Source of the DNA: Escherichia phage vB_EcoM-ZQ3
Reading direction: 5' to 3' (one strand)
DNA: 64,000 nucleotides
Sequence record: MW630116.1
In this document: piece after piece, positions 1 through 64,000 of the stretch
Position numbering within the stretch: the stretch's first letter is position 1
Layout of the letters: every line of letters starts with the position of its first letter
Notes under the pieces: model-generated
The model's input: only the letters and a program-made list of their open reading frames with translations
Told to the model about the DNA's origin: nothing
Database searches by the model: none
Translations under genes and position numbers: made by a program

Positions 1-762
1 AATTTTTAACTGAGCTGAAGCACCTTTGTCATAGTCTGCTTTAGATACGATTTCAATTTCGAGCTGGTCGCCAAGTTCACCAGGATAAAGAGCAACTACG
101 CCTGGGACACCATATTTTTTAATAGATTCTTGGAAAGTTAGAGAAGTAATAGCTTCTTCAGAAGTTTCAACTTCAGTTAACAGAATACCCGAATCGGTTA
201 CGATAGAACCAATTGTAATAACACCAGAAAGTCCAGAAGAAGAACTGGCAACTTCGGCGGTCCAATTAGAACCCAATGCCGGATATTCATTAATTTCTTT
301 TGCACGAGCAATAATTTTACCGGTTGGGATGTAAATGTTAAGAATTTTACCATCGACATCAACTGAAGTGACATAACCATCTGCTTCAACAGTTTCGGTC
401 AAATACTTAACGATAATTTTATCACCAACTGCATAGTTACTACCAGTAGCAGAGATTGTGAATTCAATATTGCCTGCTACAGGAGATGAGTTCTTAGCAG
501 TAGCACGATCAACTGCGCGTACAACACGAAGGTCATTACCATATTGAAGGAAGTTCATAGCAGACATGAAATAATCTGCTGTATCCGTATTAGGAGTACC
601 AAACATATCAACTAATGCAACTTCATCAGTGATTTGTTTAATCTGGAATGCCGGTCCCCATTGGAATTTTCCAGCCAGGGCAGCGGTACCAGTGGAGTTA
701 TTAACTACAGTACTCTGTACGGTAGTTTCTTTGAGCTCAACGCCCGGAGAGAGAAGTGCCAT
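1..762 (-). CDS. 18: Tail sheath protein gp18, N-terminal part; ORF runs off the window start
   Basis: Minus-strand ATG at 762..760 after AGGAG-like RBS; translation MALLSPGVELKETTVQSTVVNNSTGTAALAGKFQWGP matches T4 gp18 N-terminus; follows gene 17 as in T4. Confidence 0.88.
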   Translation of the reverse strand, partial: MALLSPGVELKETTVQSTVVNNSTGTAALAGKFQWGPAFQIKQITDEVALVDMFGTPNTDTADYFMSAMNFLQYGNDLRVVRAVDRATAKNSSPVAGNIEFTISATGSNYAVGDKIIVKYLTETVEADGYVTSVDVDGKILNIYIPTGKIIARAKEINEYPALGSNWTAEVASSSSGLSGVITIGSIVTDSGILLTEVETSEEAITSLTFQESIKKYGVPGVVALYPGELGDQLEIEIVSKADYDKGASAQLKI

Positions 763-789
763 TTTAATTCCTCTTAATTTGCTTTATTT

Positions 790-3115
<2,326 letters not shown>

Positions 3116-3937
3116 TTATTGTTTTCTAGGACCAGGAGGGGTTGGTGGAGTCGGGATTGGAATATCATGAGTATAAGTTTGTTCAACTTCACCATTCCAA
3201 TCTTGGGCTTCAACGTCTCTCGGTTTAATTTCTGTATCAACTGATTCAAAAACGCTGGCGGCTGTTTGAAGGTCTCGTTCATTAGCATGAAAATCAAGAT
3301 AAGTCGTTTTAATAAGGCCTTCAGCTGCGCCTACCGGAGGATACATCCATCCATTTACTTCAAATGTTAATGACCACTCTAAACGTCGACGGGATAAATT
3401 ATCACCGTCTATTTGTTCATCCATTGCTGCTGCCATCCATACGACTTTAATATCCCTTTCAAATGGAATATCCTGCCCATATTGCTCAATCATAGTCGTA
3501 TTAAAATGCGGCTGAAAATATGGAATAATTTGCTCAACGATTTGGAACATATCATCTTCATAACGAGTAAAGATGCTCAGTTCAAAAATCATTTTAATTG
3601 GTGATGGGTTGTATTGGTCTACAATATCCTTAGTCGATTTACTCAAAAGAGAGTTATTCAATATATTCGTTTTAAACGTCGGGTTATAAACGAAATCTAC
3701 CATTTGGAGATTTATACGTGGTAGAATAGTTTCGACTTTAGCCACATCTTCTTGTGAGTTTATAGAGGTCCATTTATTAAGTTTCATCATAAAGTGCTCT
3801 TTAGATGCATACGTAATAGGAACTCTAATTAATTTATTGCCTGTAGACAATTGACGGTTAACTTGGATATTTGAAAACAAATCGCCCATCATTGTGATAT
3901 ATCGCCTGAACGACGAGTTGTAAAAATAGCCAAACAT
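3116..3937 (-). CDS. 15: Tail sheath stabilizer / tail completion protein gp15
   Basis: Matches T4 gp15; ATGATG tandem start, second ATG has better SD spacing. Confidence 0.85.
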   Translation of the reverse strand: MFGYFYNSSFRRYITMMGDLFSNIQVNRQLSTGNKLIRVPITYASKEHFMMKLNKWTSINSQEDVAKVETILPRINLQMVDFVYNPTFKTNILNNSLLSKSTKDIVDQYNPSPIKMIFELSIFTRYEDDMFQIVEQIIPYFQPHFNTTMIEQYGQDIPFERDIKVVWMAAAMDEQIDGDNLSRRRLEWSLTFEVNGWMYPPVGAAEGLIKTTYLDFHANERDLQTAASVFESVDTEIKPRDVEAQDWNGEVEQTYTHDIPIPTPPTPPGPRKQ

Positions 3938-3989
3938 CATTTCTCCTAACCGGCCTTTCGACCGGTGTTTGCTTTATCTTATCTATTTA

Positions 3990-4754
3990 TTAATTCATAA
4001 ACCCATCGTCAAACGGTGAATTTTGTCTACCACGGTTGTTAACTACTACGTATGGTTCAACGTATTCACTTGCCTCTGAATTGATTTGCTCAACTTCAGA
4101 ATATTCATCGATATTAATGTCATGGATACCGTCAAGATTTCTAACAGGGTTAAGTTCCAAGTCACTAAATTCAGGTATATTGATACCTTCATTTTTCTGA
4201 AGCACCGGATTGATTTCTTCACCAGAGTAAATAAACTTGCCTGCAGTAATTTTACGAATTGCATTTTTACCTACTTGATAGAATGGGTCATATGGTTCAA
4301 CCCAGTTAATCTCAAACAAACTGTTGTCCATTGGGAAGTATATTAAATCACCTTCCTTAGGCTCCTGATTGTTGACCTGGTGTTTGAAAAGACCTGGGTT
4401 AATAGATAATGTAACTTCGTCTTGAACTTGCATTCCGAAGTTGCTGAAGAACGATTTCGCTCCTTCATAACCTTCAAATGAGTTCAGATATGCTGCAAAT
4501 TTCCATGCTTTAGTAAATTTATTTTTAAGGTCCTCGCCAAAGATAAGGTCCACAGCAACATATTCACGTGGAACATAAAAACATTCAATACCACGCATCT
4601 GTATGCTTTCTGCCACTAGAACATCGGCTAATGTCTGGCTATTCTCATAGTTATTAAAATTGACAAATGGATTGAGGATTTCAGTCTCATTTGTCTGAGA
4701 ATACCCACCACGATTTTCCAGCTTGGCGAAAAGATTTTTATCATAAGTAGCCAT
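3990..4754 (-). CDS. 14: Neck protein gp14
   Basis: 254 aa; T4 gp14-like sequence and synteny. Confidence 0.85.
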
Positions 4755-4755
4755 A

Positions 4756-5682
4756 TTAACCTACCAAAATACCTGCAGGAGGGTCCAGTAAATATAACTC
4801 TTCTCGTAAAGCTTCTTTCTCTAAACGAGCTTCTTCAATTAATCGAACACCATCAACAGTGACGCCACCAGGTAACATCATACCTTGATGTTTAGCAAGA
4901 ATTTGTCCATTAAGCTCTTTAGCTAATGCAGTTGCATAATCTTTAACCCAGCGGTTGTTATATGCGCCTTGTTTAGTTGCAGGATCTTCACCAACTCGGC
5001 GTCCGACCAAATTATGGTCTGGATTATCATAACGTTCAGAAATAGACCATGAATCACGAGGACCTACCTGTCCGTACCCTACTGTATTTCCTACCATCTT
5101 ATGGGTCTCGATATAAGAGCGAACATACGATTCAACGATAATGACATCTTTCTGTCTAAAGTTACCCATTACTTTTAATTGCTCGTTTGCAGAGTTAAAC
5201 CAAAAATCTGGAAGAGGAGCAATCATATCTTGAAGCATACCCATATAAGATACTAATTGAGAATAATACCCGAGATCAGCGCCAAAAGCGTTCGGGCCGT
5301 AGAATTTACCGCAATTACTACCCATACCACCTGAAACACCTGCCATTCCTAAAAGGAAATCAGTGAACCATGGATAAGTTGCATTACCATCCATTGAAGT
5401 AATAGAGCCAACGTTTGTTCTTATAATTCTTGTTACAGCAAATACGTTAGAACCACGCATATCAAATACGCCGTGACGGTATTTTTCTTCGTCATCAACA
5501 AAAAATACGTGGAAACCTTTATTCAACCCGTCAAAATGGTATTCGCCATAAAGTTCTAACGCTCGTGAAATACAATCATAAATTTGATCTGTAGTTAATT
5601 CAACATTTACAATAGGAGCGCCTAAACGACGTAATATTACGTCCTTTAATTCTTTAGGGTTTTGTGCATTATAACCTGACAT
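4756..5682 (-). CDS. 13: Neck protein gp13
   Basis: 308 aa; T4 gp13-like sequence and synteny. Confidence 0.85.
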
Positions 5683-5694
5683 ATAAATCCTTTA

Positions 5695-5708
5695 GGGCCC
5701 GAAGGCCC
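5695..5708 (-). other. Intergenic hairpin GGGCC-UUCG-GGCCC between wac and gene 13
   Basis: Perfect 5-bp stem with UUCG tetraloop on the transcribed strand; no strong U-tract, so RNA stability or processing element rather than a clear terminator. Confidence 0.4.
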
Positions 5709-5714
5709 TTTTCA

Positions 5715-7163
5715 TTAAGCTGTAGGAAGTTCAACCCATGCACCGTCTTTGCGAACATAGAATTTACCGTCTGAAGGAGCATCTTCAATATATCCAGCTT
5801 CCTTAAGAGTTTGGATTTCAGCTTCTGCGGCGGCCAAATCAGTTTCAAGAGTAGCAATTCTAGAAGTTAAACCATTAATTGTCGTATCGTGACTTTTAAC
5901 TGTAGGCAATATACCACGTTCTTCAACAGTCGAACCATTTGGGTTGGTGCCGTTTATAAGAGTATTTAATGTGTTTACAGAACCCTTAATCCCTGTGGTA
6001 TTAGTCCCAACATCAGTTTGAATGTTCTGAATGTCATTACTCATCTCACCGATAGATCCTTCAAGCGCTCGAGTACGATAAAGCAAAGAGCCGGCTGGTT
6101 CCGGTTTCCCACCTGAAGCGTCAACACCAACTACGTTATTTAACCATGACACATTAAAACGCAATCCTGACGAAGAATCAGAGCCGACAACAGTGTTCAA
6201 TGCTCCGATAGCATCAGTATTGAGTTTAATACGTCCTTGGATTGTAGTAGGCAAATCATCGGTGCCAATGGCAGTTTCTACTGTAGTCAAACGAGGTTTA
6301 ATACCACCTGATTGATTGAGCTCAAGATTAATGTCGTTTATTGCTGAACTATTCGCATTAGTTGTAGTAATAATAGAAGTCGTATTAGGATACCCAATAG
6401 ACTGTTTAATGCCATCTAAGTCAGCATTTTGACGCGACAAAGTTAAATCAATACCGGAAAGACGACTAAATACTGGAGTAGTGAAAGAAGTGCGAGGTCC
6501 CATTTCTTCGCGTAAGTGTTCGACTTCATTAGTTAAAGAGCCGACGTCAGAATCAGCAAATTTAGTTTCTAGATCAGTTAATCGAACACCGTGGTCAACA
6601 ATCACGGAGCTATTAGTCATAATACGGCGTTTCATACCAGTGCTATCATTTCCTGGAGTAGGAACCCCATTAATATCTTGACCAGTATATTGTCCTAATT
6701 CATTTTTAATCCAAAGCAGGTCGTTACGAACGGTTCTATAAACTGAATCTGTTTCCTGATTATAAACACCAATATCATCAGTATTCGCATCAATATGTTC
6801 ATTCAAATCATTCAATTCACTAGCATGGGTTTGAACTGTGACTTTAATGACATCAATATCTTGGGTGTTCTGACCAATCTGTGCAAGTGCTTCGACGTCC
6901 CCGGAAACATCTAAAATACCTTGAATAACTTTTATATCTTCATTGGCTGTATTCAAAGAAGATGCTATAGTTTTAATATTAGTATCTAACGCTTCTACGT
7001 TACGTTGAACTTCAACAATAGGACGGTTCATTACACCTTCAGAACCGTATTTTGTATCAGCACCGGTAATTTCTTCGTCGTTTTTAATCCATTCAATACG
7101 ACTCTGACCCGCGTCTGGCGGGCCGTCAACATATGGTAAATCTACCAGAGTTATATCAGCCAT
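5715..7163 (-). CDS. wac: Fibritin (whisker protein, wac)
   Basis: 482 aa coiled-coil protein; conserved N-terminus and C-terminal foldon-like GYIEDAPSDGKFYVRKDGAWVEL. Confidence 0.88.
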   Translation of the reverse strand: MADITLVDLPYVDGPPDAGQSRIEWIKNDEEITGADTKYGSEGVMNRPIVEVQRNVEALDTNIKTIASSLNTANEDIKVIQGILDVSGDVEALAQIGQNTQDIDVIKVTVQTHASELNDLNEHIDANTDDIGVYNQETDSVYRTVRNDLLWIKNELGQYTGQDINGVPTPGNDSTGMKRRIMTNSSVIVDHGVRLTDLETKFADSDVGSLTNEVEHLREEMGPRTSFTTPVFSRLSGIDLTLSRQNADLDGIKQSIGYPNTTSIITTTNANSSAINDINLELNQSGGIKPRLTTVETAIGTDDLPTTIQGRIKLNTDAIGALNTVVGSDSSSGLRFNVSWLNNVVGVDASGGKPEPAGSLLYRTRALEGSIGEMSNDIQNIQTDVGTNTTGIKGSVNTLNTLINGTNPNGSTVEERGILPTVKSHDTTINGLTSRIATLETDLAAAEAEIQTLKEAGYIEDAPSDGKFYVRKDGAWVELPTA

Positions 7164-8746
7164 TATTTTACCTTAATAATATAGTTTAAAGAAATATTCC
7201 ATGGACGAGTTTCATTTCCAATTAATTCTGGACGATTCATGGTATATTTAGAGTTACGCTGAGACGCTGGATCAATTTCATATCCTTCGTTAGTAAAATA
7301 TGAACGGTTATCCCAGTCAAGTCCTTTACGAGTACCAACAAAGTTTGAACGACGAGTATTACCAAATGCACCGGAATCATTGTGTTCGCCAAAACCACCA
7401 GCATGTTTATGATATGACATCTGTTGTTTTTGCACTTCACCGACATATCCACCAGTACAACCAACTCCTAAACGAGGTTTACCAAATTGGTCATTACCAT
7501 TAACATTAGGGTTAGTTAAATGTGTACCACGACCTGAGCCGCGAACAAATAATCCACGCATATCAGGCAAGCCCGGGTTAGAAGAGCTACCACCATATCG
7601 TGTCCCAATTCTGGAAGCATATACCGGACATTCTGAAGCAGAAACGGTCCCACCGTGACAGAAGCGCCAGTCAGAACTCGGTAAACTATCTGCAGCCCAC
7701 ATTGTAATAGAGCCAACAGGAAGAATTCGGTCTAATTCATTTTGAGTCACAATACGATTGCCTTGAATATAACCACCAGTCATATTGACATTACCAGTTA
7801 TATTAGCTCCACCAGAACCAACCGTCAACGTATTATTAATGCGAAGCGTGCCGTTAATAGTTTGTCCACCTCGTTGGTGGATAACATCAGCATTCCAAGC
7901 AAGGGCAGAAGAACCATCACCACCTGATTGGCTACCAGCTTGTGTAGTTAAACGAACAACTCCACGTAAAGAAGTTGTAGCCCCACGCCCGTTTAATGTT
8001 GCGCCTGTCACTACAGCTGAAGAGTTGTTACTATTTACTTCAGTCTGTGTCCCTAGTTTAACGACGCCTTTATTAGTTTCTGATGCTACTGAATTCATAA
8101 AGGTATAAGGTGAAATTGCATAGCCTTCACGCAGGGTGCCTTGTTGTGCTTGAGCAACTGTAGCCAAACGAACAACACCTGTAATAGATTCGGTGGCGTC
8201 ACTATTATTTGGAGCAATTTGTGAAATAAGTTTAATTGCTAATTGTTGCGTTTTTAACGGAGTCATTGCCGTTGTATCGTCAGAACCAGCTAATGCCGCA
8301 GCAGAAGTTGAAATTTTAATTACACCATTTGTTGCTTCTGTTGACACTTTTGTCTGAAATACATTGTCTATTTTTTGATTCAATTTAAGCGGAGTAATTG
8401 ATGCATCGTCAATAGCTCCGGTTACTGCTTCATCTTCAGTAGCATAACGAGTTAAACCATATTGTGTTTCGGTTGCATTAGGATATTGTAGACGAGCATT
8501 CAGTGTTGCCGGAGTAACAGCTTTACTATTATCTAATCCATCAATAACTTCTTGTGGAGTAGCTATTTGAATAATTCCTGGTGTAGTAGTTGTTGCTTCC
8601 GGTACGCCATTAACACCTGAAGGAGAAATAGCAGCTAATGCGGCTTGGACATTAGTGACTGTATCTGGAAAATTCGACCCCGTAGGGTCGAATTCAACGT
8701 AAACGGATTCGTTTGAAACGTGTTGGTATGTATTGTTATTACTCAT
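7163..8746 (-). CDS. 12: Short tail fibre protein gp12
   Basis: 527 aa; T4 gp12-like including the conserved C-terminal receptor-binding region. Confidence 0.9.
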
Positions 8747-9402
8747 GAGGCTCTCACAAAGTGGTAGAAAACGGTAGGAGTATCATGGTTATCAAGAGTA
8801 ACCGTTTGGGCACCCAATAAATTCCATGTTCCGTATCCGGATTTTGCTTCAGACAAAATTTCTTGCGAAATTGTTACACCAAACGAAGCATATGTTGGCA
8901 ACACATGACGTTGGTTATCTAAATATGTCACCTGAAGTTTATTACCTTCAGACGGATGGTCTTTATAAGAAGAAATAGCGATTTGATTAGCAATGGCTTC
9001 TTGTAAAGCTATACGAACTTGTGCCGTTAATTCGTTATCAGTCATACCGATTGTTGCTTTAACAGCAAGTCCAAATACGTTAATAACGACTGGCGTTCCA
9101 GTGTCCAAAGTATCGTCGAGAACATCACCAGAAAAAGTCCAATAATCAACTTGTGCTGTACCTTCAGGCGATATGCCTGAAGTGTTTGTGACAACAGTAC
9201 CAATATCGGCTCGTGCCATATTATGGACATCATTTATTGCAGATTCTACGTTAGCATCATAAAAACCGCGAGCTAACTGAGAAATAGTTACGGAACCTAC
9301 AGCTTGGTTGTTTAAAACATCAATTTGAGCTGGGTTTTTTCTGTAATTCAAAAAATCAGCATGACGGGAAATAACTCCCGCCTTTGTATTAAGTACAGTC
9401 AT
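8743..9402 (-). CDS. 11: Baseplate wedge protein gp11
   Basis: T4 gp11-like; start placed at the ATG giving [12 protein letters not shown] (TAATG overlap with gene 10 stop); track ORF extends upstream to a non-ATG codon. Confidence 0.82.
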
Positions 9403-11207
9403 TATGCAATCCTTACCCAACGGTATACAGTTATAGATGGCTGAATATTAGTTATAGAACGCGCTGGAACATGAGATCCATTAGTCTTTGCATAGTCTTC
9501 ACGATATTTAGTGTAAATAGGACCTTCTTCATCTGGGTCATATTGGCAACCGCCTATAATTACTGTACCATTATCATCAGAAATAAGAACCTTTTCGTCG
9601 GTTTGTGTAGCTGGTAAATCAGCATTTTCTAATGTGATGGTTGTTACACCAACGGTACCACCTGCGGTATGAGTAGGGTTACCATTGACGTCAAGGTCAT
9701 TATTATTTAATGCAAAATTAGGATCCGACGCGTCGTCATTCCAACCTGCTAATACTTTGCCTTGTCCCCAAATTTTCCACGAACCAAAACCTAAATAAGT
9801 TGCCGGATTATTAGGGTTAACCGCATTTTCGTAAATAGTCCCAACAGGATAAATTGTATCAAATATTGCTGAGATAGTCGAGAATTCACGTTCATACTTA
9901 GGAACAGGTTCTACATTAGGCCATCCAATTTTATCGAAATCGGTTAATGCAACGTCACCAGTAATTTCAACGTTAGACCCTTGAGAAACATATTTCTCAT
10001 CAGCGACATCAAGGATTTCTTCCATTTCAAGAAGAGTTCCTAAATCGTTATTAAACCATGTGATGGTAATAATGTCTTGGTCTTCAAATTGACGGTCAAA
10101 CAGAATTGCGCTAGGGATATTATCAGTATATTCAATCGCATAATCTGTGTACGATTGAGTCCATGTCCCACCGAGATTAGCGCATGACTCTTCAGAATCG
10201 GCATCCACACCTTCGCAACGGAAAATAGGAGTTCCAACAGTACCAGCTAATTCTTGGAGAATACCGTTGAAGCGAACTTCTAACGAATTAGGGTTAGGTG
10301 GTTCCGTAGGATTAATACCAAATGCTGTAAATGGAATAGACCGGAACGTACTCAAATCAGTGACGTAAATACTTCCATCAATAGACTTTTTAGCAGTCAA
10401 TTTACTATCTAAAATGCGAACTTGGCGACGAGTATATGAACTACGCCACTGAGAAACACCATCTAGGAATGTCTCAATTTGTACAGTGTCCCCAACATTA
10501 CATGGTTGGCGTAATCTAATATTAAATCCATCAAGTGCAACCAGTTCACCAGGATTAGCGCCTGGAGAACCAAAATCACTATTATCACTGAATACATCAC
10601 CATAATACAATTCGTTGCCACGATGTTTTACACGAATGTTGTTAACGTTATAAGAAGTCCCGTTAAAAACATCCATGAAATCGGTCTGACCTTGTGTTTC
10701 AACCAGATATTCTCTACGAGCAACATTACTAATGTCAGAGCTAACTATTTTATCAATTTGTTTGTTCTTGATGTATTCCCAACGTCCAGGAGCACAATAA
10801 ACTAATTCTAAATCAGAGAACTGAACGTTAATTTCTACCGGAGATGAAGAACCTTTAATAGTGTCTCCGTTTGCCGGAATTAAAGTAACAGGGTTAATGT
10901 TCCAAGTTGCAAATACGTCACGAGCACGAATAACTTTATTATAGTCTGCAATTGTCCCTTTAGGAAGATTTACCGAAACTCGTCCAGAAGTAGTATTAAT
11001 TGCATAAGATTTACCCCAAGCGGCATTAAGATTAAGACCATCAGCCGCATCATAAGTCTTCCATGCGCCAGCGGAATAAGGAACTTCACCATCACCTAAT
11101 TCATAATAGATTTCGTCAAAGTTCTCATTTATTTTTTCACCACCTCGACGAAGGTAATCGCCTTGTCCGTCATCAACGACGTTACCAATTTTAATATTTT
11201 GTTTCAT
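9402..11207 (-). CDS. 10: Baseplate wedge protein gp10
   Basis: 601 aa; near-identical to T4 gp10. Confidence 0.9.
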
Positions 11208-12079
11208 TATTGAGCGACCCCAATTTTCTGAGTTGAGATAATTTTAACTGCTGAACGTAATCCAATAATATCAGATGTAATCGTCATAGTAGCAAAGTTG
11301 TTAATAATACTAAAGCTAATATTAGCAATCTCGTCGGTTTCATCTACATTACCAACTCGCATTACTGCAAATTCGGTAGAAAGAACTTCTGAGTTAATTG
11401 TATCTATTAGAATATTTATTTCGCATGTTTTTATTTTTCTACCGTCGGCGGATTGGCATGTAACAAGCAATTTAGCCATGTTATAATCCGTGCGATAAAA
11501 CAGAGGAATAGAAACTGTGTTTCCTGTAAGACTCCAAGTCCCATCGACAGGAGATTCTTTCTGCCCAAACATGCTATCAGTAGAATAATTCCATACTGAA
11601 GTTGGCCCATTAAGTTCAATACAACGAAGAACAACATGGGTATAAGGGGTGGAAATAACAAGATTATTAAGAACGCCTTTAATTGAACCATCGGTTACTT
11701 GGATACTTAAAGGATTGTTAACAGAAATAGACCCATTAGAGTTTATGAATTCTACAGAGTCACCTAATTCAGGACGGTCAATAATAACAATCACACCACC
11801 ATCAGAAGCATCAATATCATGCATGGTGCCTGGTTTAATAGGAGTTTGATAATCGACAGCCTTTCCTTTTTGATAATAGCCTGTGGCATGAATAGTTTGA
11901 CCTGTAGGTCCGGTTCCATCTGCTACAGCCATTTTACGTTGATCGCCAAATGCATTGTAAATAGCGTTGATATCGTCATTTATTTTATTACCACCGTCGA
12001 ATAAGATATCACCTGTTGAGGCATTACCAATTTCGCCGGTATCGATTAATTGTTTAGGAGTTTGCTTAAAAAATGCCAT
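11207..12079 (-). CDS. 9: Baseplate wedge protein gp9 (long tail fibre attachment)
   Basis: 290 aa; T4 gp9-like; synteny. Confidence 0.85.
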   Translation of the reverse strand: MAFFKQTPKQLIDTGEIGNASTGDILFDGGNKINDDINAIYNAFGDQRKMAVADGTGPTGQTIHATGYYQKGKAVDYQTPIKPGTMHDIDASDGGVIVIIDRPELGDSVEFINSNGSISVNNPLSIQVTDGSIKGVLNNLVISTPYTHVVLRCIELNGPTSVWNYSTDSMFGQKESPVDGTWSLTGNTVSIPLFYRTDYNMAKLLVTCQSADGRKIKTCEINILIDTINSEVLSTEFAVMRVGNVDETDEIANISFSIINNFATMTITSDIIGLRSAVKIISTQKIGVAQ

Positions 12080-12111
12080 AATTCTGCCTTTTGTTGTCCG
12101 ATATTATATTC

Positions 12112-12119
12112 TATTTATA
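12112..12119 (-). promoter_or_regulatory. Late promoter TATAAATA for gene 9
   Basis: Plus strand tatttata, about 33 nt upstream of the gp9 ATG on the minus strand. Confidence 0.55.
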
Positions 12120-12130
12120 GATACAAAAAT

Positions 12131-12148
12131 GGGAGCCCGAAGGCTCCC
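12131..12148 (-). terminator. Rho-independent terminator after gene 8 (GGGAGCC-UUCG-GGCUCCC then U-rich tract)
   Basis: Perfect 7-bp stem with UUCG tetraloop, followed on the minus strand by AUUUUUGU. Confidence 0.6.
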
Positions 12149-12151
12149 TAA

Positions 12152-13156
12152 TTAAAACATAAACAAAATGTTAATTTCTTCTGTTTGGTCCATTGCCATA
12201 ATAACAGGTGGTCGGTTTTCCATATAAATCATTTCACCGGAATGACGCTGCAGATCTCTAGGGTCGTAATAATCCTTTTCTGCTTTAACATTAGGGTCAT
12301 TTGGATTTTTCTTAGCTTCTAACGGGTTTGTGATAATTGATATCTGTCTAAAACCCTTGTTACCAGGCAAAGCTGCCTCAGGGAAATAAACAGAATCAAA
12401 ATATGCTTTAAACCGCATCGTATTAGCTTTAACACGGTAAATCAAGCCGTAGTCATCTTGTTGCCAAGTTAAGTTATTTTCATATCCCCAACGGGCGGGG
12501 TCTTCTTTAATTTCTTCCGGCCATGGAACTACAAGATATTCGTTAGTGCAACGGTTAATTGACACATCGGCAGGAATCTCATAAAGATACTCCCAAATAT
12601 ATCCATCACCGGTTTCGATAACCCCATTAGCATCGCCTCTGCCTTCAGGAGGAGACATAGAACGAACAGACGGAGTCCATTTACCACCTAATTTAAGACA
12701 TTCATCTTTATTATCTAAAGATTCTATTGAACAGAGCCCTACATCAGGGACATCTAAACAACGGTAAATTAACCAACCAGCTCCAACTTCTGTCGCGTTG
12801 TACGGAGCAGTATTACATGCGACTATATCGTTAATTCTAAACGTGTAAGGGTCTGGATATCGCACATCTCCCCAATCACGTCTAGGAATAACAGAATCTA
12901 ACATTGAAGGTAAAACTTTAACTGTACCCATCATATGGGTCCACATATCAGTAACACCAAGAACAGAATCTGTAGGATAAGGCGGGGCGAAGCCCACCTC
13001 ATTTTCATTTGACGCCCAAGGCTCTGAACGTCCAAACGTAATATAAATGGAGTTCTTATCATCTCCATCCCCAACTGAATTATAAAAATTCAGCATTTTC
13101 TCTGTTCTAAATTTTGATGTAACTATTGCACGATAGATAACACTTGAATCATTCAT
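12152..13156 (-). CDS. 8: Baseplate wedge protein gp8
   Basis: 334 aa; T4 gp8-like; synteny. Confidence 0.85.
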   Translation of the reverse strand: MNDSSVIYRAIVTSKFRTEKMLNFYNSVGDGDDKNSIYITFGRSEPWASNENEVGFAPPYPTDSVLGVTDMWTHMMGTVKVLPSMLDSVIPRRDWGDVRYPDPYTFRINDIVACNTAPYNATEVGAGWLIYRCLDVPDVGLCSIESLDNKDECLKLGGKWTPSVRSMSPPEGRGDANGVIETGDGYIWEYLYEIPADVSINRCTNEYLVVPWPEEIKEDPARWGYENNLTWQQDDYGLIYRVKANTMRFKAYFDSVYFPEAALPGNKGFRQISIITNPLEAKKNPNDPNVKAEKDYYDPRDLQRHSGEMIYMENRPPVIMAMDQTEEINILFMF

Positions 13157-16100
13157 CTAATTTAACCTGTGGTGGATTCACGGGGTCTCTTGGATTTCCT
13201 ACATTATCGATTAACCGTTGTTCAACCAAATCTCTAAATCTAGAGAATGTTGTTCCGGACGCATCAAATAATGGGCTCATCAGTTTACGTCGTTCCGATG
13301 GAAGTTGACCTTGAAATATGGAGTTATTGTTTTCAGCGTTATAATCTTCAGGCAATGGATAATCTTGACCAGCCATAGGGCCTATTTCATATATCGCTTC
13401 ACCTGTAATAGGGTCAAACTCAACATTTCCTTGTGGGTCTAATTTAGCCACTCGGTCTGCATATTTAGTCGGTAATCCAGAATCCCACTTATAGTTTTTG
13501 TATTTATTAATAATGGTTTCAACATGTTTAAGTGTTAATCCGGTGTTAATAAACATTGTGAGAAGGGTAATTGCGATAAATCCAAATCCAACCGGATGAA
13601 CAAAACGTAATACGTCTGATTTCCAACGAGATGATGGAAGTTTAGATTTAATCTTCATTACGTAGTATGCTCTACCACGATTTATGTAATCGATGTTGTT
13701 CTGAGAAAGCTCCTTACCTTTAATACCACGAACAATTTCACCTTCAAAACTAGGGAGTCTTTCAGCTTTAACTTCCTGACCTTGAATTAAACGACCTAAG
13801 AGGTTGTGAATTGTTACAGTCCATTGTAATTTACCTTTAGAGTAACTTCTCTCGATATACGTTACATTACAACGTCCTGTAGCGGTGTATATGGTTTGTC
13901 CGACCAAATCTTCTGTCAACGAATCAGATTCAATGATGATATCATATTCGGTCCCGGAACTAGATTCAATTTCAATTTCAACATCTTCGTTATAAAGCAC
14001 TTTAAACAAGAATTTATATGATGCTTCAGTTCCTTTAGTTGAATAGAAGTCATAACTTCTTGATTCAAAGAAACGAGACACTAAATCGCGTTTTTCAGCG
14101 TTTAAGTAAATGTTTCGTTTATAAATCTCAGACCATAAATATTCCCACGCATGCTCTTCGCGCGGATATTGATTTTTAATAAGATTTAAAAGGTTGTTAT
14201 AATGGGTCCCATAGCCGTCAGAAAGATACTGAATATAAGCCTCGCAGAATGCTTCGAAGTTTGTATTATCTAAAAGATAAGACTCTGGCATCATTGTAGT
14301 GAGCAATGGACGTAAATCCGGGTCCGCAATACCATTCTCTTCCACAGGAGTCCATGTGGTATCTTTTTCTTGGTTTTGTAATGATGCTGTTAAGAATATA
14401 TTAGTAGGCTTCCAAATTATAGAAACATTATCTCTAACACGATAACTAAAATCATAATAAGAAATAATCTCACCTGATGCTTTATAGAAAATCATGCCAG
14501 ATGCATATTTTTTAAATCCGGTGAAATCTACGTTAGGCATCACTATTGTACAGTCACCGTCATTCCAATATTCATGAACTTCACGGTCTGAAGAACTAAG
14601 TGGATGATTCTCAATAACCTTAGTGTAAAGTAAATCAGAATAAATTACAACGGCTTTGTCTGAGTTATTAATCCAACACCGAGTACCAGACTTTCTAGAA
14701 TAACTAAAGAATGGCTCAGCATAGTATTCCATCGGTTGAGGAGTGAACGATTCCCATTGAGAGTCTTCAGTTGAAATAAATGACATCATATGATAATGTT
14801 TATCAGCCAACCATTCGCGAGGATACTCGTATTTAACAGCACCGATTAAACCGTACTTGACTTGTGTTTTTGGGTCATCAACAATATCTGATTCTAAAAA
14901 TTTAAAATTACTAGATGAAATAGATAACTCAACACCATCAGTAGACATACTGGTGTACCCAGGTTCAATACGACGGCGTTCTTCTTCAGTATTACCAAAC
15001 ACACGTTTAAATGTGCCAGCGTCATGGTCTAGAACGTAAACACCCTTATCAACAGAATCAACAATAGGAGTGGTCCTCGGGTCGTCGTTAAGATTAACAA
15101 CTTCGCCGATAATCAGTGCAAATATTTTACCACCGACAGAATCCATTTTATAGCAAACTGCCTTAGGGTTACCTGTGATGTTAAATGTTTCTTGTTCAAA
15201 CAAACGTTCGGAATATGTCGGAGATAATGGGTCTGAATCAATAGGGGCATTACTAGTTTTAATAAAACGAACTTTATCTCGAGCAGCAACGTATACATAA
15301 TCGTCATTGCAAACGATAGCTTCTGCAATACGTGATACGTTAGCAGGTAATGATGCATAGTTACCAAATATTTCTACATCAAATCCTAAATTTAACTGGT
15401 CACCAATTTTAGCAAATGTTATATCTTGAGAACTAAATCTCACATCATCAGCAGACCAACGAACGTCAGTTGATTTACGGCCGTAAAATAATTTATCATA
15501 CCCAAGAACATACGTGGTGTGATCTGTCTGGTAATACACTGTTCTTGATACAGGGTACCCTACACGGTCATTAAACAATTTAACCGATTTCCAGGTTTGT
15601 CCCTTATCATTAGAGACTTTAACCACAGGCTGATACCGTTCAAACAAATAAAGAATTCCTTCGGATTCCATCAAATAAACACGGTTTATATCATGACACA
15701 CCTGTTGAATCGAACCTTGAATTTCATGATACTCATTTTCGCCAATAATGAAATTTTTAATAGATGAAATATCAGCATAAGCAGGGCTAAATTGGAACGA
15801 TTCATTCATTAGAGCTGCCATTATAGTGTCGTTATTAAAATCGACATAAGCCATGTTGTTATTTGTAAATTTTTCTCTAATAAAAGTGTTAGCCAATTGC
15901 ATTTCAATCATATGTTGAAATGTATAAGCGTTGGTCTGAAATGATTCAAATATTTCGGTATATACCCAATCAGATCTCTCGAAGCCTTCAGCGGCAGTTG
16001 ATACACGAATAATATAAGAAGTTAATGGGTCTAAGCTATTTTCGAACCAGTCGCTATTAGGAGTATATCCTAAATTTACCCATCTGTAGCTGGCAGGGGG

Positions 16101-16247
16101 AATTATTTCCCCGTCTGCCGTTTTAGTCTCAGCGATTTCTACGAAATAGTAGAAATTAGCACCAACGTCATCCCAGCGTATTTGAACTTGGTTAGCGGAC
16201 AACTTGGATATTCTGAGACTTGTGACTGCTGGCGCTTTTACTGTCAT
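13149..16247 (-). CDS. 7: Baseplate wedge initiator gp7
   Basis: 1032 aa, same length as T4 gp7; synteny. Confidence 0.9.
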   Translation of the reverse strand: MTVKAPAVTSLRISKLSANQVQIRWDDVGANFYYFVEIAETKTADGEIIPPASYRWVNLGYTPNSDWFENSLDPLTSYIIRVSTAAEGFERSDWVYTEIFESFQTNAYTFQHMIEMQLANTFIREKFTNNNMAYVDFNNDTIMAALMNESFQFSPAYADISSIKNFIIGENEYHEIQGSIQQVCHDINRVYLMESEGILYLFERYQPVVKVSNDKGQTWKSVKLFNDRVGYPVSRTVYYQTDHTTYVLGYDKLFYGRKSTDVRWSADDVRFSSQDITFAKIGDQLNLGFDVEIFGNYASLPANVSRIAEAIVCNDDYVYVAARDKVRFIKTSNAPIDSDPLSPTYSERLFEQETFNITGNPKAVCYKMDSVGGKIFALIIGEVVNLNDDPRTTPIVDSVDKGVYVLDHDAGTFKRVFGNTEEERRRIEPGYTSMSTDGVELSISSSNFKFLESDIVDDPKTQVKYGLIGAVKYEYPREWLADKHYHMMSFISTEDSQWESFTPQPMEYYAEPFFSYSRKSGTRCWINNSDKAVVIYSDLLYTKVIENHPLSSSDREVHEYWNDGDCTIVMPNVDFTGFKKYASGMIFYKASGEIISYYDFSYRVRDNVSIIWKPTNIFLTASLQNQEKDTTWTPVEENGIADPDLRPLLTTMMPESYLLDNTNFEAFCEAYIQYLSDGYGTHYNNLLNLIKNQYPREEHAWEYLWSEIYKRNIYLNAEKRDLVSRFFESRSYDFYSTKGTEASYKFLFKVLYNEDVEIEIESSSGTEYDIIIESDSLTEDLVGQTIYTATGRCNVTYIERSYSKGKLQWTVTIHNLLGRLIQGQEVKAERLPSFEGEIVRGIKGKELSQNNIDYINRGRAYYVMKIKSKLPSSRWKSDVLRFVHPVGFGFIAITLLTMFINTGLTLKHVETIINKYKNYKWDSGLPTKYADRVAKLDPQGNVEFDPITGEAIYEIGPMAGQDYPLPEDYNAENNNSIFQGQLPSERRKLMSPLFDASGTTFSRFRDLVEQRLIDNVGNPRDPVNPPQVKLDE

Positions 16248-18217
16248 TGTGAAATAGGCTCCAAATCTATAGTTAAGTACTGAGGACGTAAGTCATTTTC
16301 GAATACGATTAAAGAACCATCCTTTGTAAAAATAATATCATCTGCAGGGTCGGAATAAAGTTCAATTGTTTGAACTTCAAAACGGTCTGAAGTGAGGTCA
16401 ATTTTAGCAATGTTCCAATAAATCGAATCGGCGGGATAATTCACTTCACCAATTGAATAGTATTTGTTTCGTCCGTCAGTAACAGTAAGTTTATTAAAAT
16501 CATTACCTGTATAAGGTTGTATATTTTCGTTTTCAACAACATCGCCGTCTGCAAATGGACCGATAATAACTTGACCTATGCCACGGTCATTACGGTCAGA
16601 AGATACTATGCGAACACCATATTTAATAGTTTCGTTTGCATTTTCTGGATTAGGTCTGTGCGAATCAAACGAGAATATATTAGATTCCATCGATCTATCT
16701 TTAATCTGATTATTGTATTTAATACCGGCCTCAGGCGTTTTATAGAAGTTTTGTACTTCGCGAACCATTTGAATAGTAGCTGAAGAACCAATAATAGAAA
16801 TATCTGCATCATCGACATAAGTTAGCATTTTAGATTTTGCAAATGATGAGTTAAAAATTTCTACATCTTCAATATAATAACGGTCTATTTTATTAATAAT
16901 CTGCCCTTCAAGATATTGTTCTGATTCTTGGAGTTTATTCAACGCGTACGTAACTTTGATATTCATTTTGATAAACAAATAATCAGGCGAAATAACAACA
17001 GGTGTAATAGTCCCTAAGTTATAATCATTTAAATAGTTTTTGATATCATCACGTTGAACAGAAGTCAAATACAACCCAGACTTAGGTTTAGCAGCAATAA
17101 ATGCGTACCCTGGTTTAGATGAATCTGTGAATGTTTGAACCGCTTGAATAATAGAACCAAACCGCTCAGAGACGAATGTGTCATAGTCGGAAGCTGTTAC
17201 ACAACGTTGTTGAGTTTCGCGTTTAATTGTGCCTAATTCGCGGATACGTTCAATATCTTCAGGGTCGCCACCACCATCAGCCCCAACAAAGTCTGGGTTA
17301 TTGCTAGGATTCTCGTTAATACCGATTACCGTGATATTAGCTAATGTATCAGCATAAGAAAATCCTACAGCACCGTTAGCATCTGCGCCGTTAGTAGAAA
17401 TATACTCAATTACGATTTTAGAACCCTGAACAGGTTTAAGGCCGCCAATGTAGTTAGATGTTAACGCACCTTCTGATGTGTTAATAGAGATTTCGCCTTC
17501 ACCAAAATAAAATTCAGTGTTCCCATCAACTGTTTCACGCATATAATAGATTGTTGACGTAGAACCAGCGTGAACCATCGACTTACGAGTCCAGTTAATC
17601 CATTCTGCTCCGTCAACATACAACTTAACCAAATTACGGTCAATATTCTTATCACGAATAATGATAGGTTTTAATCTATCAAATGTTAATTCAGTGCGAA
17701 CAATACGTCCTTGAGCTAATCGAAGACGTGGAAAATATTGGTTATTTTTGTCTTTAACTACAATGACATCTTCAGTAGAAACAAAGTTATACGGGTTAAC
17801 AGAAGTATCTTTAGCGTATGCTAAGAAACGAGTGCCACGTGGAATGGTGATATAGTTTCTATTTAATGCATCCGTACATGTGAGCATAATTTCTGTTTGT
17901 GCTGCTGATTTAGATGAAGGCAGATATCCGTTATCTTGAGCCGCTTGTACAACAGAACTACGCAAGTTTGCAGTACGCATAAAACTTTCATACACTGCAC
18001 TATTACTGAACTGTTGGATGTAAAGAGTGTTATATGCTAAAAGGTCACATAATACGTTTAAACGCGAACCTTCAAAATCATAATCAAGAAATTCATTCTG
18101 TCCATTGAGCCATTCGATAATGTTCTGTTTGATTTCGGCAAATGTGCCCCCGATAAAAATCTCGGGAATAGCATTCGCTGTTCGGGTTAATTGATAATTT
18201 ACAGGAGTGTTTGCCAT
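16244..18217 (-). CDS. 6: Baseplate wedge protein gp6
   Basis: T4 gp6-like from MANTPVNYQLTRTANAIPEIF; the track ORF includes a 19-codon upstream extension. Confidence 0.88.
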   Translation of the reverse strand: MANTPVNYQLTRTANAIPEIFIGGTFAEIKQNIIEWLNGQNEFLDYDFEGSRLNVLCDLLAYNTLYIQQFSNSAVYESFMRTANLRSSVVQAAQDNGYLPSSKSAAQTEIMLTCTDALNRNYITIPRGTRFLAYAKDTSVNPYNFVSTEDVIVVKDKNNQYFPRLRLAQGRIVRTELTFDRLKPIIIRDKNIDRNLVKLYVDGAEWINWTRKSMVHAGSTSTIYYMRETVDGNTEFYFGEGEISINTSEGALTSNYIGGLKPVQGSKIVIEYISTNGADANGAVGFSYADTLANITVIGINENPSNNPDFVGADGGGDPEDIERIRELGTIKRETQQRCVTASDYDTFVSERFGSIIQAVQTFTDSSKPGYAFIAAKPKSGLYLTSVQRDDIKNYLNDYNLGTITPVVISPDYLFIKMNIKVTYALNKLQESEQYLEGQIINKIDRYYIEDVEIFNSSFAKSKMLTYVDDADISIIGSSATIQMVREVQNFYKTPEAGIKYNNQIKDRSMESNIFSFDSHRPNPENANETIKYGVRIVSSDRNDRGIGQVIIGPFADGDVVENENIQPYTGNDFNKLTVTDGRNKYYSIGEVNYPADSIYWNIAKIDLTSDRFEVQTIELYSDPADDIIFTKDGSLIVFENDLRPQYLTIDLEPISQ

Positions 18218-18225
18218 TTTAATTC

Positions 18226-18519
18226 CTATTTTATAAAGACTTTTGACGAGGCCTGAGAAACAGTATCCCCGCATGAAATTGGGTCAGCCATTTGAACAGC
18301 CTTTTTACCGGTGACGTATACTTTAGATGTACGAGGTTCAGTAACACCTCCATGAGTCTCGTATGGTTTTTTAATTTCTGTATGAGGTGTTATTTGGTCT
18401 CCTGCCACAAGAACAGGAATACCGCCGGTGAATACTTTAGATTGGGAAGCATTTATTACAGTAGGAGGCCATGCTTCATGACCTGTTGTAACGCACTTGT
18501 CGTAACTTAAGCCAGACAT
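18226..18519 (-). CDS. 5.4: Baseplate spike tip protein gp5.4 (PAAR-like)
   Basis: 97 aa from [19 protein letters not shown]; matches T4 gp5.4. Confidence 0.8.
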
Positions 18520-18521
18520 TT

Positions 18522-19037
18522 TCACGGCCTCACATAAACATAGTTTCGTAATTGTTGAGCCCATTTGCTCCAATTTCCTACTATAGTTTTTGTATAAACC
18601 TTAGTAAGAGTTTTTTGTACTGGAGCCGGTGGAGGTTCTGTACCAGAGGCACTTCTAGAATCGCCTGATGAACTTTCTTCTTGGTAGTTATAAATCATTT
18701 CAACCGTATAACTAAACACTTTACGAAGATTCTGAGGAGCTCTCCACAAATATAACTGTGTGGATTCATCTTTTGGTAAATCATCCCATGAAGATGCGGT
18801 TTCAAAATCGTCATTTAATCGGTATTTCAATGCATCTGAAGAAAAGCTAAACACACTTTCATATGTTCCATATAAACGATTACCATCTACCGTAATGCCT
18901 TGTGTCGGTTCATAATCTGTTATATTTATTGACACTAAAGTTTCGGTTGTTTCTAACTGTGGAGTAAAAAGGACGTCAATAGACGCCCCTTCCATGTCTT
19001 CTCCTAAGTCGGTATTTAAAGGAAGTATATTAGCCAA
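18522..19037 (-). CDS. Hypothetical protein in the position of T4 gene 5.1
   Basis: 171-aa ORF between the endonuclease gene and 5.4; function unknown. Confidence 0.5.
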
Positions 19038-19893
19038 TTACTGAATTCTCCAATGGTGTAAATTTATAATCACATTTTTTCAATGCTTTTAAAATTGCGT
19101 TATAACTTACATCCGGTAGATTATGTTCAATTGCTTTTTCTCTAAACCATTTATATTTCTGCGGATGAGGTTTTCCCAAATCCTCCCAAAGTTTTTTGAC
19201 TTTTTCAATACTAATCCAAGGTTCAACTGATCTTAGTTTTTTATTTCTAGTATCTAATCTTGATTTTCTTATTAAAGGATTATTCCAGGATTTTTTCGTT
19301 CCTTCTATTTTTCCTGGATGATTAATTAATTTGTTTCTATATTCATCGGATTTCCATAAAGATTTGACAGTATTAGAAATACGAATTTTTAATGTGGGAT
19401 CATTTTCAAAAGCAGTTTTCATCGCATTACTCATTTTCTTTCGATATTCCGATTCCGAACATCTAAGTTTATTAATTTTTGAAATTTTTTCTGAAAATTC
19501 TTTTGTAGATTTTCCTTTTGCCAAAGCTTTAAGTTGAGTTTCTCGATACTCAGGATTAGACCACATTCGTTTTAAATCGTTTGAAGAAAATCCATCTCCA
19601 CCGTCTTTTATATTAACACACTGGCCTGTTTTTCTATATTCAGATATCCAAAATTTTTCTCTTTCATTTAAAACATCGAGTGTTGAAACGAATTCGATAA
19701 TTTCGAAATCTATAGCATAGCCTGGTTTGTTTTTAATCTTTTGTATATAATCCCCGCTTCCTACGTAATTATCATCCTCTAGATTAAAATATCTGGATTC
19801 ATGCTTTCCTATATATATTCGAACCAACCCCTTTGGGTTGGTTACTGTTGATTTATAAATGTAACGGAATTGTATGGTTTTGGATTTCTTCAT
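19030..19893 (-). CDS. Putative GIY-YIG homing endonuclease (seg-like) inserted between gene 5 and 5.1
   Basis: N-terminal FRYIYK...GLVRIYIGKH resembles the GIY-YIG motif; repeated W-x-[NS]-[PD]-EYR modules suggest DNA-binding repeats; AT-rich; own late promoter. Confidence 0.6.
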   Translation of the reverse strand: MKKSKTIQFRYIYKSTVTNPKGLVRIYIGKHESRYFNLEDDNYVGSGDYIQKIKNKPGYAIDFEIIEFVSTLDVLNEREKFWISEYRKTGQCVNIKDGGDGFSSNDLKRMWSNPEYRETQLKALAKGKSTKEFSEKISKINKLRCSESEYRKKMSNAMKTAFENDPTLKIRISNTVKSLWKSDEYRNKLINHPGKIEGTKKSWNNPLIRKSRLDTRNKKLRSVEPWISIEKVKKLWEDLGKPHPQKYKWFREKAIEHNLPDVSYNAILKALKKCDYKFTPLENSVIG

Positions 19894-19909
19894 AATTTAC
19901 CTCTGGAAT

Positions 19910-19917
19910 TATTTATA
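19910..19917 (-). promoter_or_regulatory. Late promoter TATAAATA for the seg-like gene, overlapping the gene 5 stop codon
   Basis: Plus strand tatttata; 17 nt upstream of the endonuclease ATG. Confidence 0.45.
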
Positions 19918-21649
19918 ACCCGACATCCACACGGCTACCATCAATTGTGTATTGTCCTGAAGCTACTGAGCTCATTGTAGACATTGTTTCCGCCCAATCC
20001 CCAGCAACAGTCATATCAACATTACCATTAACAGTCCATTTAACGTTTCCGTTGACTGTGTAATCATGATTCCCTTCGACCTGAGTTTTAGCATCGCCTT
20101 TAACAAGAATATCTGCATTTCCGTCAACAACTATTTTGATATTACCCTTAACGTAAAGAGTTCCATCGCCTTCAACAGTTTTAGATTGGTTACCACGAAT
20201 AAAGATTGTATCATTGCCGTCTATTTGATGGAGGCGGTCTGCCATGTTATAATATATTTCATTAGCACCAACGTTAACAAGCTTATCGCCAGAAATCAAG
20301 AAGTTCCCATCGCCATTAGTGATGTCAAAAAGGTCTTCTACAGTTTTACGAGTACGTCGCCCAGACGGAGAAACTTCCTCATATGACCCTGTTGGATGAA
20401 CTAAGCGATAACGTTCATTACCTGGAGTATCGTCAAATTCTTGGATATGACCGCTTTCTGTTTCCATAGCATGAACGTATGGATACTCACCACGATAACT
20501 TGATTCAGGTTCTTTAAAAAGGATACGTGAATCTAACGGAACAGGAGGACCAGCTGGGTCTTCTGGATCGGTATTTCTAGTAACTAAATCGGCACCAACT
20601 CCTGGTGAAGGTGGTGTTTTAACAGGAACGCCATATGATTCCATGTTACCGGTTAAAATAATTGTTGTTACACGTGAAGCACGCCCTTTAGTCTGTTGGA
20701 ACCATAATGAATCACGTCCGGATTTGTATGCGGTTTTCCAATCACCTGTGGCCATTGCTTTAAGCATAGTATTGAATTTTGCTACACCACCAACGCCCAT
20801 CTGGAAGCACATGTTTTCTAATGCCATTTGGCGAGATCTGTTCATTTTAGCATAAACAGGACCTACTTTAGAATTAGAACGAATGTCTTTCTGCATCTTA
20901 GCAAGGTCCTTCTCAAATAACGCTGTTGCTTCTTCTAATGTAATAGTTCCCGGATTTCCTGTTACTTCACGCCCTACTTGATCAGATAACAATTTATTAA
21001 TTCGAGACATATCTCGGGTTTTTTCCATTACTATAAGATGTCCAATACCTACTGTAGGATACCCGAGATGGTCCCAATACACTTTATCACGAAGACCTTC
21101 GTCACGACGTAACATTTCTGTTATTGTAAAATTAGGGTCATCATCTTCTGGAATATTTGCTAAATCTGTATCGTCTGGGTTTATACCATAATCCAAGTTG
21201 TTATCTTGAATTACGTTAGAGTTCGAATAATAACCAGCTTCACCACCTTGGTTTAGTACGTTCGTATCATTACCTAAACGTCGCGGATACTGGCCTGTCG
21301 GGTCTGAAAAACCTTCAAGTCTATTAGGCTTTTCACGTACTATTCCGCCATATGTACCAAGTACAATCCCGTTTGTTTTCCATTTGTCTAAGAAATGACC
21401 ATATACTCGAGTTCCTTCAACAGGACCTGTAACAGAACCACCAATACCTGACATTGATGCAGACGTAATAGGTTGAATAACAGTCATCCATGGAAGTTTT
21501 TCTGTAGGAATACCTTGTACATCACCTTGTGTTCTCTGCGCCGGATGAAGACCAACGACTCGAACTCGAACTCGCCCTTGTTTTAATGGGTCCATTCTGT
21601 CCTCGACAACACCCACGAACCAATTAAGGCTACTGCTAATCATTTCCAT
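19913..21649 (-). CDS. 5: Baseplate hub / cell-puncturing protein gp5 with tail lysozyme domain
   Basis: 578 aa; lysozyme-like core (GYPTVGIGHLI...) and C-terminal beta-helix repeats as in T4 gp5. Confidence 0.9.
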   Translation of the reverse strand: MEMISSSLNWFVGVVEDRMDPLKQGRVRVRVVGLHPAQRTQGDVQGIPTEKLPWMTVIQPITSASMSGIGGSVTGPVEGTRVYGHFLDKWKTNGIVLGTYGGIVREKPNRLEGFSDPTGQYPRRLGNDTNVLNQGGEAGYYSNSNVIQDNNLDYGINPDDTDLANIPEDDDPNFTITEMLRRDEGLRDKVYWDHLGYPTVGIGHLIVMEKTRDMSRINKLLSDQVGREVTGNPGTITLEEATALFEKDLAKMQKDIRSNSKVGPVYAKMNRSRQMALENMCFQMGVGGVAKFNTMLKAMATGDWKTAYKSGRDSLWFQQTKGRASRVTTIILTGNMESYGVPVKTPPSPGVGADLVTRNTDPEDPAGPPVPLDSRILFKEPESSYRGEYPYVHAMETESGHIQEFDDTPGNERYRLVHPTGSYEEVSPSGRRTRKTVEDLFDITNGDGNFLISGDKLVNVGANEIYYNMADRLHQIDGNDTIFIRGNQSKTVEGDGTLYVKGNIKIVVDGNADILVKGDAKTQVEGNHDYTVNGNVKWTVNGNVDMTVAGDWAETMSTMSSVASGQYTIDGSRVDVGL

Positions 21650-22224
21650 TATGCAATCTCCATCTCACGAATCAAATCTGTGATAAACGAGTTTATATCT
21701 TCTTTTGCAACAATTTTTATTTTACGAAGTTTTTCATTATCTAATACTGCCGCTTCATAAGTATCTACTGCAGCTAAAGGTCCTTTATATTGCGGATACT
21801 TACGAGCTTCATCACCTTTATCGTACCACACTAAAGGCTCGTCCGGATATGAAACCAAATTGTAAAATTTCTCACGGTTTTCATTAATATGATAAAGAAT
21901 TTGGTCGCCGCCAGCATTAGCATATTTCTGAATAGACGCTTGATATGCTGCTTCCTGAGATGTAATCCAACCATAATACGGATCATAGTTGTCATTACAC
22001 ATCAAAAGGACCCAGTATAATTGAGGATTGCCATAAATTATATTTGCTAGTTCTTCAGGACGCGGAGAGCCTTTAATATAATAAGAACGTAATCTATAAT
22101 TGGCAGCAACACGCTTAAAGTACTCTTTATAGTTACGAAATATGTCTGTCATAGGAATAGTAGGTGCGTTCTTATTAACTGTTTTAGCACTATATCCTAT
22201 TGGGTCGAAGAATGTAAATAACAA
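21649..22224 (-). CDS. 53: Baseplate wedge protein gp53
   Basis: 191 aa; synteny and sequence; apparent TTG start 6 nt after AAGGAG, no in-frame ATG near the N-terminus. Confidence 0.78.
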   Translation of the reverse strand: MLFTFFDPIGYSAKTVNKNAPTIPMTDIFRNYKEYFKRVAANYRLRSYYIKGSPRPEELANIIYGNPQLYWVLLMCNDNYDPYYGWITSQEAAYQASIQKYANAGGDQILYHINENREKFYNLVSYPDEPLVWYDKGDEARKYPQYKGPLAAVDTYEAAVLDNEKLRKIKIVAKEDINSFITDLIREMEIA

Positions 22225-22251
22225 GATAGTCTCCTTCCAATATGAAATTGG

Positions 22252-22259
22252 TATAAATA
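22252..22259 (+). promoter_or_regulatory. Late promoter TATAAATA for gene 4
   Basis: Exact consensus 27 nt upstream of the gp4 ATG. Confidence 0.5.
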
Positions 22260-22266
22260 ATAATAC

Positions 22267-22274
22267 TATTTATA
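22267..22274 (-). promoter_or_regulatory. Late promoter TATAAATA for gene 53 (divergent from the gene 4 promoter)
   Basis: Plus strand tatttata in the 53/4 intergenic region. Confidence 0.5.
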
Positions 22275-22285
22275 AGGAGGACAAC

Positions 22286-22735
22286 ATGGCCTACTCTGGT
22301 AAATGGGTCCCAAAAAATTTAAAAAAATACCGTGGAGACCATACCAAAATAACGTATCGTTCAAACTGGGAAAAATTCTTTTTCGAATGGTTGGATAAAA
22401 ATCCAGAAATTATTGCATGGGGTAGTGAAACAGCAGTAATTCCATATTTTTGTAATGCTGAAGGTAAGAAACGTCGATACTATATGGACATATGGATGAA
22501 AGATGCATCAGGTCAAGAGTTCTTTGTAGAAATAAAACCAAAGAAAGAAACTCAACCACCTATTAAGCCTGTAAATCTTACGACCGCAGCAAAGAAACGT
22601 TATATGAATGAAATATATACCTGGTCTGTGAACTGTGATAAATGGAAAGCTGCCTCAGCTGTTGCTGAAAAGAGAAATATAAAATTCCGAGTTCTAACCG
22701 AAGATGGTCTTAGAAAACTCGGATACAAGGGGTAA
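22286..22735 (+). CDS. 4: Head completion protein gp4
   Basis: 150 aa from [11 protein letters not shown]; T4 gp4-like; AAGGAGG RBS. Confidence 0.85.
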
Positions 22736-22737
22736 TT

Positions 22738-23559
22738 ATGAGCATATTCAAAATTATATCTGAAGGCGTACAAGCCCCTAAGATTGCTCAGTCTATGAAT
22801 GAAAGAAAATGGATTGAGATAGGATTAGAATACAAGAAAGCTAAAGAGAAAGGAATCACTGCAAAAGCATTTGCAGAATCAAAAGGAATAAAATACTCGT
22901 CGTTTACATCTGCAATGTCTAGATATGCATCATCTATTAAGACTGCACAGAAAATTGAAACGCTTGAATCTAAACCTAAAAATAAACTCAATAAGCAAGA
23001 ACGTCAACTTCTGATGATAAACTCGTTTCGCAGTTCAATACGAGAAAAGATTAGAAATGAAGGCGCAGCAGTAAACAACAAATCATCTAAATGGTTTATT
23101 GAAACAATTAAGAAAAGTGTAAAAGGTCATAAAGTAGTCAAGCCTACTCCAGGCAAAATTTATACTTACGTGTATGATGCTAAACATAAAGATACTCTGC
23201 CGTATTGGGACAGATATCCTTTGATTATTTATTTAGGATTGGGTAAACATAATTTGATGTATGGGTTAAACTTGCACTATATCCCACCTAAAGCGCGACA
23301 ACAGTTTCTTGAAGAATTGCTGAAGCAATATGCTAGCACAACTACTATTACTAATAACACGAAGTTGAAGATAGACTGGAGCAAGGTGAAAGGATTTCAA
23401 GGTGCTGACAAAATGATTAAAGCATATCTGCCAGGTCACATTAGAGGAACAATAACAGAAATAGCTCCCAAAGACTGGGCTAACATAATCATGTTACCTA
23501 CCCAGCAGTTTATGTCAAAAGGAAAACGTTTCTCTGCGAATACTGTTTGGAAATCTTAA
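22738..23559 (+). CDS. 2: DNA end protector protein gp2 (by synteny and size)
   Basis: 273 aa between gp4 and gp3, as in T4. Confidence 0.7.
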
Positions 23560-23661
23560 TTCTATTCTCTTCCGTTCTTCTGATATTCTGTTGAACCGGA
23601 TTAATGGAAGAGACCTAAAACCATTATACTGCATTTTTATTAAAGCGTTTTTGAGGTGCTT

Positions 23662-24246
23662 ATGACTCGTCCAGCGAGACAGATTTTTAACCAAACAAAT
23701 ATAACAAACTTTGTTGTGGATATCCCGGATAGTACACGAACGTCAGGTTTTGTGCTCAATGCCCAAACGGCTCCATTGCCAGGTGTGAGAATTCCTGTTG
23801 TTGAAACTGTGACAGGCACAATGGGGTTAGGACGTGCAATGCGTGCAGGCACCACATTTGAATACGACCCTTTTGTTGTACGATTTATAGTTGATGAAGA
23901 CATGACGTCCTGGATGAACATGTATAAATGGATGCTCAGCACTAATAACTATATAACCGGACATAATACGGCCCACTCCGATGGTCCTGAGTTTGTTACT
24001 TTGCACATTTTAAACAACAATAAGACAGAAGTAGTTTTGACGGCGAATTTCTATAAACCATGGATTTCTGATTTGAGTGAAATTGAATTTAGTTACACCG
24101 AAGACTCCGACCCTGCCGTTACGTGCGTAGCAACTATTCACTACGCGTATATGACGATAGAAAAGGATGGTGAAGTCATTGTATCTCAACAACCACGTCA
24201 AGCGGTCGAATCTAAATCCATTTCTAGACACCCTTCCTTGCGTTAA
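23662..24246 (+). CDS. 3: Tail tube terminator / tail completion protein gp3
   Basis: ATG after GAGGTG; T4 gp3-like sequence and position; track ORF starts 2 codons upstream at GTG. Confidence 0.7.
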   Translation: MTRPARQIFNQTNITNFVVDIPDSTRTSGFVLNAQTAPLPGVRIPVVETVTGTMGLGRAMRAGTTFEYDPFVVRFIVDEDMTSWMNMYKWMLSTNNYITGHNTAHSDGPEFVTLHILNNNKTEVVLTANFYKPWISDLSEIEFSYTEDSDPAVTCVATIHYAYMTIEKDGEVIVSQQPRQAVESKSISRHPSLR

Positions 24247-24299
24247 TCGCTTCTAGCTCCGTATGTTATAATCACTCATAAATTATATGAGGAAAACCT

Positions 24300-25034
24300 A
24301 TGGAGCTAATCTTTTTAAGCGGCATCAAACGTAGTGGTAAAGACACTACTGCCGATTACATCAATTCAAACTTTAAATCCGTAAAATACCAATTGGCATA
24401 TCCTATTAAAGACGCTCTAGCAATAGCCTGGGACCGTAAACATGCCGAAAACCCTGATGTATTCACTGAGTTGAAATATGAATACTTTGAAGGTGTTGGA
24501 TATGACCGTGAAACACCATTAAATCTCAATAAGTTGGATGTTATTGAATTATTAGAAGAAGCGCTAATTTATTTACAAAGTCAATATTTACCAATTAATA
24601 ATGTTAAAGTATTATCATCATTAGAAGGTGGGTATTCATATCTAGATATTAAACCATATGAAGCCCTGCGTGAAGCTATAAATAATATCAACGACACATG
24701 GTCAATCCGCCGTCTTATGCAAGCCCTCGGTACGGATGTTGTCGTTAATTTATTTGACCGTATGTATTGGGTTAAACTTTTTGCATTAAACTATATGGAT
24801 TATATTGGAAGTGATTTCGATTACTATGTTGTAACCGATACACGCCAAGTCCATGAAATGGAAACCGCTAGAGCGATGGGTGCTACAGTTATTCATGTGG
24901 TTCGCTCTGGTACGGAATCCACTGATAAACATATTACAGAAGCTGGGTTGCCTATTGAAGAAGGCGATTTAGTTATTACAAACGACGGCTCTTTAGAAGA
25001 GCTTTATTCTAAAATTGAAACAATCTTAAGGTAA
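24300..25034 (+). CDS. 1: Deoxynucleoside monophosphate kinase (gene 1)
   Basis: 244 aa; P-loop GIKRSGKDT; strong match to T4 gp1. Confidence 0.92.
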   Translation: MELIFLSGIKRSGKDTTADYINSNFKSVKYQLAYPIKDALAIAWDRKHAENPDVFTELKYEYFEGVGYDRETPLNLNKLDVIELLEEALIYLQSQYLPINNVKVLSSLEGGYSYLDIKPYEALREAINNINDTWSIRRLMQALGTDVVVNLFDRMYWVKLFALNYMDYIGSDFDYYVVTDTRQVHEMETARAMGATVIHVVRSGTESTDKHITEAGLPIEEGDLVITNDGSLEELYSKIETILR

Positions 25035-25038
25035 TAAA

Positions 25039-25724
<686 letters not shown>

Positions 25725-25800
25725 TTTAACAAAACAGTTTACATAAGGATGATGGCGTGTTACTATCATCCTATCAAATAAACGACCTCAAGGAAATAAA

Positions 25801-26088
25801 ATGAAAACCTATAAAGAATTTATATCACCTGTTGCTAACGTTTCTACTCTGACCGAAGCAACCCTTACTTCCGAAGTTATTAAAGCAAATAAAGGACGTG
25901 AGGGTAAACCAATGATTAGTCTGGTTGACGGCGAAGAAGTAAAAGGTACTGTTTACTTAGGGGATGGATGGTCTGCTAAGAAAGATGGCGCTACTATTGT
26001 TATCTCTCCGGCTGAAGAGACTGCACTGTTTAAAGCTAAGCATATTTCTGTAGCTCAGCTTAAAATTGTTGCAAAAACTCTTCTGTAA
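25801..26088 (+). CDS. Internal protein with capsid-targeting sequence (ipI position)
   Basis: N-terminal MKTYKEFI with L-x-E prohead-protease-type sites; 95 aa; follows 57B as ipI does in T4. Confidence 0.6.
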   Translation: MKTYKEFISPVANVSTLTEATLTSEVIKANKGREGKPMISLVDGEEVKGTVYLGDGWSAKKDGATIVISPAEETALFKAKHISVAQLKIVAKTLL

Positions 26089-26157
26089 GTAGTTTACATG
26101 CTGATAGGACTATGTTATAGTAGTCCTATCAAATCAACAACCAAACGGAAAAAACAA

Positions 26158-26421
26158 ATGAAAACGTATAAAGAATTTATCGCTGAATCTCAATCTTCTA
26201 CTCTGTCAGAGAACTACGAATCATTCTCTTACAACAACGACCATGCAATGTTCTACGACCGAAACATCGGTACTTATGTCCATGTGTGGGGTGTTAAAGA
26301 TGGTAACGTAGTTGTTAAGAAAAACTCTAAAGAAGGCAATGGTCGTGGCCAGGTAAAAATTACCAGCAAGAAAGCTATCCAAGCTTACGTCGATTATGTT
26401 AAACGCGAAGCTGGTATTTAA
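26158..26421 (+). CDS. Internal-protein-like gene with canonical capsid-targeting sequence MKTYKEFIAE
   Basis: 87 aa; own early-promoter cassette upstream; no T4 counterpart recognised. Confidence 0.55.
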   Translation: MKTYKEFIAESQSSTLSENYESFSYNNDHAMFYDRNIGTYVHVWGVKDGNVVVKKNSKEGNGRGQVKITSKKAIQAYVDYVKREAGI

Positions 26422-26483
26422 TAGTTTACATGATGATAGGACTATGTTATAGTAGTCCTATCAAAACATGAGAGGATAATAAA

Positions 26484-26669
26484 ATGAAACGCGCTGAACT
26501 GATTCGTAATGTTGCTGTAGTAATTGCTTCAATGGCTTTTAGTTTTTCGATGTTTGTAGGATTCATTTGTGGACTACTGACGACAACCGAAAACTCTATC
26601 TCATTGGTAGTGGCATTTCTAATCGGCTTAATCGCCATCGTTATGGATAAAATTGCAAAAGGTGAGTAA
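26484..26669 (+). CDS. Small hydrophobic (membrane) protein
   Basis: 61 aa, two hydrophobic helices; promoter cassette and GAGAGGA RBS upstream. Confidence 0.5.
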   Translation: MKRAELIRNVAVVIASMAFSFSMFVGFICGLLTTTENSISLVVAFLIGLIAIVMDKIAKGE

Positions 26670-26670
26670 A

Positions 26671-27033
26671 ATGAAATATCATGTATATGCTGATTTTGAA
26701 GCTAATCCTTCTAAAGACCCTGATTGTCGTTTGTTACGTGAACCGTTTGATTCAGCCACAGAAGCATGGCACTGGATTAAATCTAAATCACCCGGTTATA
26801 TGTTCTTTGAAGTAGTCGATGACAATGGTGCACTGCATCCAGCCCCTACGGAAACTATTAATTTCCTTCTGTTTGCTGGTTATGAATACTATCCTTATGG
26901 TGGTATCGACGACCTTTACGCTAAAGGTAAAACTGTCGAAGCTCTTCGTGAAATATATAAGAACGCTGAAGAAAATTTCGACTGGTACCATATTGTTAAT
27001 GCCCATACCTTTGAAGTGGTGGAACATTCATGA
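26671..27033 (+). CDS. Hypothetical protein
   Basis: ATG overlapping the upstream stop; 120 aa. Confidence 0.5.
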   Translation: MKYHVYADFEANPSKDPDCRLLREPFDSATEAWHWIKSKSPGYMFFEVVDDNGALHPAPTETINFLLFAGYEYYPYGGIDDLYAKGKTVEALREIYKNAEENFDWYHIVNAHTFEVVEHS

Positions 27034-27320
27034 TTCTTTATGCTAAAGTAAAATCTGTTGAGAATGGTTATGAAAGCGATCAGCAAGCAGCTAAAGCATT
27101 GGTCAATGATTACGGTATTTTGACTAACTTTGAAGTTGAAAAAGTTTACATCGACCGTTCATCTTCGCAGGTTAAATTACTCTGGGAAGACGGTAAATTT
27201 AATAGCGTGAATTTTGATTTCTTTATTGAAACAGAAAAAGGTCCTCTTGAATATGATATTTTCAAGAATCCTTTGAAATTACGTTGCATTGAATATAATT
27301 ACATTAATATGGTACGGTGA
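27030..27320 (+). CDS. Hypothetical protein
   Basis: 96 aa; ATGA overlap with the upstream gene. Confidence 0.45.
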   Translation: MILYAKVKSVENGYESDQQAAKALVNDYGILTNFEVEKVYIDRSSSQVKLLWEDGKFNSVNFDFFIETEKGPLEYDIFKNPLKLRCIEYNYINMVR

Positions 27321-27324
27321 GTAA

Positions 27325-27840
27325 ATGAATATTTGTTTAGGCAGTACAATTCCTAAGGGCTACGTAATTGATGTCACTACCTATGAAAATGATGGTGACA
27401 ACTATAAAACCAAAACATTGTTTGAAGTGGAAGAGCATGAGCTCCAACAGTTTAAATATCTCTTGAAGAAATTTAAGAGCCGTCATTCTAGCACTAAAGC
27501 CGAACGTTATTGCGGTAATACACCATTCAGTGATTGTTCGCTTTTAATCTATGAATACTTGGTTGAAGGACTGTTCTCAGACCAGCTTTATCCAGAATTC
27601 ATTAAAAAGGTCTTTGGTATCGAAGTTGACCTTGGTGACAAATCCGAAGAAGATGAAACACGTGTATTCGACCTATTCTTTGAGAGCGGAGATGAGATAT
27701 CTCAAGGACTTATTGATATTCTTGGCTATGCTTCTGAATACTATGATTACGATTTCTTGCGTGTAGTTGAACGTGTTGAATTCGCTTATATTGAAGAAGA
27801 AATTGTTTTGCCGACTGTTAAAATGATTGATTTGCTTTAA
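27325..27840 (+). CDS. Hypothetical acidic protein
   Basis: 171 aa; GTGAGTAA RBS-like sequence upstream. Confidence 0.5.
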   Translation: MNICLGSTIPKGYVIDVTTYENDGDNYKTKTLFEVEEHELQQFKYLLKKFKSRHSSTKAERYCGNTPFSDCSLLIYEYLVEGLFSDQLYPEFIKKVFGIEVDLGDKSEEDETRVFDLFFESGDEISQGLIDILGYASEYYDYDFLRVVERVEFAYIEEEIVLPTVKMIDLL

Positions 27841-27919
27841 GAATTATGTGTTATTATTAATTCATACCCTCTATTACCAAAGGTGCTCTAAAGTGCCTTT
27901 CATAATAGAAAGTTATTAA

Positions 27920-27994
27920 GGCCCTGTAGCTCAATGGGAGAGCTGTCAGCTCATAACTGATAGGTAGCTGGATCGAAACCAGCCAGGGTCACCA
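27920..27994 (+). tRNA. tRNA with CAU anticodon (Met, or Ile if lysidine-modified), CCA encoded
   Basis: Manual cloverleaf: acceptor GGCCCTG/CAGGGTC, D-stem GCTC/GAGC, anticodon loop CTCATAA, T-arm GCTGG-ATCGAAA-CCAGC, discriminator A, CCA. Confidence 0.8.
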
Positions 27995-28000
27995 AACAAA

Positions 28001-28072
28001 TGGTGCATCGTATAAAGGTTATTACGGGGAGCTGTTAACTCCTTTATCTTGGTTCGAGTCCAAGTGCGCCAG
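28001..28072 (+). tRNA. tRNA-Asn (GUU anticodon), no encoded CCA
   Basis: Acceptor TGGTGCA/TGCGCCA, anticodon stem GGGAG/CTCCT with loop CTGTTAA, T-arm CTTGG-TTCGAGT-CCAAG; 6 nt after the previous tRNA. Confidence 0.7.
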
Positions 28073-28117
28073 TAATTTAAACGAAGTAAATTAAGTGCTC
28101 TATCCAAATAATAAATA

Positions 28118-28136
28118 CTCCTATATTTTATAGGAG
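28118..28136 (+). promoter_or_regulatory. Hairpin sequestering the RBS of the downstream endonuclease gene
   Basis: Inverted repeat CTCCTATA-ttt-TATAGGAG; right arm is the SD 10 nt before the ATG at 28147. Confidence 0.5.
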
Positions 28137-28146
28137 ATAATTGGTA

Positions 28147-28812
28147 ATGAGCATTTGTAAACATTGTAATATGGAATTTGATATTTCTAATAAACCTAAA
28201 GGATGGATGGCTAACCACACTAGATGGTGTAAATCCAACCCTAAATTGGAATTGTATAAAGAAAGTTCTAAATCAGCCATTGCAGCAATGAATAAAGCAC
28301 GTATAGCTTCAGGTAATTTAAACCAGTATGTTGTATCTAAAAAGACTGGTGTCCCTGTAGTAATTTCGGAAGAGACTAGACAAAAATTGTCAGCCGCTTC
28401 ATTAGGTAGAGAACACTCTGAGGAATCTAGAATAAAAATATCTAATGCTCGGAAAAAATGGTTGAATGAAAACCCTGATAAACATCCTTGGAAGAAAAAT
28501 ACAAAATTTAAATCTGTGCCTTGTGAATTTTTGAAATCTAAATTAATAGAAAACGGAATTTCATTTATTGAAGAATACCAACCGGTTAAAAACCGAGCGT
28601 ATTGCACGGATATTGCTTTAATAGATAAAAAGATTATTATTGAAGTTAATGGAAACCAACATTACTCCAATCCTAAGAAAAAGATTTTGGCCCCTTATTA
28701 TAAAGAACGCCATGATATTATAAAATCATTAGGATGGGAAATATATGAACTTCATTATGCTGAAGTTTATAAAGAAGATATTGTAAATAATTTAATTGCC
28801 TCTATAGTGTAA
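28147..28812 (+). CDS. Putative free-standing homing endonuclease (N-terminal Cys/His motif, NUMOD3-like repeats, C-terminal Vsr/DUF559-like nuclease motif)
   Basis: CKHCN...HTRWC; ETRQKLSAASLGREHSEESRIKISNARKKW; C-terminal D..IIIEVNGNQHY..RHD...LGWEI; sits between tRNA genes and overlaps tRNA-Arg by 15 nt; no GIY-YIG motif. Confidence 0.6.
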   Translation: MSICKHCNMEFDISNKPKGWMANHTRWCKSNPKLELYKESSKSAIAAMNKARIASGNLNQYVVSKKTGVPVVISEETRQKLSAASLGREHSEESRIKISNARKKWLNENPDKHPWKKNTKFKSVPCEFLKSKLIENGISFIEEYQPVKNRAYCTDIALIDKKIIIEVNGNQHYSNPKKKILAPYYKERHDIIKSLGWEIYELHYAEVYKEDIVNNLIASIV

Positions 28813-28873
28813 TGGATAGCATATAATCGTTCTAAGGTTAATGGTGAGAGTTCAAATCTTTCTAGAGGCACCA
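28798..28873 (+). tRNA. tRNA-Arg (UCU anticodon), CCA encoded
   Basis: Acceptor GCCTCTA/TAGAGGC, D-stem GTGT/GCAT, anticodon loop GTTCTAA, T-arm GAGAG-TTCAAAT-CTTTC, discriminator A plus CCA. Confidence 0.8.
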
Positions 28874-28891
28874 ACTTTAAGTGAGGAAAAT

Positions 28892-29236
28892 ATGAAAGGC
28901 AATATTTATTTGGTAGTTCATGATTTAACGTTTTATTTTAACGAACAGGATACAGTTATTTCCGACCGGTTGATTAATTCGTTATATCAACACGCTGATT
29001 ACGTTTATTTTCAAAATGAATTCGGACATTGGAAGTTTCTTAAAAACCGTTCCGGGTTAACTAGTTTTGAATACTTTGACCGTAAAGACCTTTTAAACGA
29101 AATTCCATTACAACATCGGTTCCAGAAACGCGAATCACTATACTATTGTCGCCATATACCAAATGCTGAATGTGTTTATGAAGCGATTAATCTATGGCGT
29201 CGGCGTCGAGAGCAAATTGATGATATGCCAAAATAA
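28892..29236 (+). CDS. Hypothetical protein
   Basis: 114 aa from the ATG after GAGGAAAA immediately 3' of tRNA-Arg. Confidence 0.5.
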   Translation: MKGNIYLVVHDLTFYFNEQDTVISDRLINSLYQHADYVYFQNEFGHWKFLKNRSGLTSFEYFDRKDLLNEIPLQHRFQKRESLYYCRHIPNAECVYEAINLWRRRREQIDDMPK

Positions 29237-29546
29237 GAAGCCGGGTCGCTACCGGCAAGACGTCGGACTGATGTTCCCTGAGTAAGGATTGGTCTTAATA
29301 AATCTTTACGATTTGTTAATACCCCCTTACATCACAGCAGAAACGGCGCACAGAATTATCGATTCGAGGAAATATCTTTGCCGTAAGCCGAGTAGCGTTT
29401 TTGACGGAACGTTCGGATATGGTCGAGATATGGCCTTTTAAAAATATTGAGTAGCGTCAACTGCTTAATAACCGGGTTCGAATCCCGGCGTTTCGTACAA
29501 ACACTTACCTAGTAGGTGGAAACCCGACAAGGTTGCCGCAAGGCAT

Positions 29547-29575
29547 AGCCCCTTCCGAAAGGTTGGGGCTTTTTT
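29547..29575 (+). terminator. Rho-independent terminator
   Basis: AGCCCC...GGGGCT stem followed by TTTTT. Confidence 0.6.
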
Positions 29576-29576
29576 G

Positions 29577-29584
29577 TATAAATA
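29577..29584 (+). promoter_or_regulatory. Late promoter TATAAATA upstream of the 29620 internal-protein-like gene
   Basis: Exact consensus directly after the terminator, 35 nt upstream of the ATG. Confidence 0.5.
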
Positions 29585-29619
29585 TAGTAAACAATAAACC
29601 TACTTTCTAAGGACCATCA

Positions 29620-30240
29620 ATGTATACTTTTAATGAATTTTTAGCCGAAACGGAAGTAATCACCGAAGCCGGCGTACGTATGACAAAAGAGAAATGGCAA
29701 GCTGCTTACGATGCTATTTCTGGTACAAAAACTAGTACAGAGTTTTTCAAAAACGTTCAAGCCATGTACGGTATCGACACTTCTAGCCAAAAAGAATATT
29801 ACAGAGCTTCTAAAGCATTCAAAGATATTGTTAGTGGTGGTGTTTCTGCTAAATCGGGTTCGCCTAAAGTAAAACCTGCTCCTACCATTCCTAAACCTGC
29901 GACCCCTAAAGCAAAACCTGAGCCTAAGCCTGAAGTAAAAGCAACTCCTAAAGCTCCTGCTCTTAAGTTTGATACTTCTAGCCTGGAAAAAAAATATAAA
30001 CAACTATCTTCGCTTGTTCGTGATATTGAATCCGATACATCTTCACTCGTTCGTGAATTCAATATTCTTCGTAATGGCCAACATATCAACAACCTTGATA
30101 CTCCAGACCTTTATCGTCTTTATTTGACTATCGAAGGTTTGAAGTATACTCAACCACTTCACGATGCGATTAAAGAAAAACTTCGTCAGGCAGGTCGTTT
30201 GGCTGCTGACGCTGCTCAGTATGCAAAAACTCGTAAGTAA
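29620..30240 (+). CDS. Internal-protein-like gene with capsid-targeting-type N-terminus and Pro/Lys-rich linker
   Basis: MYTFNEFLAETE resembles the capsid-targeting peptide; low-complexity PKPATPKAKPEPKPEVKATPKAP region; 206 aa. Confidence 0.55.
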   Translation: MYTFNEFLAETEVITEAGVRMTKEKWQAAYDAISGTKTSTEFFKNVQAMYGIDTSSQKEYYRASKAFKDIVSGGVSAKSGSPKVKPAPTIPKPATPKAKPEPKPEVKATPKAPALKFDTSSLEKKYKQLSSLVRDIESDTSSLVREFNILRNGQHINNLDTPDLYRLYLTIEGLKYTQPLHDAIKEKLRQAGRLAADAAQYAKTRK

Positions 30241-30349
30241 AGAATGGGGACTTCGGTCCCCATTAGGGGGTCTATAACTTACTAAAAAAGTTGTTTACTT
30301 CTTCCCTAGTTGTGTTACTATAGTCCTATTAAAACATGAGGAGAATATT

Positions 30350-30853
30350 ATGAGTCTTTACACTGAACTGAATAAAAAATCTGAAGAATCCGCTGAAACT
30401 ATTTTTAAAAACGTGCAAAAGCGTATTTTAGAAAAGATGTATAACACTGCAGCTAAAGGTGAAAAATCTTGCCGGTTTCCGATGAGGTGTTCTTCCGATT
30501 TATGCGCAAATACTATTGAATGGCTGGAAAGTGAAGGTCTTACGGTAGAGAAAAACCCGGCGTCTTCTATTGACAGTGAATCATATATTAGTATTTCTTG
30601 GGATAAATCAAGGGTAGAAGAGAAAGATGGTGATTGGGTTGTAGATGTTAAAACTTCTGATGGCGGACGTTCTGTTGAAGTTTCAGCTGTAGTTAAAGGT
30701 ACCCACGAACAAAGGACTTGGGGTTGGGGTGGTGAAGAAAAAGAAATTGTTCTTAGTGTGATTGCCAGGTCAACTAGTAATAAAATTGCACAAAGCATCA
30801 TTGACGCTGCAATTGCTGAAGCAGAAAAAATTTGCAAAATTAAAAATAAATGA
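30350..30853 (+). CDS. Hypothetical protein
   Basis: 167 aa; promoter cassette upstream. Confidence 0.5.
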   Translation: MSLYTELNKKSEESAETIFKNVQKRILEKMYNTAAKGEKSCRFPMRCSSDLCANTIEWLESEGLTVEKNPASSIDSESYISISWDKSRVEEKDGDWVVDVKTSDGGRSVEVSAVVKGTHEQRTWGWGGEEKEIVLSVIARSTSNKIAQSIIDAAIAEAEKICKIKNK

Positions 30854-30911
30854 TGTACAAACGCCAAGGACGGTGTTACTATAGACCTATCAACTACAGA
30901 GGAGAAACAAA

Positions 30912-31139
30912 ATGGCTACAGTTAGTATTGATGTCGTTGATTATGAATACACCGAAGAAGTTATTCGCAGCCGTCACCCTGAAGTTCGTATCGATTCAGT
31001 CCAAGATTCCAAGTTTTGGACAACCGAGCTTAATCTGAGTGGTCCTTATGAAGCTGTTAAGAAGTTCATGGTTGAAGAATACTGCGAAGGCATGCACCCC
31101 GAAGACGCCGAGTTTTATGTCAATTTGATTAAAAAATAA
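30912..31139 (+). CDS. Hypothetical protein
   Basis: 75 aa; GGAGAAA RBS. Confidence 0.5.
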   Translation: MATVSIDVVDYEYTEEVIRSRHPEVRIDSVQDSKFWTTELNLSGPYEAVKKFMVEEYCEGMHPEDAEFYVNLIKK

Positions 31140-31211
31140 TTTACAAACTCTTGAGAGCAGAGTATAATGCTCTCATTGGATAATAAACACCACCAATTGA
31201 AAGGTAATAAT

Positions 31212-31805
31212 ATGAACACACTGAAGAAACTTGTTGAATTCATCCGCACTAAACTGGGTACTGCTATGGCTAAAAATCTGACTGTCGAAGAACAGTATAA
31301 CGCAGCTGCAGATAAGTTGATTACCCAAATCAAAGAACTAAAAACGGCTTCTGTTAAATCTATTAATGAAGAAAAACGTATTCGCGAACTTGTTATTGAA
31401 AAGAATAAGCAAGCCGCTTCTAAGGAACGTGAAATTCGTAAGCTCCTGGCTGAAGGACAAGATGTTACCATGCATGCTAAGCTTGGTCTTCTGTATCGTC
31501 GAACTGCCGAACAACTTAATACAAAAGCTGACGGGTACGCTGCTATGCGAATTGAAATTGCTCGTAAGGTGGTTGAACTTGACGATGCTCGTCAGAATCT
31601 GGCAATCAAACTCGAATACATTCGTGAAACTCGAGCAGCTAATGCCCTTGGTATCTCTACGGCTGATGATGTAATTGAAATCGCTGCACTAACTAAGGTT
31701 GATATCGAAGACACTCTGACTCGTGTTGAAACGTTCAATGGCACACCAGCTGGTGTCGAAACCACTTCTGCTGATGTACAAGAATATATTAACTCTTTGA
31801 AATAA
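31212..31805 (+). CDS. Hypothetical coiled-coil protein
   Basis: 197 aa; heptad-rich; promoter cassette upstream. Confidence 0.5.
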
Positions 31806-31813
31806 AATAATAC

Positions 31814-31835
31814 GGAGGACTCCGGTCCTCCTTTT
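31814..31835 (+). terminator. Rho-independent terminator
   Basis: GGAGGAC-TCCG-GTCCTCC then TTTT. Confidence 0.55.
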
Positions 31836-31854
31836 GGATAATAAAGGAGTTAAC

Positions 31855-32277
31855 ATGCGAAACCAAAATAATGATATTGACTCAATGTTCGAAGAGTTCC
31901 GAAATAAGGTAAATCCACCTACGTCTTTAGTTGATTCATTACGATATGTTGCAACTGGACGTAAATGGTACTGGTCGTCTTCTTATGAGACAACTGAATA
32001 TGCAAATAACCGAAAATCTTTATTAGCCCCAGGTATTATGATTCATGATATCGGAGCTATTGCTAAACTAGTTGCGGACCATGATATTAGATTCACTGAT
32101 TTCGTTGCTCCTACGTGGTCTGTTTGTTGTTTAAACACTGAATGGGACTATATCAGTGAACGCTCTGAAGATTATTATGGTTTTAGAGATAAGCTCTTAA
32201 GGTCTAACATGTTTTATATCGATACTGAAGTTCTAGTCGATAATAAAATATTACTTTACGTTAATCGTCGATTCTGA
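31855..32277 (+). CDS. Hypothetical protein
   Basis: 140 aa from ATG after AGGAG. Confidence 0.5.
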   Translation: MRNQNNDIDSMFEEFRNKVNPPTSLVDSLRYVATGRKWYWSSSYETTEYANNRKSLLAPGIMIHDIGAIAKLVADHDIRFTDFVAPTWSVCCLNTEWDYISERSEDYYGFRDKLLRSNMFYIDTEVLVDNKILLYVNRRF

Positions 32278-32417
32278 AACTATGTATGAAGGCAAGCCTT
32301 TGCTTAAAAGAGTTGATGCTTTAAGTGCTATTGATGCGCTTTATGAAACCATGGTTGTTAGTCCTAATTTCACTAACAATTTAATCCTTGAGCAATTTAT
32401 TATGGAATGTAGAGAAT

Positions 32418-32813
32418 ATGTCAAAGCCAACCCTATACATGCCAATTAAGCCCTGGGCATACGAATACAAACGTAAATTAATCCCAAACGAAGTACTATT
32501 TGGCCCTATTTTAGCTTTAGCGTTTTTAATCTTTATGATTATAGGAGCTGTTTTAGATTCCAATAAAGTTATATCGTCTGATGCAGCGTTTTCATTAATG
32601 TTCGTCGCACCACTTATTGTACCATTTTTATTAATGCCTATTAATTGGGCAGGATATTGGCACCAAGGCCGTCATCACAGAGCTCGAGTTCGTGAGTGGA
32701 AAGTTCAGTGCGCAAAAGCCCAAGCTCAGTATGATGAAGCTGTTAAAAAGTATGAATACGAAGAAGCTATGGAATTCGTTAAGGAAATAAGATGCAAAAG
32801 CCTCAACTCTTAA
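32418..32813 (+). CDS. Predicted membrane protein
   Basis: 132 aa with two hydrophobic segments. Confidence 0.5.
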   Translation: MSKPTLYMPIKPWAYEYKRKLIPNEVLFGPILALAFLIFMIIGAVLDSNKVISSDAAFSLMFVAPLIVPFLLMPINWAGYWHQGRHHRARVREWKVQCAKAQAQYDEAVKKYEYEEAMEFVKEIRCKSLNS

Positions 32814-33043
32814 CCGTATGGCCGTCTCTTGGTGAGAACATTCTAATTTTTATTATGAGTATTGGCATGGGATTTGCCTTTGGATTAGTTGGATTTCTTA
32901 TTGACGGCGTTGTGTTAGGATTTATAGGGAACACTGGTGGATTCACAGACCAATGGCAGGACCTAAGATACACCCAAGCCTTTGCATCTATCGCATCATT
33001 TTGTACTGTAAGTCTATTTTTACTACGATTTTATAAACCATAA
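32792..33043 (+). CDS. Predicted membrane protein
   Basis: 83 aa, hydrophobic; overlaps the upstream gene. Confidence 0.45.
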   Translation: MQKPQLLTVWPSLGENILIFIMSIGMGFAFGLVGFLIDGVVLGFIGNTGGFTDQWQDLRYTQAFASIASFCTVSLFLLRFYKP

Positions 33044-33148
33044 CAAGAAAAATAAAAAGGTTTACGCTTCTCAAATGATTAGTTATAATGAACTCCTAGC
33101 TAGACGTGAAAATGAAACAATAGAAAACTTTATTAAGGAATGTAGAAA

Positions 33149-33454
33149 ATGAGTAAGATTATTGAAATTAAAGTACCAGAGTTTAATGATGCTAAATCCG
33201 CTTCAGATGCAATTTATAAACTTCTGAATCAAGCTGAACGTATCGAAGAAGAAGCAACAAAGATCGCAGACCAATATGCCGTATCATTTTCTGTAGGTGA
33301 TTATGGTAGTGGTCGTACTTATTATCCTAAGGGTGAAATTGTATCCCAGTGGATGAAAGATGAAATTGAAAATAATGGTGGTGATGTTAAACGTGAAGGT
33401 AATGGTTACGTTATTACTGAAGGTGCTTGGGTTTCGTCTTCTTCGATGTGCTAA
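33149..33454 (+). CDS. Small protein, member 1 of a tandem paralogous triplet (C-terminal GAWVSSSSMC)
   Basis: 101 aa; shares the helical N-terminus and C-terminal G-W-[VI]-[SA]-S-S-x-x-C tail with the next two ORFs. Confidence 0.55.
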   Translation: MSKIIEIKVPEFNDAKSASDAIYKLLNQAERIEEEATKIADQYAVSFSVGDYGSGRTYYPKGEIVSQWMKDEIENNGGDVKREGNGYVITEGAWVSSSSMC

Positions 33455-33463
33455 GGAATCATT

Positions 33464-33736
33464 ATGTCTAAAGAACAAACCGAACTGGCTGAAGCCGTAG
33501 CAAAAATCTATGCAGCTATTGAGGCTGCCAAAGAAATTGCTGATAAACAAAACACAACATTCGACTTGTATCCGGCTTATGGTATGGGTGGAACCTATCA
33601 TTCACCCGGACAACTTAAAGCCGATCTTGAACGTTGTACAAAAAACGGCTATGCTGAATGGGCTGACGTTTACCAATACGACTACAACCTGAGCCTCGAA
33701 ACTGGTGGTTGGATTGCATCTTCTCATACTTGCTAA
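33464..33736 (+). CDS. Small protein, member 2 of the triplet (C-terminal GGWIASSHTC)
   Basis: 90 aa; similar intergenic spacer gctaaggaa..atg. Confidence 0.55.
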   Translation: MSKEQTELAEAVAKIYAAIEAAKEIADKQNTTFDLYPAYGMGGTYHSPGQLKADLERCTKNGYAEWADVYQYDYNLSLETGGWIASSHTC

Positions 33737-33745
33737 GGAAACCAT

Positions 33746-33943
33746 ATGTCTCGTGAATTAGATTGTGCTGTACGTACCGCAGTAGCTGCTCTGGAAAACC
33801 TGTTCCAAATTGCAACAGAAGAACGCGAAGAAGTTACATTGTGGATTGAAGATAACGCAGGTCTGAATCTCCAGGACGCGATCTCATTATCCAATAATAG
33901 CATTACTGTTCAAGGCTGGGTATCATCTAGTTATTCTTGCTAA
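33746..33943 (+). CDS. Small protein, member 3 of the triplet (C-terminal QGWVSSSYSC)
   Basis: 65 aa. Confidence 0.55.
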   Translation: MSRELDCAVRTAVAALENLFQIATEEREEVTLWIEDNAGLNLQDAISLSNNSITVQGWVSSSYSC

Positions 33944-34005
33944 AACAGTTTACAACAAGATAGGGCTATGTTATAGTAGTCCTATCAAATTAAATGGAGT
34001 CCACA

Positions 34006-34245
34006 ATGATTTATTACGAAAGTATCGGAACCAAAGTGGTTGGTAAAACCATTACTCGTGAAAAGTTTGCAAAGATATTCGATATGCGTTATAAAAAATC
34101 TGAACACAAAGGCATCCGATTCGAAGATGCACATTGTACAATTTGCCCTTATAATGAAGATATAAATGGTACAATCGTTCCATTGGTAGAGGCTTCACAT
34201 GACGACCTCTGGGATGAATATAATATCGCATGTCGCGAAATTTAA
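34006..34245 (+). CDS. Hypothetical protein
   Basis: ATGGAG...ATG arrangement: the first ATG supplies GGAG as SD for the second; 79 aa. Confidence 0.45.
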   Translation: MIYYESIGTKVVGKTITREKFAKIFDMRYKKSEHKGIRFEDAHCTICPYNEDINGTIVPLVEASHDDLWDEYNIACREI

Positions 34246-34270
34246 GTAATCTAAATTCGAGGAAATTATT

Positions 34271-35227
34271 ATGATGTTAGTTATTGGTTCTCGTGCACTT
34301 CACTATCACGGTCTTATTGATTCTAACGCTATCAAAAATAGTGACTGGGACTTTATTGCAGACCAAGGTTCTTGGAATGCATTCAAAAATCAAATGATGG
34401 GTGTATATGTTCATCAAGATAACCCTGATGTCCAAGTTTTCAAATGCTTCCATAACGGACGCGAAACTCATTTTGAAGCATATATTGTTCCGGCAATCAC
34501 TAATGTCCGTGAACTAGTCGGTGAACTCACTCCTGAAGATTTCACGTCTTCTTATGACCTTTTAAAATACGCCAAGAAAAATTTGACTAAAGACCGTTTG
34601 AACGGGTTTTACTGGGCAACTCCTGAGATGTGCCTTGCAATTAAGATGTCTCATCGTTTCAAGAAAAATAATCCATTCTTTTTAAAGACTATGAACCATA
34701 TTCAGTATCTTCGTGGTAAAGGTGTTAAACTGAATGATGAACTTACTGAAATTATGCTGAAACGTCAGAAAGAAACCTTGAACTATGCTCACCCAGTTCT
34801 TGACACTTCTAAAAGTGCGTTCTTTAAAGATGACATCTATACATATGACCATGATACTATTCATGAAGCCATTGCACTAACAGACCGTCCAGCATATACA
34901 TTTTATATGAAAGACGGTTCTGAAGTCATGACCTCACGCGAGAAGTTCGAATCGTTACCAGAAATGGTCAAATTGGCCGGTGTATATGAAGAATCATGTG
35001 TACTAGCATTAGAACGTTCTCAGATTCCTAATGGCTTTGAAATCCATCCTCGTGATAGTTTTATGATGGCATTAGAAAAGGTCTGTACTTCAATCACATC
35101 AGGCTGGTTCCGTGAGTATGCCTGGGAGAACTACAGCAAAGTAGTAAGTATGTACCAAAGCTTAGGACATGATGATTACGTCAAACGTTTCAAACAAAAT
35201 TTCCATATGGTAAAACCTTTCAAATAA
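34271..35227 (+). CDS. Hypothetical protein, possible nucleotidyltransferase fold (weak)
   Basis: 318 aa; N-terminal IGSRAL...SDWDF loosely fits the G[GS]...D-x-D signature but with longer spacing than usual. Confidence 0.45.
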   Translation: MMLVIGSRALHYHGLIDSNAIKNSDWDFIADQGSWNAFKNQMMGVYVHQDNPDVQVFKCFHNGRETHFEAYIVPAITNVRELVGELTPEDFTSSYDLLKYAKKNLTKDRLNGFYWATPEMCLAIKMSHRFKKNNPFFLKTMNHIQYLRGKGVKLNDELTEIMLKRQKETLNYAHPVLDTSKSAFFKDDIYTYDHDTIHEAIALTDRPAYTFYMKDGSEVMTSREKFESLPEMVKLAGVYEESCVLALERSQIPNGFEIHPRDSFMMALEKVCTSITSGWFREYAWENYSKVVSMYQSLGHDDYVKRFKQNFHMVKPFK

Positions 35228-35306
35228 TTTCACCAAACTGTTTACAAGGTCTGTAGTTGTTGATACTATAGACCTATCAAAACAAATGAGTGAATGGAGA
35301 TACAAA

Positions 35307-35507
35307 ATGACTACTTTGAATAAACGTTTCGGTAAAGCTAAACCTGGCTGTGCAGCAGAACGTCGTTACATTTTCGCTCAGTTAGAAGATGTAGAGTATC
35401 AGATTAATCAAGTTCACATTACTGGCATCGAGCCTATGTGTGGCCTTGAAGCTCTTCGTGAAGTTCGTGACGGGTATCGTCGTGATATCGAAGAAATGTC
35501 AAAATAA
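35307..35507 (+). CDS. Hypothetical protein
   Basis: 66 aa from the second ATG of an ATGGAG...ATG arrangement. Confidence 0.45.
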   Translation: MTTLNKRFGKAKPGCAAERRYIFAQLEDVEYQINQVHITGIEPMCGLEALREVRDGYRRDIEEMSK

Positions 35508-35565
35508 GTGTACAAACTGATAGGGCTATGTTATAGTAGTCCTATTAAAACATGAGGAGAATAAT

Positions 35566-35871
35566 ATGAAATTAACAGAAACCAACCGAATTGGCCTTTT
35601 AACGATACTTACATCACCTTTTTATGCTGTGCTTTCTGTTGCAGTATTACAAAAGGCCTATGGCATGGACGGTGTTCCTGGTTGTGTATTTTTATCACCG
35701 TTTTTGTTATTAGTTGGTGCTCTGTTATTATACGCGACAACAGGTTTCGACCATAATGTTTGGGTCAAGTTTAAACGTAGATTAACTGAAGAAGAACACG
35801 CTGAAGCTCGTAAAAAAGCTATTGAATCTACCAATCTAGAAAATTTCATTAAAGAATGTCGAGGAAAATAA
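35566..35871 (+). CDS. Predicted membrane protein ending in the NFIKECR module
   Basis: 101 aa with two hydrophobic helices; C-terminal ...LENFIKECRGK. Confidence 0.5.
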   Translation: MKLTETNRIGLLTILTSPFYAVLSVAVLQKAYGMDGVPGCVFLSPFLLLVGALLLYATTGFDHNVWVKFKRRLTEEEHAEARKKAIESTNLENFIKECRGK

Positions 35872-35872
35872 T

Positions 35873-36559
35873 ATGAATAGTTCTAAAGTGTTTAATAGTC
35901 AAGCTCGTGCAGTAGGTGGTTTTGCTCATGCGATTAAAAATGACCAGATTAAAAACGAGCCTATGTTCTTCAACTGTAGTTTAGAATTTGCTTATAATAA
36001 CGGTGGTCCTATTACTCGCAGCTTCATCATGAACTTGCCTGATGATTGGAACACCGACCAGGTTGTATTTGATTCACGGGTCCACATGCTGATGCCTGGT
36101 TGGTACCCTGCTATCCCGGGTTATCACCATGATGATGTACCACGCCCGGATATTCCGGTTGGTCAACACTTTATTACTGCAGGACAACCTGATTATGACA
36201 ATCCTCGCTATTTGTCTGAACATATTCTTGGTCTTGTTAACGCTGATGTGTGTCCTACTCATTTTGCAACAGGAACTGCAGAGTTCAGTCAGATTCCTGA
36301 TGGCGAACTTATCTATCGCCAGTGGCACAAAGAAGTCCTCGAAAAAATTGAAAAAGGTGAACTAGAGAAATGGGAAGCTCCAGATCGTACTCTTCTTCAG
36401 TTTGATTGGCAAACATGGCACACTGGTTCTCGTGCAATTAGTAATGGATGGCGTTGGTTCGGACGTGTATCTCGTAATACAGACCGAGTTAAAAAGATTA
36501 CCAATGAAATTCGTGTCAATGCTCAAGTTTATCTGGAATTCCCTATGGAAGGCTGGTAA
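35873..36559 (+). CDS. Hypothetical protein
   Basis: 228 aa; His/Asp-rich segment (HHDDVP); no family assigned. Confidence 0.5.
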   Translation: MNSSKVFNSQARAVGGFAHAIKNDQIKNEPMFFNCSLEFAYNNGGPITRSFIMNLPDDWNTDQVVFDSRVHMLMPGWYPAIPGYHHDDVPRPDIPVGQHFITAGQPDYDNPRYLSEHILGLVNADVCPTHFATGTAEFSQIPDGELIYRQWHKEVLEKIEKGELEKWEAPDRTLLQFDWQTWHTGSRAISNGWRWFGRVSRNTDRVKKITNEIRVNAQVYLEFPMEGW

Positions 36560-36652
36560 TGATTAACAAAACATATTGGTCTTAATATAGACGATGGCAA
36601 CGAAGGTATTTCATACTATTCAGTAGATTGGACAGGATGTCCATCCTACTTA

Positions 36653-36964
36653 GTGAAACATATTTGCCAAGAATTTAAAATCGACCAGCCAGCAGGTATT
36701 ATCGTGAACAGATACATTAATGGATATCAACCTATCGATGAAGTAATACGAACAACTCAAGCTGAGCTTGAAAAGTTTTTCAATAAGTGCCAATGGATAA
36801 CAGGATGGATTATATTTGTACCGTCTATATGGTTTTTCAGTACTAAGGTGAGTTCTTTCGGTTTTGTTGATATTATTGCTATCTTATTAGCATCTAGTAT
36901 CATAAGTGTTGTTGGTGGCATCATTGGCGGCGGTACCGCCGCCATCATTATTAAATCTTATTAA
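36653..36964 (+). CDS. Predicted membrane protein with C-terminal glycine zipper; start codon uncertain
   Basis: ORF has no in-frame ATG (GTG at 36653); C-terminal VVGGIIGGGTAAIII. Confidence 0.35.
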   Translation: MKHICQEFKIDQPAGIIVNRYINGYQPIDEVIRTTQAELEKFFNKCQWITGWIIFVPSIWFFSTKVSSFGFVDIIAILLASSIISVVGGIIGGGTAAIIIKSY

Positions 36965-37048
36965 AAGTAGTTTACAAGAACATAAAGCCAAGATAAAGGC
37001 CAAGAATAATGAAGTTGAACGTTTTATTACCGAATGCAGGAATTTGAG

Positions 37049-37285
37049 ATGAGTATAGCAATTTACATTAAATCAGAATCATGTGATAGTTATCTGTACA
37101 CATACGATAAAGACGTGTCAGAAGAAAAAATCAAAGACGATCTTAATATGGACCTTGATATGTTCTGTCCTATTGCAGATTACAAACTTGCGGTCTCTAA
37201 TAGTGAAAGTCCATCTAAAGAAACGCGCATTGAAGAATTTATGTCCGAATTAATGGCTAAATCATGGGACCGAGATGATGAGTAA
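37049..37285 (+). CDS. Hypothetical acidic protein
   Basis: 78 aa; ATG overlaps the stop of a short upstream reading frame. Confidence 0.45.
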   Translation: MSIAIYIKSESCDSYLYTYDKDVSEEKIKDDLNMDLDMFCPIADYKLAVSNSESPSKETRIEEFMSELMAKSWDRDDE

Positions 37286-37732
37286 GAAAAATAAAGTGAA
37301 AGAACTATCAGCCGGTATTATTTTCCTTACCGAAGATAAAGAATTATTCATGGGGCGTGTAACTGGTTCTCGTCCTAAAGGTTCTTTAGCTCATCGGTGG
37401 GATATTCCTAAAGGACGTGTCGAGCCCGCCGAATCTCCTATTGAAGCCGCTATTCGCGAATGCGAAGAAGAAACTGGGTTTACACAATATGACCTGCCTT
37501 CCTGAAAGACCTAGGTGAACATCATTACTCAGACAATAAGAATATTCATCTGTTCCTATATACCATCCCTGTAGAGCACGAGCAATTCAGAAACAGTGTT
37601 TGTAATTCCTATCATACATTCCCAGACGGACGACAGATTCCTGAATTTGATGCATTCGCTTTAATTAAACCTTCTCAATGGGAATATGTAATGGGCAAAT
37701 CATTATATAAGGTGCTCACTACCCTCCTATAA
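37275..37732 (+). pseudogene. nudE: Nudix hydrolase (nudE / e.1 homolog) split by a -1 frameshift
   Basis: Frame A 37275..37505 carries the Nudix box GRVEPAESPIEAAIRECEEETG then stops; the homolog continues in the -1 frame 37499..37732 (LKDLGEHHYSD...); summed length about 153 aa, like T4 NudE. Confidence 0.6.
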
Positions 37733-37740
37733 GTAATAAA

Positions 37741-37764
37741 TACCTCCTATAAACGTGGGAGGTA
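37741..37764 (+). promoter_or_regulatory. Hairpin spanning the RBS of gene e with an internal late-promoter-like element
   Basis: TACCTCC-tataaacgtg-GGAGGTA; right arm is the e SD; loop holds TATAAACG (6/8 to TATAAATA); matches the arrangement described for T4 gene e. Confidence 0.5.
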
Positions 37765-37766
37765 TT

Positions 37767-38255
37767 ATGAATATATTTGAAATGCTTCGTAATGACGAAG
37801 GTCTTAGACTGACTTTATACAAAGACACCGAAGGCTTTTGGACGATTGGCATAGGCCATTTAGTAACAAAGAACCCGTCTTTAGCCGTAGCTAAAGCTGA
37901 ACTTGACAGAATGATCGGTCGTAAATGCAACGGTACAATTACCCTTGATGAGGCTGAAAAGCTATTTAATGAAGACGTTGATAAAGCCGTTCGCGGAATC
38001 TTGGGTAATGCTAAACTTAAACCGGTATATGATTCTTTAGATGCAGTTCGTCGATGTGCATTGGTCAATATGGTCTTCCAAATGGGTGTAGCAGGCGTCG
38101 CAGGTTTTACTAATTCTCTTCGTATGCTTCAACAGAAACGTTGGGATGAAGCGGCAGTAAATCTAGCCCAATCTAAATGGTATCGTCAGACACCTAATCG
38201 CGCGAAACGCGTAATCTCAACATTTAAAACAGGAACTTGGAAAGCGTATATATGA
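37767..38255 (+). CDS. e: Endolysin (T4 lysozyme, gene e)
   Basis: 162 aa; [32 protein letters not shown]... near-identical to T4 lysozyme. Confidence 0.95.
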
Positions 38256-38533
38256 AAACATATAGTGAATTTTTATCAGAATCTATTCTTAACGAAGCTA
38301 CTGACACATTTGCAACTAAGCTAGGTGCAGCTTTGGTTGAAGCTGAAAGTCTATTAGCACGTATTTCTGAACTTGCTAGTAAGATAGATACTCGCAAATT
38401 TGAGCGCACCAGTGATATCGTTAAGCTTGAAGCCTTGTTGCGTATGTGTGATAAACCGGAAGAAATCGCTAAGAACGGCTCGCTGATGAAACAACGTCTT
38501 GAAAAATATATTTCAGGCGCTTCAGAAAAATAG
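38252..38533 (+). CDS. Internal-protein-like gene with capsid-targeting sequence [10 protein letters not shown]
   Basis: 93 aa; ATGA overlap with the e stop; position of ipIII/ipII in T4. Confidence 0.6.
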
Positions 38534-38591
38534 TGTTTACTTCCTCCAAGGGTTTTGATACTATACATTCATCAACTACTTGGAGGAAATT

Positions 38592-39005
38592 ATGACTCGT
38601 ATCAATTTAACACTTGTTTCTGAACTGACCGACCAACATCTTATGGCTGAGTATCGTGAATTACCACGCGTATTTGGTGCAGTCCGTAAACATGTTCAAA
38701 ACGGTAAACGTGTAAAGGATTTTAAAATCTCCCCGACATTTATCTTAGGCACAGGTCATGTAACATTCTTTTACGACAAACTCGAATTTTTACGTTTACG
38801 TCAAATCGAGCTAATCGCTGAATGCTTGAAACGTGGTTTCAAAATCAAGGACACGACTGTCCAAGATATTTCCGACATCCCTGCCGAATTTCGTAATAAT
38901 TATGTCCCGTCCGAAGCGTCCATTGCGATAAGTCAAGCACGCTTAGACGAAAAAATTGCTCAACGTCCTACTTGGTACAAATACTATGGTAAATCAATTT
39001 ACTAA
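38592..39005 (+). CDS. denV: Endonuclease V, pyrimidine-dimer DNA glycosylase (denV)
   Basis: 137 aa; [35 protein letters not shown]... near-identical to T4 endonuclease V. Confidence 0.95.
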
Positions 39006-39096
39006 GGAAAAAGGTTGCGATGGTAAAGCTTAAACAGTTTACGCTTAAGTATTAATATGGTATAATTACTCTATCAAAACAAACAAGGAAACAAAA

Positions 39097-39399
39097 ATGA
39101 AAACATATCAAGAATTTATTACTGAAGCGCGAGTGAGTGCAGGTAAATTAGAAGCCGCTATAAATAAAAAGGCCCATTCATTTCACGATTTGTCCGATAA
39201 AGACCGTAAGAAACTTGTAAGCCTTTATATTGACAAAGAGCGTATTCTCGCTCTTCCTGGCGCTAATGAAGGTAAACAGGCCAAGCCTTTGAATGCTGTT
39301 GAAAAGAAAATTGATAACTTTGCTTCTAAATTCGGTATGTCTATGGATGACCTTCAGCAAGCGGCTATCGAAGCAGCTAAAGTAATTAAAGGTAAATAA
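39097..39399 (+). CDS. Internal-protein-like gene with capsid-targeting sequence MKTYQEFITE
   Basis: 100 aa; canonical capsid-targeting peptide; promoter cassette upstream. Confidence 0.6.
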   Translation: MKTYQEFITEARVSAGKLEAAINKKAHSFHDLSDKDRKKLVSLYIDKERILALPGANEGKQAKPLNAVEKKIDNFASKFGMSMDDLQQAAIEAAKVIKGK

Positions 39400-39671
39400 C
39401 AGTTTACTTTCTCCTAGAATTGTGATAGTATAATCATAATTACTTGGAGAGGTAAAATGACTCGATGAAAAAATTTTAATGAAGCCACACTGGTATAAGT
39501 ATTAAGGCAAAAATATTTACATTCAAATAACATGGGAACAAGCTGGACCTCATGATTCTATGAGGGATTCCCGCCAACCTGTAATAAGGTCGAGCCCAAG
39601 TGCGGTAATGGGTAAATACAGAAATGGACAATTCATGTGCCATGGAATGGCCCAAACTTAGAGAGAACAAA

Positions 39672-40211
39672 ATGAAAACATTTTTAACTGGACCTTATCT
39701 ATCCCTGATGAATGCTTTTACACACCATTCTGATGCTAGAGTAGAAGAAATTTGTAAGAACGGTTATGTCCCACCATTTGAAGACATACTCAAGCAGTAC
39801 TGTACACTTCGTTTAGACGGTGGCAGACAATCAGGTAAATCCACTGCAGTAACTAATTTTGCTGCTAATTGGCTGCACGACGATGGAACAGTTATTGTTC
39901 TTTCTAATACTTCAGCTTATGCTAAAATTTCTGCTGGCAACATTAAAAAAGAATTTTCTCGTTATTCTAGCGATGATATTCGATTCCGTTTATTTACTGA
40001 TTCTGTCCGTAGTTTTATTGGCAATGAAGGTTCTAAATTCCGTGGATTAACGCTTTCTCGTATTCTATACATAATTGACGAGCCTATTAAAGCTCCTGAT
40101 ATGGATAAGATTTACAATGTCCATATTAAATCAGTACAGCACTGCTGCAAAAGCAAATATTGCATAGGCGGTACTGCTCGTCCTCAATTTTTTGTGATTG
40201 GAATGCAATGA
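39672..40211 (+). CDS. Predicted P-loop NTPase
   Basis: Walker A GGRQSGKST and Walker-B-like LYIIDEP; 179 aa. Confidence 0.55.
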   Translation: MKTFLTGPYLSLMNAFTHHSDARVEEICKNGYVPPFEDILKQYCTLRLDGGRQSGKSTAVTNFAANWLHDDGTVIVLSNTSAYAKISAGNIKKEFSRYSSDDIRFRLFTDSVRSFIGNEGSKFRGLTLSRILYIIDEPIKAPDMDKIYNVHIKSVQHCCKSKYCIGGTARPQFFVIGMQ

Positions 40212-40516
40212 TGACCACTATTGAAGTTTTTGAGTATTGTTATAACAGTCCAGTATGCAATAAAAGGGCTCTTGTAGAAAATTACGAGATCTACCATTTT
40301 AAACCTAAACGATATCGTTTGACTAAAGGTCCGTTCGCAGGTCAGCAGGTTCTTTGTACTGCTCCTAATGCACGGTTGATGACTAGTATTCCGCATTTCA
40401 AAATGGAATTTATTGATGGGCCATTTAAGGGATTAATCACTCAAAGTTTAATGGCGTTTAATTCCGACCCATTTTTGATTAAAGAAAAATCTTGGATAAA
40501 TTTATTTTCTAATTGA
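40208..40516 (+). CDS. Hypothetical protein
   Basis: 102 aa; ATGA overlap with the upstream gene. Confidence 0.45.
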   Translation: MMTTIEVFEYCYNSPVCNKRALVENYEIYHFKPKRYRLTKGPFAGQQVLCTAPNARLMTSIPHFKMEFIDGPFKGLITQSLMAFNSDPFLIKEKSWINLFSN

Positions 40517-40522
40517 GGTTAT

Positions 40523-40885
40523 ATGAAAGCATATCAAATTCTTGAAGGCACACACAAAGGCACTATTTATTTTGAAGACGGTACTCAAGCCCGGATTATT
40601 GTCTCTAAGACTTTTAAAGAAGACGCTATTGTAGACCCGGAAATTTTCTACGGTTTGAATGCCCGTGAAATTGAAATTGAACATCAACCTAAAGTTAAAA
40701 TTGAAGGTGGTCAACACCTGAACGTTAATGTTCTGCGTCGTGAAACTCTGGAAGATGCAGTTAAGCATCCAGAAAAATATCCGCAGTTGACCATCCGTGT
40801 ATCCGGTTATGCAGTTCGCTTTAACTCTCTGACTCCGGAACAGCAGCGCGACGTTATCGCTCGTACCTTTACTGAGAGTCTATAA
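40523..40885 (+). CDS. Autonomous glycyl-radical cofactor (GrcA/YfiD-like)
   Basis: C-terminal ...[60 protein letters not shown] is the glycyl-radical module; codon usage in this half looks host-like (CTG, CGT, GCG). Confidence 0.8.
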
Positions 40886-41109
40886 TGGCTAAATTGATTA
40901 TAGAAGGGTCTGAAGATGTTTTAAAATGTTTTGCCGCCTGGTTTAGTTGCTCAGGCGAGCAATCATTCATTGAAGCATTTAGAATGGGTGATATTACTGG
41001 AAACTATCCGGCAACTGATATCACTGTACGTGGATATGGTATTAATGAGCCTATCCAATTGGTCGAATATGACCTTGCCACTGATGAGGAAATTCCTTAT
41101 GTCGATTGA
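40885..41109 (+). CDS. Hypothetical protein
   Basis: 74 aa. Confidence 0.45.
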   Translation: MAKLIIEGSEDVLKCFAAWFSCSGEQSFIEAFRMGDITGNYPATDITVRGYGINEPIQLVEYDLATDEEIPYVD

Positions 41110-41365
41110 AGATATTAAAGGCTACAAGCCACATACCGACGATAAAATCGGTAAAGTGAACGCTATTAAAGATGCAGAAGTCCGTCTTGGATTGTTGTTT
41201 GATGCTCTGATTGAAGAAGCATATATCTTGAAAGAAAATGAAACAGAGCAACAAACCAAAGAAGATATGGATGCAGTACAGGCTCTTAAGTATGCTAAGC
41301 AACATCTAAAAGAAGCCAGCATGTGGGCCTGTCGTGCAGTATTTCGACCTGAGGAAAAATACTAA
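41099..41365 (+). CDS. Hypothetical protein
   Basis: 88 aa from ATG overlapping the upstream stop. Confidence 0.45.
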
Positions 41366-41664
41366 TGGCTCAAATCCTATCAGGCTTTGGAACTCATTAT
41401 GAATCATCTAGACGCATAACTGAAAGCAATCCTTTTGGCCTTGTTCCGAAGCACAAAAAAATTCAAAGCCTTGATGACTTTGAGAACCGCCTATGGGCCC
41501 TCTTTAATGAGTACAAGGCATATCTGAAAGAAGACGCTGACGATTGTCTTGAAGAAGATGAGATTGCGTATTACGAACAACGCCTTGAACAGCTCAAGAA
41601 CTTCCACCAGGTTCGTGACGAAGTATCTAAAGCAGTTAAAAAGTTAATTCCTTTCAAAGAGTAG
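41365..41664 (+). CDS. Hypothetical protein (T4 vs-cluster position)
   Basis: 99 aa helical protein next to regB. Confidence 0.45.
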
Positions 41665-41720
41665 TTTACTTCTCCTCTAGATGTGTTACTATAGACCTGT
41701 CAACTAGAGGAGAAATCAAA

Positions 41721-42179
41721 ATGACTATCAATTCAGACGTTTTTATCCGCCGCAATAAACTCCGTCGAATCTTTGAAACGGAGTTCCGCAAAATAAATGC
41801 CAGTATAAAAGATGCTGCAAAGTCTCTTGGACTACCAGGCTTTCATATCAAGTATTCTCAACATCTCTTAGATCGTGCCATCCAGAGAGAAATAGATGAG
41901 AACTACGTTTTTGAATTATTTCGTAAAGTAAAAAATCATGTTAAAGAAGTTGCAGAATTTTTATCAATGCCGGCACGTCCGGATGTTGATGAAGATTTTG
42001 TCGAAGGCGTCGAATATCGCCCAGGCCGTTTAGAAATAACTGATGGAAATCTTTGGTTAGGACTTACAGTTTGTCGCGAAAATCCAGCATTCAAAATGAA
42101 GACTCTTCAATGCAGAATGGCTATTATTAACAGTAAACGACTACCAGGAAAAGCTTCTAAAGCAGTGATTAAAATCTAG
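41721..42179 (+). CDS. regB: RegB endoribonuclease
   Basis: 152 aa; matches T4 RegB as recalled; promoter cassette upstream. Confidence 0.8.
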   Translation: MTINSDVFIRRNKLRRIFETEFRKINASIKDAAKSLGLPGFHIKYSQHLLDRAIQREIDENYVFELFRKVKNHVKEVAEFLSMPARPDVDEDFVEGVEYRPGRLEITDGNLWLGLTVCRENPAFKMKTLQCRMAIINSKRLPGKASKAVIKI

Positions 42180-42187
42180 AGGTAAAC

Positions 42188-42730
42188 ATGAGAAAAGCAC
42201 TACTCGCTGGTCTATTTGCTCTTTCATTATCAGCACATAGCTCCGAGCATACTTTTAGTAATGTCCAACTCGATAACTTGAATTATGCTTATCAGTTTGG
42301 GGAACAGTTTTCTAAGGACGGAAAATTTAAAACGCATGAAAATATGCATAAGAAAGGACTTGGATACATAATGGCCGCAATACTATGGCAGGAATCATCT
42401 GCTGGTATTAATCTTAAAGATAAGAAAGGTCACCATGCGTATGGAATGTTCCAAAATTATCTACCAACAATGAGGGCAAGAATTAACCAGCTTGGTTATA
42501 ATATGTCTGATGCCCAAATTAAGAAAATGCTATCTAAGCGGTCTAATTCAGCCAGATGGGCTTATATCGAATTTTCTTATTGGTTAAATATACATAACGG
42601 GGATATAAGAAAAGCTATATCCTCATATAATGCGGGATGGAAGACAAGTGCTGGAAGTAAATATGCTTCTGAAGTCCTAGAAAAGGCTAATTACCTTAAA
42701 TCAAATAAACTACTGGAAATAAAAGAATGA
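42188..42730 (+). CDS. Secreted lytic-transglycosylase-like protein (SLT domain)
   Basis: Signal peptide MRKALLAGLFALSLSAHS; catalytic-type ILWQESS and SSYNAGW motifs. Confidence 0.65.
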   Translation: MRKALLAGLFALSLSAHSSEHTFSNVQLDNLNYAYQFGEQFSKDGKFKTHENMHKKGLGYIMAAILWQESSAGINLKDKKGHHAYGMFQNYLPTMRARINQLGYNMSDAQIKKMLSKRSNSARWAYIEFSYWLNIHNGDIRKAISSYNAGWKTSAGSKYASEVLEKANYLKSNKLLEIKE

Positions 42731-43074
42731 CCAAAATGTTGGCTTTAATAGTTGGCTTGGTTTCATTTAACGCTCTTGCTAATACTACATATACTGATGT
42801 AACGGAGTATACAAACAGAACAGCGTCTGATTATTGTGGTAAAAGTCAAGAGTGTAAAGTAGATTTTTCACAAAAATTGTTATATGCGTATAAAGACGGA
42901 GAAAAAGATGGGGCGTCTAGTAGGTTCAAGGCGTCTACCTTAATTAAAAGATACTATAAAAAATGGCAAATATTAGAATGCTCGGTGGCGGAACCTAAAG
43001 ATAAGGCAGCATGCAATTCTATGGTGGACCGTCTAGTTGACTCTTATACTAGAGGACTTGCAGCAAGTGATTAA
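42727..43074 (+). CDS. Secreted Cys-containing protein
   Basis: Signal peptide MTKMLALIVGLVSFNALA; four Cys; 115 aa. Confidence 0.5.
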   Translation: MTKMLALIVGLVSFNALANTTYTDVTEYTNRTASDYCGKSQECKVDFSQKLLYAYKDGEKDGASSRFKASTLIKRYYKKWQILECSVAEPKDKAACNSMVDRLVDSYTRGLAASD

Positions 43075-43534
43075 AAACTATATCAAGGGCGATATTGTCG
43101 CCCTGTTTTCTAAAGGTAATAATATTGCTCATGGGTGTAATTGTTTTCATACAATGGGCGCCGGTGTGGCAGGACAATTAGCAAAGGCTTATCCAAAAAT
43201 TCTAGAAGCCGATAAACTTCAAACCGAATTCGGAGACGAGTCTAAACTCGGGACTTATTCGGTTTATGAAAAATATTTTAAGACCCACAAAGCTTATTGC
43301 TTTAATCTTTATACGCAGTTTGAGCCGGGACCTAATTTTGAGTACTCTGCTTTAATGAATTGTATAATAGAATTAAATAAATTCGGAAAGAATAAGATAA
43401 CAAAGCCTGTAATTTATATGCCAAGAATTGGTGCAGGTATCGGTGGTGGAAACTGGGACGTCATCGAAGAGATTTTAGATACGTATTCCACTAAACTAGA
43501 AATTGTGATTGTTGATTGGGAACCATTATTATGA
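43067..43534 (+). CDS. Macro-domain protein (ADP-ribose binding or hydrolysis); start uncertain (GTG 43067 or TTG 43037)
   Basis: NIAHGCNCFHTMGAGVAGQLAKAYP and RIGAGIGGGNWDVIEEIL resemble macro-domain glycine-rich loops; no in-frame ATG at the N-terminus. Confidence 0.55.
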   Translation: MIKNYIKGDIVALFSKGNNIAHGCNCFHTMGAGVAGQLAKAYPKILEADKLQTEFGDESKLGTYSVYEKYFKTHKAYCFNLYTQFEPGPNFEYSALMNCIIELNKFGKNKITKPVIYMPRIGAGIGGGNWDVIEEILDTYSTKLEIVIVDWEPLL

Positions 43535-43743
43535 ATATACATTATCCACATCCATATGACCCAAAGAATAAGGCAGTAATTATTCGTCAATGGGAACGCA
43601 TTTGTCGTACCAAATGTCCAATTAATAGTCCACATGATGTAGATAAAGACTACATCGGAACATTCGTTGAATATACTTTTATCGATAAGAAAGGCCGTAA
43701 ACAACATGTAGAAGAATATTGCTTAAAGGTGACATGGTTATGA
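43531..43743 (+). CDS. Hypothetical protein
   Basis: 70 aa; ATGA overlap. Confidence 0.45.
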   Translation: MNIHYPHPYDPKNKAVIIRQWERICRTKCPINSPHDVDKDYIGTFVEYTFIDKKGRKQHVEEYCLKVTWL

Positions 43744-43925
43744 GTTTAAGTAAAGAACAAAAAGACAGACTGTTTTCTCTTATTCACGAAGTTATGGATA
43801 AAAATAGTGAATTGGAAAAAGTTTGCGATGAATGCGGTCCTTTTAATACCGACGAATACGAAGAACTGTGTAAAGATTTCGACGATAAAGAACAAGAACT
43901 TATTGATTATATAAATTCCTTATGA
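43740..43925 (+). CDS. Hypothetical small acidic protein (paralog of the next ORF)
   Basis: 61 aa; shares an N-terminal pattern with 43922..44119. Confidence 0.45.
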   Translation: MSLSKEQKDRLFSLIHEVMDKNSELEKVCDECGPFNTDEYEELCKDFDDKEQELIDYINSL

Positions 43926-44119
43926 TTACTCGCGAACAAAAGAATGAAATACGATTTTTAATCAGCGAAATTATTAGTTTAGAACGAGATTTATCTTTTG
44001 AATTGGCTTCGGATTATGGAGATGCTGAAACATACTACGAATTAGTAAAATCTATCGATAAAGCTGAAAATGATTTAGAAACATATTTAGAAAATTTAAC
44101 TAAGGACTCTTATGGCTAG
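43922..44119 (+). CDS. Hypothetical small acidic protein
   Basis: 65 aa. Confidence 0.45.
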   Translation: MITREQKNEIRFLISEIISLERDLSFELASDYGDAETYYELVKSIDKAENDLETYLENLTKDSYG

Positions 44120-44693
44120 TTTAATTTTTACATATGCCGCTATGAACGCTGGTAAGTCTGCTTCATTACTTACTGCCGCACATAACTATAAAGAACGTGG
44201 CATGGGTGTATTAGTTCTTAAACCGGCTATTGATACTCGCGATTCAAAAGGTGAAATAGTCTCTCGTATTGGTATTCGTCAGGACGCCAATATAATTACA
44301 AAAGACATGGATATCTTTGAATTCTATAAATGGGCTGCAGCACAAAAGGATATTCATTGTGTATTTGTTGACGAAGCTCAGTTCTTAACTACTGAAAAGG
44401 TGTATCAACTTAGTCGTATTGTTGACGTATACAATGTGCCGGTAATGGCATATGGACTACGAACAGATTTTAAAGGTAATCTATTTGAAGGTTCTCAAGC
44501 ATTAATGGCTATTGCCGATAAGCTTGTTGAACTTAAAGGCGTCTGTCATTGTGGTAAAAAGGCCACAATGGTAGCTAGAGTCACGGAAGACGGACTTCCA
44601 ATTACAGATGGCAGTCAAATTGAAATTGGTGATACTGATAGATATGTGTCATTATGCCGGAAGCATTGGAATGATTTGACAGGGTTGTTATAA
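44112..44693 (+). CDS. tk: Thymidine kinase
   Basis: 193 aa; P-loop AMNAGKS; Zn-binding CHCGKKA...C; T4 Tk-like. Confidence 0.95.
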   Translation: MASLIFTYAAMNAGKSASLLTAAHNYKERGMGVLVLKPAIDTRDSKGEIVSRIGIRQDANIITKDMDIFEFYKWAAAQKDIHCVFVDEAQFLTTEKVYQLSRIVDVYNVPVMAYGLRTDFKGNLFEGSQALMAIADKLVELKGVCHCGKKATMVARVTEDGLPITDGSQIEIGDTDRYVSLCRKHWNDLTGLL

Positions 44694-44720
44694 ATACTAA
44701 TATCTAACCAAGAGGTATAT

Positions 44721-44933
44721 ATGCAGCAATTAAACGAAAGACAACTTCGTAATCTTACTGTAACCCAACTGGATGAAATCCGAAGAGAATTAGGACATTC
44801 TATTTCTCATTTAAACGAGGATATCCGTCAAACTGGTTCTAAAGCTGATTATACACGCAAGCGCAAGCTGGAAAAATACCTCACAGATGTTAAGGCCGTC
44901 CAAAGGCGAAAAATAAATACTGGCCAAAATTAA
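44721..44933 (+). CDS. Hypothetical protein
   Basis: 70 aa. Confidence 0.5.
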
Positions 44934-44945
44934 CAGGAGGCCTAT

Positions 44946-45248
44946 ATGGCCTTAAGAGCGATAGCTGTCATGGCGATGCTGGGGTTTTTTGCAGCAACAA
45001 CTCCTATCGTTGGTACTGCGTACACCGACCCATATTTTGATAACTTTATGGAATCAGGGATTAAAAACGTATATACTTTGTTTGAAATTCAAAATGTCGA
45101 GAATTCTGAAAAATTCTATAAGTATATGGCAAAGCATTACAAAAATAGCCCCTGTGATGATGCATTTGAATGTCATGAACAAGGCATAAAAACTGCCAGA
45201 CAATTTGCCGAGTTCATGAAAATAAAATTAGAGCCTACATCTATCTAA
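44946..45248 (+). CDS. rI: Lysis-inhibition regulator rI (periplasmic antiholin)
   Basis: 100 aa; N-terminal signal-anchor; DPYFDNFMESGIKNVYTLFE and CDDAFEC motifs resemble T4 RI. Confidence 0.75.
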   Translation: MALRAIAVMAMLGFFAATTPIVGTAYTDPYFDNFMESGIKNVYTLFEIQNVENSEKFYKYMAKHYKNSPCDDAFECHEQGIKTARQFAEFMKIKLEPTSI

Positions 45249-45254
45249 TTTAAT

Positions 45255-45283
45255 AGCCCCTTCCTTATGGTTGGGGCTTTTTT
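45255..45283 (+). terminator. Rho-independent terminator after rI
   Basis: AGCCCC...GGGGCT stem plus TTTTT. Confidence 0.6.
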
Positions 45284-45349
45284 GCATTTAGCAGTTTACT
45301 TCTCCTCAGGTTGTGTTATAGTAGTCCTTACTTACTAGAGGAGAACGTT

Positions 45350-45529
45350 ATGTCACGTAAAGAAAAAATTTCTAAGTTAATGTTTTTGATTGAAGAGTAC
45401 GCTAATGCGGTATCTGATTGGGAAAATGCTCATGGTTGCGAAGATGGAGACATCGACATTAACAGAGCTATGAAAAAGATGGCTGATACGCACACCGAAT
45501 TGCAAATGTATGTTAACGAGATTATGTGA
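45350..45529 (+). CDS. Hypothetical small protein
   Basis: 59 aa; GAGGAGAA RBS within a promoter cassette. Confidence 0.4.
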   Translation: MSRKEKISKLMFLIEEYANAVSDWENAHGCEDGDIDINRAMKKMADTHTELQMYVNEIM

Positions 45530-45536
45530 GGATATT

Positions 45537-45701
45537 ATGCTTTACGATTATACTGGAAAATCTGAAGACGGTGTACTTGAACTTTTACCTGAAAGCGCTG
45601 AAGATGATATGGTGGTGATATATTGTGTTGGTTGTCAATCAATGCATGATGAAATTTTTAAACGTGAACCAAGAAACTGTTGGCACAGGAGCATGAGATG
45701 A
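45537..45701 (+). CDS. Hypothetical small protein (paralog of 45793..46008)
   Basis: 54 aa; MLYDYTGKSEDGVLELLPE resembles MLYDPSGCSEDGVIVLEPE. Confidence 0.4.
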   Translation: MLYDYTGKSEDGVLELLPESAEDDMVVIYCVGCQSMHDEIFKREPRNCWHRSMR

Positions 45702-45793
45702 TTTATTATCTTGAACCTTGGGCTTGGTTAACAATGGCTGTAGGACCTGTTTTAATTGGTTTATTCTTTTCATGGTTAGCGAGGAAACTGTAA
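45698..45793 (+). CDS. Possible 31-aa hydrophobic micro-protein
   Basis: MIYYLEPWAWLTMAVGPVLIGLFFSWLARKL; ATGA and TAATG overlaps with both neighbours; below the ORF-track size cutoff. Confidence 0.3.
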   Translation: MIYYLEPWAWLTMAVGPVLIGLFFSWLARKL

Positions 45794-46008
45794 TGTTATA
45801 TGACCCAAGCGGTTGTTCTGAAGATGGTGTGATTGTTCTGGAGCCTGAGCATCCAGTTGGTGATGTATATCGCACCGTTGAAGTATGCGAATGTAATTTC
45901 GTTGAAGGTAATACTGGCGGAATTTCCATTGAGCAAGATGATGATGTTATTTACCTGGATGCAAGCCAAGTAGAAGCTCTTTATAGCATTTTAAAACATA
46001 ATCGGTAG
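45793..46008 (+). CDS. Hypothetical small protein
   Basis: 71 aa. Confidence 0.45.
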   Translation: MLYDPSGCSEDGVIVLEPEHPVGDVYRTVEVCECNFVEGNTGGISIEQDDDVIYLDASQVEALYSILKHNR

Positions 46009-46065
46009 TTTACGTCTTGGTAGGACTATGATATAGTAATCCTACCAAAACAAATGGAGAACAAA

Positions 46066-46176
46066 ATGAAACTTTTGCTTATCGCTTATGTTGTAGTACA
46101 ATACAATTATCCGATGTTTACTTATAACATGGTAAACGGCATAGTGAATCTTATTGAAACGAGTATGGTAAAATGA
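46066..46176 (+). CDS. Possible 36-aa hydrophobic micro-protein
   Basis: MKLLLIAYVVVQYNYPMFTYNMVNGIVNLIETSMVK; directly downstream of a promoter cassette. Confidence 0.3.
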   Translation: MKLLLIAYVVVQYNYPMFTYNMVNGIVNLIETSMVK

Positions 46177-46352
46177 CCCGTGAACAAGCTAATAAATTGA
46201 TGGACCTTATCCGTGACTTACGTGAAGCCGATTCAGATTTGAGTGATGTAGCTTATCATGCGGTAAATGATAACGGAGACTTTTATGAAAATCAGGTTGA
46301 TGCTTGCCAGAATGCTTTGGTGAATTTTGTTGAAACTTTAATTGGTGAATAA
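46173..46352 (+). CDS. Hypothetical small acidic protein
   Basis: 59 aa; ATGA overlap with the upstream micro-ORF. Confidence 0.35.
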   Translation: MTREQANKLMDLIRDLREADSDLSDVAYHAVNDNGDFYENQVDACQNALVNFVETLIGE

Positions 46353-46353
46353 T

Positions 46354-46884
46354 ATGAAAACTGTAATTGAAACAACCGAGTTGTTTGGTGATTTATGTAT
46401 CGAAAAACGTGGTTATGTGTATGTTCTGACACAAGAAGATGATGCTGCTACTATTCTTCCTATGGAACTGGACAAGATTTTGAAACTCAATCCACCAGGT
46501 CATGCATCTGTAATTAACATTAATGAAGACCTTCAAGTTCGTTTTTATCATGGACTTTATAGTGGGGTTAATATCGAAACTGAAGACGAATGTTTTTCTA
46601 TTAATAATTGGAAAACATTCGTCACTAAGGTGAAAGAATTCGTGGAATCTGAAACAGCCAAAAAGGCCAAACTTCAATGGGCTAAATGCCGTAATGCTTT
46701 TATTACAAATCCGGCCAACCCTGTCTCTACAACGGTCTTAGGCGTTAATCCTTCTTATGAAGATGGTGATGTCGTAGTTATTCGTCAAATTGATGACCTT
46801 CGTCAACATATCATTACATTAGACAAAGATGAAGCAGTTGCTCTTAAAGCTTATCTTGATTCTATTATCCCGACTTTGAAATAA
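46354..46884 (+). CDS. Hypothetical protein
   Basis: 176 aa. Confidence 0.55.
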   Translation: MKTVIETTELFGDLCIEKRGYVYVLTQEDDAATILPMELDKILKLNPPGHASVININEDLQVRFYHGLYSGVNIETEDECFSINNWKTFVTKVKEFVESETAKKAKLQWAKCRNAFITNPANPVSTTVLGVNPSYEDGDVVVIRQIDDLRQHIITLDKDEAVALKAYLDSIIPTLK

Positions 46885-46893
46885 GGAATTATT

Positions 46894-47367
46894 ATGATTA
46901 TCAATGAAAACTCTTGGCACTTTAAAATTTATGCCGCGTTCAATAGTACATGGAATCGTCCGAAAACGTTGTGTGCTTATTTTTGGAAAACGTTAATCCC
47001 GGTATTGGCTGTTTCAATTATTGGATTTGCGATTTTAGCAGCAGTAACAATCATTGGCCAAGAAATTTTAACTAGATTCTTTGTTTTTAGCAGTCTATGG
47101 ACATTAGTTCCGGCCTCAATTGGTGTAGGCATTTTAATGGTAGCAGTCATGGCTTTTATTTCTGCCGGGTTGGTAATTGGTCCGTCTTGGTTGTTAGACA
47201 AATATAACGACAGAAAATATTATAAAGAAATTGAGCTCATTGCGCGAAACCAAGAACGAATTAAAAATGGACTTGAGCCTATTGAACGTAAGAAATCATT
47301 AATAGGTGAATACCTTAAAGCTCGTAAAGAAAAAATCTGTCCTACTCTTGAATATAAGGCTAAATAA
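46894..47367 (+). CDS. Predicted membrane protein
   Basis: 157 aa; three hydrophobic helices then a basic C-terminal tail. Confidence 0.5.
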   Translation: MIINENSWHFKIYAAFNSTWNRPKTLCAYFWKTLIPVLAVSIIGFAILAAVTIIGQEILTRFFVFSSLWTLVPASIGVGILMVAVMAFISAGLVIGPSWLLDKYNDRKYYKEIELIARNQERIKNGLEPIERKKSLIGEYLKARKEKICPTLEYKAK

Positions 47368-48353
47368 TGAAAACGATTGTTAAGGCTTACTTTGGTAGCC
47401 ACCTTTATGGAACGTCTACTCCTGAATCTGACGTCGATTTTAAAGAAATTTATGTCCCTCACGCTCGTGATATCTTGACCGGTAACGTTAAAGAACACAT
47501 GAGCAAGAACACGAATAACACATCTTCTAAGAACACAAAAGACGACGTGGACCATGAGTTGTATAGTCTCAAATATTTCTTTAAACTAGCTGCAGATGGC
47601 GAAACCGTCGCATTAGATATGCTTCACACTCCACCAAGTTTAGTAGTTAAATCTGATTTGCCTGATGTATGGAAGTATATTCAAGATAACAGGTCTCGTT
47701 TCTATACCACTAACATGAAATCTTATTTAGGGTATGTCCGTAAGCAAGCTTCTAAATACGGTGTCAAGGGTTCTCGACTGGCTGTTCTTCGTCAAGCCCT
47801 TAAACGTTCTAATGAATGGGGACAATACTTTGATAATGGTGCAGTAATTCGTTTATCACATATGAAGAATGTTCTGCCTGTAGGTGAATTTGCTTCGTGG
47901 GTTGAAACCGAAAACGAGAAAACAGGTAAGCAAACATTCTATAATCTGTTAGACCGTAAATTCCAAGACACATTAACCAATAAAGAGTTCAATGCCATCC
48001 TGGTTAAACTAGAAGAGAACTATGGCGAACGTGCTCGTAAGGCAGAAGCTAACGAAGGTATTGACTGGAAAGCATTGAGTCATGCATGTCGTGGTGGACT
48101 TCAACTATTAGAAATTTATAAAACCGGCGACCTGGTTTACCCACTTCAGGATGCTCCATTTATTCTCGATGTTAAGCTTGGTAAACATACGTTTAAAACT
48201 GTACAAGAATTCCTAGAAGATATCGTTGACCAAGTTGAACATGCGTCAGAACAAGCTGCCAAGAACGGTATGCAACAAAAAGTAGATATGAGTTTCTGGG
48301 ATGATTTCCTTGAACAAGTCTATCTCGAAAATCATAATTCTTACTATAAATAA
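47367..48353 (+). CDS. Predicted nucleotidyltransferase-fold protein
   Basis: N-terminal FGSHLYGTSTPESDVDF fits the G[GS]-x(9-13)-D-x-[DE] signature; 328 aa with helical C-terminal region. Confidence 0.55.
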   Translation: MKTIVKAYFGSHLYGTSTPESDVDFKEIYVPHARDILTGNVKEHMSKNTNNTSSKNTKDDVDHELYSLKYFFKLAADGETVALDMLHTPPSLVVKSDLPDVWKYIQDNRSRFYTTNMKSYLGYVRKQASKYGVKGSRLAVLRQALKRSNEWGQYFDNGAVIRLSHMKNVLPVGEFASWVETENEKTGKQTFYNLLDRKFQDTLTNKEFNAILVKLEENYGERARKAEANEGIDWKALSHACRGGLQLLEIYKTGDLVYPLQDAPFILDVKLGKHTFKTVQEFLEDIVDQVEHASEQAAKNGMQQKVDMSFWDDFLEQVYLENHNSYYK

Positions 48354-48384
48354 GTAGATAAATAACCATTAACTTGAGGTAAAT

Positions 48385-48648
48385 ATGAAAAAATTAGTAA
48401 TTGGTTTATTCGCAGTAATGATGGCATTCTCTGTTGGTGCTACCACGGGTGCAGTTGGTGGTAACCAGACTTCTGGGCCTTCTAATGGTTCGGTAAATGC
48501 ATCACATTCTCAGGGTATTGAGAACATTAGATCAAGCTATATTAATAGCACAGCCGGACAAGCAACTGAAGCATGGTCAAAGGGCCGAGTAGTTACTCGC
48601 TCCGTATTCTGTGATATGCCTAATTATGTTGCTAAGTGCGATAAGTAA
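48385..48648 (+). CDS. Small secreted protein
   Basis: Signal peptide MKKLVIGLFAVMMAFSVGA; Gly/Ser-rich; two C-terminal Cys. Confidence 0.5.
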   Translation: MKKLVIGLFAVMMAFSVGATTGAVGGNQTSGPSNGSVNASHSQGIENIRSSYINSTAGQATEAWSKGRVVTRSVFCDMPNYVAKCDK

Positions 48649-48767
48649 ATGTGGGGACCTTCGGGTCCCTTTAGGGGGTTAAAATATTTTTAAAAAAGTA
48701 GTGTACATGCTTTTAGGATATGTTATTATAGACCTATCGAAACGAAATGAGTAAATTGGAGAATAAA

Positions 48768-49748
48768 ATGTTCAACGTTCAAATCAAAAAAGGTATCTAT
48801 CGTAATAACGAAATCTCTGGTTCTTATGTCGCCACAAAGACATGGTTCCCGGCAAAGCTTAATCCTGAATGTTCCCACTTAGGTGATGGTAAAATTTTCG
48901 TTATGATTGATGGTTCTGAACGTGGAGTATGGGTCTTCAAATCAGACATCGTAATGGAAGGAGTTGAGACATCACCAGTTGCAGTTGTTGAAAGCACTGA
49001 AGATATGAAAACTCGTATCAACAAACGCTTTAAAGTAATGAACATGATGACGAATGGCATTATCGATGGCAAAATTCGTTCACTCATTATTTCAGGTGCA
49101 GCTGGTATTGGTAAGACGTATTCTCTGGATAAAGCACTTAATAATGCTAATGATAATGGTTTCATCAAATACAAAAGCATTAATGGTAAAATCTCTGGTA
49201 TTGGCCTTTACGAACAACTTTGGCTCAACCGTGATGCAGACAGCGTTCTCTTAATCGACGACGTTGACGTATTCTCGGATATGGACATCTTGAACCTTCT
49301 TAAAGCAGCATTAGATACTGGAGATAAACGCAAAGTTTGCTGGAGCACTGCGTCATCTTATCTCGATGATAAGGGTATTGATAAAGAATTTGAGTTTGAA
49401 GGTACTATCGTTTTCATTACAAACGTTGATATCGATAAAGAGTTAGAACGCGGTTCGAAGCTTGCCCCACACCTTCAAGCTTTAGTATCTCGTTCAGTGT
49501 ATCTCGACCTTGGAGTACACTCTAATGAAGAGATTATGGTTCGAGTTGAAGATGTAATATTATCTACTGACATGATGCAGAAACGTGGTCTGACAGATGC
49601 AGAAACGTATAAAGCATTGTCCTGGATGAAGGCCAACGTATCTCGTCTTCGCAATGTATCATTACGTACGGCTCTTTATGTAGCAGATTTTATTTCAACT
49701 GATAAAGATGGTTGGGAAGAAATCTCTGAAGTAACTTTACTGAAATAA
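48768..49748 (+). CDS. AAA+/P-loop ATPase with about 100-aa N-terminal domain
   Basis: Walker A ISGAAGIGKT, Walker B VLLIDDVD; start placed at the second ATG of an ATGAGT...GGAG...ATG leader. Confidence 0.6.
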   Translation: MFNVQIKKGIYRNNEISGSYVATKTWFPAKLNPECSHLGDGKIFVMIDGSERGVWVFKSDIVMEGVETSPVAVVESTEDMKTRINKRFKVMNMMTNGIIDGKIRSLIISGAAGIGKTYSLDKALNNANDNGFIKYKSINGKISGIGLYEQLWLNRDADSVLLIDDVDVFSDMDILNLLKAALDTGDKRKVCWSTASSYLDDKGIDKEFEFEGTIVFITNVDIDKELERGSKLAPHLQALVSRSVYLDLGVHSNEEIMVRVEDVILSTDMMQKRGLTDAETYKALSWMKANVSRLRNVSLRTALYVADFISTDKDGWEEISEVTLLK

Positions 49749-49886
49749 GCTTATAGGAAGTTCTGAGGTAACAAAAGCCATAAAGATGAATAATCATATG
49801 GCTTACCTCAAAGAAGGACACCAGGAACCTACTGAGGGCATAGAAATATTTAAAAATAATGGTGTACAAATCAAAGAGGATATGTT

Positions 49887-50174
49887 ATGGATTTTATGCA
49901 AAAAATTAAAGCCGCAGTCGAACTGTATGCTCATCGTATGGTTAGTTCTACGATGCAATACAGCGAGGAGGTTCGCCAGGACTCTTCCTTGAAAGGAAAA
50001 ACTAAAGCCTTAATTACCTTAGACCGTCTACAAAAGAATGCCCTAGAGTTGTTACAGTACGACAAGGATGCATATAAGAAAGAACAGGAAGAGAAACTTA
50101 AATCTGAAAAATTACAAAAAATCCCGAAATCGGTTTGGTTCAGCGGAAAAAATACCGAAAAAAGTTTCTTTTAG
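49887..50174 (+). CDS. Hypothetical protein
   Basis: 95 aa; AGAGGA RBS; overlapping alternative frame 49786..49992 is less likely. Confidence 0.45.
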   Translation: MDFMQKIKAAVELYAHRMVSSTMQYSEEVRQDSSLKGKTKALITLDRLQKNALELLQYDKDAYKKEQEEKLKSEKLQKIPKSVWFSGKNTEKSFF

Positions 50175-50232
50175 TTGTTTACAAGGTCTATGGTTGTGTT
50201 ATTATAGACCTATCAACTACTGGAGGTAAAAC

Positions 50233-50673
50233 ATGAACGCTAAAGATATTTTCAACCTGGTAAATTATAACGACGGTAAATTTAAATCTGAAGCACAAAG
50301 CAAGTTCTTTAATGACGTTGCTTATGGTAACGAGATTACCGTAGACGGAGGTCAGATTTTCAAATCTCGCTGGAATTGGATTGTTATCATCGATTCAGTT
50401 GGAATTGTGGAAGTCTACAAAAACACTAACAAAAAACGTACATTATTCTGGTCTCGTGAAACTAACGAGCAGTACAAAAAGGATAAAGCATCTCGTTTAT
50501 CCAAAGTAACCCAGGAAGATATCGAGTTTATCAAGAAAGATATCGAGATGTACGAAAATTTAATCGCTGAAGACCAGGCAGTACTCGATAAGTTTGATGA
50601 AATTAAAGCTTCTCGTGAAATCCCTGACTTCATGAAAGAAACAGTAAATGAACGATACGCTCTCACTTCATAA
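50233..50673 (+). CDS. Hypothetical protein
   Basis: 146 aa; promoter cassette and GGAGGT RBS. Confidence 0.5.
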   Translation: MNAKDIFNLVNYNDGKFKSEAQSKFFNDVAYGNEITVDGGQIFKSRWNWIVIIDSVGIVEVYKNTNKKRTLFWSRETNEQYKKDKASRLSKVTQEDIEFIKKDIEMYENLIAEDQAVLDKFDEIKASREIPDFMKETVNERYALTS

Positions 50674-50822
50674 CGTATTGCAAACTATACAAAACAGAAA
50701 TCAGAACGTATTAGTACTCTTCGGAAATTTGAAGAACGTTTAAAGACGGTTCACGCATAAACGCTTTACCCAAGGACGGGTTATAATGGTTTTGAGTTCC
50801 AATTCAATCTGAGGAAATAGTT

Positions 50823-51818
50823 ATGAGCATTACATCTGATGCGGTAAAACATGAAATTAACGGTTTATGTGCTTCACAGATTAAAGTGTGGTTTAAAGAC
50901 CATAATGATCGCAGAGCACTTAATTATGAGCAAATTGCTATCCAAGTTCATCAATTACTGACTAGTAAATTTGATTTTCATATGCCGTCTGAAATCTATA
51001 CTAATCTACCGCGAGCGCTTATTAAAGCGTGTAAAGGTTACGGAAAATCAATGGCCGATGGAATCTTCAGCGCGCTGAATAAACTTAACGTTCTGTCGAT
51101 GATTAACTCTAACAACATCCTGCGTAATCTAGGACGTACTGATTTGTTCGGTCGGGAACAGTGTAAAATGCCTTTGAAATGGATTGTTGCTCATCTTAAC
51201 GAGAACCAAACACGTTTTATGGCCGTATCAGCACGCTTACAAATGGGCCTAGATCGTCAGATGAACTTTAAAACTCATCCACGTTATTCAGGTTCAACTG
51301 TCTTTTATAAATGTGAGCTTCAAAAGGTCGGTGGCAAAACTGTCTTAGTAGTTCGTGTAACGTTTGAAGGACGACGTCAAGGATATTTTGACCTAATCGG
51401 CTCTGGTCTTAAACATTGTGGATTTATTGACGAAGTTGATATCAAGCGAGACGGCATTGGATACCGTATTGGATATGTTTGTACTCTTAAAGAAGAGATT
51501 TCAGGACCAGCACCAGGACTAAAAGACGTTAGATATAAAGACGAGCTCGTTGAAGAAATAAAAGAAGTTGAATATGATATCAACCAAGAAGATGCTCTTA
51601 AAGACCTTATTGATGAACTGAACCAAGACGTTATTCCGGTTCAGAAATTTGAATCAAAACATGCTGAGCAAATCAAATACTTTGAAGCTTTGATTAACGA
51701 ACTTAATGTAACTATTCAACAGACTGACGATGAAATCTCACGATTAGCAGGCTTAAACGGTAAAAATAAAACAGAACGAGCTAATCTTATTCAGGTAGTA
51801 AAACTTCTTAAGGAATGA
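50823..51818 (+). CDS. Hypothetical protein with C-terminal coiled coil
   Basis: 331 aa; promoter at about 50770. Confidence 0.5.
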   Translation: MSITSDAVKHEINGLCASQIKVWFKDHNDRRALNYEQIAIQVHQLLTSKFDFHMPSEIYTNLPRALIKACKGYGKSMADGIFSALNKLNVLSMINSNNILRNLGRTDLFGREQCKMPLKWIVAHLNENQTRFMAVSARLQMGLDRQMNFKTHPRYSGSTVFYKCELQKVGGKTVLVVRVTFEGRRQGYFDLIGSGLKHCGFIDEVDIKRDGIGYRIGYVCTLKEEISGPAPGLKDVRYKDELVEEIKEVEYDINQEDALKDLIDELNQDVIPVQKFESKHAEQIKYFEALINELNVTIQQTDDEISRLAGLNGKNKTERANLIQVVKLLKE

Positions 51819-51873
51819 TGTACAACCAAGGATGGTTGGAGTATAATAAATTTTTCAACATGAGGAATATAAA

Positions 51874-52806
51874 ATGGCTTTTATTACACGTAGAGAACTT
51901 ATCAAAGAATTTACCTCGAACGCATATACTCCAGGACCTAATCCTATCCGTATGCCTGTAAAGACTCCTGAAGAGATTGAGGAAATCTGTTCATATTATG
52001 GGATTACTTCTCGTAAGTTTACTCAATTTGAATGCGTTACTAACACACCCGTTAAAGAGTTCATTAAAAATGGCGAGTTCAGCCGTTTATTAGCCAAACA
52101 GAAACTTCGTAATTTTTGTATTGGCGGTGAAGGACAATATTTCGCTAAGCAGTTCCGGAATAACCTTAACAATCTGATGGCCATTGCTTCTCGTATTCGT
52201 CCTCAAGCAATTAACATGAAACATTTGAAATATACTTACGATAAGTTGGAAATCATGGTTATCAGTGAGAATGAGTTCACTCTTACGTATAAACCTAAGA
52301 ATGATAACGTTGCTCGTGTATTCCACCAAGCGTTGGAAGTGTTAGGTGATAATATTCACCAGATTAAAGCAATTTATTCTCGTGAGCTTAATATTATCGA
52401 CCCTATCAAGAATAAGGGCCATATCGCTATCCAGGCTCGTGTATCTATTGGTAAAAAGGTTCCTGCACCATGGTGGCACAAAGACTCTGAATACTATCAA
52501 AATCTTAAAAAGGAAAATGCAACGTTCGAAGCGTCAATTATTGTCGCCCCGACTATCGGTAAGATTAATTCAGCTTCAGCACAACCTGTTATGTTTAACG
52601 GCACACCGTCGACTAAACTGGAAATCTCTAACGGTCTTCTTCCTGCCGAAGATTACTATTATAATCAAATCAAAGCCACTGCGGACCAACTGTCTGATGA
52701 ACTTGACAAAGCACAAGCTAAGCTTCGTGATGCTCAACAAGTAGTTACCAAGCTCCAGTTGCAGTACTCTAAACTTTTTAACGCAATGAATGCATTAAAA
52801 TCATAA
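51874..52806 (+). CDS. Hypothetical protein with C-terminal coiled coil
   Basis: 310 aa; promoter cassette ccaaggatggttggagtataat upstream. Confidence 0.5.
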   Translation: MAFITRRELIKEFTSNAYTPGPNPIRMPVKTPEEIEEICSYYGITSRKFTQFECVTNTPVKEFIKNGEFSRLLAKQKLRNFCIGGEGQYFAKQFRNNLNNLMAIASRIRPQAINMKHLKYTYDKLEIMVISENEFTLTYKPKNDNVARVFHQALEVLGDNIHQIKAIYSRELNIIDPIKNKGHIAIQARVSIGKKVPAPWWHKDSEYYQNLKKENATFEASIIVAPTIGKINSASAQPVMFNGTPSTKLEISNGLLPAEDYYYNQIKATADQLSDELDKAQAKLRDAQQVVTKLQLQYSKLFNAMNALKS

Positions 52807-52868
52807 ATCAGTTTACAACCAAGGATGGTTGGAGTATAATGAATCTATCTTAACGAGAGGAAAATATT

Positions 52869-53819
52869 ATGACACGTTCACATTATGTTGATTATTTTGC
52901 AGGTCTTATCGCTAACGTTCATGCCCAACGTGCTTCTGGTTCATTAGGATTTGATGTTCCACACCGAGTTGTAGTAAGTGGTATTCTTCGCGATTTTGGT
53001 ACATACACAGGCCAAGAAAATCATATCTGTAAAGATACTCAGAATGCGTATTCTCATTCATTAGGGACACTGCTTCAATGGTTCAAACGTTCTCGTTTAT
53101 TATCTTCTACTGTAGCTCGCGATAACATTAAAAACTTTATGAAGCCGAGCTTTATTAAATCTGTGACATCTAAAACCGATTTGGTTGAATTTACTATTAT
53201 TAACGATGTTAAAAAGACTCATTTGGCTGATTGGTTATCTACCATTCCTGAAACTAAATTTGCTGATAAATTTGCTTGTGAATTCAATAACCAAGTGAAT
53301 ATGCTTTTTAAACATTCACGTAAATTATTCACAGGCGGCGACGGTCGTACAAATAAAGTTCATGTTAAAGATTGGGTTACTGCAGTATTCAAACCAACTG
53401 GTAATTGTAACGCATCATTGTCAATTGATATCCAGGTTCCTTATTACTACTCACGTAATCTCGGTACCATGAAAGCTGAAGAAATTAATAAGCATAACAA
53501 AACCGTTCGTTCGTTGTCTTATAAACTTATTACATTGTTAGAGACTATGGATGTTGTTGAAACGTTCGACGAATCCGAAGATAACGGTTCAATGTTATAC
53601 AGTTCTCGTACCCGAATTAAGCTGAAGAACCCTAATATGTATAAACCTAAGCTTATTAAAGAACCTAAAGCAGAAAAGGTTGATATCATGGCTGAAGAAC
53701 GTGAATACCTCAAATCTCGTCTGAAAGAAGTCGAAGCCCAGATTGCAGAACAAACTAAATCGTTAAAAGCTCTGAATGCGAAAGCGGACGGTTTACGAAA
53801 TGCCATTGAGGTTTTATAA
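52869..53819 (+). CDS. Hypothetical protein with C-terminal coiled coil
   Basis: 316 aa; near-identical promoter cassette upstream. Confidence 0.5.
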   Translation: MTRSHYVDYFAGLIANVHAQRASGSLGFDVPHRVVVSGILRDFGTYTGQENHICKDTQNAYSHSLGTLLQWFKRSRLLSSTVARDNIKNFMKPSFIKSVTSKTDLVEFTIINDVKKTHLADWLSTIPETKFADKFACEFNNQVNMLFKHSRKLFTGGDGRTNKVHVKDWVTAVFKPTGNCNASLSIDIQVPYYYSRNLGTMKAEEINKHNKTVRSLSYKLITLLETMDVVETFDESEDNGSMLYSSRTRIKLKNPNMYKPKLIKEPKAEKVDIMAEEREYLKSRLKEVEAQIAEQTKSLKALNAKADGLRNAIEVL

Positions 53820-54124
53820 TGAAACTACGTCTTTTAGAGGATATTGATATGAGCACTAATCACGGCTTGGTTAAGTTTATTGACGATAGTTCAAAGATTG
53901 AATTTGTTCAGCGAGATAAAATCCACGGTGAAGAAGAGTTCGTTCCTCCGGCATGGAACGAAATCATGAAAATGGTTGAACGACGTGAAAATGCTGCCAA
54001 ATCGGCAGCAAAACATCCATGCCCGGAATGTGGAACTATCCAAGTCCAACTGGTTAACTGGACCACTGATAACTTGAAATTGAAATGCCGTAAATGCTTC
54101 CACAAATTTGAGAGAACATTATAA
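53819..54124 (+). CDS. Hypothetical protein with C-terminal zinc ribbon
   Basis: CPECG...CRKC; 101 aa. Confidence 0.5.
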   Translation: MKLRLLEDIDMSTNHGLVKFIDDSSKIEFVQRDKIHGEEEFVPPAWNEIMKMVERRENAAKSAAKHPCPECGTIQVQLVNWTTDNLKLKCRKCFHKFERTL

Positions 54125-54537
54125 TGAGATATAGCCTTCGTTTGTTTATTGCAGCTTTAGTTTTTGCCATCATTCCATTCATTTGGAACAGCCAGAATAC
54201 TTACATGGAAACTAAAGTAATTCCTGTGGAGGTAGTGGAATTAATCTCAGGTCAATCTACAGGAAAATATTCTAAATTGGAATTTATTGCAGTTTATAAA
54301 GATGAACAAGGTCGAGTTTTTGACAGGCGTGTATCGCCATCGTTTTATACGCTTCTGAATAAAGGTGATACGATAGCTATAGAAATTCGTGAGATGGATA
54401 TCAAACAAACTACTAAAGATAACTTGATTTGGTTCTTTGGTACAGTGTTGTTGGTTTCTATCTGTATCACAGGTTTTATTACATGTATTGTATTTGGTGT
54501 TGCATATTTAATCGATGAAAGGAAAAATAATGTTTAA
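54124..54537 (+). CDS. Predicted membrane protein
   Basis: 137 aa; N- and C-terminal hydrophobic helices. Confidence 0.5.
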   Translation: MRYSLRLFIAALVFAIIPFIWNSQNTYMETKVIPVEVVELISGQSTGKYSKLEFIAVYKDEQGRVFDRRVSPSFYTLLNKGDTIAIEIREMDIKQTTKDNLIWFFGTVLLVSICITGFITCIVFGVAYLIDERKNNV

Positions 54538-54793
54538 AGTGTACGGGTATGACTCTACTATTCATAAATGCATTTATTGCGATAATGCGAAACGATTGCT
54601 GACTGTTAAGAAACAGCCATTCGAATTCATTAATGTTATGCCAGAAAAAGGTGTGTTCGATGATGAGAAAATTGCTGAGCTTCTGGTTAAGCTTGGACGT
54701 GAATCACAAGTCGGATTGACTATGCCTCAAGTGTTTGCTCCTGACGGAAGTCACATTGGTGGATTTGACCAACTGCGAGAATATTTTAAATGA
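54530..54793 (+). CDS. nrdC: Thioredoxin/glutaredoxin NrdC
   Basis: 87 aa from MFKVYGYDSTIHKCIYC; active-site CIYC; T4 NrdC-like. Confidence 0.85.
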   Translation: MFKVYGYDSTIHKCIYCDNAKRLLTVKKQPFEFINVMPEKGVFDDEKIAELLVKLGRESQVGLTMPQVFAPDGSHIGGFDQLREYFK

Positions 54794-55125
54794 ACAATAT
54801 TGATTTCACCAAAGCATATAAATTTGTAGCAACTCTTCTCGGCCCTGACGCTCCTACTAAGCTTGAAGTTTTAAATTCGATTCCGACTTCATTGGTTCGA
54901 GATGCTGAAATATGGACATGGGATGACCCGGCTGTTTGTGAAGACCTGTACATTCTGATGAATGACATGATGGTTAAAAAGCCTGAAACAATGGTTACTA
55001 TTACTGTTGAAGAATATAATCGCCTACAAGCCATCGAAGAGCTTCTGTGGAACATTGAATCTGCTTTGCCATCTGGGCTAGAATCCTGGATTGATTATGA
55101 AGAGCTTAATAAACTCCGCGGTTAA
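54790..55125 (+). CDS. Hypothetical protein
   Basis: 111 aa; ATGA overlap with nrdC. Confidence 0.5.
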   Translation: MNNIDFTKAYKFVATLLGPDAPTKLEVLNSIPTSLVRDAEIWTWDDPAVCEDLYILMNDMMVKKPETMVTITVEEYNRLQAIEELLWNIESALPSGLESWIDYEELNKLRG

Positions 55126-55253
55126 ACCGTGGTATTCGGCTCGATGGGAGACGGTCGAGCCGGACGTTGAAACAGTTTACAACGACGAAGAAACGTGTTA
55201 TGATGAGCCTTCAATAAATGAATTAATTGATATGGAAATGGGAAGAGATTATT

Positions 55254-55424
55254 ATGCAAGTTAAATTATTGTACCGTTTATTAAAAAATGGCAAGCATGA
55301 TTGGTATTTGCTTATTAAAACCGATCCGAATTTTTTCTCTGGACAACCATTTACAGTTCGTCCTACTAAACGTCAGCTTCGCAAAGCTAAACGTTCTCAT
55401 CGTAACTTTTATAGAGAATATTGA
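55254..55424 (+). CDS. Hypothetical small basic protein
   Basis: 56 aa; strongly basic C-terminus; early promoter and hairpin upstream. Confidence 0.4.
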   Translation: MQVKLLYRLLKNGKHDWYLLIKTDPNFFSGQPFTVRPTKRQLRKAKRSHRNFYREY

Positions 55425-55425
55425 T

Positions 55426-55851
55426 ATGAATATTTCTGAAACTCGCGGTAAATGGTTCAAGATTGTTAAAGAAGATGAAGAACTACAAGTCAAGTTTCCT
55501 GAATTAAAGAAAGGAACACTCATCAAGGTAATTGGTACTACTACCGAAGATGGTTATGGCGGCCATGGCATTAACGAAGTGATGTTGAACACAGGTGAGA
55601 AACTTTGCATCTATGACCGTGATACTTCTCTTTGGTGCTTCTGGGAATCCCATTCAATAGATGAACTCGAAGAAATTGACCAAGTAGTTTGTGTTGGCGA
55701 ATTCGAAGGTGAACGTATTTCTTATGCTCTAGCTAAATTAGCCGCCCAAGAAAATAATGACGGTTATGAAGGTAATCTGATGCAAGCCGCAGCGGAATAC
55801 ATTGAATATTTAGAAAGACGTTTTCATCGAGACTTTTATAACGTTTACTAA
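55426..55851 (+). CDS. Hypothetical protein adjacent to gene 49 (position of T4 pin; identity not established)
   Basis: 141 aa from ATG; track ORF extends upstream to 55288 in the same frame. Confidence 0.45.
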   Translation: MNISETRGKWFKIVKEDEELQVKFPELKKGTLIKVIGTTTEDGYGGHGINEVMLNTGEKLCIYDRDTSLWCFWESHSIDELEEIDQVVCVGEFEGERISYALAKLAAQENNDGYEGNLMQAAAEYIEYLERRFHRDFYNVY

Positions 55852-55853
55852 AT

Positions 55854-55861
55854 TATAAATA
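55854..55861 (+). promoter_or_regulatory. Late promoter TATAAATA upstream of gene 49, followed by an ACCCTTA...TAAGGGT inverted repeat
   Basis: Exact consensus 30 nt before the ATG; inverted repeat 55862..55886 overlaps the SD. Confidence 0.5.
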
Positions 55862-55890
55862 CCCTTATCTATTTAAGGTAAGGGTTTATC

Positions 55891-56364
55891 ATGTTATTAT
55901 CAGGCGCAAAATATAAAGAAGAAAAACAAAAATTTTATGATGCACAGAATGGTAAGTGTCCTATTTGCCACCGTGAATTAGACCCTGATGTTCAAGGTAA
56001 CCATCTTGACCACGACCATGAATTAAACGGGCCAAAAGCAGGTAGAGTTCGTGGGTTACTCTGTAATCTGTGCAACGCAGCAGAAGGCCAAATGAAGCAT
56101 AAGTTCAACCGTTCCGGTCTTAAAGGACGTGATGTCGACTACTTAGAATGGCTTGAAGCTCTTCTTGCTTATTTGAAACAAGATTATTCTGATAATAATA
56201 TCCATCCTAATTTTGTTCCAGACAAAACTAAAGAGTTCTCAAGACTAGGTAAAGAGGAAATGATGTCCGAGATGCTTCAAAGAGGATTTGAATATAATGA
56301 ATCTGATACCAAAACACAATTAATAGCTTCATTCAAAAAGCAGCTTAGAAAGAGTTTAAAATGA
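55891..56364 (+). CDS. 49: Endonuclease VII, Holliday-junction resolvase (gene 49)
   Basis: 157 aa; MLLSGAKYKEEKQKFYDAQNGKCPICHREL...HLDHDHELNGPKAG; T4 endo VII-like. Confidence 0.95.
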   Translation: MLLSGAKYKEEKQKFYDAQNGKCPICHRELDPDVQGNHLDHDHELNGPKAGRVRGLLCNLCNAAEGQMKHKFNRSGLKGRDVDYLEWLEALLAYLKQDYSDNNIHPNFVPDKTKEFSRLGKEEMMSEMLQRGFEYNESDTKTQLIASFKKQLRKSLK

Positions 56365-58178
56365 AAATTGAAAAAGAAATTGAAGGATTAATTCATAAAA
56401 CTAATAAAGATCTTTTGAACGAGAATGCTAATAAAGATTCTCGTGTTTTTCCAACTCAACGGGACCTTATGGCTGGTATTGTGTCTAAGCACATTGCCAA
56501 AAATATGGTCCCGTCTTTTATTATGAAAGCACATGAAAGCGGAATTATCCATTTCCATGATATTGATTATTCTCCTGCTCTTCCATTTACTAATTGCTGT
56601 TTAGTAGATTTAAAAGGAATGCTTGAGAATGGATTTAAATTAGGCAATGCTCAAATTGAAACGCCTAAATCTATTGGCGTTGCTACTGCAATTATGGCAC
56701 AAATTACTGCACAAGTTGCTTCGCATCAGTATGGTGGAACTACATTTGCGAATGTAGATAAAGTCCTTTCTCCTTATGTTAAACGCACCTACGCAAAACA
56801 TATTGAGGACGCAGAAAAATGGCAAATCGCTGATGCATTGAATTATACCCAATCTAAAACAGAAAAAGACGTATACGATGCATTCCAAGCGTATGAATAT
56901 GAAGTAAATACTCTCTTTAGTTCAAACGGACAAACGCCTTTTGTAACAATTACGTTTGGTACGGGAACTGACTGGGCTGAACGAATGATTCAGAAAGCAA
57001 TTCTGAAAAATCGTATTAAAGGCCTTGGACGCGATGGGATAACTCCTATTTTTCCTAAACTTGTTATGTTTGTTGAAGAAGGTGTTAATCTTTATAAAGA
57101 TGATCCGAACTATGATATTAAACAACTTGCGTTAGAATGTGCAAGCAAAAGAATGTATCCTGACATTATTTCTGTTAAGAATAATAAAGCTATTACCGGT
57201 TCTTCAGTTCCTGTTTCTCCGATGGGCTGTCGTAGTTTCTTGAGCGTATGGAAAGATTCGACTGGTAATGAAATTCTTGATGGACGTAATAATCTTGGTG
57301 TTGTAACACTGAATCTTCCTCGTATTGCGTTAGATTCTTATATTGGAACACAGTTCAATGAACAGAAATTTGTTGAGCTATTTAATGAACGAATGGATCT
57401 GTGTTTTGAAGCTTTGATGTGTAGAATTAGTTCCTTAAAAGGAGTTAAAGCTACTGTTGCTCCTATTCTTTACCAAGAAGGTGCATTTGGGGTTCGTCTT
57501 AAACCTGATGACGACATAATTGAGTTATTTAAAAACGGTAGAAGTTCGGTGTCTTTAGGATACATTGGTATTCACGAATTGAATATTCTTGTCGGTCGTG
57601 ATATTGGGCAAGAAATTTTAACTAAAATGAATGCTCATCTTAAACAGTGGTCTGAAAGAACTGGATTTGCTTTTAGTTTATATTCTACTCCTGCTGAAAA
57701 CCTTTGTTATCGCTTCTGTAAACTTGATACAGAAAAATATGGAAGTGTAAAAGATGTTACTGATAAAGGCTGGTACACTAATAGTTTCCATGTTTCAGTA
57801 GAAGAAAATATCACTCCGTTTGAAAAGATTTCTCGCGAAGCCCCATATCATTTCATTGCGACTGGCGGACATATTTCTTATGTTGAACTTCCTGATATGA
57901 AAAATAACCTAAAAGGTCTTGAGGCTGTATGGGATTATGCTGCACAACATTTAGATTATTTTGGTGTTAATATGCCAGTAGATAAATGTTTTACATGTGG
58001 AAGTACTCATGAAATGACTCCTACTGAAACCGGATTTGTTTGTTCTATTTGTGGAGAAACTGACCCTAAAAAGATGAACACCATAAGAAGAACATGCGGT
58101 TATCTTGGAAATCCTAACGAACGCGGATTTAATCTCGGCAAAAATAAAGAAATCATGCATAGGGTTAAACACCAATGA
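56361..58178 (+). CDS. nrdD: Anaerobic ribonucleoside-triphosphate reductase NrdD (uninterrupted)
   Basis: 605 aa; C-terminal Zn and glycyl-radical region; continuous ORF with no intron. Confidence 0.95.
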   Translation: MKIEKEIEGLIHKTNKDLLNENANKDSRVFPTQRDLMAGIVSKHIAKNMVPSFIMKAHESGIIHFHDIDYSPALPFTNCCLVDLKGMLENGFKLGNAQIETPKSIGVATAIMAQITAQVASHQYGGTTFANVDKVLSPYVKRTYAKHIEDAEKWQIADALNYTQSKTEKDVYDAFQAYEYEVNTLFSSNGQTPFVTITFGTGTDWAERMIQKAILKNRIKGLGRDGITPIFPKLVMFVEEGVNLYKDDPNYDIKQLALECASKRMYPDIISVKNNKAITGSSVPVSPMGCRSFLSVWKDSTGNEILDGRNNLGVVTLNLPRIALDSYIGTQFNEQKFVELFNERMDLCFEALMCRISSLKGVKATVAPILYQEGAFGVRLKPDDDIIELFKNGRSSVSLGYIGIHELNILVGRDIGQEILTKMNAHLKQWSERTGFAFSLYSTPAENLCYRFCKLDTEKYGSVKDVTDKGWYTNSFHVSVEENITPFEKISREAPYHFIATGGHISYVELPDMKNNLKGLEAVWDYAAQHLDYFGVNMPVDKCFTCGSTHEMTPTETGFVCSICGETDPKKMNTIRRTCGYLGNPNERGFNLGKNKEIMHRVKHQ

Positions 58179-58645
58179 ATTATGATAGATTTTATCCTTG
58201 CGATTTTGTGAATGGCCCTGGTTGCAGGGTCGTTCTTTTCGTTACAGGTTGTTTGCATAAATGCGAAGGGTGTTATAATAAATCAACATGGAACGCTAGA
58301 AATGGTATTCCATTCACGGGTGAAACACTAGAGCAATTAATTGAATGTTTGAATAATGATTATATAGAAGGATTAACTATAACTGGAGGAGACCCTCTCT
58401 ATCCCGATAACAGAGATGTTGTTCATTGCATTGCTCAAACAGTAAAAAATCTTTATCCCAATAAAAGCATTTGGTTGTGGACAGGATATAAGTTTGAAGA
58501 TATTAAACAACTAGAAATGCTTAAATATGTTGATGTTATTATTGATGGGAAGTATGAGAAAAATCTTCCGACCAAAAAACTGTGGCGAGGATCAGATAAT
58601 CAGCGACTTTGGTCAAATACCGATGGGGTGTGGAAACATGATTAA
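58175..58645 (+). CDS. nrdG: Anaerobic RNR activating enzyme NrdG (radical SAM)
   Basis: 156 aa; Cys-rich radical-SAM-type N-terminus (CDFVNGPGCR...CLHKCEGC). Confidence 0.93.
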   Translation: MNYDRFYPCDFVNGPGCRVVLFVTGCLHKCEGCYNKSTWNARNGIPFTGETLEQLIECLNNDYIEGLTITGGDPLYPDNRDVVHCIAQTVKNLYPNKSIWLWTGYKFEDIKQLEMLKYVDVIIDGKYEKNLPTKKLWRGSDNQRLWSNTDGVWKHD

Positions 58646-58755
58646 ATTGAATTACATTATGGATACTATAAATGATATGATTTTTCGTTTTGGTCCAGAA
58701 TTTTATTCGCAGTATAGTTTGGTGTTTATCAATGCTTAGTTAATTAAGGGTAAAT

Positions 58756-58971
58756 ATGTATAAATTTCGTAAAGGTTTAGCTGATTTTCTTACAACTGTA
58801 ACGTTCTTTTTGTTTATGGCAGTTGGAGCTATTTTTCTTATTCCTTTTACTGTTGTATTTTTCTTGATTAGTTTAATTTCTCCGGAAAAGGGTTTATCCT
58901 CCAGCGAATTCAATGAACGTTTGGACAAAATTACTAATAAACTGAATTCTGTTCTTGATAAAAAGGCTTAA
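58756..58971 (+). CDS. Small membrane protein
   Basis: 71 aa; one long hydrophobic helix. Confidence 0.45.
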   Translation: MYKFRKGLADFLTTVTFFLFMAVGAIFLIPFTVVFFLISLISPEKGLSSSEFNERLDKITNKLNSVLDKKA

Positions 58972-58973
58972 TT

Positions 58974-59291
58974 ATGATTAGTTTTGAGCGGTATGTGGTA
59001 GAGAGTTGGAAAGGTTTTGATATGTTCGGTAATGACTATTATTTTTACGAATGTAATCTAAATCCTAGTTTTTGGGCTGGACGTGAACGAGATCTCGAAG
59101 AAATTAATGCTCGTGCCGAATTGTTAGGTGAACTGCCTACAGTTTATTTTACCTTTGATGAATCTGGATTTGTTATCCAGGTTTATTTTCCTGAAGAAAA
59201 CTCTGGCGAGGATTCTGTTAATCCTCCTTATTGGGCTTACCAAGGAATTATTTCTCGTGGAACAAAACTCGAACTTAAAGAACAAGATTGA
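58974..59291 (+). CDS. Hypothetical protein
   Basis: 105 aa. Confidence 0.5.
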   Translation: MISFERYVVESWKGFDMFGNDYYFYECNLNPSFWAGRERDLEEINARAELLGELPTVYFTFDESGFVIQVYFPEENSGEDSVNPPYWAYQGIISRGTKLELKEQD

Positions 59292-59580
59292 AATTTATGG
59301 CATCCCTGAAGAAGTAGGACGTTGTCCGGGATGTTATACTGTTACAAAACTTTTAAAGGAGCTCAATGCTCCTTATACATTTTATAAAGTCCTCACTAAT
59401 AATGGTAAGATTGAATATGACCGTCCTTTAATCGTATCTCTTGCTAAACGTGCAGGATTCACTTCACTTAATATTCGTTATCCTGTCATATTTTTAAATG
59501 ATAAGAAACAAAAGAATATTGCAGAGTTTAAAAAGTCCTTGATTTCATTAGGATATGACTCTGATATCATAGAAGATTGA
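59287..59580 (+). CDS. Glutaredoxin-like protein (possible NrdH-type redoxin); start codon unresolved
   Basis: IEIYGIPEEVGRCPGCY redox motif; no in-frame ATG near the N-terminus (candidates ATT 59287, GTG 59257); overlaps the upstream gene. Confidence 0.45.
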   Translation: MEIYGIPEEVGRCPGCYTVTKLLKELNAPYTFYKVLTNNGKIEYDRPLIVSLAKRAGFTSLNIRYPVIFLNDKKQKNIAEFKKSLISLGYDSDIIED

Positions 59581-59745
59581 CCAGGTGCCGCCTGGTCTTC
59601 TTTATCTCATTTCTAATATAATCCATTGGAATCTTCACTTCACTATCTCCTTGTGCCCCTCTCAAATCGAAAATATTTTCATAAAACAGTTTACATCCTC
59701 AATAGATGTGTTAAGATTAAACCATCCACTATAGAGGAAAATAAA

Positions 59746-59928
59746 ATGACAATTGAAGATAAAGAAATTAAGGTCGACCAGTACTATTCTGTCAATGGTA
59801 ATGCAATACAGATAACCAGAGTTTCAAGCCTGGATGTTTGGTACCGTTCAATCAAATATCCAGAAATTGGTGAAATGCTTTGTGACCGTGGTATCTTCTG
59901 TTCAATTGCGAAGGAAATTAAGCCATGA
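59746..59928 (+). CDS. Hypothetical small protein
   Basis: 60 aa; GAGGAAAA RBS downstream of a promoter cassette. Confidence 0.4.
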   Translation: MTIEDKEIKVDQYYSVNGNAIQITRVSSLDVWYRSIKYPEIGEMLCDRGIFCSIAKEIKP

Positions 59929-60173
59929 TTAGTTTAGATTCAAAGAAAGTTGTTCTAACTCTTAATGTAAACAACGAACGTCCAGTATTCGTTACCATTT
60001 CCGATTTGCATGTTGAAATTGCTAATGGCGTCCGTACTTATCAAACGTCTAAAACACAATGGGACTATATCCCAATGTTGACGCTTACTCAGCGTTTAGA
60101 ATCAATCGGTCTTAAAGACCTTTCAGTAAGTGAAATGAATTTTATCAAACGCATTGTATCAATCAACCTCTGA
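59925..60173 (+). CDS. Hypothetical protein
   Basis: 82 aa; ATGA overlap. Confidence 0.45.
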   Translation: MISLDSKKVVLTLNVNNERPVFVTISDLHVEIANGVRTYQTSKTQWDYIPMLTLTQRLESIGLKDLSVSEMNFIKRIVSINL

Positions 60174-60180
60174 GGTACTT

Positions 60181-60474
60181 ATGGGTAAAACGTATCGTCG
60201 TAAAGATTTGAAAGTTCGTGATTACGACTATTTTGGTAAACGTAAAGCTCCTGACGGTGTTAGCCACAAAGTCATGGTTGAAAACATTTTCCGCTCAGAT
60301 AAATGGAAACGTATGAAAGGCGTTGATTCTGAAGTCAAGAACGAAATGAATCGACAACTCCGCAAAGAAGTTCGTAAGTTGAAAAAAGATGTTTACAGTA
60401 AAGAAGATTATGATTATAATACTTCTCATACTGAAGCCAAACGTAAAGCTAATGAATGTTATCGTTACAGTTGA
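60181..60474 (+). CDS. Hypothetical basic protein
   Basis: 97 aa; GAGGT RBS. Confidence 0.45.
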   Translation: MGKTYRRKDLKVRDYDYFGKRKAPDGVSHKVMVENIFRSDKWKRMKGVDSEVKNEMNRQLRKEVRKLKKDVYSKEDYDYNTSHTEAKRKANECYRYS

Positions 60475-60481
60475 GGAAATT

Positions 60482-60616
60482 ATGAATATCAAACGAATGC
60501 TTTTTAAGCAGGGATTATATACTTTAAATGTTAATCCAAAGGGTGATACAACTAAATGGTCTGTAAATGACTGGATTAAGTTCATCGATGAAAATGGGGC
60601 GTGGAACACAAAATGA
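60482..60616 (+). CDS. Hypothetical small protein
   Basis: 44 aa; GAGGAAA RBS. Confidence 0.35.
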   Translation: MNIKRMLFKQGLYTLNVNPKGDTTKWSVNDWIKFIDENGAWNTK

Positions 60617-60813
60617 ATCCTGAAAATATTGTGTCATGGCAACTTCGTGAAGAACGTGCCGAATTCTTTGCCAATATGAAACTCAATGGTGTTGAGGACG
60701 AAGACTTTTTACGTTGGTTCTGGATTTACAAATACAAAGAATGCCAACATGCCGTGCTATTGACTTGCGCAGCTATGTATGAAGGCTGGAAAGGCGCTAA
60801 AAAGTTCGGTTAA
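60613..60813 (+). CDS. Hypothetical protein
   Basis: 66 aa; ATGA overlap. Confidence 0.4.
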   Translation: MNPENIVSWQLREERAEFFANMKLNGVEDEDFLRWFWIYKYKECQHAVLLTCAAMYEGWKGAKKFG

Positions 60814-60876
60814 TAATGTACGACGATAGGAAGACATGTTATTATCTTCCTATCGTCTTAAAATGAGGAAAATATC

Positions 60877-61116
60877 ATGGCCCAAGAATTAGATTTTATC
60901 AAATTCAAAAAACACCTCGACGTTAAAATTGGGGATTCAATTGTTAGGATTGAGTATGACATTTTAACAGATGCTATTACTGTTAGTTGTGATGGAAATA
61001 GTTTCAGCTTCGATACAACCGAAAATAAATACCCAATCTATAAAGGCATCTTTGATATAGGTGTTGATATTACTCCACGTGATACAAATTACTTACTTTT
61101 CATGCTTAAAAAATAG
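60877..61116 (+). CDS. Hypothetical protein
   Basis: 79 aa; promoter inside a 13-bp-arm inverted repeat upstream. Confidence 0.45.
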   Translation: MAQELDFIKFKKHLDVKIGDSIVRIEYDILTDAITVSCDGNSFSFDTTENKYPIYKGIFDIGVDITPRDTNYLLFMLKK

Positions 61117-61182
61117 TATATAAACTCTTGAGAGCAGAGTATAATTCTCTCATTGGATAATAAAATAACCGAGGAAAATAAT

Positions 61183-61515
61183 ATGTCTACTAAAATCAAA
61201 AACGTAGTTAATTCTTTCGCTTTCGATAAAGTTGTTGCTCTTCTGGAATCCGGCAATATTGTTACTCCTCAAGTCCTTGACGCGTGGGAATTCCGTCTTT
61301 ATGAAATTATGCAAAAACACGACCAGAAAATTGGACGTAATTCTATTCGCGAAATTCTAGTACAATATATTCTTTCTGAATTTGACGTTGCTGCATTTGG
61401 TGTTGAATCTAAAGCTTATCAGAAACATGAAATCTCTGAAAAAACTATCCGTCGTATGAAAAATCAACGTAAGAAAAAATTCGCTGACTTGAAAATTGTT
61501 AAGGCGGTAAAATGA
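61183..61515 (+). CDS. Hypothetical protein
   Basis: 110 aa; GAGGAAAA RBS; repeated promoter cassette upstream. Confidence 0.5.
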   Translation: MSTKIKNVVNSFAFDKVVALLESGNIVTPQVLDAWEFRLYEIMQKHDQKIGRNSIREILVQYILSEFDVAAFGVESKAYQKHEISEKTIRRMKNQRKKKFADLKIVKAVK

Positions 61516-61739
61516 GCGTATTAACAGAAACTTTGATTAATGACCTGCGTCTAGCTGGTTACGAAGTTGGTACAAATAGCCTAGGTCTTCCTCAGATTGA
61601 AGGTCCTGGATTTATTCTTGAATACGAATTCAAACAATGGTGGTTATATGCTACGGTTGACGATGCATTGAATATTGATTTCGTTGACCAATTTGATTCG
61701 TTGGATGATGCTCTTGAAGCAGCAAAGGAACTAGAATGA
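61512..61739 (+). CDS. Hypothetical acidic protein
   Basis: 75 aa. Confidence 0.45.
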   Translation: MSVLTETLINDLRLAGYEVGTNSLGLPQIEGPGFILEYEFKQWWLYATVDDALNIDFVDQFDSLDDALEAAKELE

Positions 61740-62005
61740 AATTAACTCGAATCAGTATAACTGAAGAAAAGCTGGGCGAATTTTATGTTGACGAATACAT
61801 GAAAGTCACGTATTTTCCATTCGTTAAAGGTGTTGGTTTTTGGGAAACTCATGTATCTCAATTAAACGAAGGCGACTATAACGAAACTCATGAGAACTTT
61901 TTAGATTTTCTTTATAATGCCGGTCTTACTGAGCTTTATATCGATATCCATGAGTTCAAACGTTTAATGGAAAAAGTGTTTCAGGCTTATTGTTTGCTCC
62001 GATAG
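61736..62005 (+). CDS. Hypothetical protein
   Basis: 89 aa. Confidence 0.45.
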   Translation: MKLTRISITEEKLGEFYVDEYMKVTYFPFVKGVGFWETHVSQLNEGDYNETHENFLDFLYNAGLTELYIDIHEFKRLMEKVFQAYCLLR

Positions 62006-62077
62006 TATCTCGTGCTTTAAGATAGGTCTCTAAATATTATGATATAATAGACCTATGAATTGAGCTAAGAGGTACTT

Positions 62078-62635
62078 ATGACTGAACAAAAACCTAAAAA
62101 TAACTATGTGAATAATAAAGAGCTTCTCGCCGCTATAATCGAGTGGAAAAAGGAGCTCTTAAATAATAAAGACCCAAACAAAATTATTCGTCAGAATGAT
62201 ACCATCGGTTTAGCAATTATGCTTATCGCCGAAGGCCTGTCCAAACGTTTCAACTTTTCAGGATATACCCAGTCTTGGAAGCAGGAGATGATTGCAGATG
62301 GGATTGAAGCCTCTATTAAGGGACTTCATAATTTCGACGAAACTAAGTACAATAACCCACATGCATACATAACTCGAGCTTGTTTTAATGCTTTTGTCCA
62401 ACGTATCAAAAAAGAGCGTAAGGAAGTTGCAAAGAAATATAGTTACTTCGTTCATAACGTCTACGACAGTCATGACGATGATATGGTAGCGTTGGTAGAT
62501 GAAACGTTTATTCAAGACATCTACGATAAAATGACGCATTATGAAGAATCCGCTTATAAAGCTCCTGGGGCTGAAAAGAAGGAAGTTGTTAGCGATTCGC
62601 CTAGTTTGGATTTTTTATATGAGGATGACAATTGA
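62078..62635 (+). CDS. 55: Late-transcription sigma factor gp55
   Basis: 185 aa; near-identical to T4 gp55 as recalled. Confidence 0.95.
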
Positions 62636-62834
62636 CATCTCTAACTACTTAGAAGAACCTTTTGACGAAGCAATCCCTTATTTGGTAAAACTGTTGGGTC
62701 GTGAATTTAAAATTAATTTTGACATCGACCCTTTGAACCCATATGACGTGTCATTTTCGATAAATGGGACTCCGGTTGAGTATGAGTTCTGTATTGAAGA
62801 GGATGGACGTTTTTATTTTAATTTAATGAGATAA
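62622..62834 (+). CDS. Hypothetical protein
   Basis: 70 aa; overlaps the gene 55 stop. Confidence 0.4.
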
Positions 62835-62835
62835 T

Positions 62836-63159
62836 ATGACTACCGAGATTATTGAAAATAAAGAAGCAGAAGATGCAGTAGCTAAAATGCTACAAGAAAT
62901 CCAAAAGAAAAATGAAGCTGAAGCACGTAAAAAATCCGAAAAGATTCTTAAAAAGAATCGTTTTGAGCTAAACCGTCTTTATGCTCATGCTCAAGAAGCA
63001 GCAATTCAAAACAACTTCGAAGCTTACGAATATGCTATTAAGAAATCTCGGGATATTCTACGACAACCATATAATGACAAGTTAATTAAAATCCAGTGGG
63101 TTACTACTCGTCAGGCTATTGAGGACATCATTAATGGCGCTAGTTCAAACAAAGTTTAA
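62836..63159 (+). CDS. Hypothetical protein
   Basis: 107 aa. Confidence 0.5.
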   Translation: MTTEIIENKEAEDAVAKMLQEIQKKNEAEARKKSEKILKKNRFELNRLYAHAQEAAIQNNFEAYEYAIKKSRDILRQPYNDKLIKIQWVTTRQAIEDIINGASSNKV

Positions 63160-63340
63160 ACGTCTTAATCTGAACGCAGGATTCACCCTTAAATTGGGAG
63201 GTCCTCTTTGTGTTAAAATTTCCGAAAAGGAATATCACGACGGTTCTATTACAGAAATTTGTCCGCCTATTGTAAAGGCAGACCCAAAACAACTCGTGTG
63301 GGTCGATTCATTTCAAGTTAAGAAATGGTGGAAACGATGA
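63134..63340 (+). CDS. Hypothetical protein
   Basis: 68 aa from the internal ATG. Confidence 0.4.
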   Translation: MALVQTKFKRLNLNAGFTLKLGGPLCVKISEKEYHDGSITEICPPIVKADPKQLVWVDSFQVKKWWKR

Positions 63341-63378
63341 GAGAAATCGATTTAGGCATTTTCTGAGAGGTGCTTATG

Positions 63379-63552
63379 CATGACGAACATCCCGACTTCT
63401 GAAAATTTCGATAAAATCCGTAAAGGCAAAGCAGAAAGAATGAGACGTTTTAAAGAGTCTTATGATAAAGCTAAAGCCGAAGGAACTATTACATACAAGC
63501 CCATTCGATTTAAAAGTTCAAATGAGCCTCTGTACGGTGTACTATGTGGATA
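63379..63552 (+). CDS. Possible small basic protein (57 aa)
   Basis: MTNIPTSENFDKIRKGKAERMRRFKESYDK...; GAGAGGT RBS; terminator directly after. Confidence 0.35.
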
Positions 63553-63578
63553 GGAACTCTTCGGAGTTCCTTTTTTTG
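63553..63578 (+). terminator. Rho-independent terminator
   Basis: GGAACTC-TTCG-GAGTTCC then TTTTTTT. Confidence 0.6.
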
Positions 63579-63623
63579 CTTTATAAACGGATGATAGAAT
63601 GAATTAACTAATGAGGAAATAAT

Positions 63624-63989
63624 ATGAAAATTTTAAATTTAGGTGATTGGCATTTAGGTGTTAAAGCCGATGATGAGTGGGTTCAATCCATTCAGTTGGA
63701 TGGAATTAAGCAGGCGATAGAATATTCTAAGAAAAATGGAATTACTACATGGATTCAATACGGCGATATTTTTGATGTGCGAAAAGCAATCACGCATAAA
63801 ACTATGGAGTTCGCACGTGAAATAGTTCAAATGCTTGATGATGCTGGTATTACCCTACATACTGTTGTAGGAAACCATGATATGCACTTTAAAAATACTT
63901 TAACTCCAAACGCTTCTACTGAGCTTTTAGCTAAATATCCTAATGTTAAAGTATACGATAAGCCTACTACAGTAGATTTGGATGTTTGA
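63624..63989 (+). CDS. 47: Recombination endonuclease subunit gp47 (Mre11/SbcD-like), N-terminal 121 aa; in-frame stop at 63987 close to the window end
   Basis: MKILNLGDWHLGVKADDEW... phosphoesterase motifs; T4 gp47-like; ends far short of the expected length. Confidence 0.8.
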   Translation: MKILNLGDWHLGVKADDEWVQSIQLDGIKQAIEYSKKNGITTWIQYGDIFDVRKAITHKTMEFAREIVQMLDDAGITLHTVVGNHDMHFKNTLTPNASTELLAKYPNVKVYDKPTTVDLDV

Positions 63990-64000
63990 TTGATTTAATT

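Follow-up and report, generated by a model that had tools for sequence, protein, structure and literature searches.

The 64,000-nt stretch of Escherichia phage vB_EcoM-ZQ3 DNA analysed here (the window) comes from a T4-like coliphage, whose tRNA cluster harbours a mobile, selfish gene encoding a nuclease of a known family. Quite probably, its product is a free-standing Vsr-like homing endonuclease in a compact mobile cassette, homing by cleavage at the resident-type tRNA-Arg(UCU) gene. The mobile unit extends beyond the ORF itself and consists of tRNA-Asn, a leader, the ORF and a divergent tRNA-Arg(UCU) (Table 1). The EDxHD (Vsr-like) proteins, including phage Hef, are an already recognised homing-endonuclease family (Dassa 2009, PMC2677866; Taylor 2011, PMC3239194), in which I-Bth0305I (PDB 3R3P) and Hef, the free-standing endonucleases of T4-related phages (PMC3239194), have been placed.

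Table 1. Features of the cassette and its protein (nucleotide positions in the window)
Feature	Position	Strand	Details
tRNA-Met/Ile(CAU)	27920..27994	+	ARAGORN; Rfam 59.4 bits; left homology anchor of the cassette
Polymorphic block versus ORF-less Mosigviruses	27996..28869	+	tRNA-Asn, leader, ORF, cassette-type tRNA-Arg
tRNA-Asn(GUU)	28001..28072	+	ARAGORN; Rfam 53.6 bits; cassette cargo
Outer-stem left arm	28092..28100	+	pairs with 28149-28157 (G of AUG plus 8 nt)
Late-promoter-like motif AATAAATA	28110..28117	+	one mismatch to T4 TATAAATA; directly abuts the hairpin
8-bp hairpin CTCCTATA/TTT/TATAGGAG sequestering the SD	28118..28136	+	left arm 28118-28125, loop TTT, right arm 28129-28136; SD GGAG 28133-28136
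Putative homing endonuclease gene, 221 aa	28147..28812	+	ATG 28147; stop 28810-28812
Domain layout of the 221-aa protein			residues 1-30, CCHC zinc finger; ~34-108, helices with two NUMOD3-like repeats; ~105-221, Vsr-like/EDxHD nuclease
Invariant codons of the predicted catalytic core	28609..28662	+	D155 28609-28611; E166 28642-28644; N168 28648-28650; H172 28660-28662
Cassette-type tRNA-Arg(UCU)	28798..28873	+	ARAGORN; Rfam 56.3 bits; T4-like D-arm GTGTAATGGATAGCA

The 221-codon ORF named in the preliminary description was found with the same boundaries between tRNA-Asn and tRNA-Arg(UCU), and it is a real gene under strong purifying selection (dN/dS of 0.06-0.20, compared between lineages). 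The Cys/His motif that had been recognised at the N-terminus is well conserved, with C4, C7, H24 and C28 kept in 23 of the 24 homologs possessing this region. NUMOD3-like repeats were likewise recognised: Pfam NUMOD3 scored 18.9 bits at residues 87-103, just below the cut-off of 20.4, and a second repeat (SEETRQKLSAASLG) occupies residues 71-86, in a stretch that is helical throughout. Zinc fingers at the N-terminus and NUMOD3 motifs serve for DNA binding and are characteristic of homing endonucleases.

The C-terminal domain has a Vsr-like alpha/beta nuclease fold, in line with the resemblance to Vsr/DUF559 PD-(D/E)xK nucleases suggested earlier. The Pfam check proposed for this region gave DUF559 (PF04480) at residues 151-210 with the small margin of 0.8 bits (21.4 bits vs the cut-off of 20.6), and D155, E166, N168 and H172 were invariant in all 28 homologs. 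E143 was kept in 28/28 and E127 in 27/28; D190, the candidate last Asp of the EDxHD motif, was kept in only 19/28, a level short of strict conservation and a possible difference from other EDxHD proteins. The best Pfam E-value came from RAP (PF08373), at 23.9 bits and under its cut-off of 24.2, and some homologs have a precomputed PF08373 match. The Pfam scan contained no GIY-YIG family, in agreement with the absence of that motif reported in the preliminary description. BLASTP against T4 SegB gave E > 2, and NCBIfam returned no match for the protein.

In structural searches, a DNA homing endonuclease was the best match, I-Bth0305I and DUF559 ranked above Vsr, and RAP-domain proteins of mitoribosomes and FASTK were also among the top matches. 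The apparent link to I-Bth0305I comes from structure comparison alone. A PDB sequence search with the single 221-aa sequence gave chance matches only, and one with a 28-sequence profile gave nothing even at E <= 10, leaving 3R3P undetected at the sequence level. The catalytic motif of I-Bth0305I comprises D196, N208, H213, D222 and a Glu, with an Asp/Asn/His active site (PMC3239194); the D155/N168/H172 pattern appears to match it, the equivalences being drawn from order and spacing. The active site of both proteins would therefore combine an Asp and a His with an Asn at the variable position. In addition, a NUMOD-type DNA-binding N-terminus is fused to a C-terminal nuclease in both, as is usual in the EDxHD family (PMC3239194), and both genes are phage-borne. 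However, I-Bth0305I has two NUMOD2/HTH motifs, whereas the 221-aa protein has NUMOD3-like repeats and a CCHC zinc finger. Furthermore, I-Bth0305I-type genes lie in a group I intron of recA or in a split intein and target a protein-coding gene, whereas the ORF is free-standing in a tRNA operon, overlaps a tRNA gene at its 3' end and has a tRNA gene as its presumed target. Vsr mismatch-repair endonuclease proper is a stand-alone protein of ~155 aa with a His at the H64-equivalent position, a structural zinc site and intercalating aromatic residues; this identity was rejected because of the 104-aa DNA-binding N-terminus and Asn168 at the variable position. The invariant residues and the polarity of the protein support a Vsr-like (EDxHD) homing endonuclease, free-standing and with predicted cleavage activity; the domain matches at sequence level are marginal. 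A permissive tblastn search with the nuclease domain found no Hef-annotated gene.

The ORF was present in about 9 of 813 related coliphages, and in 5/182 and 1/756 genomes of two further sets of relatives. Presence in every relative with no sign of mobility, which the preliminary description had held to be incompatible with a mobile gene, was clearly not the case: about 1% carry the ORF, and lateral transfer is evident. Specifically, the window and ELT1 share block 27920-28892 at 99-100% identity, whereas their flanks are 83.5% and 70.9% identical, and the two phages belong to different genera, one a Mosigvirus and one a Tequatrovirus. Sporadic occurrence of this sort among close relatives, always at one locus and with almost identical copies in backbones that have diverged, is the pattern of free-standing homing endonucleases. 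Relative to ORF-less Mosigviruses, the polymorphic block stands in place of a 3-nt spacer and the resident-type tRNA-Arg(UCU); in LNA2 and 308Ecol101PP, homology to the window ends at 27995 and restarts at 28870. Several derivatives were also found, including DCP548 with a chimeric, broken tRNA-Arg (crossover in the T-arm), AV109 with a deletion whose junction lies in a tRNA T-arm, G2285, a deletion derivative retaining the leader, and PTE-Eco05, in which the homolog is frameshifted. The ORF decays or is deleted without visible compensation.

Transfer RNA genes were called by ARAGORN and scored with Rfam (tRNA gathering score, 29). An Rfam scan of 27800-29700 gave the three tRNAs only; Rfam is without a model for rnaC/rnaD homologs. 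ARAGORN calls the tRNA(CAU) Met, although by position it is orthologous to T4 tRNA-Ile. Carriers and empty-site Mosigviruses have it in identical form, and it is 100% identical to that of ELT1, unlike the tRNA-Ile of T4 itself. The tRNA-Asn(GUU) is missing from empty-site Mosigviruses, and an identical tRNA-Asn is found in Salmonella phage SEA1, 6 nt ahead of a resident-type tRNA-Arg. The tRNA-Arg overlapped by the ORF is a different allele from that of relatives without the ORF, being only ~60% identical to the resident type, and no resident-type tRNA-Arg sequence was found in the window. The overlap described previously is exactly 15 nt (28798-28812): the first 15 nt of tRNA-Arg encode the last four residues and the stop codon of the ORF, with TAA at tRNA positions 13-15. 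This arrangement recurs, with a different tRNA, in a 37%-identical homolog.

The SD had been placed in the right arm of a hairpin, and this is where it lies. The hairpin is nested in a larger predicted fold of -19.9 kcal/mol (z = -3.9 to -4.5; 0/200 shuffles fold as well), and seven lineages gave equivalent leader structures (z, -3.0 to -5.7). A perfect TATAAATA is found at the position of the late-promoter-like motif in PSD2001, DCP548, both Klebsiella lineages, Providencia and Acinetobacter phages, and L017. Because TATAAATA is not enriched across the window (11 occurrences vs 8.5 expected, a chance frequency), it is positional conservation alone that points to a late promoter; the motif beside the hairpin is conserved across lineages, and its use as a promoter is plausible. 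Late-promoter unmasking is known for I-TevI-type hairpins (PMC2988022). RBS hairpins have been found in 15/16 free-standing Vsr-like and GIY-YIG endonuclease genes (PMC2677866), so the occlusion of the RBS at the ORF is shared with free-standing EDxHD members. For segB, a hairpin together with a processing cut at the stop codon has already been proposed (PMC2330249).

The cassette has replaced the resident-type tRNA-Arg(UCU) in three genera (Mosigvirus, that of the Klebsiella phages, and Gaprivervirus), and for this reason the replaced gene is the likely cleavage target. The sole recipient sequence replaced in all four comparisons (window, DCP548, Klebsiella and Gaprivervirus) was ~nt 1-52 of the resident-type tRNA-Arg, which is lost also in the Klebsiella phages, where the upstream tRNA is different. 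Among 14 homolog lineages sampled, 13 lie amid tRNA genes, and tRNA-Arg(UCU) is the nearest tRNA in eight (crude P ~6e-5); the homolog of L018 is without any tRNA within 2.5 kb. The resident-type tRNA-Arg is not always destroyed, since several distant lineages, among them L017 and a Rhizobium phage, retain a resident-like tRNA-Arg(UCU) directly upstream of the homolog. In every lineage the unit starts 0-10 nt past a tRNA 3' CCA end; distant lineages have tRNA-Asn, Gly, Leu or Glu, not Arg, on the upstream side.

A niche similar to that of T4 segB had been suggested; the slot is in fact identical, between tRNA-Ile(CAU) and tRNA-Arg in T4, and Mosigvirus p000v has a SegB ortholog in the slot that the ORF occupies. 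The segB genes of T4 and p000v and the ORF sit behind homologous leaders, both with a late-promoter-like motif and an SD-sequestering hairpin, and the outer-stem left arm is lacking in the segB leaders. Conversely, segB is absent from the slot in carriers, and the window has no SegB ortholog near it. Cleavage by SegB affects many tRNA genes and falls at their TpsiC/CCA end (PMC2330249), and phage tRNA sets have been tied to escape from tRNA-cleaving defences in work on SegB and Septu (PMC13096335). Like segB, the ORF terminates at the site where tRNA-Arg is processed, takes adjacent tRNA genes with it when it moves and is tied to tRNA genes across many phages (PMC2330249, PMC13096335). The proteins are unrelated, however: SegB has an N-terminal GIY-YIG nuclease and a C-terminal DNA-binding region, the reverse polarity. 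SegB also prefers tRNA-Asn and a generic TpsiC/CCA end, whereas the ORF family is linked specifically to tRNA-Arg(UCU), and segB ends 5 nt short of tRNA-Arg, whereas the ORF extends 15 nt into it.

Intronless homing with co-conversion is known in T-even phages for SegF/gene 56, SegG/gene 32 and MobE/nrdB, and unrelated endonucleases have been swapped at one site, Hef for MobE and SegH for MobC (PMC2988022). The ORF resembles these systems in that the endonuclease gene adjoins its presumed target, neighbouring markers undergo co-conversion, one locus holds endonucleases of different families by turns, and the carrier would be shielded by sequence differences in its own target copy. In contrast to a lightly polymorphic allele, the putatively protected copy in the cassette is a same-anticodon tRNA, ~60% identical, that physically overlaps the ORF. 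Another difference is that in one lineage of the ORF family, DCP548, the tRNA was destroyed by the event.

We propose that, in a mixed infection, the zinc finger and the NUMOD3 helices would bind the DNA of the co-infecting phage and the C-terminal nuclease domain would cut it. By analogy with I-Bth0305I, a dimer of the protein probably makes the cut as a double-strand break, which most likely falls no farther than ~50 nt into the resident-type tRNA-Arg(UCU) gene. Repair by recombination off the carrier genome would copy the cassette in, deleting the resident tRNA-Arg and installing the cassette-type tRNA-Arg, which is presumably not cleaved. Decoding would be kept after the swap because the cassette-type tRNA-Arg has the same anticodon. 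On read-through transcripts of the tRNA operon, the leader structure may bury the SD and the AUG and hold expression down; translation would probably be released only on late transcripts whose start, just past the TATAAATA-like motif, falls within the hairpin's left arm. Additionally, an RNase P cut at the tRNA-Arg 5' end would strip the last four codons and the stop from the mRNA, further limiting expression.

It is unlikely that the gene is only a passenger with a weak or inactive nuclease, its cassette being spread by SegB-type breaks or by recombination at tRNA motifs (trans-homing). The broad cutting of tRNA genes by SegB at the TpsiC/CCA end (PMC2330249) favours such an origin, as do the leader and slot common to segB and the ORF and the two T-arm junctions at the locus, the DCP548 chimera and the AV109 deletion, which would fit SegB-type breaks. 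Trans-homing also has a precedent in the defunct I-TevIII, reported to be mobilised by MobE (PMC2790892). However, neither the low dN/dS nor the invariance of the catalytic residues over 28 homologs is expected of a passenger, carriers are without segB in the slot or, in the window, nearby, and the tRNA-Arg(UCU) link across very different phages points to the protein's own specificity. A genuine homing endonuclease with another target, namely the post-CCA junction or spacer or a generic tRNA feature, with the tRNA-Arg swap as mere co-conversion, seems similarly improbable. The constant start of the unit just after a CCA end, the varied upstream tRNAs of distant lineages and the persistence of resident-like tRNA-Arg genes near some homologs agree with it. 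On the other hand, only the 5' ~52 nt of the resident-type tRNA-Arg were replaced in all four comparisons, the Klebsiella phages lose this gene despite a different upstream tRNA, and the frequency with which tRNA-Arg(UCU) is the closest tRNA is far above chance.

Finally, the placement of the gene nearly always within tRNA operons, the leading E-value of RAP in Pfam and the mitoribosomal RAP-domain proteins and FASTK among the top structural matches might suggest an RNA-processing or RNA-binding factor of the RAP/FASTK type, located in tRNA clusters because it acts on tRNA precursor transcripts. We consider this very unlikely, given that the RAP score is under the Pfam cut-off, a DNA homing endonuclease tops the structural matches, and the zinc finger and NUMOD3 are DNA-binding modules of such enzymes. 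Moreover, the gene is carried by ~1% of close relatives, moves between genera, is lost without visible compensation and alternates at one site with segB, a proven homing endonuclease gene.

With homing at the resident-type tRNA-Arg(UCU) as the preferred explanation, two unrelated homing-endonuclease families, the GIY-YIG SegB and the Vsr-like/EDxHD clade, would both be specialised on phage tRNA clusters and compete for one slot behind one leader. The resident-type tRNA-Arg(UCU) is a concrete candidate target in an endonuclease family of which a single member has been characterised, and a second family capable of relocating, exchanging and occasionally destroying tRNA genes may help to explain tRNA-repertoire differences among near-identical phages. 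More tentatively, the cassette could be a "cleave-and-replace" element specialised on phage tRNA-Arg(UCU), in which the nuclease destroys the resident allele and installs its own divergent, uncleavable same-anticodon tRNA-Arg, welded to the gene by the 15-nt overlap. If so, RNase P maturation and translation of the full nuclease would be mutually exclusive on each transcript, and expression would therefore be self-limiting. The ORF family and SegB, exchanging ORFs behind a common leader, would then rank among the main causes of tRNA-repertoire turnover in phages, which might also affect escape from tRNA-targeting host defences.

Some minor observations concern annotation of the locus. In the region 27300-29800, a sigma-70 scan gave fewer promoter-like sites than shuffled sequences, and a terminator scan gave nothing informative. 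A TTG start at 28141 was rejected, as ATG 28147 fits both the SD spacing and the N-terminus MSICKHC of all homologs. The opposite-strand 159-aa ORF (28128-28607) was regarded as a shadow of the plus frame, which has the dN/dS of 0.06-0.2 and homologs throughout. In GenBank, genes of the ORF family are labelled "hypothetical protein" or mis-annotated as "HNH endonuclease".

The window phage is a Mosigvirus, an RB69/JS09-like T4-type coliphage. The 221-aa endonuclease ORF of the preliminary description was indeed found, ATG-initiated, among three tRNA genes. The overlap with tRNA-Arg(UCU) is exactly 15 nt, as had been counted: tRNA positions 1-12 form the last four codons of the ORF and positions 13-15 its stop codon TAA. 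The claimed hairpin around the SD was also recovered, nested in a larger fold whose outer stem joins 28092-28100 to the last base of the AUG and the 8 nt after it (-19.9 kcal/mol, z about -4; none of 200 shuffles was as stable). ARAGORN and most GenBank annotations call the tRNA(CAU) a tRNA-Met; position and similarity make it the counterpart (positional ortholog) of T4 tRNA-Ile. T4 tRNA-Ile(CAU) decodes Ile once C34 is modified.

Features of the window discussed in the text (Rfam tRNA threshold, 29 bits)
Feature	Position	Strand	Remarks
Seg-like ORF	19030-19893	-	287 aa, GIY-YIG
gp5-like baseplate hub lysozyme gene	19913-21649		
tRNA(CAU)	27920-27994	+	ARAGORN; Rfam 59 bits
tRNA-Asn(GUU)	28001-28072	+	ARAGORN; Rfam 54 bits
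Leader hairpin	28118-28125 / 28129-28136	+	SD GGAG within right arm
Endonuclease ORF	28147-28812	+	ATG start, 221 aa
tRNA-Arg(UCU)	28798-28873	+	ARAGORN; Rfam 56 bits
114-aa ORF	28893-29236		
rnaD and rnaC homologs	29231-29579		T4 stable RNAs, species 2 and 1 RNA

The Pfam evidence for the nuclease/NUMOD assignment was marginal but consistent. The proposed DUF559 match was just over its cut-off (21.4 vs 20.6 bits), the proposed NUMOD3 match fell below (18.9 vs 20.4 bits), and RAP reached 23.9 bits (cut-off 24.2). Among 5.8 billion proteins searched, 131 relatives were found, several labelled 'very-short-patch-repair endonuclease' by their sources. In a 28-sequence alignment of homologs, E143, D155, E166, N168, G169, H172 and Y173 were invariant, E127 was kept in 27 sequences and D190 in 19. 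Additionally, the N-terminal Cys/His motif noted earlier (C4, C7, H24 and C28) was kept in 23 of the 24 homologs having this region. The dN/dS between ORF lineages was 0.06-0.20, indicating that the protein is maintained by selection. In the EDxHD family, with I-Bth0305I as prototype (PMC3239194), a NUMOD region is N-terminal and a Vsr-like nuclease C-terminal, and its authors count the free-standing Hef endonucleases of T4-related phages as members (PMC3239194; PMC2677866). D155, N168 and H172 fit the active-site pattern of I-Bth0305I (Asp196, Asn208, His213 and Asp222; PMC3239194) in order and spacing. N168 resembles a lost catalytic residue at first sight, but I-Bth0305I also has Asn there.

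The gene is not carried by every relative; the ORF was present in only 9 of 813 phage genomes matching the window's flanks, in line with the mobility suspected earlier. Mosigviruses without the ORF have tRNA(CAU), 3 nt and then tRNA-Arg(UCU). Against these genomes, homology with the window ends at 27995 and restarts at 28870, and in one of them, LNA2, the flanks are 98-99.8% identical to the window. Compared with Tequatrovirus ELT1, the window block 27920-28892 shows 99-100% identity, against only 83.5% and 70.9% for the ORFs on either side; the block is also better conserved than its flanks within Mosigvirus (window vs Mizar).

The insertion is accompanied by a tRNA-Arg swap that had escaped the preliminary description. 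The ORF-overlapped tRNA-Arg(UCU) is only about 60% identical to that of ORF-less relatives, defining a cassette or T4-like class (D-arm GTGTAATGGATAGCA) and a resident class (D-arm AGCTCAxTTGxATAGAGCA), and no resident-type sequence was found in the window. The exchange was seen independently in three genera, within flanks 95-99% identical: Mosigvirus (LNA2 without and the window with the ORF), JD18-like Klebsiella phages (Roth01, Arg(resident)-Leu-Thr; Shark, Leu'-ORF-Arg'-Thr) and Gaprivervirus (P896, Met-Arg(resident); PSD2001, Met'-ORF-Arg'). Salmonella phage SEA1, without the ORF, has a cassette-identical tRNA-Asn, 6 nt and a resident-type tRNA-Arg.

Three derivatives are those expected from the life cycle of a homing endonuclease. 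In DCP548, an ORF copy 79% identical is followed by a chimeric tRNA-Arg, cassette-type in its 5' two-thirds and resident-type in the T-arm and 3' acceptor strand, with an acceptor stem that is unable to pair; ARAGORN no longer calls this gene a tRNA. In G2285 the ORF, tRNA-Arg and most of the following gene are gone, and tRNA-Asn, the promoter motif and some of the hairpin remain. PTE-Eco05 carries a +1 frameshift in an A-run, reflecting decay or a sequencing error. In addition, a deletion in Escherichia phage AV109 (L015 2006-2163) joins window position 28061 to 29475, fusing the tRNA-Asn T-arm with a tRNA-like GGTTCGAATCC motif in the rnaC homolog; lost with it are the endonuclease gene, tRNA-Arg, the following ORF and rnaD. 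Taken with the DCP548 chimera, the deletion suggests that T-arm motifs act here as hotspots of recombination or breakage.

Across all comparisons, the DCP548 chimera included, one recipient tract alone is always replaced: roughly nt 1-52 of the resident-type tRNA-Arg. Under the double-strand-break repair model, the break falls within the replaced tract; the endonuclease target would thus lie in this part of the resident gene, and the cassette-type tRNA-Arg would be an immune copy. A true homing endonuclease with its target outside tRNA-Arg was considered, but the intersection of the replaced tracts speaks against it. The ORF could also be a passenger mobilised in trans by SegB-type cleavage, an explanation made less likely by the purifying selection and the invariant active site. 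A RAP-like factor processing tRNA precursor RNA was considered as well; it fits poorly with the ORF's sporadic distribution, its DNA-binding modules and its best structural match.

The endonuclease family as a whole is associated with tRNA genes. The homolog lies within a tRNA cluster in 13 of 14 lineages examined, whose proteins are 28-83% identical to that of the window; the set includes Providencia, Acinetobacter and Rhizobium phages as well as eight metagenomic phage contigs, and one lineage has the nuclease domain alone in common. The nearest tRNA is tRNA-Arg(UCU) in eight, either overlapped at the ORF 3' end or 18-73 nt upstream, compared with three expected for a random nearest tRNA within 2.5 kb (crude P for eight or more ~6e-5, ignoring shared ancestry of the lineages). 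A homolog with 37% identity shows the arrangement again: it overlaps another tRNA, with anticodon CUA, by 15 nt, and its stop codon falls at tRNA positions 13-15. Because tRNA positions U8, R9, G10, Y11 and A14 are conserved, the homologs share the C-terminus '...[I/L]-V-stop'. Suppressor-type tRNAs with anticodon CUA were seen near homologs in Acinetobacter phage phi1_092060 (L007 52-126), accompanied by an RF-1-domain gene (489-725), and in L019 (3113-3187), overlapped by the endonuclease ORF by 15 nt; stop codons may be recoded in those phages. Further endonuclease-like ORFs are frequent in these clusters (L016 1502-2155; L020, Rhizobium phage RHph_TM39, 4297-4839; L025 1762-2229; L026 5473-5949), among them a NUMOD3 ORF, a second annotated 'homing endonuclease' ending 1 nt before tRNA-Met, and HNH ORFs, indicating that several mobile nuclease genes accumulate in phage tRNA arrays.

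The leader suggests late-promoter/hairpin control of the ORF. The perfect T4 late-promoter motif TATAAATA was found in PSD2001, DCP548, both Klebsiella lineages, the Providencia and Acinetobacter phages and L017, directly adjoining or inside the left arm of a fold in which the SD and/or AUG is base-paired. The arm sequences vary by lineage and the pairing logic is kept (z from -3.0 to -5.7). The same layout is known for I-TevI, I-TevII, I-TevIII, Aeh1 mobE and segB, where read-through transcripts yield no protein and those initiated late, inside the hairpin, can be translated (PMC2988022; PMC2330249). In the window and ELT1 the motif is AATAAATA, so the promoter there may be weaker; no enrichment of late-promoter motifs was detected across the window.

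The proposed segB-like niche proved to be the very same slot: T4 segB occupies it, and Mosigvirus p000v has a 76%-identical SegB ortholog there and no tRNA-Arg. SegB, too, is a tRNA-cluster homing endonuclease carrying tRNA genes along. The segB leaders of T4 (L012 2400-2500, minus strand) and p000v (L003 2150-2250) align with the ORF leader (window 28100-28150) over ATAAATACTCxTA...ATAGGAGA...ATG, and in PSD2001 the 3' half of the upstream tRNA and the spacer match those of T4 tRNA-Ile exactly, placing two unrelated endonuclease ORFs in one regulatory/tRNA frame. These alignments suggest ORF exchange between segB and the window-type endonuclease within that frame; convergence on late promoter, anti-SD and SD is a less likely source of the leader likeness. 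RNase P generates the mature 5' ends of tRNAs, so that its action on tRNA-Arg at 28798 would strip the ORF mRNA of its last four codons and stop codon. For segB, a cut separating the stop codon from the last sense codon was proposed earlier (PMC2330249).

Every component of the element is precedented: EDxHD/Vsr-like homing endonucleases, some of them free-standing in T4-type phages; SegB as a tRNA-cluster endonuclease that takes tRNA genes along; RBS hairpins that late transcripts unmask; and unrelated endonuclease genes alternating at one locus. The element thus adds to a known kind. What it adds is the clade's specific tie to tRNA-Arg(UCU), a replacement tRNA fused to the endonuclease ORF, and a slot and leader in common with segB. 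A literature search found no description of a Vsr-like endonuclease in phage tRNA clusters. GenBank names these genes 'hypothetical protein' or 'HNH endonuclease', and the Mizar record does mention NUMOD3 and DUF559 matches.

Downstream, the rnaD and rnaC homologs are 91% identical to T4 and are detected by no Rfam model. The 114-aa ORF that separates tRNA-Arg from the rnaD homolog in Mosigviruses is missing from T4 and PSD2001, where tRNA-Arg abuts rnaD; carriers differ strongly in it (71-95% identity), and G2285 has lost most of it. Elsewhere in the window, the seg-like ORF (YIY...YIG; weak SegB similarity, E 2e-5) directly adjoins the lysozyme gene and is probably another free-standing homing endonuclease gene.

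Follow-up and report, generated by a model that had tools for sequence, protein, structure and literature searches.

An ortholog of T4 rnaC (species 1 RNA) with a predicted tRNA-derived four-way junction in Escherichia phage vB_EcoM-ZQ3

Results

Organization of the tRNA operon and its non-coding 3′ end

The window analyzed here, 64,000 nucleotides of Escherichia phage vB_EcoM-ZQ3 (MW630116.1), contains a 340-nt non-coding stretch located between an ORF ending at 29236 and an ORF starting at 29620, and this stretch matches about 800 genomes of T4-type phages. It belongs to an operon headed by a tRNA cluster (Table 1). Only three tRNAs were recognized by ARAGORN in the window, all of them upstream of the stretch, namely, tRNA-Met (27920-27994), tRNA-Asn (28001-28072), and tRNA-Arg (28798-28873), and the same three were returned by Rfam at gathering score. 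Pattern matching located a MotA-box-like middle-promoter motif at 27831, ~90 nt 5′ of tRNA-Met, and another one at 28612; a pattern match to the T4 late-promoter consensus, TATAAATA, lies at 29577, in front of the next ORF.

Within the non-coding stretch, the ortholog of T4 rnaD (species 2 RNA), for which a stable fold is predicted (z = −4.45), is followed by an ortholog of rnaC (species 1 RNA), a trailer hairpin, a small GNRA hairpin, and an intrinsic terminator. The order rnaD, rnaC, terminator is the same in T4, RB27, and this phage, and the site homologous to the terminator carries a terminator annotation in phage Kha5h. The trailer hairpin is also retained in Dhakavirus MX01, a phage without rnaC. 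In T4, transcription proceeds across the tRNA genes and stops past the species I gene (PMC2330249), and RNAC has been seen by Northern blot and classed as late (PMC9697503). The adjacent ORF of the present phage displays no similarity to T4 SegB, and we found no protein gene that is a conserved neighbor of rnaC.

Table 1 Predicted features of the tRNA operon and of the rnaC ortholog (window coordinates)
Feature	Coordinates	Strand	Basis and remarks
tRNA cluster heading the operon: tRNA-Met(CAT), tRNA-Asn, inserted ORF, tRNA-Arg	27920..28873	+	ARAGORN, Rfam
rnaD (species 2 RNA) ortholog	29233..29352	+	86% identity to T4 rnaD; upstream neighbor, same transcript
rnaC (species 1 RNA) ortholog	29360..29499	+	begins at acceptor position 1, ends at A of the UACA tail; alignment to T4 rnaC
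P1 5′ strand CGAUUCG, true acceptor-stem analogue	29360..29366	+	pairs with 29489-29495; two central U·U mismatches
P2 5′ strand AGG, D-stem analogue	29367..29369	+	pairs with CCU 29434-29436; 100% paired, invariant, 34 sequences
P3-P6, long hairpin (~60 nt) in place of the D-loop	29372..29431	+	17/22 pairs changed on both sides
L6 kissing hexamer UUGACG, in 8-nt apical loop	29401..29406	+	exact complement of the P7 loop 29455-29460
CGGAACG, 5′ strand of the acceptor proposed in the first-pass annotation	29405..29411	+	in reality the 3′ part of loop L6 joined to the 3′ strand of P6
Unpaired GG, analogue of tRNA G18-G19	29432..29433	+	covaries with the T-loop
A-rich junction strand UUUAAAAAU, between P2 and P7	29437..29445	+	AAAAU core nearly invariant
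P7, anticodon-arm analogue: 9-bp stem (29446-54/29461-69)	29446..29469	+	6-nt loop CGUCAA 29455-29460
T-arm: 5-bp stem (29472-76/29484-88), 7-nt loop UUCGAAU 29477-29483	29472..29488	+	100% paired, 2 covarying pairs
P1 3′ strand CGUUUCG	29489..29495	+	abuts the T-stem directly, in tRNA fashion; covariation
3′ tail UACAA: discriminator U, then ACA at the CCA position	29496..29500	+	U-N-C-A-A in 34/34 sequences
3′ trailer hairpin, 7 bp, loop CUA	29502..29518	+	predicted fold; compensatory differences vs T4
Intrinsic terminator GCCCC..GAAA..GGGGC + U6 (hairpin 29548-29569, U6 29570-29575)	29548..29575	+	fold

Identity and conservation of the RNA

The first-pass annotation, made from the letters of the window, had flagged 29380-29520 as either a decayed tRNA or a small stable RNA of the T4 type, downstream of the tRNA cluster. 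The placement was correct, with the tRNAs at 27920-28873 and the RNA gene at 29360-29499, and so was the second alternative: the sequence can be matched to T4 rnaC base by base, the two differing at 2 of 139 nt, and the flagged segment can be assigned to the ortholog of this gene with near certainty. The flagged span captures the 3′ two-thirds of rnaC; it misses the first ~20 nt of the gene and runs ~20 nt into the trailer hairpin.

In T4 (NC_000866), rnaC occupies positions 70908-71046 and rnaD positions 71053-71171, directly 3′ of tRNA-Arg. Projected onto the window by alignment, the GenBank annotation of T4 rnaC corresponds to 29359-29497, and 137 of the 139 bases are the same (98.6% identity). 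The features annotated as rnaC in RB27 and RB3 are 100% identical to the copy in the window (142/142 nt), and our covariance model R1 matches the window at 29360-29500 with 157.5 bits (E = 3e-37). The same model finds no match within rnaD, which was accordingly rejected as a paralog of rnaC. Full-length homology, operon position, and shared secondary structure were all found for the present gene, in keeping with membership in the rnaC family. Collectively, rnaC is a ~140-nt stable non-coding RNA, derived from a tRNA and encoded at the 3′ end of the phage tRNA operon, its stability in this phage being predicted. The closest match to the whole region comes from Escherichia phage vB_EcoM_LNA2, followed by Mosigvirus-type phages; from the phage names among the best matches, we judge the lineage of the window to be Mosigvirus-like.

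The first of the two original alternatives, a decayed tRNA, is contradicted by the conservation of the gene. Identity to T4 reaches 98.6% in rnaC, compared to 86.0% in rnaD and 86.2% in the trailer/terminator region, and the helices covary. At a threshold of at least 99% identity, 500 out of 764 phage records match rnaC, compared to only 1 out of 807 for the whole intergenic region. The two differences from T4 affect an unpaired base of a 1 × 1 internal loop and a U·G/U-A position of P7. Judged by comparison of the sequences, such conservation above the level of the flanks is the signature of strong purifying selection, unlike the behavior of a pseudogene.

Homologs were collected from phage records, from IMG/VR (with two patterns in which the loops were left unspecified), and from metagenomes, yielding 34 distinct sequences from eleven genera of T4-type phages. 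According to the taxonomy of the records, these include Tequatrovirus (T4, RB27, Kha5h), Karamvirus, Kanagawavirus, Moonvirus, Tegunavirus, Kagamiyamavirus, and Winklervirus. Additional family members are encoded by Enterobacter phage PG7 and Edwardsiella phage PEi20, which we take to be a Karamvirus and a Kanagawavirus, respectively, and a distinct class is found in Klebsiella phage Marfa and its relatives, presumably representing Marfavirus and Jiaodavirus. The pattern scans of IMG/VR and the metagenome scan for more distant relatives recovered only enterobacterial T4-type phages and random GC-rich matches. In the fetched records of Kagamiyamavirus (EcS1), Karamvirus (Pet-CM3-4), and Winklervirus (Kc304, LC53), rnaD is absent and rnaC is located between tRNA genes, with the next tRNA beginning 8-11 nt past the rnaC acceptor stem. 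Conversely, Dhakavirus MX01 carries rnaD and the trailer, and rnaC is missing by a clean indel of ~146 nt. Thus, rnaC is dispensable in some relatives. In T4, deletions of the region are viable. Given its placement between tRNA genes without rnaD and its loss in Dhakavirus, rnaC behaves like an independent, tRNA-gene-like accessory module.

This RNA escapes the standard detectors. Neither ARAGORN nor Rfam reports a tRNA at the segment, in agreement with the inability of the first-pass annotation to fold a complete cloverleaf. That annotation had also named an Infernal/Rfam scan as a check, with the lack of a covariance-model hit counting against it. The scan of the rnaC segment at gathering score indeed produced no match, but this does not refute a stable RNA, given that Rfam 15 contains no model of it: Rfam is silent because no curated family exists. 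For the same reason, rnaC is unannotated or misannotated (as hypothetical proteins or tRNA) in most records. With permissive Rfam filters, tRNA-Sec was matched at 16.6 bits (E = 1.8; gathering score 47), along with local T-arm matches; other sub-threshold candidates at E ≤ 10 (PyrR, isrK, asX2, and nse_sRNA) were rejected as reflecting the T-arm or terminator hairpins alone. At default settings, ARAGORN called neither rnaC nor a construct lacking P3-P6. At a relaxed threshold, it proposed an odd tRNA at rnaC positions 45-139, reproducing the fold sketched in the first-pass annotation, and at default settings, it called a 96-nt “tRNA-Phe” in the homolog from Enterobacter phage KKP_3262, which is also present in the corresponding GenBank record. 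Both calls are considered spurious because helices P3-P5 covary.

Secondary structure

Comparative analysis indicates that rnaC very probably folds into a tRNA-derived four-way junction. The thermodynamic fold has an energy of −50.2 kcal/mol (z = −4.55). In a MAFFT alignment of 28 sequences, 91% of the cells fall in standard pairs and 31 out of 52 pairs change on both sides, values that 0 of 500 shuffles reached, with slid controls being 37-48% paired; a model-based alignment of all 34 sequences gave 92% and 32 out of 54 pairs, respectively (0/500 shuffles; slid controls, 35-46%).

The acceptor-stem analogue P1, in which the two ends of the RNA itself are joined, shows an A-U to G-C replacement of its third pair in 22 of the 34 sequences. 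Its central U·U mismatches are present in 32/34 sequences and become U-A and C-G in Tegunavirus. For P2, covariation is impossible because the helix is invariant throughout the set. Both-sided changes were found for 13 of the 17 pairs of P3-P5, for 4 of the 5 pairs of P6, and for all 9 pairs of P7. The P3-P6 hairpin further contains a conserved purine-U bulge of 3-4 nt at 29392-29394, and in the variants from Marfa, PEi20, Kosakonia-305, and fGh-Ecl01, in which the sequence of the long arm is wholly replaced, the helices and the bulge are kept.

Loop-loop pairing

We consider it likely, from the comparison of homologs, that the L6 loop UUGACG pairs with the P7 loop CGUCAA. All six pairs between 29401-06 and 29455-60 form in 34/34 sequences, and all substitutions in the 12 columns of the kissing helix are compensatory, giving UUGAUG/CAUCAA in Tegunavirus and UUGGCG/CGCCAA in the Klebsiella-phage class, so that the covariation represents two events, independent of each other. 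None of 500 shuffles matched the observed pairing, and slid controls reached 16-50%. The pairing is not an artefact of selection, because the search patterns used to collect the homologs left both loops unspecified. The facing triplets of the L6 and P7 loops, GAC/GUC, GAU/AUC, and GGC/GCC, resemble codons and anticodons, a resemblance that may be coincidence. A second candidate pairing was discarded: GAUUCGA (29361-67) is fully complementary, over 7 nt, to the T-loop (29478-84), but every homolog with a different T-loop breaks this match, which we therefore attribute to the palindromic nature of UUCGAA.

tRNA-like features

The canonical T-arm singled out in the first-pass annotation, CCGGG-TTCGAAT-CCCGG, is indeed present at 29472-29488, and the absence of an encoded CCA noted there also holds, the sequence reading CGTTTCG-TACAA. 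The window contains three matches to the T-arm core GGTTCRANTCC, compared to 0.19 expected, located in tRNA-Asn, at the rnaC site, and at position 1700; the last occurrence is attributed to chance because it lies inside a 611-codon ORF and has no flanking stem. In the 30 sequences with the standard T-loop, almost all variation affects positions 57 (G or A), 59, and 60 of the tRNA numbering, which is also the case in tRNAs, and the two Tegunavirus sequences additionally have C at T-loop position 54. A different T-loop, UGCAUNC, is found in a single lineage of Kanagawavirus, comprising IME523 and six almost identical isolates, and in the Winklervirus sequences, and in exactly these sequences, the unpaired GG at 29432-33 is changed to CG. 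In the G18/55 register, G29432 faces T-loop U29478, giving G·U in 30 sequences and C-G in four, which represent one or two lineages, whereas in the G19/56 register, G29433 and C29479 form G-C in all sequences. This pattern, stemming from one or two lineages, is suggestive of a contact between the GG and the T-loop as in the tRNA elbow. The Tegunavirus version of the 3′ tail is UUCAA; the Klebsiella-phage class has UCCAA, in which a CCA is genuinely encoded.

tRNA-Asn comes second among the matches of R1 in the window (19.2 bits, E = 0.007); in this alignment, P7 lies on the anticodon arm, where its loop, C-GUCAA, faces CUGUUAA. Taken together, these sequence features point to an RNA that descends from a tRNA, contains a hairpin within the D-loop, and carries an anticodon-loop analogue one base shorter than usual and, as predicted, permanently paired.

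Discussion

Predicted processing and function

We favor the explanation that the locus encodes an rnaC ortholog with a tRNA-derived four-way junction, and estimate the probability of this explanation as a whole at roughly 85%. A 12-bp acceptor/T stack with an elbow is the standard geometry of RNase P substrates (cf. PMC11143913). Given this geometry, RNase P would generate the 5′ end of rnaC at 29360 (±1 nt). The acceptor, T-arm, and elbow would thus offer a substrate to the tRNA-processing machinery; following the cut by RNase P at the 5′ end, the 3′ end might be finished by exonuclease trimming or by repair of the CCA-adding type, releasing the RNA from the polycistronic tRNA transcript. Processing of this kind is probable, judging from the tRNA-like features, although efficient handling by RNase P and the CCA enzyme has to be assumed, because the acceptor carries U·U mismatches and the rnaC gene of this phage encodes no CCA. 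With its arms locked, the product would be a compact, nuclease-resistant RNA incapable of decoding. Acting in trans, it could occupy or titrate a factor that recognizes the tRNA acceptor, T-arm, or elbow, candidate targets being a host tRNA-targeting nuclease and a tRNA-processing or modifying enzyme. We regard such a decoy or titration function as possible but distinctly tentative, and no protein partner for it could be identified from the sequence.

A still more tentative proposal is that rnaC is a “self-masked” tRNA mimic, in which a tRNA gene gained a D-loop hairpin whose codon-like tip permanently pairs with the anticodon-loop analogue of the same molecule. Such an RNA would keep the face formed by the real acceptor, T-arm, and elbow, while decoding would be impossible. 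It might then serve as a decoy or competitive inhibitor, with a tRNA-cleaving immunity nuclease, RNase P, the CCA-adding enzyme, or an enzyme of tRNA modification or quality control as candidates; alternatively, the two loops could mediate the formation of multimers.

Alternative explanations

Two alternatives question that the locus encodes a functional non-coding RNA with the proposed fold. A functionless decayed tRNA, or a class-II-like tRNA, would use CGGAACG as an internal acceptor strand and P7 as a long variable arm, in line with the relaxed ARAGORN call at rnaC positions 45-139 and the default 96-nt “tRNA-Phe” in the KKP_3262 homolog. The underlying pairing, CGGAACG/CGTTTCG, had been put forward as a plausible acceptor in the first-pass annotation, and the two sequences do exist, at 29405-29411 and 29489-29495, and are complementary; what fails is the conservation of the pairing. 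Compensatory changes are lacking in the 28 homologs compared, and the score of the pairing is attained by 500 of 500 shuffles; in relatives, G>A and U>C substitutions that are linked introduce an A·C mismatch, so that the internal acceptor is broken in half of the homologs. Forcing it would destroy P3-P5, which covary at 13/17 pairs, at a cost of ~13 kcal/mol (−36.9 with the forced pairing versus −48.0 for the model), and the strong purifying selection speaks against a pseudogene. As far as the comparison reaches, this reading is refuted, and we assign it only a very slight residual probability. Even less credence, practically none, is given to protein coding, that is, to a 50-codon ORF with a TTG start at 29289-29441. 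Many related phage records in GenBank do contain a “hypothetical protein” under the match, but this ORF has no Pfam match and spans two separately processed RNAs, the substitutions are compensatory within RNA helices, and stable RNAs from the region are documented in the T4 literature.

The remaining alternatives concern the mode of action. Were rnaC a cis-acting module, which guides or protects the processing of the polycistronic tRNA transcript, for example, as an entry site for RNase P or RNase E or as a 3′ stabilizer, the stable RNA would be a by-product. Its constant location within or at the end of tRNA arrays, the T4 transcript that runs through the cluster and ends just after rnaC (PMC2330249), and its dispensability in Dhakavirus would all fit. 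A mere spacer, however, needs no invariant loops, compensated kissing pairing, or elbow contact, nor 98.6% identity where the flanks have 86%, and the position in the array varies among genera although the RNA is conserved; we therefore deem a role in cis unlikely. It is rather less probable that the loops pair between molecules, producing dimers or rings in the manner of the phi29 pRNA, or an RNA scaffold. The covariation is equally compatible with pairing within and between molecules, and each hexamer is complementary to the other one and not to itself. Against this, a rough count of helices suggests that intramolecular closure would be feasible, with P7, the kissing helix, and P6 adding up to ~20 bp versus ~20 bp for P5, P4, P3, and P2 and with the bulge at 29392-94 as a hinge, and T4 biology has no known role for an RNA multimer. 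More doubtful still is a small RNA that regulates phage or host mRNAs by base pairing: some authors use this designation (PMC9697503) and RNAC of T4 is expressed late, but the conserved bases are nearly all in helices or in mutually paired loops, leaving UUUAAAAAU and the 3′ tail as the only conserved single strands, and no regulatory RNA of T4 has been characterized as to its function (PMC3014915).

Implications

The gene itself has long been known, and the species 1 RNA has been an orphan molecule of T4 for about 50 years, since the 1970s. We found no reported function of rnaC in the literature, with papers from 2010, 2022, and 2025 assigning none. The model of a kissing loop combined with an elbow contact may be new; no description of it was found in the literature covered, which did not extend to the original T4 structural papers. 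What is gained is a constrained model with a true acceptor stem, a D-loop hairpin, a covarying kissing pairing, an elbow contact, and an NCA tail, so that specific mutants and searches for partners become definable. Should the self-masked mimic prove true, an RNA that has lacked a function since the 1970s would receive one, and, as a mimic, it would extend the set of means by which phages are known to fight back in the struggle for the tRNA pool of the host. In addition, rnaC is unannotated or labeled “hypothetical protein” in hundreds of genomes of T4-type phages, and a model such as R1 would fix the annotation.

Comparison with known systems

The closest counterpart is the species 1 RNA of T4, which is the same gene (137/139 bases), with rnaD upstream, trailer hairpins and a terminator downstream, and a location at the 3′ end of the operon. 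The present phage differs from T4 by an extra 114-codon ORF between tRNA-Arg and rnaD, by a smaller set of tRNAs (Met, Asn, and Arg), and by two neutral base differences in rnaC.

With canonical tRNAs (RF00005), rnaC shares the 7-bp acceptor stem abutting a 5-bp T-stem, the 7-nt T-loop UUCGAAU, which conforms to the tRNA pattern U54 U55 C56 R57 A58, with its tRNA-like variation, the putative GG/T-loop contact, and the 3′ end consisting of a discriminator and NCA, as well as the location in a tRNA array with tRNA-like spacing and the alignment of P7 to the anticodon arm. Unlike tRNAs, it is rejected by tRNA detectors (no match to RF00005) and has a 60-nt hairpin in place of a D-loop proper, two U·U mismatches in the acceptor stem, a connector of 9 nt between the D-stem and anticodon-stem analogues, and a variable region of 2 nt. 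Its anticodon-loop analogue, CGUCAA, comprises 6 nt and lacks U33, and all six bases are paired with 29401-06 in 34/34 sequences.

The tRNA-like domain of tmRNA provides a parallel in that an acceptor stem and a T-arm are joined to a non-tRNA structure with tertiary pairing, and both RNAs occur in phages. However, rnaC is much shorter, has no reading frame for a tag, and carries A-U or G-C at position 3:70, not G3·U70; consistently, ARAGORN called no tmRNA, and only a local 10-bit match of the T-arm to the permuted-tmRNA model was obtained. Another non-coding mimic is the bacterial Y-RNA-like YrlA, which imitates the T-arm, D-arm, and elbow of tRNA without decoding, as rnaC would. Membership of rnaC in the YrlA group is unsupported, with no match to Y-RNA families of Rfam even at E ≤ 10 and no evident stem for binding of Ro/Rsr.

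Finally, two hairpin loops with covarying complementary hexamers recall the phi29 pRNA and the pairing between the Stem I specifier of T-boxes and the tRNA anticodon. The T-box likeness extends to the L6 loop of rnaC, where codon-like GAC, GAU, or GGC stands against anticodon-like GUC, AUC, or GCC. The resemblance to both systems lies in the mode of action and not in homology, and in rnaC, both partners reside within one 140-nt RNA.

Variation and absence of rnaC among related phages

The rnaC homologs (relatives of T4 species 1 RNA) from loci L004 and L074 (phages IME523 and CIP9) and L075-L077 (Winklervirus) carry the T-loop UGCAUNC rather than UUCGAAU. In exactly these homologs, the unpaired GG is replaced by CG. 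Sequencing error can be excluded as the source of this variant, because seven isolates obtained independently, represented by nine records, share it at 99-100% identity. In Escherichia phage MX01 (Dhakavirus; L073, 1480-1730), rnaC is missing altogether through a clean indel of ~146 nt, bounded on one side by the 3′ end of rnaD (species 2 RNA) and on the other by the 3′ tail of rnaC; the phage retains rnaD, the trailer hairpin, and the terminator. The MX01 indel thus shows rnaC to be an accessory, separable module.

Annotation of the rnaC/rnaD region

Only in a few records (T4, RB phages, Kha5h) is rnaC or rnaD annotated, and many related GenBank records contain one to four "hypothetical proteins" in this region. 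The local counterpart of the latter is a 50-codon TTG ORF, for which a Pfam search returned no match. In Enterobacter phage KKP_3262, both the GenBank record and ARAGORN run with default settings report a 96-nt tRNA-Phe(gaa) (L079, 251-346). We reject this assignment: the feature corresponds to the 3′ two-thirds of an rnaC homolog (207-348), and its supposed anticodon is part of the rnaC junction strand UUUGAAAAAU. In the record of Citrobacter phage Moon (L006, 769-2391), the annotated tRNA strand is opposite to that of the surrounding CDSs and of the rnaC homolog matched by our covariance model, and these opposite-strand features probably represent a strand error of the record.

Coordinates of features in and around the tRNA operon (window positions, except for Moon)
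Feature	Coordinates	Strand	Location	Basis
MotA-box-like motif	27831-27839		~90 nt upstream of tRNA-Met	Pattern match only
tRNA, anticodon CAT	27920-27994			ARAGORN
223-codon ORF	28141-28812	+	Between tRNA-Asn and tRNA-Arg	
MotA-box-like motif	28612-28620		Within endonuclease-like ORF, upstream of tRNA-Arg	Pattern match only
114-codon ORF	28892-29236	+	Inserted between tRNA-Arg and rnaD	
rnaD ortholog	29233-29352	+		
50-codon TTG ORF	29289-29441			
T4 late-promoter consensus, perfect	29577-29584		Directly after terminator	Pattern match only
rnaC homolog, phage Moon (L006)	1502-1644	+		Covariance model match

Organization of the operon compared with T4

The motifs listed in the table were found with the MotA-box-like pattern (A/T)(A/T)TGCTT(T/C)A and the late-promoter consensus TATAAATA. 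ARAGORN labels the CAT-anticodon tRNA as tRNA-Met. In T4, the tRNA with a CAU anticodon carries isoleucine and depends on base modification for its reading, and the tRNA in the window may be of the same isoleucine kind, or else an elongator or initiator Met tRNA.

The rnaD ortholog is 86% identical to that of T4, a conservation far below that of rnaC. Whereas the 3′ end encoded in T4 is ...GGCGCACCA, the window reads ...GGCGCACAG, so that the encoded CCA is lost. The 3′ end of rnaD, GAAACGGCG (29340-29348), is complementary at 8 of 9 positions to the rnaC T-stem/acceptor 3′ strand CGGCGUUUC (29486-29494), a match that might allow the rnaD-rnaC precursor to adopt an alternative pairing before it is processed.

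The 223-codon ORF, the final 15 nt of which overlap the start of tRNA-Arg (28798), occupies the slot held in T4 by the GIY-YIG homing endonuclease SegB, to which it is unrelated (BLASTP, E 2.1). Its Pfam matches to NUMOD3 and DUF559/RAP (endonuclease-like) are weak and close to the cut-offs, and it is probably a free-standing homing endonuclease different from SegB. The 114-codon ORF had no match in a Pfam search, and with its stop codon it reaches into the start of the rnaD ortholog at 29233; in T4, by contrast, tRNA-Arg and rnaD are separated by a gap of 1 nt.

Follow-up and report, generated by a model that had tools for sequence, protein, structure and literature searches.

Modular shuffling mediated by PeSLs (promoter-early stem-loops) has already been described, in RB49 and phi1 (Arbiol et al. 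2010, PMC2839356) and subsequently by Comeau et al. (2014, PMC4122927), whose study treats PeSLs in two phage pairs, the T-even phages T4/PST and nt-1/KVP40. The stem-loops of RB49 PeSLs terminate transcription in vivo (PMC2839356), and Repoila et al. (1994), as summarized in the same paper, found repeated promoter-like elements that flank the internal-protein (IP) genes of T-even phages. Neither PMC2839356 nor PMC4122927 describes Mosigvirus or the AAACTCTTG...CAGAGTATAAT cassette subfamily considered below. For RB69, Additional file 3 of Nolan et al. (2006, PMC1524935) includes the orthologous elements Pe:72069, Pe:42515, and Pe:165022, located upstream of e.6, 55.2, and ndd, respectively; they are given there as HMM hits only, and their near-identity, hairpin, covariation, and association with breakpoints are not part of that description.

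The Repeat Pair and Its Flanks

The window analyzed is a stretch of 64,000 nucleotides from Escherichia phage vB_EcoM-ZQ3 (MW630116.1), a Mosigvirus (RB69-like T-even phage). The repeat, AAACTCTTGAGAGCAGAGTATAAT[G/T]CTCTCATTGGATAATAAA, lies on the + strand at 31145-31187 (copy 1) and 61122-61164 (copy 2), in direct orientation and 29,977 bp apart, the sole mismatch being G31169 in copy 1 and T61146 in copy 2. Not one of 100 dinucleotide-preserving shuffles contained even a single 43-bp repeat match with up to three mismatches allowed. Ungapped similarity between the copies continues upstream of the repeat to a total of 62 nt (31126-31187 and 61103-61164, 92%), taking in the final codons and stop codons of both upstream ORFs, and ends sharply past ...AATAAA (Table 1). 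The two upstream ORFs are unrelated (E = 0.12 over 15 residues), and the two downstream genes give no BLASTP alignment to each other. The earlier note had reported a near-identical promoter cassette, duplicated about 30 kb apart with each copy upstream of an unrelated gene; repeat, spacing, and unrelated genes were all recovered at the two sites, and the promoter label is justified by the TTTACA-17-TATAAT of copy 1, which scores 11/12 and is the best sigma-70 match across 25-45 kb. The gene after copy 1 is assigned as e.6 because matching features are so annotated in AR1, RB32, RB14, and RB51; a Pfam search with its product gave zero matches.

Table 1. Features at and near the two copies (window coordinates)
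Feature	Position	Strand	Details
Early-promoter cassette upstream of Frd3-like ORF	30851..30897	+	Homology with many Mosigvirus relatives begins here
Frd3-like ORF upstream of copy 1	30912-31139	+	Pfam PF05798 Phage_FRD3, E = 4e-37
Copy 1 A/T-rich UP-element-like tract	31126..31139	+	Holds end and TAA (31137-31139, within TTAAAAAATAA) of Frd3-like ORF
Copy 1 core promoter	31140..31168	+	-35 TTTACA 31140-31145, 17-bp spacer, -10 TATAAT 31163-31168
Copy 1 hairpin	31152..31175	+	Arms TGAGAGCA 31152-31159 and TGCTCTCA 31168-31175; 8-nt loop GAGTATAA, containing most of -10; RNA fold -13.8 kcal/mol, z = -3.9
Copy 1 leader	31176..31211	+	Conserved TTGGATAATAAA 31176-31187 closes repeat, then unique sequence; Shine-Dalgarno GAAAGG 31199-31204; ATG at 31212
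T4/RB69 e.6 ortholog	31212..31805	+	197 aa, function unknown; RB69 e.6 at 71391-71984
Early-promoter cassette of another subfamily	60817..60860	+	13-bp hairpin 60822-60857 around -10; -20.3 kcal/mol, z = -5.3
79-aa ORF upstream of copy 2	60877-61116	+	RB69ORF075c ortholog
Copy 2 A/T-rich upstream tract	61103..61116	+	Holds end and TAG (61114-61116, within TTAAAAAATAG) of 79-aa ORF
Copy 2 core promoter	61117..61145	+	Degenerate -35 TATATA 61117-61122, 17-bp spacer, -10 TATAAT 61140-61145
Copy 2 hairpin	61129..61152	+	Arms TGAGAGCA 61129-61136 and TTCTCTCA 61145-61152; RNA fold -7.1 kcal/mol, z = -1.1
Copy 2 leader	61153..61182	+	TTGGATAATAAA 61153-61164 closes repeat; Shine-Dalgarno GAGG 61171-61174
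gp55.2 ortholog	61183..61515	+	ATG at 61183; 110 aa, DUF7570, Pfam PF24454, E = 4.8e-40; RB69 gp55.2 at 42099-42434

Promoter Identity

Judged from the DNA sequence, each copy is a predicted sigma-70-type early promoter of T-even phages and a PeSL cassette; this reading, taken together with the roles proposed below for the hairpin and for gene conversion, has a probability of about 0.8. Both copies sit between an upstream stop codon, placed in an AT-rich tract, and a downstream Shine-Dalgarno sequence and ATG. Both have sigma-70-like −35 and −10 elements about 17 bp apart, the −10 being perfect in copy 2 but its −35 weak, and in both an 8-bp stem, weakened in copy 2, encloses the −10. PeSLs are expected to be numerous and to cluster in hyperplastic regions made up of small, non-essential genes, and the 25-62 kb region holds at least 24 early-promoter cassettes, most of which have self-complementary arms. 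Comparison with T4-type early promoters (Pe), for which a GTTTAC-type −35, an A-rich tract at −40 to −44, and a TATAAT-type −10 were sought, likewise found the −35, the A-rich tract, and the −10, facing an early-gene ortholog; the copies lack the extended −10 TGn motif that is frequent among T4 early promoters, GAG preceding TATAAT. Such A-rich tracts are typical of T4-like early promoters in the account given in PMC1524935, where the RB69 orthologs of copies 1 and 2 are predicted as an early and a weak early promoter (score 8.9 for the latter), respectively.

Two other classes were considered and rejected. A MotA-dependent middle promoter would have a box of the form (a/t)(a/t)(a/t)TGCTT(t/c)A centered at −30, 11-13 bp upstream of the −10, and the spacer of neither copy contains TGCTT. 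A rho-independent terminator would combine a G+C-rich hairpin with an immediately adjoining U-tract, and here the stem is followed by AUUGGAUAAUAAA; a terminator scan lists neither site. An Rfam 15 covariance-model search of the whole window returned three tRNAs only, and at 30900-31400 nothing relevant even at E ≤ 1. It may also be recorded that TGCTTAA occurs at 61103-61109, upstream of the −35 of copy 2, in the wrong position for its TATAAT.

Cassette Subfamily and Probable Homogenization

Copies 1 and 2 can be placed in an old cassette subfamily of the form AAACTCTTG-stem-CAGAGTATAAT-stem. Mosigvirus has it at ndd, e.6, 55.2, and a pseT-region ORF, with four copies in RB69; a third T-even lineage has it at 55.2, and in T4 it stands immediately before the early gene motB (PMC6070864). 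Over 31 core positions, the Mosigvirus copies at e.6, 55.2, and ndd show 0-1 differences, whereas 55.2 orthologs in the third lineage show 5-10, and the Mosigvirus e.6 leader is of the 55.2 type, unlike that of AR1-like phages. This greater likeness between copies than between orthologs of different genera suggests gene conversion, in which short-tract ectopic recombination would homogenize the Mosigvirus copies on top of a strong functional constraint. Conversion appears to be patchy, because in RB69 the copies at 55.2 and e.6 disagree at 4 of the 31 core positions and homogenization does not extend to the pseT-region copy, and part of the similarity could be explained by selection alone. The proposal in the earlier note that the pair might mark recent cassette transposition is at odds with the age of the associations between cassette and gene, since the cassette also accompanies 55.2 in another lineage of T-even phages, and promoters resembling it are present at e.6 in two others.

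Selection acting with no ectopic recombination at all is improbable as the full account. A shared regulatory need, for example a factor that reads AAACTCTTG...CAGAGTATAAT and the palindrome, would then keep the copies alike, implying a small early regulon of ndd, e.6, 55.2, and motB. The age of the cassette-gene associations is in keeping with this, as is the invariance across genera of the non-stem sequences AAACTCT and GAGTATAAT while the stem arms change, which implies a sequence-specific constraint in a normally variable spacer; reviews also mention further conserved information, with no known role, in the early promoters of T4 (PMC2988021). However, stems are common to paralogs within a genome and different between orthologs, so that pure selection would need parallel compensatory double changes at three loci. 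Moreover, several stems coexist in one genome (GAGAGC, GAGAGA, and GGGAGC in RB69), the tolerance of G.U pairs argues against a single protein reading a fixed palindrome, and mosaic boundaries fall at the cassette.

Also improbable is a distinct, factor-recognized class of T-even early promoters, comprising the AAACTCTTG-stem-CAGAGTATAAT cassettes, with copies actively kept identical by targeted gene conversion. The invariant spacer bases and the hairpin enclosing the −10 may in that case be recognized by a protein of phage or host origin or by modified RNA polymerase, conversion may be brought about by, for example, structure-specific cleavage at the hairpin, and the small regulon may consist of ndd, e.6, 55.2, the pseT-region ORF, and, in T4, motB. 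If this were true, the cassettes would be programmed sites of recombination and regulation and not passive homology patches. Shared by ndd, e.6, 55.2, and motB and apparently homogenized within a genome, the subfamily offers a small and tractable case in which to measure ectopic gene conversion in T4-type phages.

Covariation and Probable Role of the Hairpin

Across 19 distinct cassettes, 97.4% of the stem cells are paired and five of the eight pairs have changed on both sides; none of 500 shuffles matched this covariation, slid controls pair at 33-54%, and the compensatory evolution spans at least three T-even lineages. G.U pairs are tolerated (14/152 cells), which points to the sense RNA strand. 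Such pairing is a general feature: for 24 early promoters in the window, pairing of the spacer with the downstream arm averages −11.5 kcal/mol when each has its own arms and −7.5 kcal/mol when arms are mixed, and no mean as low as the former arose in 10,000 permutations. The G-to-T change in copy 2 produces a C-U mismatch, T61146 facing C61135, and its RNA fold is weaker than that of copy 1; in RB69 and L028 the mismatch is compensated, the partner base being A, so that pairing is restored (GAGAGA/TCTCTC). The −35 at this locus also varies among Mosigvirus relatives (TTTACA, TATACA, GTGTAC, and ATGCAC). With its weak −35 and weakened stem, copy 2 may therefore be both a poor promoter and a poor hairpin.

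In the proposed mechanism, host sigma-70 RNA polymerase would recognize the A-rich tract, the −35, and TATAAT and start transcription about 7 nt downstream, at a site predicted from the −10 spacing to lie near A31175 in copy 1 and placed near 61152 in copy 2, so that e.6 and 55.2 would be expressed immediately after infection. The left arm of the 8-bp inverted repeat lies in the spacer, and the right arm would occupy about −7 to +1; the hairpin could consequently form only in RNA reading through from upstream promoters, since the promoter's own transcript would lack the left arm. In read-through RNA it would act as an attenuator or as a structure protecting 3′ ends, insulating each small gene module from its neighbor, a role that is the most likely one by analogy with the terminator activity of RB49 PeSLs. 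At the 55.2 locus of T4-type phages, the place of the promoter plus stem is taken by a canonical terminator, in which GGGCTTCGGCCC precedes T6, and the leader TTGGATAATAAAAT upstream of 55.2 is retained despite this replacement. The stem covariation and G.U tolerance suggest a role in read-through RNA that could be tested with a few mutants.

The alternative that the palindrome acts in DNA, as a cruciform or a single-stranded −10 in supercoiled DNA that tunes promoter opening or offers a recombination target to endonuclease VII, is distinctly unlikely. The −10 hexamer does lie in the loop, here and in many cassettes of the window, but in DNA each of the 14 G.U cells would become G-T on one strand and A-C on its complement, weakening a cruciform. 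Extrusion is also poor for stems as short as 6-8 bp with loops of 8 nt. In other cassettes of the window the spacer arm pairs with a Shine-Dalgarno sequence 25-30 nt downstream, which is sensible only in RNA. Against these points, the PeSL authors speculated that the stem-loop might be a target for a recombination protein, and one mapped RB49 mini-circle crossover falls inside the loop (PMC2839356).

Breakpoints in Relatives

Comparison with relatives shows the cassettes as sites where small modules have been inserted, deleted, or replaced, and the same cassette precedes different genes in related T-even phages. Just upstream of copy 2, the promoter-plus-79-aa-ORF module, bracketed by the cassette at 60817..60860 and copy 2, is missing from AV113 and F27. 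EP32a carries an internal deletion, and the two junctions both land on the −35 of copy 2. In 308Ecol101PP the 79-aa ORF is an allele of ∼80% identity whose divergent patch stops at the 5′ edge of the cassette. At copy 1, metagenomic contigs L021 and L054 have another gene upstream, with the break at the −35. At the neighboring cassette upstream of the Frd3-like ORF, matches to many Mosigvirus relatives begin at window positions 30836-30898 (query positions 192-254). Promoters account for 9 of 30 breakpoints between the window and RB69, against 1.8 expected at random positions, but for this one genome pair promoters are not significantly enriched when compared with other gene junctions (Fisher p = 0.14). 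The cassettes serve as homology patches for the exchange of neighboring small modules. Elsewhere in the window, a 332-bp gene with an IP-type N terminus (MKTYKEFIAE) lies between two cassettes, at 26090 and 26422, that are 96% identical; RB69 lacks the gene and has a single chimeric promoter there; this pair is a case of the IP-type flanked gene.

The earlier note had proposed that the repeats could mediate recombination, to be sought as cassettes at gene-content breakpoints in relatives; the comparisons above bear this out for module exchange, but not for loss or swapping of the 30 kb between the copies, for which neither recombinant junction was found in 166 and 530 flank-matching phage records. 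A crossover between copies 1 and 2 would delete or duplicate 30 kb, and only non-crossover products would be viable, because the interval contains two genes that T4 cannot do without, lysozyme gene e (∼37.8 kb) and endonuclease VII gene 49 (∼56.0 kb); duplicating 30 kb would also exceed the headful capacity of T4 packaging. That the copies are nonetheless a working crossover substrate for the 30 kb, with variants visible in stocks or relatives, is very improbable, although T4-type recombination can use homology patches of <50 bp (PMC2839356), cassettes 332 bp and ∼300 bp apart have demonstrably recombined in this region, and rare intracellular products between distant copies are possible; published PeSL events join neighboring cassettes ∼0.4-1.4 kb apart (PMC2839356), as opposed to 30 kb here.

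Comparison with Known Systems

The copies resemble the RB49/phi1 PeSLs (PMC2839356) in the order of their elements (stop codon in an AT-rich tract, −35/−10, stem-loop, Shine-Dalgarno, ATG), in the location of the stem-loop, which in those phages is commonest between the −35 and −10 or overlapping the −10, and in occurring many times in hyperplastic regions, at indels and replacements between close relatives. They differ in that RB49 stems are G/C-rich (GGGG...CCCC), whereas those here are GAGAGC/GCTCTC, and that RB49 promoters are near-perfect TTGACA-N17-TATAAT, whereas the −35 here is the T-even TTTACA. Promoter activity, terminator activity, and mini-circles were demonstrated experimentally in RB49/phi1. 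The T4/PST PeSLs (PMC4122927) are similar in belonging to T-even phages, in their TTTACW-N17-TAYWAT promoters, and in gene exchanges such as ndd.4/ndd.5, but the PST figure places stem-loops with an AGNA...TCNT consensus just upstream of the promoter, whereas the stem here encloses the −10. The IP-flanking elements, as they are summarized in PMC2839356, share the T4-type early promoters, the weaker and AT-richer stem-loops, and the shuffling of small modules, but border IP genes, whereas the present pair would drive e.6 and 55.2. Current understanding is not overturned. The PeSL picture is extended to the RB69-like phages, a group in wide use for therapy and structural biology, whose early promoters would also act as insulating hairpins and provide the recombination junctions at which small accessory genes are shuffled.

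Structure of the Duplicated Cassette

The two copies of the repeat are early-promoter/hairpin cassettes of the published PeSL (promoter-early stem-loop) type, their activity being predicted. The 43-mer AAACTCTTGAGAGCAGAGTATAAT(G/T)CTCTCATTGGATAATAAA occurs on the + strand at 31145-31187 (copy 1) and 61122-61164 (copy 2) with one mismatch, as an earlier note on this DNA had described, and dinucleotide-preserving shuffles of the window gave zero matches to it. The similarity ends abruptly past AATAAA, 5' of two differing ribosome-binding sites, and similarity between the two proteins encoded downstream is not detectable, in agreement with the claim that each copy precedes an unrelated gene. Ungapped similarity reaches 19 nt farther upstream (31126-31187 versus 61103-61164, 62 nt, 92%), overlapping the final codons, stops included, of two upstream ORFs that are unrelated. 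This extension (TG-TTAAAAAATA-T-TA) was discounted as a sign of a longer conversion tract and is not independent evidence, because it is mostly A-tract and stop codon and is also found at other early promoters in the window.

Features of the two cassettes and their neighboring genes
Feature	Position	Strand	Details
Copy 1 A-rich tract			contains TAA stop of upstream ORF
Copy 1 -35	31140-31145	+	TTTACA
Copy 1 -10	31163-31168	+	TATAAT; 17-bp spacer from -35
Copy 1 inverted repeat, left arm	31152-31159		TGAGAGCA
Copy 1 inverted repeat, right arm	31168-31175		TGCTCTCA; -10 enclosed in 8-nt loop
Copy 1 upstream neighbor	30912-31139		Frd3-family ORF; Pfam E = 4e-37
Copy 1 downstream neighbor	31212-31805		ortholog of T4/RB69 gene e.6
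Copy 2 upstream neighbor	60877-61116		79-aa ORF, ortholog of RB69ORF075c
Copy 2 downstream neighbor	61183-61515		gp55.2 ortholog, DUF7570

Copy 1 is the top sigma-70 match within 25-45 kb of the window, and its hairpin folds as RNA with -13.8 kcal/mol (z = -3.9). Transcription is expected to start at about 31175, and because the right arm has its 3' end at this predicted start, the geometry suggests that the hairpin would be formed only by read-through RNA from upstream and could not be formed by the promoter's own transcript. The -35 of copy 2 is degenerate (TATATA), and T61146, the sole difference of this copy, disrupts one stem pair, giving -7.1 kcal/mol (z = -1.1); the mismatch is a C opposite U, which a C to A change compensates in RB69 and in the retrieved locus L028. 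An intrinsic terminator was ruled out for the cassette hairpin, which has no U-tract, and neither a MotA middle promoter nor a late promoter (TATAAATA) fits the sequence of either copy. No match of the cassette to a known RNA family was found. It should be noted that a MotA-box-like TGCTTAA (TGCTTCA in RB69) lies 5' of copy 2 (61103-61126), 11 nt ahead of TAAACT; it could represent a weak middle promoter overlapping the degenerate -35, but the hexamer downstream of it is not kept in RB69, and the likeness to a MotA box may be chance.

Cassette Subfamily and Covariation of the Stem

A BLAST search with the cassette found relatives spread across T-even phages. RB69 has four copies, located 5' of ndd, e.6, 55.2, and an ORF adjoining pseT.1 (136623-136673, between pseT.1 and ORF231c), and the core of its ndd copy is identical to that of copy 1; some Mosigvirus records also matched at four places, the fourth having been traced in RB69 only. 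T4 has one copy, immediately 5' of motB (stem GGGACC/GGTCCC). A third T-even lineage, with genomes of about 170.5 kb and neither Mosigvirus nor T4-type, has copies before 55.2 (GGGACC/GGTCCT) and before a pseT-region gene (GGGAGC/GCTCCT). Further stem variants are GGGGTC/GACCCC and, in the 55.2 copy of RB69, CGAGAGA/TCTCTCG. An exact-pattern scan of IMG/VR gave 24 loci; more was learned from ortholog-based retrieval and from searches of GenBank phages.

When 19 distinct cassettes are aligned without gaps, 97.4% of the cells of the 8-bp stem are paired, with double-sided changes at five of the eight stem pairs (observed values matched by 0/500 shuffles), and pairing falls to 33-54% when the partner columns are slid. 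G.U occurs in 14 cells, which would read A-C on the opposite strand, and this tolerance makes sense-strand RNA a better candidate than either a cruciform in DNA or a palindrome bound by protein. The invariant bases outside the stem are AAACTCT and GAGTATAAT.

At least 24 early-promoter-like cassettes lie within 25-62 kb of the window, most of which have a spacer complementary either to the stretch just past the -10 or to the region of the Shine-Dalgarno sequence. Spacer arms pair with their own downstream arms at a mean of -11.5 kcal/mol, versus -7.5 kcal/mol with those of other promoters, a value as low as that observed arising in 0/10,000 permutations; the complementarity thus covaries promoter by promoter and is no by-product of a shared consensus. 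In cassettes at 38541-38588 (5' of denV, ATG 38592), 41670-41714, and 59696-59738, the left arm is part of the promoter spacer and the Shine-Dalgarno sequence is covered by the right arm, as in TTCCTCCAAG...CTTGGAGGAA (-19.8 kcal/mol, z = -3.3). Such an arrangement would sequester the ribosome-binding site in read-through transcripts and leave it free in internally started ones, resembling the known control of T4 genes e, 49, and I-TevI. A near-identical promoter pair at 51819-51856 and 52812-52849 (36 nt, 92%, 993 bp apart) has a hairpin, CAACCA-AGGA-TGGTTG, wholly within the spacer, 5' of the -10, and represents another subclass of PeSL within this genome.

Age and Probable Homogenization of the Two Copies

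The earlier note had raised recent cassette transposition as an origin of the repeat. The cassette is found at the 55.2 ortholog in Mosigvirus and the third T-even lineage alike, and cassette-like promoters precede the e.6 ortholog elsewhere: a degenerate cassette in AR1-like Tequatroviruses and, in a further lineage with genomes of about 175 kb, a promoter with different arms (GTGTAGGAG/CTCCTACAC) that still enclose the -10, neither of which is present at T4 e.6. This distribution argues against transposition of that kind and indicates that both copies are resident promoters of e.6 and 55.2. In T4-type phages (loci L029-L035), a canonical terminator (GGGCTTCGGCCC then T6) about 40-70 nt 5' of the 55.2 ATG takes the place of the Mosigvirus promoter-plus-stem. 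Because the leader TTGGATAATAAAAT is nevertheless kept, the breakpoint at this locus is placed inside the cassette. The comparison shows that a true terminator can fill the stem-loop position, and promoter/hairpin and terminator modules have been exchanged at one position 5' of 55.2.

The e.6, 55.2, and ndd cassettes of Mosigvirus differ from one another at 0-1 of 31 core positions (4 for the 55.2 allele of RB69), whereas the third-lineage 55.2 orthologs differ at 5-10 of 31 and 13-18 of 43 positions. The Mosigvirus e.6 leader, TTGGATAATAAA, is the 55.2-type leader common to the T4 55.2 locus, unlike the AR1-like e.6 leader (ACGGATTTTAAA). Paralogs that are more alike than orthologs are the signature of concerted evolution, and on this ground we infer short-tract gene conversion between cassettes in the Mosigvirus lineage, together with functional constraint. 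The homogenization would be partial, since the pseT-region copy retains an ortholog-type stem.

Recombination at the Cassettes

Genomes of Mosigvirus (RB69-like T-even phages) share 95-98% identity with the window, the closest being that of phage 308Ecol101PP. Cassettes lie at gene-content breakpoints in relatives, where the earlier note had proposed to look for them. AV113 and F27 are without the module comprising a neighboring promoter (60817-60860) and the 79-aa ORF; their junction is at the -35 of copy 2, because TTTACAAACTC... directly follows the stop of the upstream gene. EP32a has an independent internal deletion with the same end point. In 308Ecol101PP, the 79-aa ORF is an allele of about 80% identity, the DNA being 100% identical otherwise, and the patch of divergence terminates at the 5' edge of the copy 2 cassette, of which nine Mosigvirus sequences contain at least five alleles. 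The metagenomic contigs L021 and L054 differ from the window in the gene 5' of copy 1, the break falling at the -35; homology to AR1-like phages begins exactly at the 5' edge of the copy 1 cassette, and that to many Mosigviruses at the neighboring promoter, 30851-30897. In the third T-even lineage, one cassette with its upstream flank stands ahead of three different genes.

The cassettes at 26090-26136 and 26422-26468 are 96% identical, are 332 bp apart, and flank a 332-bp gene whose internal-protein-like ORF (26158-26421) begins with MKTYKEFIAE, the capsid-targeting type of N terminus of internal proteins. In RB69 the gene is missing and there is a single promoter, chimeric between the two cassettes. 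The case is a textbook example of an indel mediated by cassettes. The MKTYKEFIAE-type N-terminal repeat also occurs at 25794 and 39090.

Nine of 30 window-RB69 alignment ends lie near promoters (1.8 expected; 0/5,000 random draws). Promoter-specific enrichment of breakpoints is not claimed, because a control comparing promoters with other gene junctions between window and RB69 was not significant (odds ratio 2.5, p = 0.14; p = 0.50 for gaps of at least 40 nt only).

Other differences between the genomes were also seen. In Mosigvirus the Frd3-family gene is 5' of e.6; in T4, frd.3 adjoins frd/32 and e.7 is before e.6, and RB69 also has an unannotated 228-bp ORF (ORF245c) where frd.2/32 is located. 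It appears that a small gene module was relocated between two early regions. A structural-gene block (7851-19036) has about 80% identity to RB69, with 90-95% in the blocks on either side, and is apparently a baseplate/tail module that has diverged. The tRNA cluster has an extra tRNA-Asn (28001-72) between tRNA-Met (27920-27994) and tRNA-Arg (28798-28873), and a 223-aa ORF (28141-28812) with weak DUF559 (Vsr-like endonuclease), RAP, and NUMOD3 matches. Homologous DNA is absent from RB69 at 27994-28873, the alignment breaking at 27991 and 28870, and just two tRNAs are annotated in 308Ecol101PP; the segment looks like a homing-endonuclease-type insertion.

The suggestion that the repeats mediate loss or exchange of the intervening 30 kb fared poorly: the deletion junction (frd.3 flank, cassette, 55.2 flank) and its reciprocal (ORF075 flank, cassette, e.6 flank), sought in 50,697 phage records with at least 80% of the junction covered in one place, were found in 0/166 and 0/530 flank-matching records, respectively. 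The interval contains e, denV, regB, vs, tk, rI, nrdC, pin, 49, nrdD, and nrdG, and motifs characteristic of lysozyme e (about 37.8 kb) and of endonuclease VII (about 56.0 kb) occur in the window itself. Because e and 49 are within it, the product of a crossover between copies 1 and 2 would be non-viable; a 30-kb duplication would surpass the T4-type headful. Only non-crossover outcomes between the two copies can persist. Homologous recombination between cassettes, as the earlier note had proposed, thus holds for neighboring modules and probably, as gene conversion, for the two copies themselves, but not for the 30-kb interval.

Relation to Known PeSLs

PeSLs were defined as a stop codon in an AT-rich tract, a strong early promoter, a stem-loop, mostly between the -35 and -10 or overlapping the -10, and then a Shine-Dalgarno sequence and ATG (Arbiol et al. 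2010, PMC2839356). For those of RB49 and phi1, promoter and terminator activity was shown, and mini-circles arise via recombination of neighboring PeSLs (PMC2839356); the idea was carried to T4/PST and nt-1/KVP40 by Comeau et al. 2014 (PMC4122927). The RB69 orthologs were predicted as early promoters in 2006 (Pe:72069, Pe:42515, and Pe:165022; PMC1524935 supplement). The type of element and the annotation of the RB69 orthologs as predicted promoters are already known. New, although modest, are a defined subfamily common to ndd, e.6, 55.2, motB, and the pseT-region ORF; the clean covariation, with G.U tolerance, of a stem enclosing the -10; the swapping of that stem for a terminator in T4; and evidence for homogenization within a genome. 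The layout of the two copies in the window is the same as that of the RB49 and phi1 PeSLs (PMC2839356).

Follow-up and report, generated by a model that had tools for sequence, protein, structure and literature searches.

More than 100 genes in T4 and its relatives still lack an assigned function, and the tRNA-to-e cluster belongs to the least understood blocks of these genomes. Short terminal targeting or docking peptides are known from T4; for example, gp43, gp33, and gp55 bind the sliding clamp (gp45) through their C-terminal tails, and internal proteins are targeted to the capsid by an N-terminal sequence (MKTYQEFIAE). TnaC, SecM, and the erm leaders are examples of regulatory leader or arrest peptides. 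The hyperplastic regions of T4-type genomes also contain PeSLs, mobile regulatory cassettes composed of a promoter and a stem-loop terminator (Arbiol et al. 2010, PMC2839356). The peptide module described here recurs at gene ends in a 64-kb window, which is the whole stretch of DNA that was analyzed.

Gene content of the cluster and copies of the motif

By synteny and homology, the window carries the cluster from e.6 to lysozyme of a Mosigvirus (RB69-like). Annotated Mosigviruses were syntenic with the window at 95–96% DNA identity, the value found across the region for the intact SA35RD orthologs, and NHEP29 proteins matched the window with 91–99% identity (tblastn). The intact SA35RD orthologs gave PHROG matches with E-values of 4.5e-50 to 7.2e-94, the ortholog families being PHROGs 2203, 2330, 2604, 2607, and 9798, with precomputed Pfam entries for e.2 (PF26896) and e.5 (PF26876). 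The gene order between e.6 and nudE/e was the same in SA35RD, ATK48, T4, SP18, and JS10. The features of the cluster are listed in Table 1.

Table 1. Positions of genes, motif copies, and promoter-like sites in the window.
Feature	Position	Strand	Description
e.6	31212..31805	+	197-aa coiled-coil protein without the motif, conserved upstream neighbor of the motif genes; PHROG 1203
e.5	31855..32449	+	soluble, 198 aa in relatives; here in pieces 31855..32277 and 32282..32449; PHROG 2607
Motif copy 1 (e.5)	32393..32413	+	QFIMECR, then 11 codons overlapping e.4
e.4	32418..32813	+	two-TM membrane protein, intact here; degenerate motif copy at its end
e.3	32792..33152	+	119-aa membrane protein in relatives; here 32792..33043 and the "25-aa ORF" 33075..33152; PHROG 2330
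Promoter-like site TTTACG-17-TATAAT	33061..33089	+	inside the e.3 coding sequence; spacer holds the ATG of the 25-aa ORF
Motif copy 2 (e.3)	33126..33146	+	NFIKECR; stop overlaps the next ATG (33149)
RB69ORF133c homolog	35566..35871	+	101-aa two-TM membrane protein, intact; next gene from 35873; PHROG 9798
Motif copy 3 (ORF133c)	35842..35862	+	NFIKECR, then GK-stop
e.2	36559..37052	+	163-aa membrane protein in relatives; pieces 36559..36585, 36653..36964, and 36906..37052; PHROG 2203, PF26896
Motif copy 4 (e.2)	37020..37040	+	RFITECR, then NLR-stop; stop overlaps the next ATG (37049)
PeSL-like promoter/stem-loop sites elsewhere in the window	33949..33977, 35241..35269, 35509..35537

The sequence-only reading had reported four copies of a module at the 3′ ends of reading frames, and this recurrence proved real and not due to chance, with exactly four matches to TTYATTANNGAATGYNGR in the window (32396, 33129, 35845, and 37023, all on the + strand) versus none in any of 100 dinucleotide-preserving shuffles of it. 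Likewise, FI.EC[RK] matched the six-frame translation four times, only at these sites. The codons of the strict copies were TTT/TTT/TTC/TTT for F, ATT in all four for I, GAA in all four for E, TGT/TGT/TGT/TGC for C, and AGA/AGA/CGA/AGG for R, so that all differences at the five fixed residues were synonymous. The distances from the Arg codon to the next ATG (32418, 33149, 35873, and 37049) were 4, 2, 10, and 8 nt. A fifth, degenerate copy had been missed; it forms the end of e.4 (EFVKEIR-CKSLNS-stop, 32772..32792) and overlaps the e.3 ATG at 32792. None of the other ORF ends in the window had the motif.

As identified by homology, each copy forms the 3′ end of a known hypothetical gene (e.5, e.4, e.3, RB69ORF133c, or e.2), and the T4 orthologs bear the same tails, T4 e.5 ending in EKFVKECREYVKAITIPSK and a stop. 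The copy that had been placed at the end of a 101-aa membrane protein was confirmed in the intact RB69ORF133c homolog, which also shows a weak match to the e.2 family PHROG 2203. The reading frames of e.4 and ORF133c are intact, and those of e.5, e.3, and e.2 are frameshifted, e.5 by a 2-nt deletion at about 32245, e.3 by a 1-nt insertion at 33010, and e.2 by +1 insertions at 36582 and 36953. No record with the e.3 insertion was found in the phage database. With e.2 also broken in the reference T4, these proteins are dispensable, at least under some conditions.

It is only because of these frameshifts that copies 1, 2, and 4 lie in short ORFs. The 25-aa ORF, read earlier as a possible leader peptide, does exist, at 33075..33152 and not at 33076..33153, but its frame corresponds to the last 25 codons of the 119-aa e.3 of relatives and is free-standing here because of the insertion at 33010. 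By the same comparison, the 25-aa and 48-aa ORFs are not genes but tails cut off from e.3 and e.2, respectively. Nor does the 25-aa ORF start just after an early promoter, as had been supposed: its ATG (33075) lies within the spacer of the promoter-like site and thus upstream of the transcription start expected for that site, at whose equivalent position the SA35RD annotation has a middle-promoter-like site.

For annotation, e.5, e.3, and e.2 are pseudogenes in this genome, the broken e.2 of T4 has a tail that was left unannotated, and the T4 nudE start is doubtful. The likely true start of e.4 is the T4-type ATG at 32418, 4 nt past motif copy 1; Mosigvirus records annotate the ATG at 32439. 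T4, Mosigvirus, SP18, and PEi20 share an ATG 4 nt past the Arg codon.

Codon variability and the start of the next gene

The sequence-only reading had set selection on the peptide against an RNA motif with no codon-position bias. In 39 motif copies from 10 genera and at least six protein families, the codon-position bias holds, and nucleotide variability showed a clear period of three, with entropies at the successive codon positions of 0/0.48/1.31 bits for F, 0.98/0.29/1.51 for I/V, 0.94/0.94/1.63 for C, and 0.96/0.55/1.60 for R. Across these copies, Phe was substituted solely by Trp (TTT to TGG) and Cys solely by I, V, M, L, or S, while Arg was encoded by AGA, AGG, CGA, CGT, CGC, and CGG or was replaced by Lys. 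The period-three variability, the exclusive replacement of Phe by Trp, and the use of six Arg codons thus indicate selection for the peptide sequence and not for an RNA motif.

Codons +2 and +3 (AAG-GAA, AAA-GGA, AGG-AGC, GAG-GAA) usually spell the Shine–Dalgarno sequence of the next gene, which is ordinary dual coding. The conservation at +2, +3, and +6 may be credited in part to the overlapping ribosome-binding site and the ATGA overlap.

An element acting at the level of translation, either an RNA motif in the region where translation of the next gene begins or a leader/arrest peptide coupling termination to re-initiation, would fit the median of 4 nt from the motif end to the next ATG, a spacing kept in e.5-type genes though the stop lies 11–15 codons further. 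It would also fit the AAGGA, GAGGA, or AGGAG usually formed by codons +2/+3 some 9–12 nt before the ATG. We nevertheless consider such an element scarcely credible, as the period of three and the F-to-W and AGA-to-CGT replacements reflect a protein constraint, 5 of the 39 copies lie 35–71 nt from the next ATG, stop distance and trailing residues vary, and the sole free-standing short ORFs are the frameshift artifacts of this genome. Moreover, an Rfam search of 31000..38500 (E ≤ 1) gave no match. A leader or arrest peptide was rejected as such: 0–25 variable residues follow the motif, with no fixed distance to the stop, which argues against a nascent-peptide or termination device. The coupling to downstream translation suggested earlier is not needed, because T4-type genes are tightly packed, with ATGA-type stop/start overlaps, and any C-terminal motif in them necessarily lies next to the following start.

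Spread of the motif and a possible docking role

The module was also looked for in other T4-like genomes, a check proposed in the sequence-only reading, and was present in most of the 14 genera sampled. It takes the form [FW]-[IV]-x-x-C-[RK] with a hydrophobic residue three positions earlier (consensus [E/K]-x-x-E-[L/I/F/V/A]-[E/N/D]-x-[F/W]-[I/V]-K-E-C-[R/K]-K-stop) and ends 3–6 proteins per genome, both two-TM membrane proteins and soluble ones, in most of these genera (Mosigvirus, Tequatrovirus, Gaprivervirus, Dhakavirus, Marfavirus, Kanagawavirus, Klebsiella phage Roth21, Moonvirus, and Tegunavirus). A single protein, encoded after e.6, ends in the motif in Aeromonas phage avDM5 and Enterobacter phage EC-F2. 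Cys gives way to I, V, M, or S in e.4-like families, the most distant relatives (WSPA and 92A1) lack F and C, and Aszh-1 lacks R; therefore, no single residue is indispensable. Reading FIKE as an (I/L)-x-E cleavage or targeting motif does not hold for other genera, which have another residue in place of Glu (FIKGCR, FIKYCR, FINSCR). The motif is of ancient origin and occurs in at least six protein families. The e.2, e.3, e.4, e.5, and ORF133c families are catalogued separately, each with "unknown function", and we found no mention in annotations or literature of one C-terminal motif common to them. Five separate hypothetical proteins and their counterparts in many genera are thereby brought into one testable group.

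Regarding the protein context, e.5 is soluble, while e.4, e.3, ORF133c, and e.2 are predicted to be small two-TM inner-membrane proteins with a tail of 26–45 residues, cytoplasmic by the positive-inside rule. Profile comparison (hhalign) gave the C-terminal tail as the best local match in nearly every family pair. The membrane families have 30–40 tail columns in common (e4–e3 92%, e3–ORF133c 87%, ORF133c–e2b 95%), and only 10–23 motif columns align between soluble and membrane families, so that the same short terminal peptide stands on proteins with otherwise dissimilar bodies. By the topology analysis, the motif lies 0–15 residues from the C-terminus. Hydrophobic residues occupy positions −3, 0, +1, and +4 and basic residues follow; in the low-confidence e.5 model (pLDDT 56.5), the motif lies in a predicted terminal helix, with 5–25 further residues after the motif in e.5-type proteins.

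The motif forms the conserved C-terminus of a group of early proteins encoded in the T4-type e.6-to-nudE accessory cluster. From these features, we consider it somewhat more probable than otherwise that it serves as an amphipathic helix by which they dock onto a common partner. The hydrophobic spacing with its basic end would form one face of an amphipathic alpha-helix, and this short helix would bind membrane and soluble proteins to one common partner, or to each other, on the cytoplasmic side of the inner membrane. The near-invariant Cys beside Arg/Lys could provide a reactive thiol or a metal or disulfide contact. The best candidate for the partner would be e.6, the always-adjacent coiled-coil protein. 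By tblastn, e.6 was present in 1101 phage records. In each of the 14 genera inspected, the gene after it bears the motif, intact or degenerate, and the pair of e.6 and motif protein is kept where the cluster has another genomic location, beside nrdD (avDM5 and EC-F2). The evidence for a docking role consists of the shape of the motif and the conserved gene order. It is weakened by the absence of an indispensable residue in the motif, by the poor e.5 model, by the part of the conservation that the overlapping ribosome-binding site can explain, and by the dispensability of the proteins.

Part of this pattern could also be inherited. If the membrane families were old tandem paralogs, the motif might be the most conserved turn of a juxtamembrane helix that stabilizes each protein individually, an intramolecular role with no common partner, e.5 having gained it by an ancient gene-end fusion. 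The tail columns common to the membrane families, the similar N-termini of e.3 and e.4 (MQKP.L and MSKP.L), and the tandem arrangement are consistent with paralogy. However, the same 10–15 residues end two soluble families without a TM hairpin to pack against, namely the e.5-like proteins and a family of about 100 aa in Marfa, PEi20, Merlin, Roth21, and phiR1-RT, and the motif is more conserved than the remaining tail; we thus regard this origin as unlikely. A C-terminal stability or regulatory tag, which a host or phage protease or adaptor would recognize by its hydrophobic-then-basic end for joint removal or control of early proteins, seems decidedly doubtful. Such a tag would suit a motif that lies a few residues from the C-terminus in most copies and is common to proteins with unrelated bodies, but not the residues that trail it in e.5-type proteins.

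A bolder form of the docking reading, quite improbable in our estimate, takes the motif as an address tag assembling three to four small membrane proteins and one to two soluble early proteins on an e.6 scaffold at the inner membrane. If true, it would define a previously unrecognized multi-protein membrane module of T4-type phages, and this genome, in which e.5, e.3, e.2, and nudE have decayed together, would have lost one functional unit. The AF2 model of e.6 consists of an N-terminal helix and a long helical hairpin, a predicted architecture that might resemble that of the membrane-shaping BAR and ESCRT-III/PspA proteins.

Recombination at the repeats and comparison with known systems

In a T4-like IMG/VR contig (L009), e.2 is cleanly deleted, with the crossover inside TGCAGGAAA, which is common to the e.3 and e.2 copies, and with a chimeric tail (EFVIDCRKLK-stop) fused to the nudE start. 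Here a gene was demonstrably lost through crossover between repeats in the coding ends of two genes; as this junction documents, the repeated gene-end DNA occasionally serves as microhomology for gene deletion. The repeats might even exist to promote in-frame deletion, duplication, and swapping of accessory genes, as a coding counterpart of PeSLs kept similar by gene conversion, which would agree with this deletion and with the 16–17 identical nucleotides shared by some copies within one genome. We find this explanation very improbable, given that copies in one genome differ at synonymous sites and that codons are scrambled across genera while the residues stay the same, the opposite of DNA-level homogenization. 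Deletions of phi25-307 in the same cluster use unrelated start-codon microhomologies (GAGATGA and ATAG), so the motif module is one substrate among many, and recombination at it looks like a side effect.

Compared with PeSL cassettes, the module likewise consists of short repeats at gene boundaries in a hyperplastic region, and recombination between copies likewise removes genes (here, one clean case, e.2 in L009). PeSLs, in contrast, are non-coding promoter-plus-terminator units conserved as DNA, whereas the module is coding and conserved as a peptide; it was rejected as a PeSL cassette, being located inside coding sequence without a hexamer pair or hairpin. It resembles regulatory leader and arrest peptides in being a short conserved peptide encoded directly upstream of another start, but here no small ORF is conserved independently, the stop lies at varying distances, and the proteins that end in the motif are full-length, with 84–315 aa. 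Finally, it differs from the terminal targeting and docking peptides of T4 in its sequence and in its proteins, which here are membrane and accessory proteins with only a candidate partner, and is like them in placing a short terminal peptide on dissimilar phage proteins, which would allow these to share one partner.

Gene context of the motif copies and origin of the short reading frames

The pattern TTYATTANNGAATGYNGR had four matches in the 64-kb window, all on the plus strand, and none in 100 shuffles, and the peptide FI.EC[RK] occurred four times in the six-frame translation, solely at these same sites. The sequence-only reading had described a recurrent peptide module at four gene ends, varying synonymously and followed closely by the next gene's start codon, and these observations were borne out: where the four copies vary at F, I, E, C and R, they do so by synonymous codons only (TTC, TGC, CGA, AGG), the downstream ATGs lie 4, 2, 10 and 8 nt past copies 1 to 4, and one copy does end a 101-aa membrane protein, here identified as RB69ORF133c (ORF133c). 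The end of e.4 forms a fifth, degenerate copy overlapping the e.3 ATG, and no further motif-bearing ORF ends were found in the 64-kb window.

Over 100 complete genomes of Mosigvirus (RB69-like, Tevenvirinae) are 95-96% identical to the 5.5 kb around the motif copies. According to the annotation of two of these relatives, SA35RD and ATK48, the gene order is e.6, e.5, e.4, e.3, three small paralogues (RB69ORF139c group), genes of 80, 318 and 66 aa, RB69ORF133c, a 228-aa gene, e.2, a 78-aa gene, nudE, and e (lysozyme). Two domains of unknown function, DUF7277 and DUF7275, occur in the 318-aa protein; no family was found for the 228-aa protein, a homologue of which is labelled 2OG-Fe(II) oxygenase in one database record; both proteins are kept in every enterobacterial genus inspected.

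Features of the motif gene cluster in the window, with the corresponding products in SA35RD and T4 (C-termini are given up to the stop codon)
Feature	Position in window	Indel in window	Motif copy	Product in SA35RD	C-terminus in SA35RD	C-terminus in T4
e.5		-2 nt at 32245	32396	198 aa, soluble	...LEQFIMECREYVKANPIHAK	...EKFVKECREYVKAITIPSK
e.4	start candidates 32418 and 32439		32775..32792 (degenerate; window end EFVKEIR-CKSLNS)			...MKFVKESRCKSQS
e.3		+1 at 33010	33129	119 aa, membrane	...IENFIKECRK	...KEFVIDCRKIK
Promoter-like site	33061..33089
25-aa ORF	33075..33152
RB69ORF139c group, three tandem paralogues (65-101 aa)	33149..33454, 33464..33736, 33746..33943
Early-promoter-like sites	33945..33985, 35240..35280, 35508..35548
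318-aa gene	34271..35227
ORF133c			35845	101 aa, membrane	...LENFIKECRGK
228-aa gene	35873..36559
48-aa ORF	36906..37052
Hairpin TGGCGGCGGTACCGCCGCCA	36925..36944
e.2		+1 at 36582, +1 at 36953	37023	163 aa, membrane	...VECFITECRNLR	...NLNNFITECRKLK (unannotated, immediately before nudE)
nudE		C3 to C2 at 37492

In the window, e.5, e.3, and e.2 are broken by small homopolymer indels, which both SA35RD and ATK48 lack. Because the indels split e.3 and e.2, the 25-aa and 48-aa ORFs are detached gene tails and not genes. The proposal that such short frames are leader peptides was therefore rejected, the relatives having intact long proteins in their place. Specifically, the 25-aa frame is the tail of e.3 in the relatives, the insertion isolating it was shared by no record of the phage collection in a split-word megablast, and its ATG falls in the spacer of a promoter-like site, so that it would be absent from any transcript of that site. 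When compared to phage NHEP29 over 45 kb, 68 of 81 genes matched intact and only e.5, e.3, e.2, and nudE were frame-disrupted, the remainder having no counterpart in the window, being too diverged, or having been flagged just for a second paralogous hit. The clustering of the five indels points either to a single functional block that is decaying into pseudogenes or to poor sequence quality at this locus. Additionally, a perfect 8-bp GC-rich hairpin, terminator-like by scan, lies within the e.2 coding sequence just 5' of the second e.2 frameshift.

The e.2 gene is also broken in the T4 reference (NC_000866, 492..961, minus strand), where it is annotated with 102 aa and carries two frameshifts; its second transmembrane segment and motif-bearing tail run on in other frames as far as nudE. 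Three T4-like IMG/VR contigs hold an intact e.2 of 164 aa. The annotated T4 nudE start (MQEIKM...) is the ATG within the motif's GAATGC, and an alternative ATG 15 nt downstream (MKTLSAG...) agrees with the other phages.

Downstream start codons and selection on the peptide

The per-nucleotide entropy of 39 copies displayed a clear period of three, with values at codon positions 1, 2, and 3 of 0, 0.48, and 1.31 bits for F, 0.98, 0.29, and 1.51 for I/V, 0.94, 0.94, and 1.63 for C, and 0.96, 0.55, and 1.60 for R. Among these copies, the sole replacement of Phe was Trp (TT to GG), those of Cys were limited to I, V, M, L, and S, and Arg used all six of its codons or gave way to Lys. This pattern, together with the lack of an Rfam match to the motif region, places the constraint on the protein, as had been suggested from two of the copies, and the reading as a conserved RNA motif was rejected on the periodicity and the Rfam result. 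A hydrophobic residue is also conserved at position -3 (counting F/W as 0), and the conserved positions -3, 0, +1, and +4 would form one face of a helix. Codons +2 and +3 encode different amino acids (KE, KG, RS, EE) yet in most cases read AAGGA, GAGGA, or AGGAG, some 9-12 nt ahead of the next ATG, and the common ending AGA-AAA-TGA holds that ATG itself. In T4 it is normal for a Shine-Dalgarno sequence and start codon to lie within the 3' end of the gene before.

The next ATG follows the motif end at a median of 4 nt and the stop codon at a median of -4 (ATGA overlap). In e.5-type genes, the frame continues 5-25 codons beyond the motif, yet T4, Mosigvirus, SP18, and PEi20 all keep an ATG at 4 nt from the Arg codon, despite different residues at this point (EY versus TN). 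For e.4 in the window, the upstream candidate (MSKPTLYMPIKP...) corresponds to the start annotated in T4, versus the in-frame MPIKPW... annotated in Mosigvirus records. Judging from this conservation, the ATG 4 nt past the Arg codon is probably the true e.4 start, in which case the e.5 extension would be read-through over the first e.4 codons. In five of the 39 copies, 35-71 nt separate the motif from the next ATG; since the motif-to-stop distance is likewise variable, an arrest peptide or re-initiation device is unlikely, and the suggested coupling of the module to downstream translation, like the leader-peptide interpretation, is not supported.

Distribution across genera and relations between carrier proteins

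With e.6, the coiled-coil protein gene upstream of the motif genes, as search anchor, 1101 phage records were retrieved, and the cluster was read around e.6 in twelve further genera. The motif was found in T4 and most of these genera. In SP18, JS10, Marfa, PEi20, Roth21, Merlin, and phiR1-RT, three to six proteins each end in [FW]-[IV]-x-x-C-[RK], in forms such as FIAECRE, FIKEVRN, FIKECKS, FIEECRK, FIKHCRE, FIKYCRG, WIKGCRK, WVKGCRK, FIQMCRR, FIKGCRN, WIRSCRK, FIAKCRA, FINLCRD, FIENCKN, FIMQCRM, FINSCRI, FIDQCRR, FISECRG, and FITYCRG. Aeromonas phage avDM5 and Enterobacter phage EC-F2 bear it on a single protein after e.6 (LFVDYCRR, KFIHSCKK), Aszh-1 has lost the Arg, and WSPA and 92A1 have a degenerate form only (AIHEARKRVLG). 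Other searches reached less far: tblastn with a 22-aa tail, too insensitive for paralogous copies, returned e.3 orthologues only, an IMG/VR scan with e.3 as query gave five loci, and word-indexed protein searches gave close relatives. A literature search yielded nothing on the e.2-e.6 cluster genes or the motif, and the CRISPRi-ART T4 paper does not mention e.2-e.6. The C-terminal motif is real and previously unremarked, and unites known, uncharacterised T4-type accessory genes; it is a useful way into a set of unknown T4 genes, with no exotic mechanism.

The carriers comprise two-TM membrane proteins with a cytoplasmic linker of 26-45 residues, and soluble proteins (e.5-like and a family of ~100 aa). 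A BLASTP match of e.5 to SP18 gp144 through the tail alone had suggested unrelated bodies swapped onto one tail, an idea withdrawn upon full-length profile homology, as local hhalign identified SP18 gp144 as a divergent e.5 (93.8%, 162 columns). Membrane families matched one another in their tails only (30-40 columns, 87-95% probability), and membrane against soluble families in the motif only (10-23 columns), so the tail is probably homologous among the membrane proteins, and the soluble proteins have just the motif in common with them.

A second conserved C-terminal motif occurs in the cluster: the RB69ORF139c-group paralogues all end in G-x-W-[VI]-[SA]-S-S-x-x-C-stop, and SP18, JS10, Marfa, PEi20, Merlin, phiR1-RT, and WSPA carry two to five similar genes ending in WVSSSxxC, SSMxxC, or xPSSC, the final Cys being invariant.

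The motif would be an amphipathic helix that docks onto a shared partner, and this partner may be e.6. The e.6 and motif-protein genes are adjacent even where the cluster adjoins nrdD, and this adjacency is the sole evidence tying them. Sequence searches assigned e.6 to no family; its AF2 model (pLDDT 76) comprises an N-terminal helix and a helical hairpin of 55-60 residues. The top fold matches of e.6, BAR-domain and ESCRT-III proteins, were unspecific, and homology to PspA found no support in sequence. The AF2 model of e.5 was of too low quality to be searched for related folds. Some records label e.6 'host specificity protein'. A membrane-binding amphipathic helix like the MinD/FtsA tails appears less likely, given the acidic residues beside a narrow hydrophobic stripe, and a likeness to the T4 capsid-targeting/gp21 cleavage motif (FIAE) was rejected because other genera do not keep the Glu.

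Recombination between copies and promoter/stem-loop sites

One recombination between motif copies was identified in a T4-like IMG/VR contig of 168 kb (6334..6420) lacking e.2, in which the sequence switches from the T4 e.3 end on the left of the junction to the tail of T4 e.2 and the start of nudE on the right. Both copies contain TGCAGGAAA, and the crossover took place within it; motif copies can therefore serve as deletion substrates. The codon scrambling between copies nevertheless speaks against maintenance at the DNA level. In phage phi25-307 (5440..6010), the 228-aa gene with the e.2 N-terminus, and also the 78-aa gene, were lost via 4-7-nt microhomologies at start codons, unrelated to the motif.

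Imperfect stem-loops, such as ATAGGGCTA...TAGTCCTAT, overlap the early-promoter-like sites of the window (GTTTAC-N17-TATAGT-like), the first of which is almost identical to the third. These sites resemble PeSLs, the non-coding promoter/terminator cassettes of T4-type hyperplastic regions described in a paper found by the literature search (Arbiol et al. 2010, PMC2839356).
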